From: Mayamaea pseudoterrestris
Lineage: Eukaryota
Assembly: GCA_027923505.1 (NCBI GenBank)
Contig: BROI01000010.1
Span: 434,001 to 498,000 of the forward strand
Direction: 5' to 3'
DNA length: 64,000 nucleotides
This document shows, one piece after another, positions 1 through 64,000 of this stretch. Below the pieces are notes generated by a model that saw nothing but the letters and a program-made list of their open reading frames with translations, did no database searches and had not been told where the DNA came from. Positions within the stretch are counted from its first letter, which is position 1, and every line of letters begins with the position of its first letter. The position numbers and the translations under genes are program-made.

Positions 1-3000
1 CGGCCACGCGGGTGTGGCAAGCGACAACAATTGGAGCCAAGGAAGCAGGCGGACTCGCCTCAACTTCTGGAATTGATCCCGTCGATGACTTTTTAGATGT
101 CATATACACTGGCAATGTCGATGTCGCCGCCACGGCCAAACAGTGTAAGATAACCAACAAGCGCAGCTCAACTATTCCAAACTGCTCTGGTCACCAGCAG
201 CCATGTAAACTACTGACAGTAAAGAAGAATGCAGAAAACAAGGGTCGACAGTTTTATTGCTGTTCATTTCCGCGAGGCGACCAGTGCAACCATTTTGAAT
301 GGGCCGACGATACACTGGAGGCGGCGCAGGCAGCCTTGCTGAAAAACCAATCTGTCTCTGGCTTTATTGCTCGACAAGTGGCAGCTTACATGGCGCAAAT
401 CAAGCAACACACGGTACCAGAACTTGCTGATCTGTTGCAGCGTCATGGACTCGACGGAAAAGGAAAGAAGCAGCAGCTGTTGACGCGGATCGCCGTCTGG
501 GTACGCGACGAGGTGGCAAAGGGGATTGCTTTGAATGAAGGCAATACCGATGATGACGAACAGTCCGCCAAAAATGACAATCTTCTTGACGAAAGGTCGG
601 GGGCGGCGTCTGGCGATCACACCGATGATGATTATACTTGCTCGTCCGATGACGAACTCGAATTTGTCGGGCAATCCATGGACAAGATTGATAGTGTATA
701 TGAATTGGCCAAAAACGACGAAGCCGGGAATGACGCGGAACCACAATGCGAATCAGAAACTATTCTTCATACCACGTTGCGAAAGCTTTTTGGACACTCT
801 ACATTCCGCGAAGGACAAGAGTGGACGATTCGTCGCTGCCTAGACAATGAGCGAACTTTATTGGTCGCCCCCACCGGATTCGGAAAATCCTTATGCTACA
901 CGTTGACTGCAGCATTGAAGGAAGGTGTCTGTATTGTGGTGTCTCCTCTGCTATCTCTGATCCAAGATCAGTTGCGGTTGCTTCCGCCAGGCATGGCAGC
1001 AGTGACTTTGTCTGGCACCATGACGAGGTCGAAATTGGCTGCAACGCTTGATGACATTGCTCGCGGACGAATCAAGATTGTCTTCGTTTCTCCAGAACGC
1101 CTAACGAGTGCATCCTTTCGGCGCCTCTTTCGATTGAAGTGGAGTCTTGAGCTAAAGACTCACAAGCGTATATTTCCGCCGGTCTCGCTATTTTGCGTCG
1201 ACGAAGCTCACACCTTGAGCCAATGGTCGCACCACTTTCGCCCTTCATATCTGCGTCTTCGTTCGGTCATGGCAATGATAGAGCCTCAAAGTGTGCTCGC
1301 CATTACAGCCACTGCCGGACCAAAGCTTGTGAATGACATTTGTCACATACTTGACATTCGTCGGCATCAGGAAGTGACGGATGCAGATGGATCAAAGACG
1401 CACGAGGGTATTCGACTAATGAGTTGCGACCGCGATAATATTGACATTTCTTGCTGCATTTTATCGTCACAGGAGCAACGGCTTGCAAAGGTAAGCTATA
1501 ACCGCTAGAGTTTTGCACCAGTGCGTCGGACAACGCTCATCAATTTATCCTTCTTTCTAGTTGATTGGTCTTCTCGGCCATCGCAAACACGCCAAAGCAG
1601 ACTGTGACGCGACAGCCGGTCTTCTATCTTCCGGCAGCGTAATCATATATGTATGGCGGCAGCGCGACGCCGAGGCAGTCGCTGAAAATATTCAAGCCGC
1701 AGCAGAAGTGCGAGGAGGTGTGACCGTTTATCACGGAGGGATGGATGCTGCCGCCCGCAGCAAGGCTCAAAGCAAGGTGCGAATATGCGCTGAAGTATTA
1801 ACTAGAAAAACTTCAAGTGATCTCACACCAAAAAATATTGTACACAGTTCATGCGGGGAAAGATACGCATTTGCGTGGCGACAGTTGCCTTTGGCCTGGG
1901 GATCAATAAAGGCGATATTGCCGGTGTCATTCACATGTACCTCTCCGCCTCTCCAGAACACTATCTTCAAGAAATCGGACGAGCTGGCCGCGACGGTCAA
2001 CAAGCTCATGCAGTCGCCTTAATTCTGGCGGACGAAGTCCTGGTACGCCACTCACTTGCACAAGCGACGATGATCTCGATAAGCCAGTTAGGATGGCTTC
2101 TTCATTACTTAGCACGCTGCGTCGACGAGGCCTTAAAAATGTTACCAGGCGAAAGCATGAAACCTGACATGATTAGCGTCGGCTTGATGATGTCTGAGTG
2201 TACGAAGGTTTGCGATTGCAAAGCTGAAACAGTGGAGACCGTTGTTTCTTTATTGGAGCAGCGAGAGGAATCGCTCCTTGTCGTGGAAGGGTGGAATTAT
2301 GATAAGGCCCACGTGTCGCCCCAACGCAATATCGAGAAACTTGCGGCCCGCGAGCCTGTTGTTCGTGCCATTTTGATGTGCGCAAAGTGCACCGAACAGC
2401 CAGCCGGGGATCGACCTGAAGAAGCATCAAATGATTACGCGAATGACCAGAAACTTGCCAGCAACGTCTTTGGTGCGTACAGCTTCTCCGTCGCACAATG
2501 CGCTAACTGTCTAGGATCTGGTGCAGAGCCTCGCCATGTCTTTGCAGCGTTGCGGAGGTTGAAACTAAGTGGCGACATCGATTACGTCTTGGACCTGTCC
2601 GATGCTGGAAAAGGTTTAAATATTAAAATTCTTCGCGCTGGACTGAAACGCTTGAAAGTTGAAGGTCTTGGCTTGATTGATGGCCTCGCAAAGGAGCTCG
2701 CCCAAATTTTGAACGGATCTGTCGCTGCGTCTTGCCGTAAAGTTTTGAATCTGGACCGCATTCTACGCCAAGTTGCGTCCTTGCCATCAAGCACGGTGAC
2801 CAAAGCGAAGTCATCAAGGCTTTGCCTATTTCAGCAACTTATACGGGAATATTTTGAGGCCGACAGGCATGACGAGCCGATTCCTGATAAAGGCAAGGAT
2901 GTTTCCTTGTTTGCGGATCTCAACCAGCGAAGCGTATCAGCAGACGTTCGCTCCATCTTTTCGTATCTGACAGGCATGGAAAATTCACTCCAACACTTTG

Positions 3001-3159
3001 GGGAGCTTGGCACTAAGTGATTGTTCAGACTACGCTTCATTGGCAATCGCAAAATTCTTGCATGGTATAAATGCATCGGACGCTATCTCGTCGGCAGCGT
3101 TTTATCAGCATGCTCTGTTCCGGACGATTACAAGACTCACAATTCAGTCGTTTGCATAA
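1..3159 (+). CDS. RECQL4: RecQ4-like SF2 DNA helicase (5' partial) with N-terminal GRF zinc finger and SAP domain; 3 exons (..1490, 1561-1776, 1848-~3159)
   Basis: Helicase motifs are present: I APTGFGKS, Ia VVSPLLSLIQDQ, II VDEAH followed by SQWSHHFRPSYLRL, III TATA, YHGGM, ATVAFGLGINK and VI YLQEIGRAGRDG. GT-AG introns 1491-1560 and 1777-1847 join the frames. The main frame stops at 3020, but a RecQ4-type C-terminal motif (LAIAKFLHGI) continues in another frame to 3159. Confidence 0.85.
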
Positions 3160-3205
3160 TGGAAATACACAAAATCACCAACAACTAAATAAAAATAGAG
3201 TGACC

Positions 3206-5412
3206 TTATAAGTGTGCCTTGAAAGAATTGACAGATGCTCACCCCGAGGAGTGTCGGCCAGATGTCACCTTACCCCTGGCGGTTTCGCCTCAGTCGTCCG
3301 TGGCACGGTAGTCACGTTAATAAGCGAAGGGCGATGTATCAGGATTAGCGCTCATGTCCGCAGGCCGAGCGGAGCCAGTCGTCATAGTATCCTTTCGTCA
3401 GAATGGCCTACAACCGGCCAAATGAAGTGCAGTCATCAGTTTCTGCTGTTGCCCATATCACGATGCTGCTGTTCCGTCACGTCCAAGAGGGATTGCGCCC
3501 GCGGCGGGGAATCCGAAGACGTCTCCGCAGCCCCATTATTCGCAGACGTGCTCAAGCAGCGACGAACAGCGGCAACAAACTCTGGCACCAATGAAGATAA
3601 GACACGGACCATCACGACAAACGGAGTTGGGATAGCTGTTGTCCAGCAGAGCATTGCGACAAGGATGGAACCCGAGAAAATGCTGCCGACCGTTGCGCAA
3701 AAAGAGACAAAGCACCAACACACGGCAACCGCGGAAAGGACGATTAGTGCTGTGGTGCAGTCGGAAGAACAGAGAAGTTCGAGATCGGCGGGAGGAGACA
3801 CAGCGAGAAGCTGACCAAAGGGGGGAACAGCACGACTTCGTACTATAGGTTCTCGGTCAGCAATTTGAATCGTAGCATCCGCAGCCGCCCACCTGAATGC
3901 TTCTTCGCGATCTTCTGCTGCGTCCATAGTCTTTTTCTGGAACGTCTGTCTCATCTCGACAATTTCGTCACCTAGACAACGAGATAGTCAGAAAGTGTGT
4001 CTTTGAAAACCTTGCTCTCAACGCGACGAACGTACCCAATATTTCCTCAATAATGTCTTCGAGGGGAATAATCCCCTCTAATTCGTAGTGGGTCCTGTGT
4101 TCCATCCTTGTTGTTCACATCTCGAATCAGAACCATGTGCGATCGTCCCTTCTTCACTCACGTAATATATCGCCCAGCTTGTCGTCGACCCATGCAACGT
4201 GGAGAGACCGGCCGAAAATGTCAATCACATCCCGCGACGCGTGTTGCTGCGAGAGCAGAAAGGATAGAGAGTGAGGGACAGTTTGCGGGCTGTTGAAGGA
4301 GCACGTACTTCACGTCACCTACCATCTTCTGGATCGATAAAGATTAGATCCTTTACAAATAAAAGACCAATGACATTGTTCTGCAAAGCATTAGAAAAGT
4401 GGTAACGAAATGTGAGCGGTGTTGAACATCCATTAGTTATAATCAGGCATCACAAATAACGTGCTTTGTCAACTTCGTATACGGGTATGCGGCTGTACCC
4501 CGTTTTAAAAATCTGCGCCATGGTCTCGTAGTTGAGTTTGTCGTCCACGGAAAGCATAAAGATGCGCTCCACTGGCGTCATGACGTCCTTCACCGAAAGG
4601 TTCTTGCGGAGAGCGCCCGTCATGGCTACGGCCGTCTCTGGATCAAGCGCATTCTCTGTAACATGAATTTGTAGCAACTTCATGAGCTCCGCTGTACTGT
4701 AAGTTGTAGCTATCTCACTGCCTAGCGCCTTGTCAAGCACCCAAGAGAGCGGATAAGCTATAGGAAACAAGAAAACCATGACGCATCGAACCATTGGCAC
4801 CGACGCACTCCCAATCGCCAGCGAATAGCGACTGCACAGAGCTTGCGGAATAATTTCTCCAAAAATAACGATCAGTATTGTCGACAAGAGAAAGCCAATT
4901 AATCCACCAGCCTTGTCAGCCAAAAGAATGGACAGAAGCGAGTTTGCTCCAACGTTACCAAGTACCAGCGAGCACAGCAGAAGATTGCCACGTTTCCTCA
5001 AGGGAAATATTCGTTTTGCTCTTGCGGCATTAACGGCATCGTCGCCTGCCATGATGATTTCAAGCCCAGTCTTGTCCAAACCGATGAGACCCAGAGTGAG
5101 ACCAGCAAAGGCGGCCGTAATCACAAGCAGCAGTATAATGAGTAGTATCTGCACCGCAAATGGTACGCCTTGAAAAACGTTTGATTCACCCACGGGCTCA
5201 GGACACTCGGTAACATATTGCTGGCAGCAAGTTTCCGTACAATTTTGCTGCAGCAAACGATTTGAAGTAGCATCTTGGCTAGAGCGGAGAAACGTATGTG
5301 ACAATTCCGAATAAGCAAGTACACATTGCGCCGCGGCGACGGAAGCGACCAGAGTTGCTACAAGACGGCCGATACCATTTCCGTAGCTACCATTTGAATT
5401 AAAATAGTGCAT
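3206..5412 (-). CDS. CNNM/DUF21 (CorC-like) CBS-pair metal transporter; multi-exon, 3' exons frameshifted, 3' end approximate
   Basis: DUF21 motifs FAGLTLGLIGLD, GNLLLCSLVLGNV and FGEIIPQALCSR. CBS motifs VKDVMTP and GYSRIPVYE. The next exon (4380-4323) reads NNVIGLLFVKDLIFIDPED, followed by KKGRSHMVLIRDVNN, LEDIIEEILG and DEIV in shifting frames. The N-terminus is hydrophobic and signal-like. Confidence 0.85.
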
Positions 5413-5647
5413 TCAGAAGTTGCCAGTGATGCTGGCTTTTAAATAGAAAAGTAGTAGGAAGTGGCTAGCAAGAGGTAGCCTTGGTGGTGGATATTCGGAG
5501 CCAGATGGAAGTCGACGAAAGTGCGATCGTTCCACGAAATCAACAGGCCGGAATCGTATCGTTACTCAATTGTACCGGAGCGACACTCAACATTCATGCA
5601 TGGCAACCGTCGGTTTCACTCGTTCCAACAAAGGCCGACTTGCAACA

Positions 5648-5986
5648 ATGGTGGACTACGAGGGCCAAAAGCTAGGGGAAATCATTTTTCATGTTCTCAT
5701 CATCTCCTTTGGCAGTATCGGATGGGTGATTGGTTACTTGAAACAAGATTTTACAATTTGCGTCCAAGCGTGGCTGGTTGGCGTTGTTCTTTCGATTATT
5801 GTGAGTCTTCGCTCAGCATCCTTGTTGCGTTCGACAAACATGTTGAATTGATTGCTGACTTGAATTCGATTTGTTTTCTGTTTGCAGCTATGCGTGCCAG
5901 ATTGGCCTTTCTACAATCGGCATCCGGTAAAATGGCTTGACTCTGTTCCGGATCGACGACTGCCAAAGGCAACCAAGGCGGATTAA
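5648..5986 (+). CDS. SPCS1: Signal peptidase complex subunit 1 (SPC12); 2 exons 5648-5800 and 5888-5986
   Basis: MVDYEGQKL, two transmembrane segments, then a GTGAGT..TGCAG intron (5801-5887) and LCVPDWPFYNRHPVKWL, matching the SPC12 family signature. Confidence 0.9.
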
Positions 5987-6890
5987 GTGCATTGATAATT
6001 ATGTTTGACACTTGAAAGGCGATGAGTTGTTACTATTGGATTGTATTGACGGTGATTGGCGACTATTACGTTTATAATACACCTTGCCTTTGCATGGATA
6101 TTGGCAGTTGCCAAAGTGAGCCGTGGGAAACATGAGGCTTTGGAGGCACTACGAGGGAAAACTTTAAGTATTTATAGCGACGTCTTATATGGTACCAAGT
6201 AGCGCTATTTTTGGCCAGCAGCTACTACCATAGTCAGGGTAGGGTGGCTCTGCAATGGCAATCAATCATGTCGAGTGGATATGACTTGTAAGGCACCGCC
6301 GATTACGTCTGGTACAACCTTCTTCGTGTTTGCGGATTCTGGATTCTTCCATCCGCTACTTTCACCGGTGATAATATGCATGGCAACGCTACTTTTAGGT
6401 CTGCTTCGATTCGGTCTATTAGTCAGAACAATCCCGGTCCTTCGACGCAATAGCTGAAATGTCAACTCCGACCCTTCACCACGTGGCCATTTTGCGTGCA
6501 GCAGTGAAATGCTCGACCATCTCCACTCGCTTCATCAAAATACGGAAATGGAAAAGATCGGCAACTGCAACTACCGGTAATATTCGCAACGACCAAGGAG
6601 AAATCGTTAGATTGCAGACCGCCCAACACGTTTAAAGAGTCATCACATGCGCAGTGAACTATTGGCGACTGCGCGTGGCTACGTTTGTTGCACGACAAGA
6701 CGCGTTGAAGCGATTTAGAGTCGTGAAGCTGTGAAAGGCGAAAGACTGTGAGAGTATATTGAATAGACACACGCATTGGCGACCAATCGTTTATTGCAAT
6801 TGTTATTGTATATGAGTCGGTATACAAGCACTTGCTTCTCGTGCCAGTAGTCATCTGTCATCTACGGTACTCGAGTCTGCGGAGGCGAAC

Positions 6891-7943
6891 ATGTCGGACA
6901 GCAGCGACGATGCAAACGGCAAATTACCAATCTCCTCTCAACCTGCTCATTACGAGGAATGGCGTGGAGGAGGCCAAACTGACGAAAGGTACCATTTGGA
7001 AAGAGACGAGTCTATTGCTTTCCGTCCCGCCCATGACAGTGCTCAGGTTGGATCGATCAAAGAACAAGATGCAGACAATGCCATTCCACCCCCGCAAATT
7101 CTGTCGACAACCGATGCACCACCATGGCTATCCAACAATACATCAACGAGACGAAGAAAGAAGCCTCGAGGCATGCCAAAGAGACCATTGAGCGCCTACA
7201 ATATATTCTTCCAGACACAGCGACCCATTGTCTTGTCCTCAGCGGACAATCATGTTGACGGAAAGGGAGTGGGCTTTGCTAATCTAGCTAGGATTATTGG
7301 AGCTCAATGGAAGGAGATTGATGACGTTGAAAGAGCAAAGTATGATCAGTTGGCGGACGAAGATACAGCGCGATACCGGTTGGAGATGGATGCCTATCAT
7401 GATTGGAAACGTAAGCAAAACTTATATCAACATGACGACGACATGCAACAATTAGCACCGCCAGACGATCCTGTTACGAAGAATCATCAAAAATTTCTAA
7501 TACTTGATTATGACGAGCCACCACCTGTGACCAACAGTCGTCTTGCTTCCTTTTTAACGTCGCCGCTGCACGCTCGTTTACCCGACTCGGAAGCCCAATC
7601 GTCAGTATACAATGTCTTTGACCATTCCAGTCACCATTTTGACTCGCAACACTCTTACCAATCCGCATGGTATCCAAGAGACTACTCAAATGGTGCTGCA
7701 GCTACGGGACGACGTGTCGCCCCATTGTCTGTGGACGCACTGCCCATTCCACAAGGCGTGACTATCACCCTACCTGACCATACAGGCGTTGAACGTCTCT
7801 ACACAGTCGATTATCGTCTCTATGTCATGACAAGACGCGAGGCGCGAGAATATATGCAGAGGCTTCGAGACATTCCCCGACTAGGTATCCCCGAAATTGA
7901 GCCGCGGGCACCATGGGATGCTGTCATTCCTCGAAAAAAGTAA
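6891..7943 (+). CDS. HMG-box DNA-binding protein (350 aa, single exon)
   Basis: HMG box: KKPRGMPKRPLSAYNIFF...GFANLARIIGAQWKEI...KYDQLADEDTARYRLEMDAY. Confidence 0.9.
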   Translation: MSDSSDDANGKLPISSQPAHYEEWRGGGQTDERYHLERDESIAFRPAHDSAQVGSIKEQDADNAIPPPQILSTTDAPPWLSNNTSTRRRKKPRGMPKRPLSAYNIFFQTQRPIVLSSADNHVDGKGVGFANLARIIGAQWKEIDDVERAKYDQLADEDTARYRLEMDAYHDWKRKQNLYQHDDDMQQLAPPDDPVTKNHQKFLILDYDEPPPVTNSRLASFLTSPLHARLPDSEAQSSVYNVFDHSSHHFDSQHSYQSAWYPRDYSNGAAATGRRVAPLSVDALPIPQGVTITLPDHTGVERLYTVDYRLYVMTRREAREYMQRLRDIPRLGIPEIEPRAPWDAVIPRKK

Positions 7944-8324
7944 TTGAGAATGCGTGTAGGACATGATTCACATTGCGAACTTGTAATGGCAATAAAATTA
8001 TTGGTGCCGATTTCTGAGGGACATGCGATCATCACAGGTAAAGCGCTAAGGGAACACTACGGAGGTGCATAAACAGACGTTAAAGCTACATTGGCTGCTT
8101 TAATTTCATTCGTATTACTTGGACTGCTGCTATAATGGGGAGCCAAAGGTAGCTACCGTATGACAGTTGATGGAGCTACTGTACGGTACCCCACTATCGA
8201 AAGAAGAAACGGACATCGCACTGAGCGTCGCACTGTGTTTCAGTGCTCCTCACAGCCACGAAAAGGATAAAATAAATGGAGCACTCACTCGTTTGCGAAA
8301 AAGAACAACAAATCAAGCGATACC

Positions 8325-11300
8325 ATGGTAAAACGGAAGCAGAGATCCAAACGATCTGTCTCCAGTCTTCCAAAGGGATTGCCAACCCGTGGTGGCGGAG
8401 AGAATCCCTTTGAAGCCGTTCACCGCGCCAAGCGTCCCAAGCATGATGTCGTGAATCGCCCAACGATGAAATCGGCTGGACCGTCAGCGCTGGCTCGTTC
8501 CATTCAGCAGCGACAGGAAGCTATTCAGGCCGCCCGCAAAGCGAGTCAATCGGCTAATGTGTTCCAGGATAAGCGTATTGGCGAGTACAGCCCTGAGCAC
8601 TCACAAGACGACAAGCAGATTGCTCGCTTGGTGCGAGAGCGAAGTCAACGAAGCAAACGGAGCCAAAAGTTTAATTTGGATGGCGACAACGAAGAATTAC
8701 TGACTCACAAAGGGAAAACGCTAGACAAGCTCACTGCCGCTGACCATATCATTCTGTCGGATGACGAGGACGACGACTTTGGAGGGTTGGAGACGGACCT
8801 CCATTTCGGCGGTGGAACGCAAAAGGCTTCCATCTATGGCCACTCGGTGGACATGGCGGATGTTTACGCTCAGCGCAAAAACGACCTTGACGATATCATC
8901 ATGCGACGTAAAATCCTCAAGGCGGAACGACTTGAAAACAAGCACATGCAGGAGGAAAAGATCGAAACCATGGACGAACAGTATCAAGAACTTGCTAATC
9001 TGCTCCAATTTCGTGACAAAGAGAAGGAGATTAGAGAGTATACTGCGAGCCGACGTAATGGGACGCTTACGAAAGAGGATGAAGAGTTTGAAGAGTGGAA
9101 TAAAGAGCTCAAAACCTTTCAATTTGCATCAACTAAGGTCAAGGCGGCGGATCGCACCAAAACACCCGAGGAGGTGGCCAAGGAGGAGGCGGACCGGTTG
9201 CAGGAGCTTGAGACGAGGCGGCTGGCGCGAATGAATGGTGATTTTGACAGCGATAGCTTGGCTGATATCTCTGATGAGGAAGGCTTCTCATCAAAGGTAA
9301 CCATGTCGAAGAAAAGAAGGAAGGCAGATTCGGCTGAAGCTTTAGACTATGCCGACAGCGACGACGACAAGGGCGACCAACCGAAGCCACGTTTTACGCC
9401 TGATGGGTTGGTTATGGTGAATAGGAAAGGAGTAGTTGTGGAAAATGCAGAGGAAGAAGACGGCGATGATGAGCTACTAGATGGAAACGCTAACGCGCCC
9501 ATGCCAGAGCATGCCGCGGGGACGCGGATTCTCGCCAACTATCAGGCGCATGCGCAATTTGATGAGCATGAATCTTGGTTTGAAGGAGTTGTTACGAATG
9601 TTAACAAAGATGTTGAATCCGGAAAGGTATCATATGATATAACGTACGACGATGGTGACTTCGAAGAAGGCGTTTTGGCTCGTCATGTACGATTACCGAG
9701 CGAGGCTGCTGTTGTAAACGTTAACCAGCCTTGTGAAACAGATAAGACGGCAAAGGCAAAATTAAGCAAAGCGAAGTCTAGAGCCAGGTACGTCAATGGG
9801 GACAGGTAAACGTCGTAGATAGACGGTGTGTTCTTGAATTCGCGCTTTCGTGCCATTCGAATGCTGTTGGACCTGGAAGGGCGTTATGCTCCAGATAGGT
9901 TCTCGAAAATGATATTCACCCAGAGTAATAAAGACCATAATAGTACTTTTTGGATTGAGAATCCTCCCTTGAGTCTCCTTGGTATATACATCTGCTAACG
10001 AACTTCTATGCCTCTTTTTAGAGCGACCATACCCTATGTTTTTGAAGTCCCTACTACTCTCGATGCTCTTCACGAGTTGATCGCTGCGCATGCATCAACC
10101 GGGGAGGACGCCTCAACGATAATCGATCGCATCTACAAAGTTAACTCTGTACGACTTGATCGTCGCAACACAGAACGTATGCAAAATTTTTACGATGTAT
10201 TGCTGCGTCGCTTCGTGGCAATCGGCGATGCGATATTTGAGTCGGGCGGTGGTGGTCCACAGCTTGGCCGCTATAAGCAACTTAATGCACTTCTTAAAGC
10301 ATTGTACGCAATGGCTCAAGATGCCCCGGATAGCGCAACAGCTGTATGGAGTCGACGATTGGGCGTATTGCAGAGTGCCCACGCGAAGCGTTTGCGCGAT
10401 GCCGAGCTCGACACCCAAGATGAAGATAACGACGAAGAAATAACCGCTTGGCCTTCAACGGGAGTTTTTTTGGCCTTACGGAGTATAGGCCACATTTTTC
10501 CCGTGACGGATCGGCGGCATCATGTTGTGACGCCAACGCTTCTATTCCTCGCGCAAATAATCGGTCACACTCCCGTTACATCTCTCTACGATCTGGTTCT
10601 TGGCGTCATGTGTTCAGGCTTGTTGCTCGAATATTCAAAAGGAGCACAACGTATTGTGCCAGAATGCTTAGTTTTTCTTGCTGATGTGATTCGGCTCTAT
10701 ACGCCTGATGTTACTACGTCTGCAGGCGCCTTTGCACTTCCTTCACTTGGTGCTGCTTCCACTATGCATATATTTACGTCACTACGACTAGCGGTGTCGA
10801 AACTTGAAGCTAGTGACTACTTACGATTGTCGCTGGAGAAAAGCAGAATTAACGGCGAAGAAATCAAGTCTGCGATTTTAGCGTCAGCCCTCCAACTGAC
10901 GGAGATGGCTGCCAATTTCTTCGGTGTCCCTCAATCGTCAGTGACACAAGAGTCATTCGTCGTGCTAGCCGAGAGTGTACTCTCACTTGAACCGAAGTCA
11001 CGTCAGTATCCATTTCCTAAAGTTATGCAACAGAAAGTGAGAGACTGCGTGTCGGCAATATCAAAAGTTTGCCCCGGAGGATTGAGGGCACCATTAAGGT
11101 TACGATCTGGTCCAACGATACGTGAAAAAGCAATAAAGAGCTTGGCTCCCCGCATGGAAGATCCTTCTAAGTACTCCTTGTCCAAGGATAAAGGCAAAGG
11201 CGCGACGCAAGCTGCGCTGGACCGCACTCGTCGTGAGTATAAGCGCGAGCACAAGGCAGTGGCAAGAGAATTGCGAACGGATGCTGCGTTCTTTGAAGCT

Positions 11301-11504
11301 GAACGACGGAAGGATAAAGAGAAGAAAGACTCATCCGCACGTGCCAAGCGGCACAAGGCCTTTTCTTGGATGGAAGGAGAGCAGGCGACAATGAATCAAC
11401 AAGTCCGCCAAGGTGGCGGCTTACTGTCCGGTGGAGGTATTGGAGCTGCTCGAGCCAAGGCGAAGAGCGCCAAGGTTGGAATGAAGAAGGGCGGAAAGCT
11501 TTAA
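8325..11504 (+). CDS. NOP14: Nucleolar protein Nop14 (SSU processome); 2 exons 8325-9787 and 10022-11504
   Basis: Family motifs NPFE, FQDKRIGE, LLTHKGK, DRTKTPEEVAKEEADRLQELETRRLARM, IPYVFEVP, FPVTDRRHHVVTP and YKREHKAVARELRTDAAF. A GTACGT..TTTAG intron joins the two ORFs in frame. Confidence 0.9.
9860..9993 (+). ncRNA. Candidate intronic H/ACA snoRNA in the NOP14 intron
   Basis: The intron is 234 bp against ~70-90 bp for its neighbours. It has an ANANNA box AGAGTA (9922-9927), a hairpin GGATT-GAG-AATCC (9952-9964) inside an ACCA/TGGT basal stem, and ACA at 9988-9990 just before the branch-like GCTAAC. The 5' hairpin is not clearly resolved. Confidence 0.3.
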
Positions 11505-11557
11505 TTATTATAATTGAAAGACGGCCTTAGTTTTACAGAAAATTATGTCGCAAGTCT

Positions 11558-13101
11558 TTATAAATTAGAGATGCCAATCAAAGCAAGACGTTTGTCCTGG
11601 CGCTCCAAAAAGGCGCGCTCGACTTCCTTGAATTCAGCCAACATGCTTGTGATCTCTTCCTCTGTCTTTGCTTGCTGCTCATTCATCGACGCTTCGATAT
11701 TACGAAGCTCTGCCTCCGACTCTTGCCGGCGCGCCATAGCGTCTCGTCGACCCTTTTCAACAACCAAGAGACTAGCTTTCAAAGTGTCAAGAGCTTCTTG
11801 GGCCCCATCAATTTGCAATTTGTGATGCTTGCGCTGTGAAATTATCTTCTCCTGCAGCAGTTTGTGCTGATGCTTCGCCTTGTCAGTTTCGTACTGAATA
11901 GCGGATGTTTCCTTCTCATTGGTCTTGATCTGTTTCAGTGTCAGTTCGAGCTCATTGACCATCTCCTTGAATTTGTCCATTTGCTCGAGCAAGTCATCTA
12001 ACTGGACTTCCACTTCCTCAGACTCCTTGTTAGCCTGCTCGAGCCGAACAATCTTGAGCTTGACCTCTTGCAGCTGCATTTCAAGTTTGGCATTTGCTTT
12101 CTTTTGCTTCTCCACCTCGTCCTACACGCACTGCACACTTGCTTTGCGCTCTATCTGGACTGTGAACTATCTGCATCCTGGCAAGTTTTTTCCTTCTGCT
12201 TGCGCTTCCTGCAAGGACCAAATTGCAGTGGCCAGCTCATCCTTCAAATCGTTCGTCTGCTTTTTGAGGGCGGGCCCCTCTCGCGAAGCCGATTGTAAAC
12301 TGATTGTTGCGAGCAATATCCGCTTCCAAGCCGGACGGCAGCACCCACACAAGTGACTTCTTCACTGACGAATGCGCATGGAGCCCACTCGTGGTACTCG
12401 TCGCTGAGCTGAACATTGTCCTTGTTAATTTGACCAAGCGCCACCATCAAGTCATTGCGCTGGGAGGAATACGGTATGAGTCATGTTGATTGTACCTTGA
12501 TATTGAAGTAACAATTACAAAAAGCGTAATTGTGATGAGTACTTTACGGCTTCATTCAACCCGGCAAAGACTTTGACTTGTTCATTGTAGAAGCTGCCAG
12601 CCAAGTTGCATATCGCCGAGAGCTGCTGCTGCAACCGCTGGGGGTCGGCGTACCATAAATGTCTCTCCAGCTGAATTCATAGTACCCGCGAGACTCGATT
12701 AAGTGGCGAAGGTCGATGAAGAGTTTCATCTCAACAAACTGTTTCGTGTCCGAGTGAAGCTGTGTGTCGTTGTCGGGCGCCCAGGCACTGAGTGCTTTGT
12801 CGCTGATAAGAGAATCCTCTTCCTGCTTCCCGGAACAATAAGACAGCTGCACAGCGATAGCGACATTAGATGATGTTGTTTAAGACCGAGCTTAAACATC
12901 TGCTACAGCTGTTGGGTACTCACCAAATGGAGAAAAATGTTGCGGAGTTTCTCCTCGACTGCGATGCGGCTCATTCAGTTCATTCTTGGTAATGTCAATC
13001 TTCAAACCGGCCAAAGCTTGAATGATTTCTGACTGATGGAGAATTGAAAACTGATGCGACCGCAACGCTAGGGCTCGCTGGGGCGTCCCGCTGACAACCA
13101 T
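11558..13101 (-). CDS. NUF2: Kinetochore protein Nuf2 (Ndc80 complex); several frameshifts (sequencing errors or pseudogene)
   Basis: The N-terminal fragments FSILHQSEIIQAL..NELNEP, EFSWRDIY..P and KRLQQQLSAI match the Nuf2 CH domain. An IVHSPDR motif (family IVxSPER) lies near 12150-12170, followed by a long C-terminal coiled coil (11558-12115). Confidence 0.75.
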
Positions 13102-13683
13102 GGTGACGAAGGTACGCAATGCAGTTGCGTTTTGGAGAGGAAAGGTTTGGAACTGTAAACGTGACGTATCGGCACCGTTAACGTCTGTTTGCTGGCTTTG
13201 CGCGCGTGCCAGTCAAGTGTCTCACGATTCACTTAACTTCAACATGACGCTTCCATTATTCTCATTGCCCATTGATGGCCAAGGAACCGGATTGATATTC
13301 ATCCGTCATTCCCGACGGCATTGTGTCATAAAACGAGTGGCGGGGCTAAAAGGCCCGGTTGGACATAGAGGCGAAGGGAAGACCGAACGTAGAACAGCAC
13401 GGGGGTTGGAGACGGGCGATCGAGCGACCACGATCAGCGCATTGAGCAAGCGACGTTCTCCGGAAGCCTTCTAATTGCGTCGAATCTGCATCGTTGTGGT
13501 TCAAAGGTAGCTGATAAGGAAGAATTTTAGAGTAGAGCTTAAAAACATCAAGGAAATTATTCTCGCTCTTGGAGATTCAGATGAGAATCTTGGATTGCGT
13601 GATTTTCGATTGACATCCCGTGCGTCCTCGCTCATTTATTATATTCTCCATTTATCATCTTTCAGCTTTGTACAAAGACAGCA

Positions 13684-16600
13684 ATGCCAGAAGCAGTCGC
13701 CGGCAATGCCGTCGAATCTCGCCTCGATCGCGGAGTCGAACCGTCGGCGGATCGACTGAGCTTTCGCATGGCAATGGTAATGATGAACCAGTGGCAGATT
13801 CACAAATACCACGGCATCCACTATTTTTACCCAGTGCAGATAGACAACAATACATTATCAGCGCCAAATACAGTCAATGTGTTTGGCAGAAGTCTCATCC
13901 CGCCGCAAAGCCTGTTTGCTCGAGCCACGTCGGAAGCACTGACAATTACATACAATGCCAGCCTGGGCATGGCACGAGGCACTGCGACGATGAGTAACAC
14001 CAGCTCATCCGGGCATGTCTGGCCTTTACTTCTAAAGAGCAGCAGCAGCAGCAGCATGAACAACCGCTACCCAGCGCCATACAAGCAACGACTTTTTGGG
14101 CCGCATCAGAACCGGCAGCAATCTTCGAACATGCTTCCCAGCGATGCGAAGCTGATTCCGCGTCGGGTCCTCCTCCTCCTGAGACGATGGTAGCTATGCA
14201 TCTCCACTTGGGACTTCTGCGCCCGGTCACTTGGGGCACGGACGGGAGGATTTACGCGACAACCAATCGCAAGCAAATGCATTGGGAAGGAGCAACGTTA
14301 GTGTTGGCGCGTCTTGTCGCGACAGCATTCCACTGGAGCGACGGTCAATTTTAGTGGAAGAAAGTCTGATCGAGTGAGAAGGTGTACGTCCGTTCTGCAT
14401 GATGACTTGCATATTGTACAGATCGTATCTTGGGGCCTGACATCGTTTTATTTTATGAAATTGGCATAGATGCTTGTCACAAGGAACTTGGGACACTTGC
14501 ACTCCAAGCGGTTCGCCGCATGCTTACATGCTTCACGAGAAGGAACGTTTGGAAACTACTATGCGGCAGCGTGCAACGAATGCGGAGAGCGCTTCCGACA
14601 ACGCATACCAATATTGCTGCTATCACGGGCTCGGAGCAGTCGGGAAATGATTCGTCGTCGAACAATTCGTCGCGTAGAGCAGTGGAAGGCGCCAATCAGT
14701 TGCGCAACCGTCGGAGAGACACAATAAAGTTGCGGTAGACGACCTTTGCTCGGTCGTGACGGATTTGTTCATTGCCGAGTCAAAACTTTAAAGCCACTCC
14801 AGTATGGAGTTCCGCAGCCATCGGAGCACAATCGCGAATTGGGTACTGCATTCATAATTTTGTTGCTTGTCTGCGCGCGCTATGCTCGGCGCGGATACGC
14901 CGTCGGAGGTGTTGCTGCATATGCGGCCTGCGACGGCAGCGCGCGCGACCGGACGAGCTGTCGTTCATATTCACAATATGCAGGACGAAGAAACTGATCG
15001 CGCATATCGCAGCTTTGGCGAGCAAGGCGATAATCACTAATGAATTGTTTGTCACGATTTGCCAGTAACGACGCCAATGGATTGTTAGTATATACGCCCA
15101 GACAGGTGGAAGTCGAGTCCTTGACGCCGATGTCATGTTGCCGAGCACGGATGGGATTGTTTTTGGTACGATTATTTCGTGAATGATTGTGACGTACCGC
15201 AACCGGGAATTTCTAATATTAGCATTTACTTCTTGCTTAGGATCGATTTGTGGTCGAGATGACTGGCCGACTTCACTCTTGACAAATTTTGCTGACCTGA
15301 TCGAAGCTCTCAGTGTGGTCCAAGCGACCATAATCCACGGCCTTCCTTCGTCAGAATCGAAGTCGAGTAGTAGTTCACGGGGTTCCACGAGCTCATTGAG
15401 GGCCGAGCCTAGGTCCACTGTAGGGATTCAGAAGCACAAACCCCAAAAAGACATCGAGGAAGAAATAGAATCTGCTGTTCCGCTCAGTGCCGCGCTTCGA
15501 GTGGTGATCTGTTGATGCATAACGCCCCTGACTTTCCAAAGTTGCGCAAAGCGTCACAGCATGCCGCAAGTATTGCTGCTGCTTCCTCAGGTGGAGCTGT
15601 TCATGCGAAAAGACTATCGTGGCGGCGTAAGCCGTCACTTGACGGTGGAGTAACGATTATATGTAGCCCGGAAACAATTGATCCGGATCTAACGTCCAGC
15701 AATCCGCCAGGGACAAAACGACAGCTCAAATCGACCGAACGCAAATCTATGGGGACGGAGACGTCGCCTGTCGCCGCGTTTTCCGAACAGTCGGTCCCAC
15801 TTGACTATGTGACAATCTCCGGGAGTATGCCGGTGAGTGGCGTCCTCTGATCCCATTCGACTAATGCTCATCGAAGCGCTTGATCGTGACGAGGCACAAT
15901 CTATCGCGCGGCATGGAGACGAGCAAACAGCTGAGCATAAATGCTGGCACGAAGGCGAGATAAATATTACCGGGACACGGCCTGTCGGTCGAACTCGGCG
16001 TGGCCGATATTGCGGGCACGTTTGTACCATCCTAACATTGTTGACCTTGCTGGAGTCGCCGCTGATCAAGAGTGTTTTTGCCTGGTGTATGATTATTGCG
16101 AAGGCGGCTCTGTTCTCGGTCTGCTCTCAGACTCGCGGCGTTATTATGAGATTCAACATTGCTTTGGACAGAATGGATGTGCTTATCTCCACGCGCGAAA
16201 CGTGATTCACAGAGATTTAAAACCTTCCAAATATGAGCAAAGTGCTATGGTTACGGTGTGTTGTATCTGATGCTTTCTTGTCATCTCTTGTTGGCATTTT
16301 CTCATCCATCACTTCACGCAGTCTTGTTGACTCCGAGACTATCGTGCCAAGATTGCTGACTTGGTATGAGCGTGGCGAATTTGGACAGGAGCTATCGCAG
16401 AGACTGGTAAGTAATACCGCGTTTATTTACCAACATTTTCGTGCTTACTCAATCTTTGTCTTTTAAATCTTGCGTTCAGGAACTTACCGATACATGGTAC
16501 GTTTGGTTGAAGGGGCCGGTATGATTTTGTGAATACAATTGTACCATGCAACCATTTTCTGCCGGGTGCCGCATTAACACTGCTGTTCTTCCTCAGGCTC

Positions 16601-17126
16601 CAGAAGTAATCGGGCACGAACCATATTCTACCAACATGTATACAAAGTTTCGGCGTTGTTCTTTACAGCTCATTACTCGGGAAATTCCTTTGCAACCATG
16701 ACGCCAACTAGCTGCTTATGCTGTCGCCGAAGGCCGGCGCCCCCGCTAGATACCTCCGACACACCTCGTCGTCTTCAAGAATTATCATGGCATGCTGGGA
16801 TCAAGAAGACCAGCAAAGACCATCATTCACTCCATATAACCATGGCGTAAGTGAGGGTGCATGCACATCCAATTGTCAACAACCCATTTTCACTTCACAC
16901 CCTTCCATCCTTCCACTTCAATAGACTGGCTGACTATGCAAAGATGGCCTTCTCTCCTGGAAATGTTGAGCTCAACATTAAATTGCCAAACGAAATGCTC
17001 GCCAATGCGGAAGGAAATTCCACGGTCACGTCGACTTTTCGACGCCAGTTGCCAGCAACACTCTCTTTCCCGAGTCGTTCCTGCACCCAGATGACAGTTT
17101 TCATTCTGGACGTTGACTCGAAATAG
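13684..17126 (+). pseudogene. TKL/Raf-like (STY-type) protein kinase, heavily frameshifted; kinase core ~15890-16850, upstream extent uncertain
   Basis: Fragments across frames and introns: LYHPNIV, FCLVYDYCEGGS, YLHARNVIHRDLKPS, AKIAD, ETG/TYRYM, APEVIGHEPYS, FGVVL and IMACWDQEDQQRPSF. Confidence 0.7.
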
Positions 17127-17249
17127 ACGAAGACGGATAATACAGTAAAGTTAGAAGTATAGACTCATAGTTACGATTTATTTAGGCGTTTCAATGTCGC
17201 CTACGAATATGGTAGCATATCAAGCAAATCTTTATACTACTTATAATCG

Positions 17250-20200
17250 AGCCATATTGTTAAATTCATGAAACGGTCGATCAGGCAGCCCTGGTTTGCA
17301 TTTCAATCTTTTCCTCAAGTGACAACCCCTGCTGTCATGTGCCAGACAGTCATGCCAATGAAAGTGACCCACAGAGGGCCTCCACGGCACCTGTCTTGCA
17401 TGGTTAGATGCTCCATTGTGTGCTGACTCCAGCCATATTGTTGATTTCATGAATGGTCAATCAGGCAGCCCTGGTGTGCATTTCAATCTTTTCCTCAAGT
17501 GACAACACCCACTGTCATGCGCGAGACTGTCATAAAGAGTAAAAATGATTCACAGAGGGGCCTCCACGGCACCTGTCTTGCATGGTTAGATGCTTCATTG
17601 TGTGCTGAGTCCAACTATATTGTTGAATTCATTGAACGGTCAATCAGGCAGCCCTGGTTTGCATTTCAATCTTTTCCTCAAGTGACAACCCCCACTGTCA
17701 TGCGCCAGACAGTCATGCCATTAAAAGTGACCCAAAGAGGGTTTCCACGGCACCTGTCTTGCATGGTTAGATGTGCCATTGTGTGCTGAGTCCAGCCATA
17801 TTGTTGAATTCATGAAATGGTTGATCAGGCAGCCCTGGTTTGCATTTCAATCTTTTCCTCAAGTGACAACACCCGCAGTCATGCGCCAGACTGTCATGCC
17901 ATTGAAAGTGACCCACAGAGGGCCTCCACGGCACCTGTCTTGCATGGTTAGATGCGCCATTGTGTGCTGAGTCCAGCCATATTGTTGAATTCATGAAACG
18001 GTCAATCAGGCAGCCCTGGTTTGCATTTCAATCTTTTCCTCAAGTGACAACCCCGCTGTCATGCGCCAGACTGTCATGCCATTGAAAGTGACCCACAGAG
18101 GGGCCTCCACGGCACCTGTCTTGCATGGTTAGATGCGCCATTGTGTGCTGAGTCCAGCCATATTGTTGAATTCATGAAACGGTCAATCAGGCAGCCCTGG
18201 TTTGCATTTCAATCTTTTCCTCAAGTGACAACACCCACTGTCATGCGCCAGACTGTCATGCCATTGAAAGTGACCCACAGAGGGCCTCCACGGCACCTGT
18301 CTTGCATGGTTAGATGCGCCATTGTGTGCTGAGTCCAGCCATATTGTTGAATTCATGAAACGGTCAATCAGGCAGCCCTGGTTTGCATTTCAATCTTTTC
18401 CTCAAGTGACAACCCCCGCTGTCATGCGCCAGACTGTCATGCCATTGAAAGTGACCCACAGAGGAACCTCCATGGCACCTGTCTTGCATGGTTAGATGTG
18501 CCATTGTGTGTTGAATCAAGCCATATTGTTGAATTCATGAAACGTCAATCAGGCAGCCCTGGTTTGCATTTCAATCTTTTCCTCAAGTGACATGCGCCCC
18601 AGCCTGTCATGCCATTGAAAGTGACCCACAGAGGGCCTCCACGGCACCTGTCTTGCATGGTTAGATGCGCCATTGTGTGCTGAGTCCAGCCATATTGTTG
18701 ATTTCATGAAACAGTCAATCAAGCAGCCCTGGGGTGCATTTCAATCTTTTCCTCAAGTGACAACCCCTGCTGTCATGCGCCAGACTGTCATGCCATTGAA
18801 AGTGACCCACAGAGGGCCTCCACGGCACCTGTCTTGCATGGTTAGATGCGCCATTGTGTGCTGAGTCCAGCCATATTGTTGAATTCATGAAACGGTCGAT
18901 CAGGCAGCCCTGGTTTGCATTTCAATCTTTTCCTCAAGTGACAACCCCCGCTGTCATGCGCCAGACTGTCATGCCATTGAAAGTGACCCACAGAGGGCCT
19001 CCAGGGCACCTGTTTTGCATGGTTAGATGTTCCATTGTGTGCTGAGTCCAGCCATATTGTTGATTTCATGAAACGGTCAATCAGGCAGCCCTGGTTTGCA
19101 TTTCAATCTTTTCCTCAAGTGACAACCCCCGCTGTCATGCGCCAGACTGTCATGCCATTGAAAGTGACCCACAGAGGGGCCTCCACGGCACCTGTCTTGC
19201 ATGGTTAGATGCGCCATTGTGTGCTGAGTGCAGCCATATTGTTGAATTCATGAAACGGTCAATCAGGCAGCCCTGATTTGCATTTCAATCTTTTCCTCAA
19301 GTGACAACCCCCGCTGTCATGCGCCAGACTGTCATGCCATTGAAAGTGACCCACAGAGGGGCCTCCACGGCACCTGTCTTGCATGGTTAGATGCGCCATT
19401 GTGTGCTGAGTCCAGCCATATTGTTGATTTCATGAAACGGTCAATCAGGCAGCCCTGGTTTGCATTTCAATCTTTTCCTCAAGTGACAACCCCCGCTGTC
19501 ATGCGCCAGACTGTCATGCCATTGAAAGTGACCCACAGAGGGCCTCCACGGCACCTGTCTTGCATGGTTAGATGCGCCATTGTGTGCTGAGTCCAGCCAT
19601 ATTGTTGATTTCATGAAACGGTCAATCAGGCAGCCCTGGTTTGCATTTCAATCTTTTCCTCAAGTGACAACCCCCGCTGTCATGCGCCAGACTGTCATGC
19701 CATTAAAAGTGACCCACAGAGGGGCCTCCATGGCACCTGTCTTGCATGGTTAGATGCGCCATTGTGTGCTGAGTCCAGCCATATTGTTGATTTCATGAAA
19801 CGGTCAATCAGGCAGCCCTGGTTTGCATTTCAATCTTTTCCTCAAGTGACAACCCCCGCTGTCATGCGCCAGACTGTCATGCCATTGAAAGTGACCCACA
19901 GAGGGGCCTCCACGGCACCTGTCTTGCATGGTTAGATGCGCCATTGTGTGCTGAGTCCAGCCATATTGTTGATTTCATGAAACGGTCAATCAGGCAGCCC
20001 TGGTTTGCATTTCAATCTTTTCCTCAAGTGACAACACCCACTGTCATGCGCCAGACTGTCATGCCATTAAAAGTGACCCACAGAGGGCCTCCACGGCACC
20101 TGTCTTGCATGGTTAGATGCGCCATTGTGTGCTGAGTCCAGCCATATTGTTGATTTCATGAAACGGTCAATCAGGCAGCCCTGGTTTGCATTTCAATCTT

Positions 20201-23200
20201 TTTCTCAAGTGACAACCCCCGCTGTCATGCGCCAGACTGTCATGCCATTAAAAGTGACCCACAGAGGGGCCTCCACGGCACCTGTCTTGCATGGTTAGAT
20301 GCGCCATTGTGTGCTGAGTCCAGCCATATTGTTGATTTCATGAAACGGTCAATCAGGCAGCCCTGGTTTGCATTTCAATCTTTTCCTCAAGTGACAACCC
20401 CCACTGTCATGCGCCAGACTGTCATGCCATTGAAAGTGACCCGCAGAGGGCCTCCACGGCACCTGTCTTGCATGGTTAGATGCGCCATTGTGTGCTGAGT
20501 CCAGCCATATTGTTGATTTCATGAAACGGTCAATCAGGCAGCCCTGGTTTGCATTTCAATCTTTTCCTCAAGTGACAACCCCCGCTGTCATGCGCCAGAC
20601 AGTCATGCCATTAAAAGTGACCCACAGAGGGCCTCCACGGCACCTGTCTTGCATGGTTAGATGCGCCATTGTGTGCTGAGTCCAGCCATATTGTTGATTT
20701 CATGAAACGGTCAATCAGGCAGCCCTGGTTTGCATTTCAATCTTTTCCTCAAGTGACAACCCCTGCTGTCATGTGCCAGACAGTCATGCCAATGAAAGTG
20801 ACCCACAGAGGGCCTCCACGGCACCTGTCTTGCATGGTTAGATGCTCCATTGTGTGCTGACTCCAGCCATATTGTTGATTTCATGAATGGTCAATCAAGC
20901 AGCCCTGGTGTGCATTTTCAATGCTTCCACAAGTGCCCATGCAACGCTGTCAATTGTTTGCCATTGAAAGTGACCCACAGAGGGCCCCACGGCATCTGTC
21001 TTGCATGGTTAGATGTGCCATTGTGTGCTGAGTCCAGCCATATTGTTGAATTCATGAAACGGTCAATCAGGCAGCCCTGGTTTGCATTTCAATCTTTTCC
21101 TCAAGTGACAACCCCTGCAGTCATGCGCCAGACTGTCATGCCATTGAAAGTGACCCACAGAGGGCCTCCACGGCACCTGTCTTGCATGGTTAGATGCCCC
21201 ATTGTGTGCTGAGTCCAGCCATATTGTTGAATTCATGAAAGACGTCAATCAGGCAGCCCTGGTTTGCATTCATTTTTCTCAAACAACCCCACTGTCATGG
21301 CAGACTGTCATGTGAAAGTGACCCACAGAGGGCCCGGCACCTGTCTTGTGAGGCTGAGTCCAGCTACCCAAGGAAGTCAATCAGGCAGCCCTGGTTGCAT
21401 TTTCTTTCCTCAAGTGACAACACCCACTGTCATGTGCCAGACTGTCATGCCATTGAAAGTGACCCACAGAGGGGCCTCCACGGCACCTGTCTTGCATGGT
21501 GTGCCATTGTGTGCTGAGTCCAGCCATATTGTTGATTTCATGAAACGGTTGATCAGGCAGCCCTGGTTTGCATTTCAATCTTTTTCTCAAGTGACGACCC
21601 CCGCTGTCATGCGCCAGACTGTCATGCCATTGAAAGTGACCCACAGAGGGCCTGCACGGGCACCTGTCTTGCATGGTTAGATGCGATAACGTGTGCTGAG
21701 TCCAGCCATATTGTTATTTTCATGAAACGGTTGATCAGGCAGTCCTGGTTTGCATTTCAATCTTTTCCTCAAGTGACAACCCCCACTGCCATGCGCCAGA
21801 CTGTCATGCCATTGATAGTGACCCACAGCCGGGCCTCCATGGCACCTGTCTTGCATTGTTAGATGCAATATCATGTGCTGAGTCCAGCCATATTATTTTT
21901 TTCATGAAACGGTTGATCAGGCAGCCCTGGTTTGCATTTCAATCTTTTCCTCAAGTGACAACCCCCGCTGATATGCGCCAGATTGTCATGCCATTAAAAG
22001 TGACCCACAGAGGGCCCTCCATGGCACCTGTCTTGCATGGTGTGATGTGCCATTGTGTGCTGAGTCCAGCCATATTGTTGATTTCATGAAACGGTTGATC
22101 AGGCAGCCCTGGTTTGCATTTCAATCTTTTTCTCAAGTGACGACCCCCGCTGTCATGCGCCAGACTGTCATGCCATTGAAAGTGACCCACAGAGGGGCCT
22201 CCACTGCACCTGTCTTGCATGGTTAGATGCGCCATTGTGTGCTGAGTCCAGCCATATTGTTGAATTCATGAAACGGTCAATCAGGCAGCCCTGGATTGCA
22301 TTTCAATCTTTTCTTCAAGTGACAACGCCCACTGTCATGGCCATGCCATGACCAGAGAGGCACGGCACCTGTCTTGCATGGTTAGATGCGCCATTGTGTG
22401 CTGAGTCCAGCCATATTGTTGATTTCATGAAACGGTCAATCAGTCAGCCTTGGTTTGCATTTCAATCTTTTCCTCAAGTGACGACCCCCGGTGTCATGCG
22501 CCAGACTGTCATGCCATTGAAAGTGACCCACAGAGGGCTCGGCAACCGTGTCTTGCATGGTTAGATGCGCCATTGTGAGCTGAGTCCAGCTATATTGTTG
22601 CATTCATCTCGTTTCGGCAGCCACTGGTTTGTTAAACCCGGACCTGTCACGCCCAGACTTATGCCATTGAAAGTGACCCACAGAGAGGCACGGACTCTTT
22701 TCTTGCATGGTTAGATGTTCCATTGTGTGCTGAGTCCAGCCATATTGTTGATTTCATGAAACGGTCAATCAGGCAGCCCTGATTTGCATTTCAATCTTTT
22801 CCTCAAGTGACAACGCCCACTGTCATGCGCCAGACTGTCATGCCATTGAGAGTGACCCACAGAGGGGCCTCCATGGCACCTGTCTTGCATGGTTAGATGC
22901 CCCATTGTGTGCTGAGTCCAGCCATATTGTTGATTTCATGAATCGGTTGATCAGGCAGCCCTGGTTTGCATTTCAATCTTTTCCTCCAGTGACATTCCCC
23001 GCTGTCATGCGCCAGACTGTCATGCCATTGAAAGTGACCCACAGAGAGGCCTCCACGGCACCTGTCTTGCATGGTTAGATGCGCCATTGTGTGCTGAGTC
23101 CAGACATATTGTTGATTTCATGAACCGGTCAGTCAGGCAGCCCTGGTTTGCATTTCAATCTTTTCTCAAGGAGTGACCCCTGTCATGCGCTCTAGACTGT

Positions 23201-26061
23201 CATGCCATTAGAGTGACCCACAGAGGGGGCCTCCACGGCACCTGTCTTGCATGGTTAGATGCGCCATTGTGTGCTGACTCCAGCCATATTGTTGATTTAA
23301 TGAATGGTCAATCAGGCAGCCCTGGTTTGCATTTCAATCTTTTCCTCCAGTGACAACCCCCGCTGTCATGCGCCAGACTGTCATGCCATTGAAAGTGACC
23401 CACAGAGGGCCTCCACGGCACCTGTCTTGCATGGTTAGATGCGCCATTGTGTGCTGAGTCCAGCCATATTGTTGATTTCATGAAACGGTCAATCAGGCAG
23501 CCCTGGTTTGCATTTCAATCTTTTCCTCAAGTGACGACCCCCGCTGTCATGCGCCAGACTGTCATGCCATTGAAAGTGACCCACAGAGGGGGGCCTCCAT
23601 GGCACCTGTCTTACATGGTTAGATGCCCCATTGTGTGCTGAGTCCAGCCATATTGTTGAATTCATGAATCGGTCGATCAGGCAGCCCTGGTTTGCATTTC
23701 AATCTTTTCCTCAAGTGACATTCCCCGCTGTCATGCGCCAGACTGTCATGCCATTGAAAGTGACCCACAGAGAGGCCTCCACGGCACCTGTCTTGCATGG
23801 TTAGATGCGCCATTGTGTGCTGAGTCCAGCCATATTGTTGCATTCATGGAAGGTCAATCAGGCAGCCCTGGTTTGCATTTCAATCTTTTCTCAAACTCAT
23901 GAAGTGACGAAACCCCAGCTCTGTCTTGCTCGTAGCTGTATCAGCGGTTTAATTTTATGAAACCCACATTTGGTCGCCCGAGGGCCTCCACGGCACCTGT
24001 CTTGCATGGTTAGATGCGCCATTGTGTGCTGAGTCCAGCCATATTGTTGATTTCATGAAACGGTCAATCAGGCAGCCCTGGTTTGCATTTCAATCATTTC
24101 CTCAAGTGACAACACCCACTGTGATGCGCGAGACTGTCATCAAGAGTAAAAATGATTCACAGAGGGGCCTCCACGGCACCTGTCTTGCATGGTTAGATGC
24201 TTCATTGTGTGCTGAGTCCACAATTGTTGATTTCATGGACGGTCATTATTTCAATTTTTCCTCAAGTGACAACCCCCGCTGTCATGCGGCAGACTGTCAT
24301 GCCATTAAAAGACCCACAGAGGACCTCACGGCACCTGTCTTTGCATGGTTAGCCCCATGGTGCTGAGTCCAATATTGTTGCTTTCATGAAACGGTAATCA
24401 GGCAGCCCTGGTTTGCATTTCCTTTCGCGTACAACACGCTGTCATGCGCCCAGACTTCAGTGACCCACAGAGGACCTCCATGGCACCTGTCTTGCATGGT
24501 TAGATGCGTAACGTCATTTGTCTGAATTCAGAAACGCCATATTCGGTTTGAATCCTTAAACGGTCATCCCGCGACAACCTGGTTGCATTCAATCTTTACG
24601 ACCCCCGCTGTCTGCGCACGTTAAGCGACCCACAGAGGGGCCTCCACGCACCTGTCTTGCATGGTTAGATGTGCCATTGTGTGTTGAATCAAGCCATATT
24701 GTTGAATTCATGAAACGTCAATCAGGCAGCCCTGGTTTGCATTTCAATCTTTTCCTCAAGTGACAACCCCCGCTGTCATGCGTCAGCCTGTCATGCCATT
24801 AAAAGTGACCCACAGAGGGCCTCCACGGCACCTGTCTTGCGGTGTTAGATGTCCGTGTAACTGAGTCCAGCCATATTGTTGCATTCCAAACGGTTAATCA
24901 GGAGCCCTGGTTTGCATTTCAATCTTTCCTCAAGTGACAACCCCCCAGTTCATCGCGTCAGACTGTCATGCCATTGAAAGTGACCCACAGAGGGCCTCCA
25001 CAGCACCTGTTATGCATGGTTAGATAGCCCCATTGTGCTGAGTCCAGCCATATTGTTGATTTCATGAAACGGTCAATCAGGCAGCCCTGGTTTGCACTCA
25101 TCTTTCCTCAAGTGACAACCCCCCGCTGTCATCCAGAGTCACAGTAAAGTGACCCACAGAGGGCTACACGGCACCTGTCTTGCATGGTTGATGCCATTGT
25201 GTGCTGAGTCAGTTGTATTTTTATTTTGAAGAAAGTCAATCAGGCAGCCCTGGTTTGCATTTCAATCTTTTCCTCAAGTGACAACACCCACTGTCATGCG
25301 CCAGACTGTCATGCCATTAAAAGTGACCCACAGAGGGGCCTCCACGGCACCTGTCTTGCATGCTTAGATGTTGTCTCGTCTTGTGCTGACTCCAGCCATA
25401 TTGTTGATTTCATGAAACGGTCAATCAGGCAGCCCTGGTTTGCATTTCAACCTTTTCCTCAAGTGACAACCCCCACTGTCATGCGCCAGACTGTCATGCC
25501 ATTGAAAGTGACCCACAGAGGAACCTCCATGGCACCTGTCTTGCATGGTTAAATGTGCCATTGTGTGTTGAGTCCAGCCATATTGTTGAATTCATGAAAA
25601 CGGCCAACCAGGCAGCCCTGGCTTGCATTTCAATCTTTTTCCTCAAGTGACAACCCCGCTGTCATGCGCCAGACTGTCATGCCATTAAAAAGTGACCCAC
25701 AGAGGGCCCCGATTCAGGAGACGCTTTGCCGGCCAGCAAGGCATTCAAGAAACGGGCAACAGGCAGCCCGGGCACAAGACCAAGCGGGGCCCTCGGCCTC
25801 CACGGCACCTGTTTTGCATGGTTAGATGCCTTATTGTGTGCTGAGTCCAGCAATATTATTTCATGAAACGGTCAATCCGGCAGCCCTGGTTTGCATTTCT
25901 ATCTTTTCCTCAAGTGACAACCCCCGCTGTCATGCGCCAGACTGTCTTGCCATTAAAAGTGACCCACAGAGGGGCCTCCATGGCACCTGTCTTGCATGGT
26001 TAGATGCGCCATTGTGTGCTGAGTCCAGCCATATTGTTGAATTCATGAAACGGTCAATCAG
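17250..26061 (+). repeat. Satellite A: tandem 181-bp monomer, ~48 copies
   Basis: The unit GTGTGCTGAGTCCAGCCATATTGTTGATTTCATGAAACGGTCAATCAGGCAGCCCTGG... recurs with a 181-bp period (ORF-track copies at 20307, 20488, 20669, 20850). The array is noisier after ~21 kb. Confidence 0.97.
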
Positions 26062-29000
26062 AGTAGTTGACAATTTCAAACCAGCGAAATGCGAAATGCT
26101 TCGACGTCGAGGACTTGCCCAGTGATAAACTCGATGGGAGACTTGCCGTCCAAAGGCAGGATGCGACAAATGACGGTACATCTCGGTCTGAAAGAGTAAA
26201 GCGCGTAGCCAGAAGCACGTGCCCGTTCGGTCCATAAGTCGTTCATGACTTTCCTTTACGTGCCAGATCGCATCGCTGGGTTTTGATTCTGATAATTACG
26301 GCTCCGATGTATGACGGCGGCGAATCATGTCAGCGCGTACTTCGTCAAACTCGGCACTCTCCTTCCTTGCGCCGCGGCCCGAAACTTCAGCGGGCTCAAA
26401 CTTCGCGGATGAAATCACGGAATCGTTTCGGTATCGTCACCCTCCGTCCGCATGGGGATACACGACAATGATCTGACTCGCGACAACCATAGAATAGCTG
26501 CACGTAGCACTTTTCCTGCATGTCCGGGCGATATGGTCATCCATGGCAGGTTCAGTCGAAGAACATGGTGTCATGGGCCACTCGATCATCTAGACGGTAG
26601 GCGTTCAGGGGAATGAAACTCTTTCGATGCATTAGGTAAGGGGGCATCGGCGCTCGTGCATGTTGAACTGCGTGCTATGGCGCAATATCAGATGCGTCTG
26701 CGCCGGGTACCATGCAAGGACCGGCAGCAATGCGTCGATATCGGTTTCTTTGGCAGGACGATAGACTTGTAGGCTGGTGGAGCGAGATCCGCGTATGCAT
26801 GCGACGGCACAAACATTCATCCTTCTCGGTGTAAACAGGTTGATTGTCATGTCCGATTCGTCGTCACGTTGCTCTGACGATGGGTGCGATTCCCGTCGCG
26901 AACGTGTCACGCGCGTGAAGCCCTCTTCGTCGTCACTTCTTCGTGGTCTTCGTGCTGACAACAAGTCCGGTACGTCGTCCTTCGTCATCGTCATCCGAAG
27001 ATCATAGTCGTCGTCCTCCCGGTTGGCTCGGCGTCAAAACTCATTCGGATCCCAAGGTCCATCGAAAGTCATCATGACAGGTAGGTGTGAAGCTCATGCG
27101 CCGACACTGGAAACATTAAAGTCGCCATGCCACTTTCCATTCGAGCATAACTTGTATCCGTCTGTTTCGATTAAGTACACCGCAAGTTGTAATGCTTATT
27201 CGTTTGACATGAAGTCCGAAGGCTTCCATCTGCATACTCGAATGAATCGTCTTGCCGGTTCCAGAATATCGCGTAATATGGAACTCGCCGACGACCCAAC
27301 CCTGGGTATCTTAAGCGCGACTGCTGTGACGGTGGGCAGGTCGGAATTTGAGATCCGACTCAACTTCAATCTTGTGGAACTTGTCCTCGGTAAGGATGCG
27401 GCCGTCCGCTCCCCATACTCCACACCACTCGCGCCGCGATCGACAGTCGACGCTGAATGTTTATCCAATCAATCTCTGACATTTTAACTTGCGACTCTAG
27501 CAATATTTGCTCCCCGATCGTGTCTGGGCTGATCTGGACCTAAAACTCCGCATCACGCCACGGCTAGTGTTGTTCCACACATTCGTCGCACACTCGCTGT
27601 CGTCCGCTGATGAATGGCTCGGCTTCGCTCGTGTTGTACTTTCATCGTTTTGCGTGGTGCCTGCCTGTGTTGCTGATGTCGAACACCTGCAGCACTGGCC
27701 GCTCGATTCGACCACGGCGTTCGCAAACACTTCGTGTTGCATCAAGTGGTAAGGAGTCGCCACATGTTTGGTGGAATCGTCGAATTCACGTCGCTGGGTT
27801 TCGATGCGTCTTCGTGGTCGGCATAGCAGCGAACATGCACGCGCGAGTATCTCGACCGAGGCCGCCGCCGCCATATGGCCCCGTGCTCAAGTCGCCGCGG
27901 ACCACCACCCCTGATTGGATTGCTGATTGTTGCTGCTACTGCGTAGACTGGGAATTGTTCGCGCTTGCCTTGCTTCGTCTTCTCCTTCTCTTGGTTTTGG
28001 TTTGCTCAATTGATTCGCCTGGCGTTTCTCGGTCTCCTTGATGCCACGACGATTGTCAGATTGACGTGCGACGTCGTTCAGGAGGTTCCAAAACTGGGTG
28101 TCACGTATCTTGGGTTCCCAAGTCTTGATTCACCGATGCGTCCCATGTTCACCGCCGATGCCATATCCGCATTTGGCGGAAAAACCGCGCGCTTCAAAAT
28201 CTGACGTTTCGTGCTTGCTGTAAGTAGCTTCGGTTTCCTCGGCGTTAGTCATTGTAGTTCTCTTCCTTGCTGGACCACTGGATAAAGCGCGCCAATTGAC
28301 GAGAGACTTGGCGTAACTCGCGTCGAGTGAGTAAACGCCATTCGTCTTCGGCCAACGTAGATCCAACTTGCGCGCCATCCCGTCGAGGAATAAGTCGCGC
28401 CAACGCTCTGCAATCACCTGAGGCATTCGCTGTCGATGTGCTTTGCGGACAATGAGCTTGCTCTGGCGGTGTCTTGCAGGTATACTCGAGCGCCGCTAAA
28501 AGCTTCGAACACTGATACGCTCCGGCGAATTCGGGCTCGAAAAGCAGCTGGTGCCTTGAACTTCGTCGTCCAAAAAAGTAGCCAAGTCGCTCGCTTGCAC
28601 ATGCGGTTCTTGAAGGCCGCCAGTAGGGCGCCAGAACTTCGATCGTTCTTGAGCTCCAGCATGGTCTTCAGATCCAGCTTGATGTCGTGTCGCTTCATCT
28701 CGTGGTGTCGTTGCCTCGATAACGCTGAAGTCTCCGAAACTGCGGTTGCCTGTGGTCGGTGACCCCGGTGCTGCTGGGAGGTCTCAGCTCGTAATGTGGT
28801 CTTTCTCCAGGTCTTGCCATTGCGCAGTCGTCCGACGTTGCTCGTGAATCCAACTCATGAGCTTGCGCAATCGGCTTGTTCGTATCGTCGACCACTGGTG
28901 CAGGGTCTTAATGTTCGTCACGTCTTGTTCCGACAGCTCGGCCATCGCCTCCGCAGTCGTGAGTTCCTCTTGCTTGAAACACACTGCGGTAGGGTCGTTT

Positions 29001-29248
29001 GGATCCCAAGTTGCGGATGCTGCGAGCCACGGAATGTCGAAGACTTTACCGACGGCACGCTTGTAGGTCGTTACATCAATTGTCGCCATGGTGGAGGTTG
29101 ATCAGAGGAATCGGACTCGCTGCAGACGAATGTGTCACAATAGCTCCCTCGCTCGTTCTTGCTCTCGAAGCACTGAAATGTTAATCTAACACCGTTGACG
29201 ATTTCGCAGTCAACGTCTTACCTCCAAAAAGCTCCGATACAGGGTCCT

Positions 29249-29581
29249 TGGCCACGGTCTGTACAGCTCTTGATGGAGATGGCTCGTCGAATAGTCTTGC
29301 GCTCGCCACTACACGAATACGACTGCACTCTCGTCGCAAACTAGTAGTTCTATATTGTGAGCTTATCGCTACATCGCTACATCGACCACTCGGAAGATCA
29401 TCCGATCAATCCGTTTCTTTCAATCACATTACATCAGTCGTAACTGGTCGTTCCATTCATACAACGCATCCACACGGCGGTTGCGCACTTTCTTCATTCA
29501 CATGTCACATACGACAGCTGCGGACTCGACACAAGCTAATTAGGGTTCGGGCTCTTGACTTCGCCGCTCTGCGACTTGTCA
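29249..29581 (-). repeat. Shared central LTR (3' LTR of the right unit, 5' LTR of the left unit)
   Basis: On the minus strand it is preceded by the RNase H end and a polypurine tract, and followed by a PBS-like motif and a second gag. I count about 4 substitutions relative to the other LTR. Confidence 0.8.
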
Positions 29582-32500
29582 CTCCCCTCGGGTACGCTGC
29601 TCATCGTAGCCGCATTCTTGTCCTTCACAATCGCATACGATGTATCGCCGCGCCAAAACAATACTGGCTTGAGCAATGGCATCGCATCACAGTACGGCAG
29701 GTACTTTGTCAGTACGTCCGCAATGTTCTCCTTTCCGTCAATCTTCACAAACTTGATAATCCCCGCAGCAACTGCCCAACGAACACGATGTAGGCCAACG
29801 CATTGTGTCGAACTTGGACATGGACATCGAACTTGGATTGTAGATTGCGTAATCACTGCTTGAATTGTCTCCGTTACATCCAGGCAGACTTCTCCAATGG
29901 TACGCCCATAGCCATGAGCGATGCAAACAGAGAAATGCTGATATCCGTTCCACTCTTTGCTACGCCGAATTCATCCGAGGTCGCAGTCTCGACTGTAGCC
30001 TGGAGTTTGCAATGCCAGTCAACCTCTTTGACCTGACAACTCCTTCCGCAAGTAGGGCGTCGCTAAGCGTTCATTAATCGTGCTCCGGCTCGTTCGCAAT
30101 CCGTACAACCTTGACATTGACCAGGATTCCTTCGCGCTCCCGAACTCGGGCCTCCGTATGCAGCCTTCCCCTCTCCCCCATGGCGGCTTCGAGGTAAGCA
30201 TTCCCAATGTCACCGACCATGCACTTCTTATAGTTCCTTCTCCAATGACGAGAGCTAGCCTTGTGCCTTCAATGAGATAACACTGGAGTAGGCATGAGTC
30301 GTTTGTCTTTCATCATGTGGCCTCTACAACGAGACGTGCCTTGTATCGCCAAAAATATTGGCACCATGCACAAAATGGACTCGAGGATCTTTTTGGTAAC
30401 CAGTTGGTGGTGTTGTGGTGGAACTTCGGACCAAGTCTTGAAGCGTCTCACTCGTCGTTCGAAGCTCCGCCTTCGCATCCATCATTCTTGCCCTGCAGCT
30501 TCTTTAGACTGACGCGCTTCCTTCCAGTCTCGGATGCGGACTCCAAACTTTAGCGCGGTCCGTTCTTCTGCTGCGCCATCGCATCGCCACCTCAGCACTT
30601 CTTGGTTCGGGCCCATCGATTCACTTGATGTCCATCCGTCCTTGTCGAGAAGATTATCTTTTGCCCAGCGTGAGCTCCACTGAACTTTTCGCTTTCGATC
30701 ATCACGCGTTGAAGCTCCCACTTGGCTCGTCCCGGTTACCGGGACCTATTTCGGATCTTCCAGTTCTTCGACTTAGCTCCTCAACCTGATGGTCTAGAAT
30801 CTCCTTGAAATCATTTACGCTCAGGATTCGCCATGTCTTGTTCGCCATTTTCGTAGAGATCGGAAACCTCGACATAGGACATGACTTCGTCCTTCCCGTT
30901 GCAGGATTTCAGCATCATTTAATGTTCTGATGGTTCTGGGCGTCGCGATTGTTCAACTTGCTCATGACGGTCGCTCGAACTTCTTGCCCGTCGTCCGTCT
31001 TCGCCGAAACGACTTGCCTATAAGTTCATCGGGTGCATACTTCGGGAGTTTGCGCCACGGATTGATGTTCTTCTTCTTCGGCTTGTCGTTAGTCGTCATC
31101 GGCAGGTCTCATCGGCAGGATTAGGATCATCCTCCCCGTCGTCATATGTCGTCTTCGGTATTCCACGTCGACCAAGGGGTATCGTCTTCGTCAGGAATGA
31201 AAGAATCATCGTCTCTGCTGTCGGCATCGGTAATCTTCTTGATCATTTCGGCGCCAGAGATCTCGCCACCTAGACCAGAGTGCGGTATAGAGGCGCTGGC
31301 TCACTGCACATGACTGGGAAACGGAGTGCCGATGCGCGAGGTTCAAAAATTTTGGAGTCGTTTCGGGGTAAGCAAACCGATCGCGTCATGATCCGTGGGT
31401 CTCGCAATCGCAGATGAAATGCGATCAGTTAGTCTCCATGCGTCGTGTTGGGTCAAGCCAGTACGCCGCCCAGCATCTGACACGGTACCGGGGCCTCGAC
31501 ATCCTTGACAAAGTAGTTGACAATTTCAAACCAACAAAAATGCAAATACTTCGACACGTCGGGGACTTGCCCAGTAATGATAAACTCGATGAACTTGCCC
31601 GTCCAAAGGGTGACAAATGGCGGTACATCTCGGTCTGAAGAGTAAAGCGCGTAACCAGAAGCATCCAGTCCGTTCGGTCCATAAGTCGTTCATGACTTTC
31701 CTTTACGTGCCCGATGATACTCGGCTGGGTTTTTGATTCCTGATAATGCGGCTCCGATGTATGGCGACGGCGAATCATGTCGGCGCATTACTTCATCAAA
31801 CTCGCACTCAAGCTTCCTTCGCATTCGAAGACTTCCAGGGCTCCAAACTCATGGATGAAATCGGAATCGTTTCGATCGATCACCTTTAGTCCCGCCAGAT
31901 ACACGACCAAGATCTGACTCGACAACGCCGATCTGCGCCCATTGCCACCACAGTCGTCGATATGGTCATCCATGGCAGGTTCGTCGAAGAACATGGTGTC
32001 ATGGGCCACTCGATCATCTAGACGGTAGACGTTCAGGAATCGGCTCTTTTCGATGCATTCGTGGGGGTATCGGCGCTTCGTGCATGTTGAACTGCGTGCT
32101 GTGGCGCCAAAGTGATCCTTGATCGTCTGCGCCGGGTACCATGCAAAAGTTCGGCAGCAATGCGTCGATATCGGTTTCTTTGGCAGGAGGACTTGTAGGG
32201 CTGATAGACGAGATCCGGCGATTGTACTTCTGTACGACGGCACAAACATTCAGCTCCTTCTCGGTGTAAACAGGTTGATTGTCGTGTCGAGATTCGTATA
32301 CGCCACGCTTTGCTTTGACGATGGGTGCGATTCCGCGTACGCGAACGTGTCACGCCGCGTGAAGCCCTCTTCGTCGTCACTGTCTTCCGCTTCGTCGCGC
32401 GACAGCAAGTCCGTGCGTCGTCCGTCGTCGTTCAATCGTCATCCGAAGAGTCATGTCGTCGCCCCGGTCGGCTCGGCGTCAAACTCATTCGGATCCCAAG

Positions 32501-34564
32501 GCCCATCGAAGGTCATCATGACCCGAGGTAAGGTGTGAAGGCTCATGCGCCGACACTGGAAACATTGGCAAGGTCGCCATGCCACTTTCCATTCGAGCAT
32601 AAACTTGTATCCATCTGGCGTTTCGATTCGTAACTTGCCACCAAAATTGTAATGCTTATCGTTGACATGAAGTCAGGGCTTCCATCTGCATACTCGAATG
32701 AATCGTCTTGCCAGTTCCAGAATATGCGTAATTATGGAACTCGCCGACACACCCAACCCTTGGTGCTCTTAAGCTTGGCGACTGCTGTGACGGTAGACAG
32801 GTCGGAAGCTTGAGACCACCGACACCCAGTGACTTCAATCTTGTGGAACTTGTCTGCCGGTAAGGATGCGGCCGTCCGCTCCCATACTCCGCCACTCGCG
32901 CCGCGATTGACAGTCGACGCTGAATGCTTATCCAAGTCAATGCTCGCGACTTTGTACTTGCGACTCTGAGCAATATTTGCTCCCGAGTCGTAGTCGTGGG
33001 CTGGTCTGGACCTAAGAAACTTGTGCATCGCTGAGCCACGGCACAAGTGTTGTTCACACGTTCGGTCGCCGCACTCGCCGTCGTTGCCGCTGATGAAGTG
33101 GCTGCGACGTTCGCGTTGCGTGTTGTACCGCTCGTCGTTTGCGTGGTGCCTGCCTGTGTTGCTGATGTCGAACCACCTGCAGCACTGGCCGCTCGACTCG
33201 TACCACGGCGTTCAAACACTTCGTGTTGCTGATCGCCGGTAAGGAGTCGCCACGTGTTTGGTGGAATCGGCATTCACGTCGCTGGGAATTTCGATCGTCT
33301 TCGTGTCGGCATAGCTGCGAACATACGAGCCAGTATCTCCCGACCGCGCCGCGCCGCCGCCTTGTCCGTGCTCAAGTCGCTGCGACCACCGCCCCCTGAT
33401 TGGATTGCTGATTGTTGCTGCTACTTGGCGTAGACTGGGAATTGTTCGCGCTTGCCTTCTTCGTCTTCTCCTTCTCTTTCTTGGTTTGCTCAGATTGGTT
33501 CGCCTGGCGCTTCTCGGTCTCCTTGATGCCACGACGATTGTCAGATTGACGTGCGACGTCGTTCAGGAGGTTCCAAAACTGGGTGTACGTCATCGGGTTG
33601 CCGGTCTTGGACTCTTCGATCAGCGCCATGTTCACCGCCGATGCCATATCCGCATGGCGGAAAACCGCGCGCTCCAAAATCTGACGCTTCGTGCTTGCTG
33701 TAAGTAGCTCGGTTTCCTCGGCGTAGTCATTGTAGTTCTCTTCCTTGCTGGACCACTGGATAAGCCAATTGACGAGAGACTTGGCGTAACTCGCGTCGAG
33801 AGTGAAATTGCGCCATTCGTCTTCGGCCGAACGTAGATCCAACTTGCGCGCCATCCCGTCGAGAAATGTCGCCTCCAACTCTGCAATGCACGCTGAGGCA
33901 TTCGCGCTGTCGATGTGCTTGCGGACAATGAGCTTGCTCTGCGGTGTCTTGCAGGTATACTCGAGCGCCGCTAAAAGCTTCGAACACTGATACTGATACT
34001 CGGCGAATTCGGGCTCGAGTGCCGCTGGTGCCTTGAACTCGTCGGGTCCCAAAAGTAGCCAAGTCGCCGCTTCGCATGCGGTTCTTGAAGGCCCGCCAGT
34101 AGGAGCAGAACTGCGATCGTTCTTGAGCTCCAGCATGGTCTTCAGATCCAGCTTGATGTCGTGTCGTTTCGTCGTGGTGTCGTCCTGCCTCCGATAACGC
34201 TGAAGTCTCCGAAACTGCGGTTGCCTGCGGTCGGTGACCCCGGTGCTGCTGGGAGGTCTCGGCTCGTAATGTGGTCTTTCTCCAGGTCTTGCCATTGCGC
34301 AGTCGTCCGACGTTGCTCGTGAATCCAACTCATGAGCTTGCGCAATCGGCTTGTTCGTATCGTCGACCACTGGTGCTGGGTCTTAATGTTCGTCACGTCT
34401 TGTTCCGACAGCTCGGCCATCGCCTCCGCAGTCGTGAGTTCCTCTTGCTCGAAACACACTGCGGTAGGGTCGTTTGGATCCCAAGTTGCGGATGCTGCGA
34501 GCCACGGAATGTCGAAGACTTTACCGACGGCACGCTTGTAGGTCGTTACATCAATTGTCGCCAT
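29536..34564 (-). pseudogene. Copia gag-pol polyprotein, frameshifted and with an internal RT/RNase H deletion
   Basis: ORF fragments 34142-34564, 33372-34370, 32656-33273, 31788-32249, 31425-31778, 30019-30213 and 29536-29856 carry gag, PR, IN, RT and RH motifs in order. Confidence 0.85.
29582..29589 (-). other. Polypurine tract
   Basis: GAGGGGAG lies immediately 5' of the LTR-initial TG on the minus strand. Confidence 0.75.
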
Positions 34565-34705
34565 GGTGGAGGTTGATCAGAGGAATCGGACTCGCTGCAG
34601 ACGAATGTGTCACGATAGCTCCCTCGCTCGTTCTTGCTCTCGAAGCACTGAAATGTTAATCTAACACCGTTGACGATTTCGCAGTCAACGTCTTACCTCC
34701 AAAAA

Positions 34706-34716
34706 GCTCCGATACA
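34706..34716 (-). other. PBS-like motif (second copy at 29231-29241)
   Basis: TGTATCGGAGC resembles the initiator-tRNA-Met PBS TGGTATCRGAGC but lacks one G. It lies between the LTR and gag. Confidence 0.4.
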
Positions 34717-34723
34717 GGGTCCT

Positions 34724-35056
34724 TGGCCACGGTCTGTACAGCTCTTGATGGAGATGGCTCGTCGAATAGTCTTGCGCTCGCCACTACACGAATACGACTG
34801 CACTCTCGTCGCAAACTAGTAGTTCTATATTGTGAGCTTATCGCTACATCGCTACATCGACCACTCGGAAGATCATCCGATCAATCCGTTTCTTTCAATC
34901 ACATCACATCAGTCGTAACTGGTCGTTCCATTCATACAACGCATCCACACGACGGTTGCGCACTTTCTTCATTCACATGTCACATTTGACAGCTGCGGAC
35001 TCGACACAAGCTAATTAGGGTTCGGGCTCTTGACTTCGCCGCTCTGCGACTTGTCA
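34724..35056 (-). repeat. 5' LTR of the Copia element (inner boundary approximate)
   Basis: Begins TGACAAGTCG on the minus strand at 35056. Identity with the 29.2-29.6 kb copy ends exactly there. The putative CA end is at 34724. Confidence 0.8.
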
Positions 35057-35460
35057 GTCAATGACTCATTCTCAAGCATTTTTCACTTAAATCACTACGT
35101 CTATCACTGGCAATAGGGGGAGTTGAATAGACTTACTCCCATGATTGGTAACAGTGAAAAACTACTGATACGTTGAAGCCAAAACCAAGGTGCCAGACCT
35201 GAATCTGGTGATGTGGAAGGGCATACTATGATTCTCTACAAAGCACTTTGCCACCCACAAACCAGTGGAGCACTATTCCACAAGTAACTTGCGGAAGCAC
35301 TCTGCATAGGGCTTCAAAGCATGGTCCCCAATCCAGATGTTTGGATAAGCAACTGTAGCCATTGGTATGAGACATTTGTACTTATGATCAAGAGCTTTAT
35401 GGCAATCGTGATTGACCCAGGCACATTCTACAACAATTTACGCAACAAACACAAGTTCTG
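35057..35460 (+). mobile_element. Old degenerate Copia reverse-transcriptase fossil, opposite in orientation to the young element
   Basis: Decayed RT motifs SLKSLRLSLAIGELN, YVEAKT, PESGDVEGHTMILYKAL..QTSGALFHK*LAEAL and PDVWI..HWYE, with stops and frameshifts. Confidence 0.7.
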
Positions 35461-37674
35461 CGTGTTTGTGGCTGCCTTCACAGGCTCCCAATGCAGCCAT
35501 CCGCTTCCACAAGCAGTGGATAGAGAATGGAGTCACTTTTGCTGAATCACCTACTTATGACTGGCAACAAACCATCTATGATAAACCCAAGGAAGGGGTC
35601 CTTTCACACTCTAGCCAAAACCAAATGGCAAGGCAGGTTCAAAGATGCCAACATTGCACATTGCAAAGTCACTGGAATGCATACACAGTATTCTTTCATT
35701 TCATTCAGCAGACTCCATTCAAGTGGTTTGCCAAACTTCAAGATATTGTTGAACATGCCCTTTCCACCAGCCACATTCTGAACATTCGCACATGGTCATT
35801 TGCCTAAAACAGAACTAATGCACCAGCTTACCACACATTGCTTGGTTCTTGCAGTGGGAAAGCTCTACTTCACTACTATAATTATACTATTAAACATGCA
35901 AGAAGAGGTTGTCCAAACTGATTCCCTGCAATAATTATGTCAAAAGGTTTGCTTAGCAGGTCACAGTCTCAATGATGAAAGACAATCTCAGTGCTTTGGT
36001 ACAACCCACTGCTTGTCTATTGCTCAGTCCAGCAGCTTGCCCACTATGTGAGCATGCAACCTCCTTTTTCTCTATTGCTGCCTCAGTTTATATGCTTGCC
36101 CACCATGTGAGCTTGGAGAAGAGCAAGTTGATGAATGAAATGGGGCCAAACCTGATTGACAGGTGAGAAGATACCTGGATGTAATGGATGCCAATCAGCA
36201 CAAGTGCAGATTGCCCTCCATTGCATGGCTGTTTCCTTCCGCGTGCCTGGCGCCATGTGGCAAGAACAGCGGAAGAAGGAAAGAGAAAGGAGAACAAGAA
36301 GACTCTGGATCAGGTGGAAAGACCCTGAGATGGCTCCTGATAAGAGGAGCTAGCTAACGATAAGGAGCACACAAGCAACCAGGGCCATATGGACTGGTGA
36401 CTTGGATGCAAACCTTTAGCTACAGTCTCATAACCTATAAATTTTGACATGGAGGAAGAATGTAAATCTTCTAGTAGATGAGGTCGACACACCTCAAAGT
36501 AAAACTGCTCCCAAAATAGCCTTGAGTGTGGGGCACATGACTTCCTGGGAGCTTCTCAAAGTTAATGCTGCACAGAAGGTGCTGACCATCATAAACGGAT
36601 AACGATCTCCTTTATATCGAGACCAGTGTTCTGTAGGGCACCTGCTGCCGTTCATCTGTTGGAATGAGCCACTATATGTGTGACATTTTGGTGAAGAAAA
36701 TGGTTTGGATTGGGGTAAGCTCCAACCATGGCTGCGTGCATCACTTTGATGATATCACGAGACAGTAGATATTCGTAGCTTCCCACCGTAGTTGTGCAAA
36801 AAAATGCCCGAAAAACTCATTGCTCAGGTGGCGGTGTAGGCACTGAGCTTGTCCAATGATGAATACTGCCTGGGCTAAGAAGGGGCGCAGAGGACAAAAA
36901 TTTTTGGATAGATAAGTTCTTCTGACACGTCCATTCGGAGTTCGCACGGCGAACGATGTATCCTCACCCTCTGTAGTCGTTTCCCAAGGTGAGCGAGGGA
37001 TGATCAGTCCTTTACCTTGGTTTATCCTACAGGGGTCTTATCCTACAAAACGCTAGTTGATTAAGCAGTTCTCTAGAAAGTGAGTTGATTTACGATCGGT
37101 CGAGAAAGAGCGATTGATCAGATGGCTCTTTCAAGACCATTCACGATAATAGAATACTAATCTTGTTTAACCGCGGGGTGGCACACATGCAAAAACCACA
37201 AGTTGCAGATTCTTCCCTGTCAAACGCCCCATGCCCTGGCAACCCAAACACTCCAATGAGTCAGCAAAACATGTCCAGGGTATGTCATTGACAGGTGCAG
37301 AGTCTCAAATGGTGCAAAAAGGACTGCCTAGGCTGGAAAACATGGGAACGGCTCCACTGTGGGTATGGCCAAACCACAAGTTGCAGATTCTTCCTCTTGT
37401 CAAACGCCCCATGCCCTGCCACCCAAATACCCAATGAGTCAGGCAAACTTGTCCAGGGTAGGCCATTGACAGGCATAGTCCTCAAATGGTGCAAAAAGGA
37501 CCGCCTGGAGGCTGACACCATGGACGGCCTCCACTGCGGGTACCAACATCACAAGTTGCAGATTCTTCCCTGTCAAACGCCCCATGCCCTGGCCACCCAA
37601 ATACCCAATGAGTCAGGCAAAACATGTCCAGGGGATGCTTACAGGGCAGAGTCTCAAGGTGCAAAAAGCTCATG

Positions 37675-40600
37675 AACACCACAAGTTGCAGATTCTTCCC
37701 CCGTCAAACGCCCCGTGCCCTGGCCACCCAAATACCCAATGAGTCAGGCAAAACATGCCTGGTGATGCCATGACAGGTGCAGAGTCTCAAAGGGTGCAAG
37801 AAGGACTGCCTGCAGGCTGGAAAAAAACATGTACGGGCTCTCCACTGTGGGTATGGCCAACACCACAACAGAGACTTCCCGTCAAAACGCCCCATGCCCT
37901 GGCACCCAATACCCAATGTGAGTCAGGCAAAACATGTCCAGGGTATGCGCTGACAGGGGCATAGTCCTCAAATGGTGCAAAAAGGACTGCCTGGAGGCTG
38001 ACAACATGGCACGTAGGCCTCCACTGTGGGGATGCAGCCAACACCACAAGTTGCGAGATTCATCTCCTGTCAAAACGCCCCATGCCCTGGCCACCCAGGA
38101 ATACCCAATGAGTCAGGCAAAACATGTCCAGGGTAGGCCATTGACAGGGCATAGTCTCAAATGGTGAAAGGACTGCCTGGAGGCTTGACATCGGTACGGC
38201 CCCACTGGAGGCACAACACCACAAGTTGCAGATTCATCCCTGTCAAACGCCTCCCATGCCCTGGGCTTCACCCAACCAATGAGTCAGGCAAAACATGTCC
38301 AGGGGATGCCACTGACAGGTGCATAGTCTCAAATGGTGCAAAAAGGACTGCCTGGAGGCTGAAAACATGGGTACGGCTCCACTGTGGGTATGGCCAACAC
38401 CTCACAAGTTGCAGGACATTCTTCCCTCTCTTTGTCAAACGCCCCATGCCCCGGGCCACCCAATACTCCAAAAGAGTCAGGCAGCAACATGTCCAGGGTA
38501 GGCCATTGACAGGCATAGTCTCAAATGGTGCAAAAAGGACTGCCTGGAGGCTGACACCATGGGTACGGCCTCCACTGTGCAGGTATGGCCAAACACCACA
38601 AGTTGCAGATTCTTCACTGTCAAAATGCCCAATGCCCTGGCCACCCAAATACCCAATGAGTCAGGCAAAACATGTCCAGGGGAGGCCAGACAGGATCTCA
38701 AATGGCAAGGACTGCCTGGAGGCTGACAACATGGGCACTGGCTCCACTGTGGGTGCATGGCCAACACCACAAGTTGAGATGGGCTCTTCCCCGTCAAACG
38801 CCCCATGCCCTGGCCACCCAAATACCCAATGAGTCAGGCAAAACATGTGCAGGGGATGCCATTGTGAGAGCAGAGTCCTTCAAATGGTGCAAAAAGGACT
38901 GCTGGAGTGGAAAACATGGGGGCAATGCCCACTGTGGGTATGGCCACAACAAGCTGCAGATCTTCCTTGTCAAACGCCCCATGCCCTGGGCTGGCCACCC
39001 AAATACCCAATGAGTCAGGCAAAAAACAGGGATGCCATCGACAGGTGCAGACGTCTCAAATGGTGAAAAAGGACTGCCTGGGGCTGGAAAAAACATGGGT
39101 ACGGCCCCACTGTAGGTAGTGGCCAACACCACAATGTTGCAGATCTTCCTGTCAAACGCCCCACATGCCCTGGCCACCCAAATACCCAATGAGTCAGGCA
39201 AAACATGTCCAGGGTAGGCCAATGACAGGTATAGTCTCAAATGATGCAAAAAGGACTGCCTAGGCTGACACCATGGGTAAGGCCCACTGTGGGATGGCCA
39301 ACACCACAAGCTTGCATTCATCCCTGTCAAACGCCCCATGCCCTGGCCACCAAATACCCAATGAGTCAGGCAAATAATGTCCAGGGTAGCCTTGACAGGC
39401 ATATCCCAAAATGGTTGGACGGCTGGAGGCCGACAACATGGGCACGGCCTCCACTGTGGGTATGGCCAAACTCACAAGCTGCAGATTCCTCCCTGTCAAA
39501 CGCCCCCATGCCTGGCCCCAAATACCCAATGAACAGCAAAACATGTCCAGGGTAGGCCATGAGCAGGGTGCAGAGTCCTTCAATGGTGCGTCGACTGCCT
39601 GGAAGGAAACACGGGCACCGCCTCCACTGTGGGTAGCATGGCCAACACCACAAGGCAGATTCTTCCCTGTCAAACGCCCCATGCCCTGGCCACCCAAATA
39701 CCCAATGAGTCAGGCAAAACATGTCCAGAGTAGGCTACTGACAGGTGTGCAGAGTCCCAAATGGTGCAAAAAGGACCGCCTGGAGGCTGACAACATGCAA
39801 GCACGGCCACTGTGGGCATGGCCAACACCACAAGTTGCAGATTCTTCCCCGTCAAACGACCATGCCCTGGCCACCAAATACCCTAATGAGTCAGGAAAAC
39901 ATGTCCAGGGTATGCCATTGACAGGTGCAGAGTCTCAAATGGTGCAAAACGACTGCCTGGAGGCTGGACAACATGGGTACGGCTCCACTGTGGGTAGCGG
40001 GCAACACCACAAGTTGCAGATTCTTCCCTGTCAAACGCCCCATGCCCTGGGCCACCCAAACCCAATGAGCTGAGGCAAAACATGTCCAGGGTGGGCACAT
40101 TGACAGGTGCATAGTCTCAAATGGTGCGCTGACTGCCTGGAGGCTGACACCGGGCCTGCCCACAGCGGTATGGCAACACTACAAGTTGCAGATTCTTCCT
40201 GTCAACGTCCCCCATGTGCCCTGGCCACACCCAATACCCAAAACACCACAAGTTGCAGATTCTTCCCCCGTCAAACGCCCCGTGCCCTGGCCACCCAAAT
40301 ACCCAATGAGTCAGGCAAAACATGCCTGGTGATGCCATGACAGGTGCAGAGTCTCAAAGGGTGCAAGAAGGACTGCCTGCAGGCTGGAAAAAAACATGTA
40401 CGGGCTCTCCACTGTGGGTATGGCCAACACCACAACAGAGACTTCCCGTCAAAACGCCCCATGCCCTGGCACCCAATACCCAATGTGAGTCAGGCAAAAC
40501 ATGTCCAGGGTATGCGCTGACAGGGGCATAGTCCTCAAATGGTGCAAAAAGGACTGCCTGGAGGCTGACAACATGGCACGTAGGCCTCCACTGTGGGGAT

Positions 40601-42808
40601 GCAGCCAACACCACAAGTTGCGAGATTCATCTCCTGTCAAAACGCCCCATGCCCTGGCCACCCAGGAATACCCAATGAGTCAGGCAAAACATGTCCAGGG
40701 TAGGCCATTGACAGGGCATAGTCTCAAATGGTGAAAGGACTGCCTGGAGGCTTGACATCGGTACGGCCCCACTGGAGGCACAACACCACAAGTTGCAGAT
40801 TCATCCCTGTCAAACGCCTCCCATGCCCTGGGCTTCACCCAACCAATGAGTCAGGCAAAACATGTCCAGGGGATGCCACTGACAGGTGCATAGTCTCAAA
40901 TGGTGCAAAAAGGACTGCCTGGAGGCTGAAAACATGGGTACGGCTCCACTGTGGGTATGGCCAACACCTCACAAGTTGCAGGACATTCTTCCCTCTCTTT
41001 GTCAAACGCCCCATGCCCCGGGCCACCCAATACTCCAAAAGAGTCAGGCAGCAACATGTCCAGGGTAGGCCATTGACAGGCATAGTCTCAAATGGTGCAA
41101 AAAGGACTGCCTGGAGGCTGACACCATGGGTACGGCCTCCACTGTGCAGGTATGGCCAAACACCACAAGTTGCAGATTCTTCACTGTCAAAATGCCCAAT
41201 GCCCTGGCCACCCAAATACCCAATGAGTCAGGCAAAACATGTCCAGGGGAGGCCAGACAGGATCTCAAATGGCAAGGACTGCCTGGAGGCTGACAACATG
41301 GGCACTGGCTCCACTGTGGGTGCATGGCCAACACCACAAGTTGAGATGGGCTCTTCCCCGTCAAACGCCCCATGCCCTGGCCACCCAAATACCCAATGAG
41401 TCAGGCAAAACATGTGCAGGGGATGCCATGGTGAGAGCAGAGTCCTTCAAATGGTGCAAAAAGGACTGCTGGAGTGGAAAACATGGGGGCAATGCCCACT
41501 GTGGGTATGGCCACAACAAGCTGCAGATCTTCCTTGTCAAACGCCCCATGCCCTGGGCTGGCCACCCAAATACCCAATGAGTCAGGCAAAAAACAGGGAT
41601 GCCATCGACAGGTGCAGACGTCTCAAATGGTGAAAAAGGACTGCCTGGGGCTGGAAAAAACATGGGTACGGCCCCACTGTAGGTAGTGGCCAACACCACA
41701 ATGTTGCAGATCTTCCTGTCAAACGCCCCACATGCCCTGGCCACCCAAATACCCAATGAGTCAGGCAAAACATGTCCAGGGTAGGCCAATGACAGGTATA
41801 GTCTCAAATGATGCAAAAAGGACTGCCTAGGCTGACACCATGGGTAAGGCCCACTGTGGGATGGCCAACACCACAAGCTTGCATTCATCCCTGTCAAACG
41901 CCCCATGCCCTGGCCACCAAATACCCAATGAGTCAGGCAAATAATGTCCAGGGTAGCCTTGACAGGCATATCCCAAAATGGTTGGACGGCTGGAGGCCGA
42001 CAACATGGGCACGGCCTCCACTGTGGGTATGGCCAAACTCACAAGCTGCAGATTCCTCCCTGTCAAACGCCCCCATGCCTGGCCCCAAATACCCAATGAA
42101 CAGCAAAACATGTCCAGGGTAGGCCATGAGCAGGGTGCAGAGTCCTTCAATGGTGCGTCGACTGCCTGGAAGGAAACACGGGCACCGCCTCCACTGTGGG
42201 TAGCATGGCCAACACCACAAGGCAGATTCTTCCCTGTCAAACGCCCCATGCCCTGGCCACCCAAATACCCAATGAGTCAGGCAAAACATGTCCAGAGTAG
42301 GCTACTGACAGGTGTGCAGAGTCCCAAATGGTGCAAAAAGGACCGCCTGGAGGCTGACAACATGCAAGCACGGCCACTGTGGGCATGGCCAACACCACAA
42401 GTTGCAGATTCTTCCCCGTCAAACGACCATGCCCTGGCCACCAAATACCCTAATGAGTCAGGAAAACATGTCCAGGGTATGCCATTGACAGGTGCAGAGT
42501 CTCAAATGGTGCAAAACGACTGCCTGGAGGCTGGACAACATGGGTACGGCTCCACTGTGGGTAGCGGGCAACACCACAAGTTGCAGATTCTTCCCTGTCA
42601 AACGCCCCATGCCCTGGGCCACCCAAACCCAATGAGCTGAGGCAAAACATGTCCAGGGTGGGCACATTGACAGGTGCATAGTCTCAAATGGTGCGCTGAC
42701 TGCCTGGAGGCTGACACCGGGCCTGCCCACAGCGGTATGGCAACACTACAAGTTGCAGATTCTTCCTGTCAACGTCCCCCATGTGCCCTGGCCACACCCA
42801 ATACCCAA
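37675..42808 (+). repeat. 2567-bp tandem block duplication within satellite B (37675-40241 and 40242-42808)
   Basis: ORF-track peptides recur at a +2567 offset (37704/40271, 38161/40728, 39411/41978). Idiosyncratic indels are shared by both copies. Confidence 0.93.
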
Positions 42809-45800
42809 CAGGTCAAAGGAACATGTCCAGATGCACTGATAAAAAGAAACCCAAAGCTATGTAAAAAGAAGTCTAGGCTGACACCATGGGTATCGGCCTC
42901 CACTGTAACACCAGTGTTCTTCCCCGTCAAACGCCCCCACGCCCTGGCCACAAACACCCAGGAATGAGTCAGGCAAAACATGTCCAAGGTAGGCCATTGA
43001 CAGGTGCATAGTCTCAAATGGTGCAAAAAGGATTGCCTGGAGGCTGACAATATGGGTGACCCCACTGTGGGTGCATGGCCACCACCACAAGTTGCAGATT
43101 CTTCCTTGTCAAACGCCTCACGCCTGGCCACCCAAATACCCAATGAGTCAGGCAAAACATGTGCAGGGTAGGCCATTGACAGGTGCATAGTCTCAAATGG
43201 TGCAAAAAGGACTGCCTGGAGGCTGACAACATGGGTACGGCCTCCACTGTGGGTATGGCCAACACCACAAGTTGCAGATTCTTCCCTGTCAAACGCCCCA
43301 TGCCCTGGCCACCCAAATACCCAATGAAACAGGCAAAATATGTCCAGGGGATGCCATTGACTAGAGCCCCCAAATGGTGCAAAAGGACTGCCTGGAGGGG
43401 CTGAAAGCATGGGCACGGCCCACTGTGGGTATGGCCAACACCACAAGTTGGGTAGATTCTTCCTCACTAAACGCCCCATGCCCTGGGCTACCCAAATACC
43501 CACGAGTCGTAGGCAAAACTTGTCCAGGGTATGCCATTGACAGCATAGTCTCAAATGGTGCAAAGGACTGCCTGGAGGCTGACACCATGGGTACGGCCTC
43601 CACTGTGGGTATGCCAACACCACAAGTTGCAGATTCTTCCCTGTCAAACGCCTCCCATGCCCTGGGTTTTCACCCAAATACCCAATGAGTCGTGCAAAAC
43701 ATGTCCATGGTAGGCCATTGACAGGTGCATAGTCTCAAATGGTGCAAGACTGGCCTAGGCTGGACAACATGACGGCCTCCACTGTGGGTATGCCAACACC
43801 ACAAGTTGGATTCTTCCCTGTCAAACGTCCCCATGCCCTGGCCACCCAAATAATCTAATGAGTCAGGCAACACATGTCCAAGGTAGGCCATTGACAGGTG
43901 CATAGTCTCAAATGGTGCAAAGGATCGCTTGGAGGCTGACAACATGGGTACGGGCTCTCCACTGTGGGTATGGCCTACACCACAAGCTGCAGATTCTTCC
44001 CTGTCAAACGCCCCATGCCCTGGCCATCCAAATCCCCAATGATCAGGCAAAACATGTCCAGGGTAGGCCATTGACAGGCATAGTCTCAAATGGTGCAAAA
44101 AGGATTGCCTGAGGCTGATTAACATGGGTACGCCTCCACTGCGGGTATGGCCAACACCACAAGTTGCAGATTCTTCCTGTCAACGCCCCATGCCCTGGCC
44201 ACCCAAATACCAATGAGTCAGACAAAAATATGTCCAGGGATGCCATTGACAGGTGCAGAGTCTCAAATGGTGCAAAAAGGACTGCCTGAGGCTGAAAACA
44301 TGGGTACGGCCTCCACTGTGTGTATGGCCAACACCACAAGTTGCAGATTCTTCCCTGTCAAACGCCCCATGCCCTGGCCACCCAAATACCCAATGAGTCA
44401 GGCAAAAATTTGTCCAGGGTATGCCATTGACAGGTGCATAGTCCTTCAAATGGTGCAAAAAGGACTGCCTGGAGGCTGACACCATGGGCACGTCCCACTG
44501 TGGGTATGCCAACACCACAAGTTGCAGATTCTCCCCTGTCAAACGCCCATGCCCTGGGCCACCCAAATACCCAATGAGTCAGGCAAAAACATGTCCGCTG
44601 CAGGGCCATTGACAGGATGCCTGGCCACCCAAATACCCAATGAGTCAGGCCAAACATTCAGAGATAAGCCATTGACAGGAGCAGGAGTCTCAAATGGTGC
44701 AAACCGGTGGTGACAATGTACCCTCCATGGAACACCACATTTATCTGCCCTCCCCCATCCTGGACAAATACCCATGATCAGCAAAAATTCCCAGACCATT
44801 GACAGTCATCTCAAGTCAAGACGTCCTGGGCTGACAGCATGTACACCTCCACGTGGTTCCCAGTTGTAGATTCTGACCTTGTCAGGCCCCAAGACCCAAA
44901 ACCCATCAGCCAAACATTCGTACCATTGCTGGATTAGAGTCTCAATTGAATGCAAGGACTGCCTGAGCCTGACACCTCTCACCCACGTGGGCCTAACACA
45001 CATTACGCGATTCTTCCCTGGCTCACGCCCCATGCCCTGGCCACCCAAATACCCAATGATCAGAAACTTGTCCAGGTTATCATACAGTGCAGATAAATGT
45101 GCAAAAGGACTGCCTGGAGCTGACACCGGACGCCTCCAGTGGGTACTGGCCAACACCACAAGTTGTCCGATTCACTGCCCTGTCCAAACGCCCCCTACCT
45201 GCCACCAAAACCCAATAAGTCAGGCAAAACATTCCAGTCCATTGACAGTCAGTCAAATGATGCAAAGACTGCCTGGAGCTGACAACATGGTACACTCCAC
45301 TTTGTGGGCTATGGCCAACACCACTTGTATCACCCTGACCACTATCAAACACCAACCCTAGCCACCCAAAACTAAGTCCAGGCCAAACATGTCCAGGGTA
45401 TGCCATTGACAGGTGCAGAGTCTCAAATGGTGCAAAAAGGACGCCGAGCTGACACACCATGAATACGACCTCCAGTTGGTTCCAACTTACCATTGCATTC
45501 TTTACCTGTCAACCCCGCCACCCAAATACCCAATGGGTCAGGCCAAACATGTCCAGATGCCATTGACAGTGCAGAGTCTCTCAAATGTGCAAAAGACTGC
45601 CTGGACGACACTCCACGGTGGGTATAGCCAACACCACAAGTTGTAGTTCTGCCCTGTCAAACCCCCCATCCCTGGCCACAAAACCCAAGTCCAGCCAAAA
45701 CATGTCTCAGGGTATGCCATTGACATGCAGAGTCTCAAATGGTGCAAAAGGACTGCCTGGAGGCTGACAAACCATGGGTACGGCCTCCACTGTGGGTATG

Positions 45801-47487
45801 GCCAACACCATAAGTTGCAGATTCTCTCTCCTGTACAAACGCCCCATGCCCTGGCCACCCAAATACCCAATGAGTCAGGCAAAACATGTCCAGGGTATGC
45901 CATTGACAGGTGCATAGTTTCAAATGGTGCAAAAGGACTGCCTGGGGGCTGACTTATCTGTCCACTGTGTGGTCCCAACACCACAATTGTGATCTGCCTC
46001 GCCCCATCCTCCCGTCAAAACATGTCCAGGGTATGCCATTGACAGTTGCATAGTCTCAAATGGTGCAAAAAAGGACTGCCTGAGGCTGACAACATGGTGT
46101 ACGGGCCTCCACTGTGGGGTATGGCCAACACCACAAGTTGCAGATTCTTCCTTGTCAAACGCCCCATGCCCTGGCCACCCAAATACCCAATGAGTCAGAC
46201 AAAACATGTCCAGGGGATGCCATTGACAGGTGCAGAGTCTCAATTAAGTAAAAGGACTGCCTGGAGGCTGAAAAAAACATGGGTCACGGCTCCACTGTGG
46301 GTATGGCCAACGCACCACAAGTTTGCAGATTCATCCCTCTCAAACGCCCCATGCCCTGGCCACCCAAATACCCAATGAGTCAGGCAAAACATGTCCAGGG
46401 TACCTGATTGACAGGTGCATAGTCTCAAATCGTTTGCAAAAGGACTGCCTGGAGTGCTGACAGCCCCATGGGTACGGCCTCCACTGTGGGTATGCCAACA
46501 CCACAAGTTGAAGATTCTTCCCCTGTCAAACGCCCCATGCCCGGCAGCACCCAAATACCAGCTATCAGGCAAAACATGTCCAGGGTAGCCAGAATCATAA
46601 TGTCAAGACTGCCTGGAGCTGACAACGGCCTCCACTGTGGAGTATGGCCAACACCACAATTGGCCCTGTCAAGCCCATGCCCTGGCCACCCAAATACCCA
46701 ATGAGTTAGGCAAAACATGTCCAGGGTATGCCATTGACAGGTGCATAGTCCAAATGGTAAGGACTGCCTGGAGGCTGACAACATGGGTACGGCCTCACAC
46801 TGTGGGTATGGCCAACACCACAAGTTGCGATTCATCCGCTTGGTAGACGCCCCATGCCCTGGCCACCCAACCCAACGAGGATCGAGGCAAAACATGTCCA
46901 GGATGCCATTGACAGGTGCAGAGTCTCAAATGGTTGCAAAAGGACTGCCTGGAGGCTGAAAACATGGGTACGGCCTCCACTGTGGGTATGGCCAAACCCC
47001 ACAAGTTGCAGATTCATCCCTGTCAAACGCCCCATGCCTGGACCCAAATACTCAATGACTCAGGAAAAACATGTCCAGGGGATGCCAATGACAGGTGCAT
47101 AGTCTCAAAATGGTGCAAAAAAGGACTGCCTGGAGGCTGACACCATGGTACGGCGTCTCCACTGGGGGGGTATGGCCAACACCACAAGTTGCAGATTCTT
47201 CCCTGTCAGAAACGCCCCATTGGCCACCAAATACCCAATGAGTCAGGCAAAATATGTCAGGGTATGCACCCATTGACAGGTGCATAGTCTCAAATGGTGC
47301 AAAAGGACTGCCTGGGAGGCTGACAACATGGGTACGGCACTCCCACTGGGGGAAGGCCAACACCACAAGTTGCAGATTCTTCCCTGTCAAACGCCCCATG
47401 CCCTGGCCACCCAAATACCCAATGAGTCAGGCAAAACATGTCCAGGATATGCCATTGACAGGTGCATAGTCTCAAATGGTGCAAAAA

Positions 47488-50400
47488 GGACTGCCTGGAG
47501 GCTGACAACATAAACGGCCTCCACTGTGGGTATGGCCAACACCCAGTTGCAGATTCTTCCTGTCAAACGCCCCATGCCCTGACCGCCCAAATACCCAATG
47601 AGTCAGGCAAAAACACATGTCCAGGGTATGCCATTGGCAGGTGCATAGTCTCAAATGGTGCAAAAGGACTGCCTGGAGGCTGACACCATGGGTACTCTGG
47701 CCTCCACTGTGGTATGGCCAACACCACAAGATTGCAGATTCTTCCCTGTCCAACGCCCATGCCCTGTGCCACCCAAATACCAATGAGTCAGGCAAAACAT
47801 TGTCCAGGGTATGCCATTGGACAGGTGCATAGTCTCAAATGGTGCAAAAAAGGCCTGCCTGGAGGCTGACAACATGGGTACGGCCTCCACTGTGGGTATG
47901 GCCAACACCACAAGTTGCAATTCTTCCTGTCAAACGCCCCATGCCCTGGCCACCCAAATACCCAATGAGTCAGGCAAAAACATGTGTCCAGGGTATGCCA
48001 TTGACAGGTGCATAGTCTCAATTGGTGCAAAAAGGACTGCCTGGAGGCTGACAACATGGGTACGGCCTCCACTGTGGGTATGGCCAACAACACAAGTTGC
48101 AGATTCTTCCCTGTCAAACGCCCCATGCCCTGGCCACCCAAATACCAATGAGTCAGGCAAAACATGTCCAGGGTATGCCATTGACAGGTGCAGAGTCTCA
48201 AATGGTGCAAAAAGGACTGCCTGGAGGCTGACAACATGGTACGGCCTCCACTGTGGGTATGGCCAACACCACAAGTTGCAGATTCTTCCCTGTCAAACGC
48301 CCCATGCCCTGGCCACCCAAATACCAAATGAGTCAGGCAAAACATGTCCAGGGTATGCCATTGACAGGTGCATAGTCTCAAATGGTGCAAAAAGGACTGC
48401 CTGGAGGCTGACACCATGGGTACGGCCTCACTGTGGGTATGGCCAACACCACAAGTTGCAGATTCTTCCCTGTCAAACGCCCCATGCCCTGGCCACCCAA
48501 ATACCCAATGAGTCAGGCAAAACATGTCTAGGGGATGCCATTGACAGGTGCATAGTCTCAAATGGTGCAAAAAGGACTGCCTGGATGCTGACAACATGGG
48601 TACGGCTCCACCTGTGGTATGGCCAACACCACAAGTTGCAGATTCATCTCTGTCAAACGCCCCATGCCCTGGCCACCCAAATACCCAATGAGTCAGGCAA
48701 AACATGTCCAGGGGATGCCATTGACCGGTGCAGAGTCTCAAATGGTGCAAAAAGGGGACTGCCTGGAGGCTGACAACATGGGTACGGCCTCCACTGTGTG
48801 GTATGGGCCAACACCACAAGTTGCAGATTCTTCCCTGTCAAACGCCCCATGCCCTGGCCACCCCAATACCCAATGAGTCAGGCAAAACATGTCCAGGGTA
48901 TGCCATTGACAGGTGCAAGTCTCAAATGGTGAAGGACTGCCTGGAGGCTGACCACATGGGTACAGCCTCCACTGTTGGGTAGCGCGGCCAACAACACAAG
49001 TTGCAGATTCTTCCCTGTCAAACGCCCCATGCCCTGGCCACCCAAATACCCAATGAGTCAGGCAAAACATGTCCAGGGGACCATTAATGACAGGTGCAGA
49101 GTCTCAATGGTGCAAAAGGACTGCCTGGAGGCTGAAAACATGGGTACGGCCTCCACCGGGCTGTGGGTATGGCCAACACCACAAGTTGCAGATTCTTCCT
49201 GTAAACGCCCCATGCCCTGGCCACCCAAATACCCAATGAGTCAGGCAAAACATGTCCAGGGGTATGCCACACAGCATAGTAAATGGTGCAAAAGGATCGC
49301 TCTCCGACACCATGGGTACGGCCTCCACTGTATGGGCCAACACCACGTATCGCAGATTCTTCTGTCAAACTTTATGCCCTGGCCACCCAAATACCCAATG
49401 GACTGCCTGGAGGCTGACCACATATACGGCCTCCACTGTGGGTATGGCCAACACCCAGTTGCAGATTCTTCCTGTCAAACGCCCCATGCCCTGACCGCCC
49501 AAATACCCAATGAGTCAGGCAAAAAAACATGTCCAGGGTATGCCATTGGCAGGTGCATAGTCTCAAATGGTGCAAAAGGACTGCCTGGAGGCTGACACCA
49601 TGGGTACTCTGGCCTCCACTGTGGTATGGCCAACACCACAAGATTGCAGATTCTTCCCTGTCCAACGCCCATGCCCTGTGCCACCCAAATACCAATGAGT
49701 CAGGCAAAACATTGTCCAGGGTATGCCATTGGACAGGTGCATAGTCTCAAATGGTGCAAAAAAGGCCTGCCTGGAGGCTGACAACATGGGTACGGCCTCC
49801 ACTGTGGGTATGGCCAACACCACAAGTTGCAATTCTTCCTGTCAAACGCCCCATGCCCTGGCCACCCAAATACCCAATGAGTCAGGCAAAAACATGTGTC
49901 CAGGGTATGCCATTGACAGGTGCATAGTCTCAATTGGTGCAAAAAGGACTGCCTGGAGGCTGACAACATGGGTACGGCCTCCACTGTGGGTATGGCCAAC
50001 AACACAAGTTGCAGATTCTTCCCTGTCAAACGCCCCATGCCCTGGCCACCCAAATACCAATGAGTCAGGCAAAACATGTCCAGGGTATGCCATTGACAGG
50101 TGCAGAGTCTCAAATGGTGCAAAAAGGACTGCCTGGAGGCTGACAACATGGTACGGCCTCCACTGTGGGTATGGCCAACACCACAAGTTGCAGATTCTTC
50201 CCTGTCAAACGCCCCATGCCCTGGCCACCCAAATACCAAATGAGTCAGGCAAAACATGTCCAGGGTATGCCATTGACAGGTGCATAGTCTCAAATGGTGC
50301 AAAAAGGACTGCCTGGAGGCTGACACCATGGGTACGGCCTCACTGTGGGTATGGCCAACACCACAAGTTGCAGATTCTTCCCTGTCAAACGCCCCATGCC

Positions 50401-51312
50401 CTGGCCACCCAAATACCCAATGAGTCAGGCAAAACATGTCTAGGGGATGCCATTGACAGGTGCATAGTCTCAAATGGTGCAAAAAGGACTGCCTGGATGC
50501 TGACAACATGGGTACGGCTCCACCTGTGGTATGGCCAACACCACAAGTTGCAGATTCATCTCTGTCAAACGCCCCATGCCCTGGCCACCCAAATACCCAA
50601 TGAGTCAGGCAAAACATGTCCAGGGGATGCCATTGACCGGTGCAGAGTCTCAAATGGTGCAAAAAGGGGACTGCCTGGAGGCTGACAACATGGGTACGGC
50701 CTCCACTGTGTGGTATGGGCCAACACCACAAGTTGCAGATTCTTCCCTGTCAAACGCCCCATGCCCTGGCCACCCCAAATACCCAATGAGTCAGGCAAAA
50801 CATGTCCAGGGTATGCCATTGACAGGTGCAAGTCTCAAATGGTGAAGGACTGCCTGGAGGCTGACCACATGGGTACAGCCTCCACTGTTGGGTAGCGCGG
50901 CCAACAACACAAGTTGCAGATTCTTCCCTGTCAAACGCCCCATGCCCTGGCCACCCAAATACCCAATGAGTCAGGCAAAACATGTCCAGGGGACCATTAA
51001 TGACAGGTGCAGAGTCTCAATGGTGCAAAAGGACTGCCTGGAGGCTGAAAACATGGGTACGGCCTCCACCGGGCTGTGGGTATGGCCAACACCACAAGTT
51101 GCAGATTCTTCCTGTAAACGCCCCATGCCCTGGCCACCCAAATACCCAATGAGTCAGGCAAAACATGTCCAGGGGTATGCCACACAGCATAGTAAATGGT
51201 GCAAAAGGATCGCTCTCCGACACCATGGGTACGGCCTCCACTGTATGGGCCAACACCACGTATCGCAGATTCTTCTGTCAAACTTTATGCCCTGGCCACC
51301 CAAATACCCAAT
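47488..51312 (+). repeat. ~1912-bp tandem block duplication within satellite B (47488-49399 and 49400-51312)
   Basis: Identical peptides occur at a +1912 offset (47788/49700, 47811/49723), with shared rare variants. Confidence 0.93.
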
Positions 51313-51495
51313 GAGTCAGGGCAAAATATGTCCAGGGTATGCCATTGACAGGTGCATAGTCTCAAATGGTGCAAAGGACTGCCTGGAGGCTGACACCATA
51401 AGTACGGCCTCCACTGTGGGTATGGGGCCAACACCACAAGTTGCAGATTCATCCGCCAACGCCTTCATGCCCTGGCCACCCAAATACCCATGTCG

Positions 51496-54400
51496 CAGGC
51501 AGTCCTTTTTGCACCATTTGAGACTCTGCACCTGTCAATGGCATACCCTGGACATGTTTTGCCTGACTCATTGGGTATTTGGGGGGCCAGGGCATGGGGC
51601 GTTTGACAGGGAAGAATCGACAACTCTATGGTGTTGGTGATACCCACAGTGGAGGCGCACCATGGTGTCAGCCTCCAGGCAGTCCTTTTGCACCATTTGG
51701 AGACTAGTGACTGTCAATGGCATACCCTGACATGTTTTGCCTAACTCCATTGGGCAGGCCAGGGGCATGGGGCTTGATTAGGAAGAATCTGCAACTTGTG
51801 GTGTTGGCCATACCCACAGTGGAAATACGTGACCATGTTTTCAGCCTCCAGGCAGTCCTTGCACATTGACTCTGCACCTGTCAATGGCATCCTGGACATG
51901 TTTTGTCTGACTCATTGGGTATTTGGGTGGCCGGGGCAGGGGCGTTTGACAGGGAATCGACAACTTGTGGTGTTGGCCAACCCACAGTGGAGGCCGCACC
52001 ATGGTGTCAGCCTCCAGGCAGTCCTTTGCACCTGAGACTGCACCCGTCAATGGCATACCCTGACATGCTTTGCCTGACTCATTGGGTATTTGGGTGGCCA
52101 GGGCATGGGGCGTTTGAAGGAGAATCGACAACTTGGGTGTTGGCCAACCCACCGTGGAGGCCGTACCCACGGTGTCAGCCTCCAGGCAGTCCTTTTTGCA
52201 CCATTTGAGACTCTGCACCTGTCAATGGCATACCCTGGACATGTTTTGCCTGACTCATTGGGTATTTGGGTGGCCAGGGCATGGGGAGTTTGACAGGGAA
52301 GAATCTGCAACTTGTGGTGTTGGCCATAACCCACCGTGGAGGCCGCACCCATGGTGTCAGCCCCAGGCAGTCCTTTTTTGCACCATTTGAGACTCCGCAC
52401 CTGTCAATGGCATACCCTGAACATGTTTTGGCCTGACTCATTGGGTATTTGGGTGGCCAGGGCATGGGGCGTTTGACAGGGAACGACAACTTGGGGTTGG
52501 CCAACCACCGGGAGGCCGGCTGGTGTCAGCCTCCAGGCAGTCCTTTTTGCACCATTTGAGACTCAAGCACCTGTCAATGGCATACCCTGGACATGTTTGG
52601 CCTGACCCACCGGGTATTTGGGTGGCCAGGGCAGGGCGTTGGACAGGCAGACAACTTTGGTGTTGGCCAACCCGACAGGGACCGCACCAGGTGTCGCCCG
52701 GATCCTTTGGCACCATTTGAGACTCTGCACCCGTCAGGCAGCCCTGACATGTTTGGCCTGACTCATTGGTATTTGGGCGGCGCAAGCATGGGGGCGCTTG
52801 ACGGGTCAGAACGACAACTTGGGGTGTTGACCCGTGGGAGGCCGAACCAGGTGCCAGCCAGGCAGTCCTTTTTGCACCATTTGAACTCTTGCACTCTGTC
52901 AATGGCATACTCCTGGACATGTTTGGCCAGACTCATTGATTTGGGTGGCAGGGCATGGGGCGCTTTGACAGGTCAGAATCGACAAGCCTGGGAGAAGGCC
53001 ATACCCATTTCACCCCCCCGGGAGGCCGCACCACGGGTCAGCCTCCAGGGCAGTCCTTTTTGCACCATTTGAGACTCTGCACTCAGCTGGTCGGCCCTGA
53101 CAGGTTGTAGCCTGCATTGGATGGTGGCCAGCATAGTGACAGGGTACAGAATCTGACAACTTGTGGTGTTGGCCATACCCACCGTGTGAGGCCGTACCCA
53201 TGGTGTCAGCCCCAGGCAGTCCTTGCACCATTTGAGACTCTGCACCTTGTCAATGGCATACCCTACTACGTTTGGCCTGACCTCCATTGGGCATTTGGGT
53301 GGCCACGGACAGCTGCCCAAAAGACCTGGGAGGCGAATACCCACCGTGGAGGCCTGTGTGCCAGCCTCCAGGCAGTTCCCAGCACCATGAGACTTTCAGA
53401 TTCCTGTCAATGGCATACCCTGGACATGTTTGCCTGACTCATTGGGTATTTGGGTGGCCAGGACGGGGGGCTGACCGCAGTAGAAACAAACTTGCGGTGT
53501 TGGTCATACTCCACCGTGGAGGCCGCATCATATGGTGCCAGCCTCCAGGCAGTCCTTTTTGCACCATTTGAACTCTGCACTCTGTCAATGGCATACCTCT
53601 GGACATGTTTTGGCTCTGACTCATTGGGTATTTGGGTGGCCAGGGCATGGGGCGTTGGACAGGTCACAATCGACAACTTGCGGTGTTGGCTAGCTCCACC
53701 GTGGGAGGCCGTACATGGGGTCCTTTGCAACCGGTCAATGGCAACCTACATGCTTGGCGACTCATTTATTTGGGTGGCCAGGCATGGGGCGTTTGACAGG
53801 TCAGAATCGACAACTTGTGGTGTTGACTATACCCACCGGTGGAGGCCGCACTCCATGGTGCCCCAGGCAGTCCTTTGCACCATTTGAACTCTTGCACGTC
53901 AATGGCATACCCTGGAGCACATGCTTGTGCCTGACTCATTGGGTATTTGGGTGACAGGGCATGTGGGCGTACAGGTCAGAATGATTAACTTGTGGTGTTG
54001 GCCATACCCACCGCGGGAGGCCGCACCCATGGTGCAGCCCCAGGCAGTCCTTGCACCATTTGAGACTCTGCACCTGTCAATGGCATACCCTGGACATGTT
54101 TTGGCCCGGTATTGGGGGCCAGGGCAGAAGGGCTTGACAGGTCAGAATCGACAACTTGTGGTGTTGGCTATGATCGGGGAGGCGGACTGGCCTGCAGGCA
54201 GTCCTTTGCACCATTTGAGACTTGCACCTGTCAATGGCATACCCTTGACATGTTTGGCCGGACTCATTGTGTATATGGGTGGCAGCAGGGGTGACAGGTC
54301 AAACCGACAACTTGTGGTGTTGGCCATGCTCCACCGTGGAGGCCGGACCCATGGCGTCAGCCTCCAGGCAGTCCTTTTTGCACCATTTGAGACTCTGCAC

Positions 54401-57400
54401 CTGTCAATGGCAAACCCCGACATGTTTGGACTGACTCATTGGGTATTTGGGGGGAGAGAAGGGCGCTGACAGGTCAGAACCGACAACTTGTGGGAGATAC
54501 ACCACCGTGGGAGGCCGTGAACTCACGGTGTCAGCCCCAGGGGCAGTCCTTTTGCACCATTTGAAACTCTCACCGGACAATGGCATACCCTGGACATGTT
54601 TGGCCTGACTCATCGGGTATTTGGGTGGCCAGGGCATGGGGCGCTGACAGGTCAGAACCGACAACTTGGTGGTGTTGGCCATACCCACTGCGAGGCCGGA
54701 CTCCATGGTGCCAGCTCCTTGTGGCAGTCTTGGTTATTTGAGAGACTCTGGCACCTAGTCAATAGCATCCCCTGACATGTTTTCGCATCTGGGACTCATT
54801 GGGTATTTGGGCTGGCCTGGGCATGGTAAAGGACAGGCAGAATCGACATCTTGTGGTGTTGGCTATACCCACCGTGGAGGCAACAAGGGTCAGCCTCCAG
54901 GCAGTCCTGCACCATTTGAGACTCTGCACCTGTCACATGTTTGGACTGACTCCATCGGGTGGAGCCAGGGCGCATGGTACGCAGAATCGATAACTCGGGT
55001 GTTGGCAGACCTCCACCGTGGAGGCTTCCGGACCCCATGGGTGTCAGCCCCAGGCAGTCCTTTTGGCAAACCATTTGAGACCTGCACCTGTCAATGGCAC
55101 ACCCTGACATGTTTGGCGGGACCTTGTACGCCAGGGCACAGGGGCGATGGGAAGAATCGACAACTCAGGTGTTAATACCCACCAGAGTCGTACTCCACGT
55201 GTCAGCCCAGGCAGTCCCTCTTGCACCATTTGAGACTCACCTGTCAATTGGGCCGACCATCGGGTATTTGGGTGGCCAGGGCATGGGCAAGTTGAACAGG
55301 CTGTGAACTGACAACTTGTGGTGGTGGCCAGGCCCACCGTAGGCCGTGCATCGCGGTGTCAGCCTCCCAGTGCACCATTTGAGCCCGTAAAGTCATTTGC
55401 ATACCCTAAGGGGTGTCATCTACCCATTGGTATTTGGGTGGCAAGGCATGGGGTGTTTGACAGGGAAAAGAAACACCAGGTGTGTAATACCCACCCCGGA
55501 GGCTGTACTCACGGCAGCCTCCAGGCAGTCCTCTTTGCACTCATTTGAGACTCTGCACCTGTCAATGGCATACCCTGACATGTTTTGGTCTGACTCATTG
55601 CATTTGGGGCCAGGATGGGGCGCTTGACAGGTCAGAATCGACAACTTGTGGGGCACATACCCACCGTGGAGGCTGCACACGGTGTCAGCCTCCAGGCAGT
55701 CCTTTGCACCTCACATTTGAGACTCACCCAGTCCCACATGTTTTGCCTGACCGGGTATTTGGGGTGGCCAGGGGGACAGAATCGACAACTTGTGGTGTTG
55801 GCTATACCCACCGGAGTCGCACTATGGTGTCAGCCTAGGCAGTCCTTTTGTAATCATTTACTCTGCACCTGTCAATGGCATACTCTTAAATAATGTTTGG
55901 CCTGACTCATTGGGTATTTGGGGTGGCCAGGCATGGGGCGTTTGACAGGAAGAATCGTGTCCCAGGTGTTGGCCATACTCCACCGGAGGCCAGACGTGCC
56001 AGCCTAGCAGTCTTGCACCATTTGAGACCACCACAATGGCATACCTGATATGTTTCCATCGACCCATTGCATTCAGATACTTTACAAGTACAAATGGGCT
56101 TGACAGGTCAGACCTAGACAACTTGTGGTGTTGGCTATACCCACCATAGAGGCCGTAATTCATGAAGTCATAGCCTAGGCAGTCCTTTTGCACCATTTGA
56201 GACTCAATCTATTCATGGCATACTGGCGATATGTTGGCCCTGAATCAGATTGACTGGGGGGGTGTAAATTGACAGGCAGAATCGACAACTTGTAAACACA
56301 TAGCCCACCGTAGTGTACTGATGGTGTCAGCCCCAGGCAGTCCTTTTGCACCAGCTGAGACTCTGTACTGTCACAAATACCCTGGGACAGTGTTTGGCCT
56401 GGATCTCATTGTATTTGGGCTGCCAGGCATAATGACAGGTTAGAATCGACAACTTGTAGGTTGGCACATACCATCGTGGGAGGAGCGTGTCAGCCTCCAG
56501 CAGTCCTTTGCATCATGAGACTCTGCACCTGTCAATGGCATACTTGACATGTTTTACCTGACTCATGGTAATTGGGTGGCCAGGCATGTGGCAAGGTCAA
56601 TCTGCAACTTGTGGTAGTTGGCCAACCCACTGCGGAGGTCAGACTATATGGTGTCAGCCTCGGCAGTCTCAGCACTGAGATTCTCAGACGTCAATGAAAA
56701 GCACCCTGACATGTTTACCTGTCATTGCTAGTTGCAGGGCATACACAGATTGACAACTGGGGGGACTATTCCACGAGGCGCATCCAGCGGTGTCAGCCTC
56801 CAGGCAGTGCAATATTTATCTCTGCACCCAAGTCAATCAGTTAGGTTCTGACTCATTGGGTATGGTGTCACCAGGCATGTGGGGCGTTGGAGCAGAGTAT
56901 TAGAAGATGTAGGCTAATATACCCACCGTGGAGGCCGTACTCCATGGTGTCAGCCTCCAGGCAGTCCTTTTGCACCATTTGAGACTCTGCACCCACAATG
57001 CATGCCTGGAGCCATGTTTGGCTCAGATTCATTGGATTTGGGTGGCTAGGCATAATGTACAGGCAGAATGAAATTTGTAGTACACACAGTCCTGTGAGCT
57101 GGCGTGTCAGCCTCAGGCAGTCCTTTTGCACTATTTGAGACTCTGTACCTGTCAATTACAATTCCTATATCACCGACTTCATTGGCAGGGTGCTGTAGAA
57201 TGGGTTATGTTTGACAGGTCAGAATTGACAATCCTGTGGTGTTGGCCAGATCACACTGTGGGAGGCTGTACCCATGGTGTCAGCGCAGTCCTTTTGCACC
57301 ATTTGAGACTCTGCACCTGTCAATTACACCTATATGGCCTTTGCCTGACTCTTATTTCAAGGCCAGGGGCAGGGGGTGACAGTGGAAGGATCTGCACACT

Positions 57401-58147
57401 TGTGGTGTTGGCTATACCCACAGTGGAGGCCGCATCTATGTTTTCAGCCCAGGCAGTGTCTGCACCATTTGAGACTCTGCACCCAATAATGGCATCCCCA
57501 GCAAGTGTTTGGCCTGACTCATTGGGTACGCAGGCCAGGCATGGGGCGTTTGACAGGAAGAATTTATAACTTGTGGTGTTGGCCATACCCACCGTGGAGG
57601 CCATACCTGCTGGTGTCCTCAGGCAGTCTGAAATCATTTGAGACTCTGCACCTGTCACTGCATACCCTGACATGTTTTGCCTGGGACCTCCATCAGAGCT
57701 GGGTACTACATGGGGCATTTGGCAAAGAATCGACACCTCTGTGGTGTTGGCCATACCCACCGGTGGAGGCCATCTGCGGTGTCAGCCTCCAGGCAGTCCT
57801 TGCACCATTTGGAGACTCACTGTCAATGGCATACCCTGGACAATATCAGTCTGACTCATTTATTTGGGTGGCCAGGCATGGGGGCGGACAGATCAGAATT
57901 GACAATCTCAGGCGTTGGCTATACTCCACCGTAGGCTGCATCAGTGGTGTTGTGGCCTCTGGCAGTCTTTTTGCACCATTTGAGACTATGCACCTGTCAA
58001 TGGCATACCCTGGACATGTTTGGCCTGACTCATTGGGTATTTAAGTGGCCAGGGCATGGGGCGTTTGACAGGTCAGAATCGACAACTTGTTGTGTTGGCC
58101 ATACCCACCGTGGAGGCCGTACCTTGGTGTCAGCCCAGGCAGTCCTT
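51496..58147 (-). repeat. Satellite B, inverted and more divergent block
   Basis: The reverse complement of the B unit (CAGGCAGTCCTTTTTGCACCATTTGAGACTCTGCACCTGTCAATGGCATACCC...) runs from 51496 to the satellite C junction. Confidence 0.95.
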
Positions 58148-61100
58148 GGTGACAAGTTGTCACCAATATCATTGCCGTCCCCTGAGACACTAGCCAGGCA
58201 TACCATCTTGTAGCGCAATTTGAATAATGATGTTGGCACCATTCTGGTGTCATTTGGGTGTATACATGGCCTGCTGTACGGTAGGGGCGTTTGAATGTCA
58301 CGGCATCTGCAGGCTGAGACTGGTGACAAGTTGTCACCAATATCATTGCCGTCCCCTGAGACACTAGCCAGGCATACCATCTTGTAGCGCAGCCTGAATA
58401 ATGATGTTGGCACCATTCTGGTGTCATTTGGTTGTATACATGGCCTGCTGTAGGGGCGTTTGAATGTCACGGCATCTGCAGGCTGAGACTGGTGACAAGT
58501 TGTCACCAATATCATTGCCATCCCCTTAGACAATAGCCAGGCATACCATCTTGTAGGGCAGCTTGAATAGTGATGTTGGCAATATTCTGGTGACATTTGG
58601 GTGTAAACATGGCCTGCTGTAGGGGTGTTTGAATGTCAAGGCATCCGCGGGCTGAGACTGGTGACAAGTTGTCACCAATATCATTGCCGTCCCCTGAGAC
58701 ACTAGCCAGGGCATACCATCTTGTAGGGCAGCTTGAATAATGATATTGGCAATATTCTGGTGACATTTGGGTGTATACATGGCCTGCTGTAGGGGCGTTT
58801 GAATGTCACGGCATCTGCAGGCTGAGACTGGTGACAAGTTGTCACCAATATCATTGCCATCCCCTGAGACACTAGCCAGGTTTACTATCTTGTTGCGCAG
58901 CCTGAATAATGATGTTGGCACCATTCTGGTGTCATTTGGGTGTATACATGGCCTGCTGTAGGGGCGTTTGAATGTCACGGCATCTGCGGGCTGAGACTGG
59001 TGACAAGTTGTCACCAATATCATTGCCATCCCCTGAGACACTAACCAGGCATACCATCTTGTAGCGCAGCCTGACTAATGATGTTGGCACCATTCTGGTG
59101 TCATTTGGGTGTATACAGGGCTTGCTGTAGGGGCGTTTGAATGTCACGGCATCTGCGGGCTGAGACTGGTGACAAGTTGTCACCAATATCATTACCGTCC
59201 CCTGAGACACTAGCCAGGCATACCATCTTGTAGGGCAGCTTGAATAATGATATTGGCAATATTCTGGTGACATTTGGGTATATACCTGGCCTGCTGTAGG
59301 GGCGTTTGAATGTCACGGCATCTGCGGGCTGAGACTGGTGACAAGTTGTCACCAATATCATTGCTGTCCCCTGAGACACTAGCCAGGCATACCATCTTGT
59401 AGGGCAGCTTGAATAATGATATTGGCAATATTCTGGTGACATTTGGGTATATACCTGGCCTGCTGTAGGGGCGTTTAAATGTCACGGCATCTGCAGGCTG
59501 AGACTGGTGACAAGTTGTCACCAATATCATTGCCATCCCCTGAGACACTAGCCAGGTATACCATCTTGTAGCGCAGCCTGAATAATGATGTTGGCACCAT
59601 TCTGGTGTATTTTGGGCACCTACAGGGCTTACTGTAGGGGCGTTTGAATGTCACGGCATCTGCGGGCTGAGACTGGTGACAAGTTGTCACCAATATCATT
59701 GCCGTCCCCTGAGACACTAGCCAGGCATACCATCTTGTAGCGCAGCCTGAATAATGATGTTGGCACCATTCTGGTGTCATTTGGGTGTATACATGGCCTG
59801 CTGTAGGGGCGTTTGAATGTCACGGCATCTGCAGGCTGAGACTGGTGACAAGTTGTCACCAATATCATTGCCATCCCCTGAGACACTAGCCAGGCATACC
59901 ATCTTGTAGCGCAGCCTGAATAATGATGTTGGCACCATTCTGGTGTCATTTGGGTGTATACATGGCCTGCTGTAGGGGCGTTTGAATGTCACGGCATCTG
60001 CAGGCTGAGACTGGTGACAAGTTGTCACCAATATCATTGCCGTCCCCTGAGACACTAGCCAGGCATACCATCTTGTAGCGCAGCCTGAATAATGATGTTG
60101 GCACCATTCTGGTGTCATTTGGGTGTATACATGGCCTGCTGTAGGGGCGTTTGAATGTCACGGCATCTGCAGGCTGAGACTGGTGACAAGTTGTCACCAA
60201 TATCATTGCCGTCCCCTGAGACACTAGCCAGGCATACCATCTTGTAGCGCAGCCTGAATAATGATGTTGGCACCATTCTGGTGTCATTTGGGCACCTACA
60301 GGGCCTGCTGTAGGGGCGTTTGAATGTCACGGCATCTGCGGGCTGAGACTGGTGACAAGTTGTCACCAATATCATTGCCGTCCCCTGAGACACTAGCCAG
60401 GCATACCATCTTGTAGCGCAGCCTGAATAATGATGTTGGCACCATTCTGGTGTCATTTGGGTGTATACATGGCCTGCTGTAGGGGCGTTTGAATGTCACG
60501 GCATCTGCAGGCTGAGACTGGTGACAAGTTGTCACCAATATCATTGCCGTCCCCTGAGACAATAGCTAGGCATACCATCTTGTAGCGCAGCCTGAATAAT
60601 GATGTTGGCACCATTCTGGTGTCATTTGGGTGTATACATGGCCTGCTGTAGGGGCGTTTGAATGTCACGGCATCTGCAGGCTGAGACTGGTGACAAGTTG
60701 TCACCAATATCATTGCCATCCCCTGAGACACTAGCCAGGCATACCATCTTGTAGCGCAGCTTGAATAATGATGTTGGCAATTTTCTGGTGACATTTGGGT
60801 ATACACATGGCCTGCTGTAGGGGCGTTTGAATGTCACGGCATCCGCGGGCTGAGACTGGTGACAAGTTGTCACCAATATCATTGCCGTCCCCTGAGACAC
60901 TAGCCAGGCATACCATCTTGTAGCGCAGCCTGAATAATGATGTTGGCACCATTCTGGTGTCATTTGGGTGTATACATGGCCTGCTGTAGGGGCGTTTGAA
61001 TGTCACGGCATCTGCAGGCTGAGACTGGTGACAAGTTGTCACCAATATCATTGCCGTCCCCTGAGACACTAGCCAGGCATACCATCTTGTAGCGCAGCCT

Positions 61101-64000
61101 GAATAATGATGTTGGCACCATTCTGGTGTCATTTGGGTGTATACATGGCCTGCTGTAGGGGCGTTTGAATGTCACGGCATCTGCAGGCTGAGACTGGTGA
61201 CAAGTTGTCACCAATATCATTGCCGTCCCCTGAGACACTAGCCAGGCATACCATCTTGTAGCGCAGCCTGAATAATGATGTTGGCACCATTCTGGTGTCA
61301 TTTGGGTGTATACATGGCCTGCTGTAGGGGCGTTTGAATGTCACGGCATCTGCAGGCTGAGACTGGTGACAAGTTGTCACCAATATCATTGCCGTCCCCT
61401 GAGACACTAGCCAGGCATACCATCTTGTAGCGCAGCCTGAATAATGATGTTGGCACCATTCTGGTGTCATTTGGGTGTATACATGGCCTGCTGTAGGGGC
61501 GTTTGAATGTCACGGCATCTGCAGGCTGAGACTGGTGACAAGTTGTCACCAATATCATTGCCGTCCCCTGAGACACTAGCCAGGCATACCATCTTGTAGC
61601 GCAGCCTGAATAATGATGTTGGCACCATTCTGGTGTCATTTGGGTGTATACATGGCCTGCTGTAGGGGCGTTTGAATGTCACGGCATCTGCGGGCTGAGA
61701 CTGGTGACAAGTTGTCACCAATATCATTGCCGTCCCCTGAGACACTAGCCAGGCATACCATCTTGTAGCGCAGCCTGAATAATGATGTTGGCACCATTCT
61801 GGTGTCATTTGGGTGTATACATGGCCTGCTGTAGGGGCATTTGAATGTCACGGCATCTGCAGGCTGAGACTGGTGACAAGTTGTCACCAATATCATTGCC
61901 GTCCCCTGAGACACTAGCCAGGCATACCATCTTGTAGCGCAGCCTGAATAATGATGTTGGCACCATTCTGGTGTATTTTGGGCACCTACAGGGCCTGCTG
62001 TAGGGGCGTTTGAATGTCACGGCATCTGCAGGCTGAGACTGGTGACAAGTTGTCACCAATATCATTGCCGTCCCCTGAGACACTAGCCAGGCATACCATC
62101 TTGTAGCGCAGCCTGAATAATGATGTTGGCACCATTCTGGTGTCATTTGGGTGTATACATGGCCTGCTGTAGGGGCGTTTGAATGTCACGGCATCTGCAG
62201 GCTGAGACTGGTGACAAGTTGTCACCAATATCATTGCCGTCCCCTGAGACACTAGCCAGGCATACCATCTTGTAGCGCAGCCTGAATAATGATGTTGGCA
62301 CCATTATGGTGTCGTTTTGGGTCGTACAGGGCCTGCTGTAGGGGCGTTTGAATGTCACGGCATCTGCAGGCTGAGACTGGTGACAAGTTGTCACCAATAT
62401 CATTGCCGTCCCCTGAGACACTAGCCAGGCATACCATCTTGTAGCGCAGCCTGAATAATGATGTTGGCACCATTCTGGTGTCATTTGGGTGTATACATGG
62501 CCTGCTGTAGGGGCGTTTGAATGTCACGGCATCTGCAGGCTGAGACTGGTGACAAGTTGTCACCAATATCATTGCCGTCCCCTGAGACACTAGCCAGGCA
62601 TACCATCTTGTTGCGCAGCCTGAATAATGATGTTGGCACCATTCTGGTGTCATTTGGGTGTATACATGGCCTGCTGTAGGGGCGTTTGAATGTCACGGCA
62701 TCTGCGGGCTGAGACTGGTGACAAGTTGTCACCAATATCATTGCCGTCCCCTGAGACACTAGCCAGGCATACCATCTTGTAGCGCAGCCTGAATAATGAT
62801 GTTGGCACCATTCTGGTGTCATTTGGGTGTATACATGGCCTGCTGTAGGGGCGTTTGAATGTCACGGCATCTGCAGGCTGAGACTGGTGACAAGTTGTCA
62901 CCAATATCATTACCGTCCCCTGAGACACTAGCCAGGCATACCATCTTGTAGCGCAGCCTGAATAATGATGTTGGCACCATTCTGGTGTATTTTGGGCACC
63001 TACAGGGCCTGCTGTAGGGGCGTTTGAATGTCACGGCATCTGCAGGCTGAGACTGGTGACAAGTTGTCACCAATATCATTGCCGTCCCCTGAGACACTAG
63101 CCAGGCATACCATCTTGTTGCGCAGCCTGAATAATGATGTTGGCACCATTCTGGTGTCATTTGGGTGTATACATGGCCTGCTGTAGGGGCGTTTGAATGT
63201 CACGGCATCTGCAGGCTGAGACTGGTGACAAGTTGTCACCAATATCATTGCCGTCCCCTGAGACACTAGCCAGGCATACCATCTTGTTGCGCAGCCTGAA
63301 TAATGATGTTGGCACCATTCTGGTGTCATTTGGGTGTATACATGGCCTGCTGTAGGGGCGTTTGAATGTCACGGCATCTGCAGGCTGAGACTGGTGACAA
63401 GTTGTCACCAATATCATTGCCGTCCCCTGAGACACTAGCCAGGCATACCATCTTGTAGCGCAGCCTGAATAATGATGTTGGCACCATTCTGGTGTCATTT
63501 GGGTGTCTACAGGGCCTGCTGTAGGGGCGTTTGAATGTCACGGCATCTGCAGGCTGAGACTGGTGACAAGTTGTCACCAATATCATTGCCGTCCCCTGAG
63601 ACACTAGCCAGGCATACCATCTTGTAGCGCAGCCTGAATAATGATGTTGGCACCATTCTGGTGTCATTTGGGCACCTACAGGGCCTGCTGTAGGGGCGTT
63701 TGAATGTCACGGCATCTGCGGGCTGAGACTGGTGACAAGTTGTCACCAATATCATTGCCGTCCCCTGAGACACTAGCCAGGCATACCATCTTGTAGCGCA
63801 GCCTGAATAATGATGTTGGCACCATTCTGGTGACATTTGGGTATATTCATGGCCTGCTGTAGGGGCGTTTGAATGTCACGGCATCTGCAGGCTGAGACTG
63901 GTGACAAGTTGTCACCAATATCATTGCCGTCCCCTGAGACACTAGCCAGGCATACCATCTTGTAGCGCAGCCTGAATAATGATGTTGGCACCATTCTGGT
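58147..64000 (+). repeat. Satellite C: tandem 169-bp monomer, >34 copies, runs off the window end
   Basis: Unit TGGTGACAAGTTGTCACCAATATCATTGCCGTCCCCTGAGACACTAGCCAGGCATACC... with an exact 169-bp period (ORFs at 60960, 61129, 61298, 61467) and almost no indels. Confidence 0.98.

Follow-up and report, generated by a model that had tools for sequence, protein, structure and literature searches.

Diatom centromeres have been described as short and AT-rich, and the methylated TEs of diatom genomes as isolated islands. The centromeres mapped or predicted in Phaeodactylum and Fistulifera, which belong to the same broad lineage as the present host, are low-GC regions of 1.4-5.6 kb without long repeats (10.1101/096016; 10.1101/2021.11.10.468027), and Phaeodactylum has one peak of 2.4-5.6 kb per chromosome (10.1101/096016). 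Methylation in diatoms sits on repeats, often near telomeres (PMC9998398). The literature searched described neither holocentric nor satellite-based centromeres for any diatom, nor a diatom architecture in which satellites of 14 or more families occur and one of them takes up at least 4%, and the main text of PMC9724779 makes no mention of satellite, centromere, tandem repeat, subtelomere or heterochromatin.

Here, we analyze a stretch of 64,000 nucleotides (the window) that lies on contig C10 of a diatom assembly with 41 contigs and ~30 Mb. We will show that the layered satellite centromere proposed in a first-pass annotation is not supported, as there are many clusters per contig, no real age gradient, and an allele of the flank on C8 that lacks the block. 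The fallback reading given there, a heterochromatic or subtelomeric block, fits, considering that the CpG o/e is 0.13-0.39 in the satellites vs 1.1 in genes and that family B is linked to chromosome-end features. The block is, with a probability of about 0.58, one of many CpG-eroded, non-centromeric heterochromatic satellite islands, composite and partly mis-joined, where "non-centromeric" is inferred from the distribution of the arrays.

Tandem-repeat finding and sequence comparison place satellite A, B and C arrays, a B inversion and Copia DNA in the window (Table 1). The three tandem families, the strand inversion and the roughly balanced GC content (0.50-0.55 for A, B and C) had all been recognized correctly at first pass. 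The arrays are long, head-to-tail, of high copy number and non-coding, as expected of satellite DNA; their TRF scores reach 10,770, and shuffled sequence gave no matches in 5 of 5 cases. No Pfam domain was found in the ORFs scanned over 25.9-58 kb, in agreement with the earlier description of a satellite/Copia tract without recognizable host genes, and a 10-bp AA/TT periodicity was not seen. A common origin of the three families was considered and rejected (z 0-4, best local match 19-66 bp). Satellite A also forms arrays on C3, C4, C12 and C16, and its summed contig depth is high in three short-read runs (X1-X3). The A array of C10 is not a copy of that on C3, since the two lack collinearity.

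Table 1. Features of the window, with positions counted from its first letter.
Feature	Position	Strand	Remarks
Gene island (DEAD/GRF helicase, CNNM, HMG-box, NOP14)	1-17,249		Second allele of G000:C8:794-811.3 kb; Pfam
Gene-to-satellite junction	17,249/17,250		Without support in contigs listed from 4/4 runs
Satellite A, 181 bp	17,250-26,061	+	~48 monomers; clean up to 21,348, thereafter indel-rich; minor family
Second Copia internal region, gag side; truncated by satellite A	26,062-29,186	-	87.8% to 31,509-35,059; tblastn to sister ORF
Shared LTR, 395 bp, preceded by polypurine tract	29,187-29,581	-	
Copia internal region, many frameshifts	29,582-34,661	-	~0.8 kb shorter than sister copies
5' LTR, 395 bp	34,662-35,056	-	~1% different from other LTR; ends set by 5-bp target duplications of C12 and C8 sister copies
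Old CpG-depleted Copia RT relic	35,060-37,188	+	tblastn E 4e-14 and 1e-8; CpG o/e 0.38
Satellite B, 180/181 bp	37,189-51,495	+	Indel-rich; two tandem duplications inside
Satellite B, inverted	51,496-58,147	-	Abuts B+ array at 51,495/51,496, both with their terminus-facing (outer) ends
First copy of 19-bp perfect palindrome of C	58,147-58,165		9-bp arms, 1-bp centre
Satellite C, 169 bp	58,148-64,000 (window end)	+	97.5% to consensus; dominant family

The left flank is 95.5% identical to C8 across 25 kb, but is indel-rich from ~12 kb, and its per-kb differences to C8 (noise) rise toward the join. Its NOP14 has one named homologue, from Bacillariaceae sp. (55%), most of the others being without names, and this homologue, together with a TTAGGG telomere, points to a diatom. 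Further C arrays occur 1.5 kb to the left of the window, which makes the gene-dense part a 19-kb island. The window was also compared with the short-read contigs listed from four runs (531 pieces are not among them), in which rare variants are dropped. Those of X1, X2 and X4 continue past 17,249 into non-satellite letters located at C8:811,302, and the X3 contig likewise ceases to fit the window at 17,249. The C8 continuation, in which genes go on without satellite, is single-copy and is the path taken by the contigs of the runs; among the letters listed from them, 32 of 37 agree with C8. The abrupt switch from genes to satellite, noted in the first-pass annotation, is thus absent from the contigs listed in all four runs, and this left join is probably an assembly product. 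Since the runs may come from other strains, the rearrangement could also be private to one strain. A simple insertion of the block into the C8 allele was rejected, as the C8 continuation matches nothing within C10:414-588 kb.

The Copia DNA reported earlier is indeed present, but nesting is not apparent: the young part is a minus-strand tandem pair with one LTR common to both, accompanied by an older relic. The Ty1/Copia assignment is based on the LTRs, the polypurine tract, RVT_2 (found in a sister-copy ORF, Pfam E 1e-20) and the 5-bp target duplication, which was seen in the sister copies, namely at 2 of the 3 checked. Copies of the family occur on C8, C10, C12, C19 and C23. The longest stop-free stretch of the internal region in the window is 336 aa vs 841-1,500 aa in four sister copies. 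While the LTRs are ~1% apart, the internal copies differ by 151 substitutions and 183 indels, 116 of these being 1 bp. In the ORFs of the C12 sister copy, a C-terminal chromodomain like that of CoDi-like Copia gave no Pfam match at E 0.05, in a scan that also missed the integrase.

That C is a homogeneous core farthest from the genes is true inside the window, but not beyond it. Past the window, the C array extends for another 4.3 kb up to a short TTAGGG stub, after which come an array of a 352-bp B dimer (B', 99% identical) and then noisy C, TEs, a fourth family and another subfamily of C, before genes resume at C10:553.9 kb. The right flank is duplicated on C12, and the left one on C8. The heterogeneity of B in the window consists mostly of indels, with an indel:substitution ratio of 0.8-1.75 vs 0.13 in C, and the noisy sequence contains near-perfect tandem duplications of 2,567 bp (37,675-42,808) and ~1,912 bp (47,488-51,300). 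At the termini of C4, C18 and C20, on the other hand, B is 98-99% homogeneous, has no indels and is 95-99% identical to the window consensus. B looks old in the window, therefore, because the sequence there is indel-rich. Given this divergence by indel noise, the homogeneity elsewhere and the patchwork past the window, the idea of older A and B flanking a younger C is not supported. That a fold-back read produced the inversion of B was rejected, because there is no mirror diagonal and B- does not repeat the left arm in mirror form. No clear collinear partner of the B/C part was found among 22 fetched loci.

At the scale of the assembly, C amounts to at least 7,714 exact motif copies, or 4.3% of the total. 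All sources combined give at least 67 C clusters on 34 of the 41 contigs, with up to 7 per contig, which contradicts the expectation of one cluster per chromosome, although duplicated alleles and mis-joins may have raised these counts and the contigs are not proven chromosomes. A subsample of 121 C copies falls into 51 clusters on 27 contigs, 13 of which have two or more. Capture-recapture (7 recaptures) gives ~110 clusters, corresponding in rough arithmetic to ~12-14 kb every 280 kb. C thus occurs as many arrays of one nucleosome-length unit along the chromosomes (7 contigs are unseen in the sample), while the first 638 kb of C1 contain no exact C motif. Array sizes in 20 sampled loci range from 0.1 to >20 kb, many of them being cut by the 10-kb limit; overall, they go from one monomer to large mosaics, which reach ~300 kb. 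On C10, large satellite blocks are located at 54-94, 394-433 and 451-553 kb and at the contig end, and of the 9 stretches fetched from C30 (303 kb), interior and terminal, 8 are mostly B/C mosaic. C arrays are found at matching places on both alleles, and neither A nor B is present on the alleles that C8 and C12 carry of the flanks. There are at least 14 satellite families, all CpG-poor and together occupying most contigs, with units of 144-184 bp or multiples thereof and without common sequence above chance; an 8-mer common to the families was tried and rejected (10 real vs a null mean of 15). In metagenomes, C gave one match only, an isolated 23 bp without array.

Satellite is present at 27 of the 82 contig termini. 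The polarity of B is identical at 9 of 9 contig termini (p 0.004), and is the same as beside the sole assembled telomere, at the C11 start, where B abuts TTAGGG. With two near-terminal arrays added, 10 of 11 agree, the near-terminal B on C6 being opposite. B is not confined to the ends, however, as 18 of 25 subsampled copies lie >50 kb from a contig terminus, to which mis-joins may contribute. TTAGGG stubs appear at two independent C/B junction types: the C-stub-B' junction recurs at three places in the assembly, and the second type is at C30:219.8 kb. These observations suggest that B is telomere-linked and leans subtelomeric.

The palindrome of C deserves separate mention. Arms of such length arose in 1 of 300 shuffles, and the palindrome is the most conserved window of the monomer in 13 of 13 arrays, with a deviation of 0.013 vs 0.055, i.e. 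about four times more conserved. Alignment-end bias was excluded as the cause by rotating the consensus. Neutral heterochromatin does not predict this conservation, which counts against our best explanation.

Considering the alternatives, a monocentric satellite (peri)centromere would imply one large B/C mosaic per chromosome, such as this block or C30, that carries the kinetochore, with the small C islands as spill-over; the polarity of B would in that case stem from inverted B arrays on the two sides of a central point at which contigs break, with 51,495/51,496 as an example left intact. The ~100 kb without genes, the Copia insertions, the C30 mosaic and the satellite-bearing contig termini are consistent with this, and long centromeres rich in Copia are known from a stramenopile (PMC7082073). 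Moreover, a short low-GC patch without arrays, as in Phaeodactylum, was not found in C10:414-588 kb, where at most 9 of ~290 overlapping 100-bp windows per 3 kb have ≤32% GC. We nevertheless regard the scenario as unlikely, in view of the missing age layering, the several large blocks on C10 alone, the flank alleles without A and B, the telomere next to B and the short low-GC centromeres of other diatoms (10.1101/096016; 10.1101/2021.11.10.468027). By analogy to Tyba in Rhynchospora, the ~100 C arrays could instead be dispersed kinetochore units of a repeat-based holocentromere or polycentromere on every chromosome, with the palindrome as a putative protein-binding box and B marking the ends. 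The 169-bp unit, the allele-shared positions, the palindrome conservation and the spacing (Tyba has ~20 kb per 400 kb; PMC10954556) speak for it. Against it stand the uneven array sizes, the C-free start of C1, the 13 other families in the same islands, the single peaks of Phaeodactylum and the equally dispersed 170-bp library of Tribolium that is kept apart from centromeres (PMC4675708); hairpin-templated repair could also keep a palindrome without function. This option appears very improbable.

Another scenario takes the A-Copia-B-C order as a genuine, strain-private heterozygous chromosome, arising from two satellite-bearing ends through translocation or end-to-end fusion, such that B+ meets B- and C plus a telomere stub meets B'. 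It would account for the recurrence of the stub junctions and for an inversion that is not a fold-back mirror, and the C8 side of the left join has no repeat able to mislead an assembler. However, the noise rises toward this join, runs that match the window allele at 11.5-11.9 kb still leave it at 17,249, noisy DNA is duplicated near-perfectly, and no target duplication accompanies the Copia that closes the C8-like segment on its far side. We therefore consider it rather improbable.

In the preferred reading of a heterochromatic island, CG methylation (by DNMT5 in Phaeodactylum) would silence the arrays, and deamination would then erode CpG; the within-array change is 0.113 at CpG vs 0.044 at other C/G. 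Unequal exchange would homogenize the arrays, ectopic exchange and end-to-end joins would spread them, and Copia insertions into them would be tolerated. Interior B blocks may be joined chromosome ends. The block as assembled would thus be a composite of a C8-like allele, A, Copia, B+, B-, C, B' and a C12-like allele, its age gradient presumably being unpolished sequence. Polishing noise and mis-joins can pass for satellite "layers" in this assembly, and the block is accordingly not good evidence of a layered centromere. A diatom assembly of 30 Mb in which one satellite makes up at least 4% and no fewer than 14 unrelated families converge on 144-184 bp or multiples nonetheless represents a different architecture, and A, B, C and the conserved palindrome are ready probes to separate monocentric, dispersed and non-centromeric roles.

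Compared with the diatom centromeres described above, the block is ~100 kb long, has 50% GC and consists entirely of repeats. Among stramenopiles, it resembles the long Copia-rich heterochromatin of Phytophthora sojae, where CoLT is centromere-enriched (PMC7082073), whereas the Copia family here is spread over five contigs; abundant satellites are known from P. parasitica (PpSat; PMC7290008). In Ectocarpus, too, a satellite adjoins the TTAGGG telomere, but its unit of ~98 bp includes the telomere motif and hardly occurs away from the ends, while B has 181/352 bp and is mostly interior (PMC11541908). Tyba shares with C the ~170-bp unit, the many arrays per chromosome, the rough size and spacing, and the allele-shared positions; it is, however, CENH3-proven and stable in array size, while C is uneven and mixed with other families, the likeness being one of unit length and array layout (10.64898/2026.01.17.700053; PMC10954556). 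Tribolium castaneum, finally, has in Cast1-Cast9 a non-centromeric library of ~170 and 340 bp, ~4% of the genome, that lies among genes and is exchanged between chromosomes (PMC4675708; 10.1101/2023.04.24.538079). Unlike there, the present library is found in a 30-Mb unicellular genome, with a GC of 0.45-0.55, strong CpG erosion, 4.3% in one family and a telomere-linked B polarity.

The three tandem satellite arrays and the strand inversion claimed for the window in the first-pass annotation are borne out by TRF and BLAST, and so is the roughly balanced base composition, GC being 0.50-0.55. TRF found nothing in any of five shuffled sequences, and A (181 bp), B (180/181 bp) and C (169 bp) are not related to each other. 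The observed/expected CpG ratio is 0.22-0.39 in the window satellites and 0.38 in the Copia relic, compared to 1.1 for genes; the young Copia has 1.25-1.4. The genes themselves form an ordinary set; for NOP14, a Bacillariaceae homologue at 55% is among the 120 homologues listed. This gene (window 8,271-11,504) has a Tudor_5-like stretch between two Nop14 parts, as do several of the homologues.

Repeat features of the window
Feature	Position	Strand	Basis
Satellite A	17,250-26,061	+	TRF, BLAST
Copia DNA	26,062-35,056		TRF, BLAST
Copia relic	35,060-37,188		TRF, BLAST
Satellite B	37,189-51,495	+	TRF, BLAST
Satellite B, inverted	51,496-58,147	-	TRF, BLAST
Satellite C	from 58,148 on	+	TRF, BLAST

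The assembly (30.6 Mb, 41 contigs) contains 7,714 copies of the C motif, amounting to at least 1.3 Mb or 4.3%. With two rare C variants as a sample of 121 copies, and clusters merged at 60 kb, 51 clusters were found on 27 contigs, 13 of which hold two or more. Pooling all sightings gives 67 clusters on 34 of the 41 contigs (seven on C12), and capture-recapture, from just seven recaptures, suggests a total of ca 110. Twenty sampled loci range from a single monomer amid genes to more than 10 kb. A is a minor family genome-wide. Altogether, 14 unrelated families were found, 11 of 144-184 bp and three of 347-511 bp, with CpG ratios of 0-0.43, and satellite DNA is present at 27 of the 82 contig termini. 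One 172-bp family forms a 21-kb array (C12:24-45.5 kb) with higher-order periods of 687 and 514 bp. At C3:747.8-752.9 kb, short D and C pieces form an inverted fold-back around a 674-bp repeat that also adjoins other C arrays; the structure may be a mobile composite.

Satellite C contains a perfect 19-bp palindrome, matched in one of 300 shuffles. Of 133 windows of C it shows the strongest conservation (deviation 0.013 vs 0.055, 496 monomers), and this holds in 13 of 13 arrays under any rotation, most of these arrays having been located via one near-palindrome match apiece. The 8-mers common to the families show overall no excess over chance. A 347-bp satellite at the start of C26 has a 27-bp palindrome whose 9-bp core is identical to that of C.

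The proposed layering, with older A and B around a younger C core, does not hold, and what looks like stratification by age is mostly noise. The number of indels per substitution is 0.8-1.75 in window B vs 0.13 in C, and the B array at the end of C10, the 1,067,527-bp contig carrying the window at 434,001-498,000, is equally noisy; the same B subfamily at the C4, C18 and C20 termini is 98-99% homogeneous with zero indels. Between the two Copia internal copies in the window there are 151 substitutions and 183 indels, yet the LTRs are only ~1% apart, a pattern that age would not give. Noisy B also includes a 2,567-bp tandem duplication with one mismatch, and there are further near-perfect duplications, with periods of 1,912, 1,534 and 6,868 bp. 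The region beyond the window is a patchwork rather than a gradient: 4.3 kb more of C, a 99% array of the 352-bp B dimer, noisy C, and then TEs, a family of 184 bp, another C subfamily and another Copia, before the first genes at C10:553.9 kb.

The young Copia, described earlier as nested, is instead a tandem pair with one LTR in common (minus-strand order LTR, internal part, LTR, truncated internal part). RVT_2 lies in a 1,500-aa stop-free stretch of a sister copy on C12, and 5-bp target duplications flank two of three sister copies checked. Judged from the duplications of two sister copies, the LTRs (window 34,662-35,056) appear to end in TG...TA, not TG...CA. The relic represents the RT of an older Copia.

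The abrupt switch from genes to satellite at 17,249/17,250 is doubtful. Between 14 kb left of the window and 17,249, the DNA duplicates C8:770-811.3 kb (95.5%), with indels climbing from 12 kb of the window onward, and C8 continues into single-copy genes. Short-read contigs of runs X1, X2 and X4 cross 17,249 into letters located at C8:811,302, and an X3 contig likewise loses its fit there; among the pieces listed, none bridges the join, such contigs dropping rare variants. These four runs come from two studies and no more than three samples; the source itself may be among them. The window allele is carried by X1, X2 and X4 at 11.5-11.9 kb, a stretch with 10 differences from C8; to the right, 32 of 37 listed run letters are those of C8. 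A itself is real, given a summed contig depth on one monomer of ~55-145x the flank in X1-X3 (not a copy number; near zero in X4). The right flank is likewise duplicated, at C12:78.7-96 kb; C and other satellites are present in the first 97 kb of the C12 allele, A and B absent. For some regions (window 1-17,249/C8; C10:554-566 kb/C12) both alleles, ~0.5-4% apart, are assembled, which may inflate the genome size and the number of genes.

We consider the block to be probably non-centromeric heterochromatin (probability ca 0.58). Dispersal, CpG loss, more frequent change at CpG (0.113 vs 0.044 at other C/G within arrays), array-level homogenisation with subfamilies, and Copia insertion are demonstrated parts of the mechanism. 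CG methylation by DNMT5, described for Phaeodactylum (PMC9998398), may act here too, with deamination eroding CpG; nucleosome-length units may be selected, and arrays may have been dispersed through ectopic exchange and the joining of ends. A monocentric satellite centromere is unlikely: the mapping gave many C clusters per contig rather than the envisaged one per chromosome. As a large heterochromatic or centromeric block, the strongest candidate is C30 (303 kb), which looks nearly all B/C mosaic. A genuine private fusion chromosome appears slightly less probable than a monocentric centromere.

B has a single polarity at nine of nine contig termini (p 0.004), leaving out the near-terminal arrays of C28 (same polarity) and C6 (opposite), and next to the only assembled telomere (C11) it has that same polarity; for C the count is 7/11. 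Two outer B ends meet at the window inversion. Short TTAGGG stubs lie between C and the outer B end at C10:502,253 (4.25 kb past the window), C10:82 kb and C30:294 kb, all one junction type, and at a second, independent type at C30:219.8 kb. Such an arrangement is, we infer, what chromosome ends joined together would look like; of 25 sampled B copies, however, 18 are interior. Tyba-like centromere units are the least probable reading; the unit size and spacing of C are similar to those of Tyba, which is defined by CENH3 (PMC10954556; 10.64898/2026.01.17.700053).

Overall, the satellites are real, the layering is wrong and the junction is doubtful. The significance rests less on the window locus than on the satellite library across the genome, the polarity of B and the conserved palindrome, the latter two being features that the original finding gave no reason to expect. 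The accessible text of 10.1101/096016 describes Phaeodactylum centromeres as low-GC peaks of 2.4-5.6 kb with no arrays, and that of 10.1101/2021.11.10.468027 predicts similar ones in Fistulifera; no low-GC patch of this type is seen in C10:414-588 kb. Satellites are nowhere mentioned in the available portion of PMC9266582, and among the literature matches listed, subscription papers being outside their scope, there is neither a satellite library from a diatom nor a diatom with holocentric chromosomes. From the portions of the sources at hand, B partly resembles the Ectocarpus subtelomeric satellite (PMC11541908), and the satellite distribution is similar to that of Tribolium Cast1-9 (PMC4675708; 10.1101/2023.04.24.538079).
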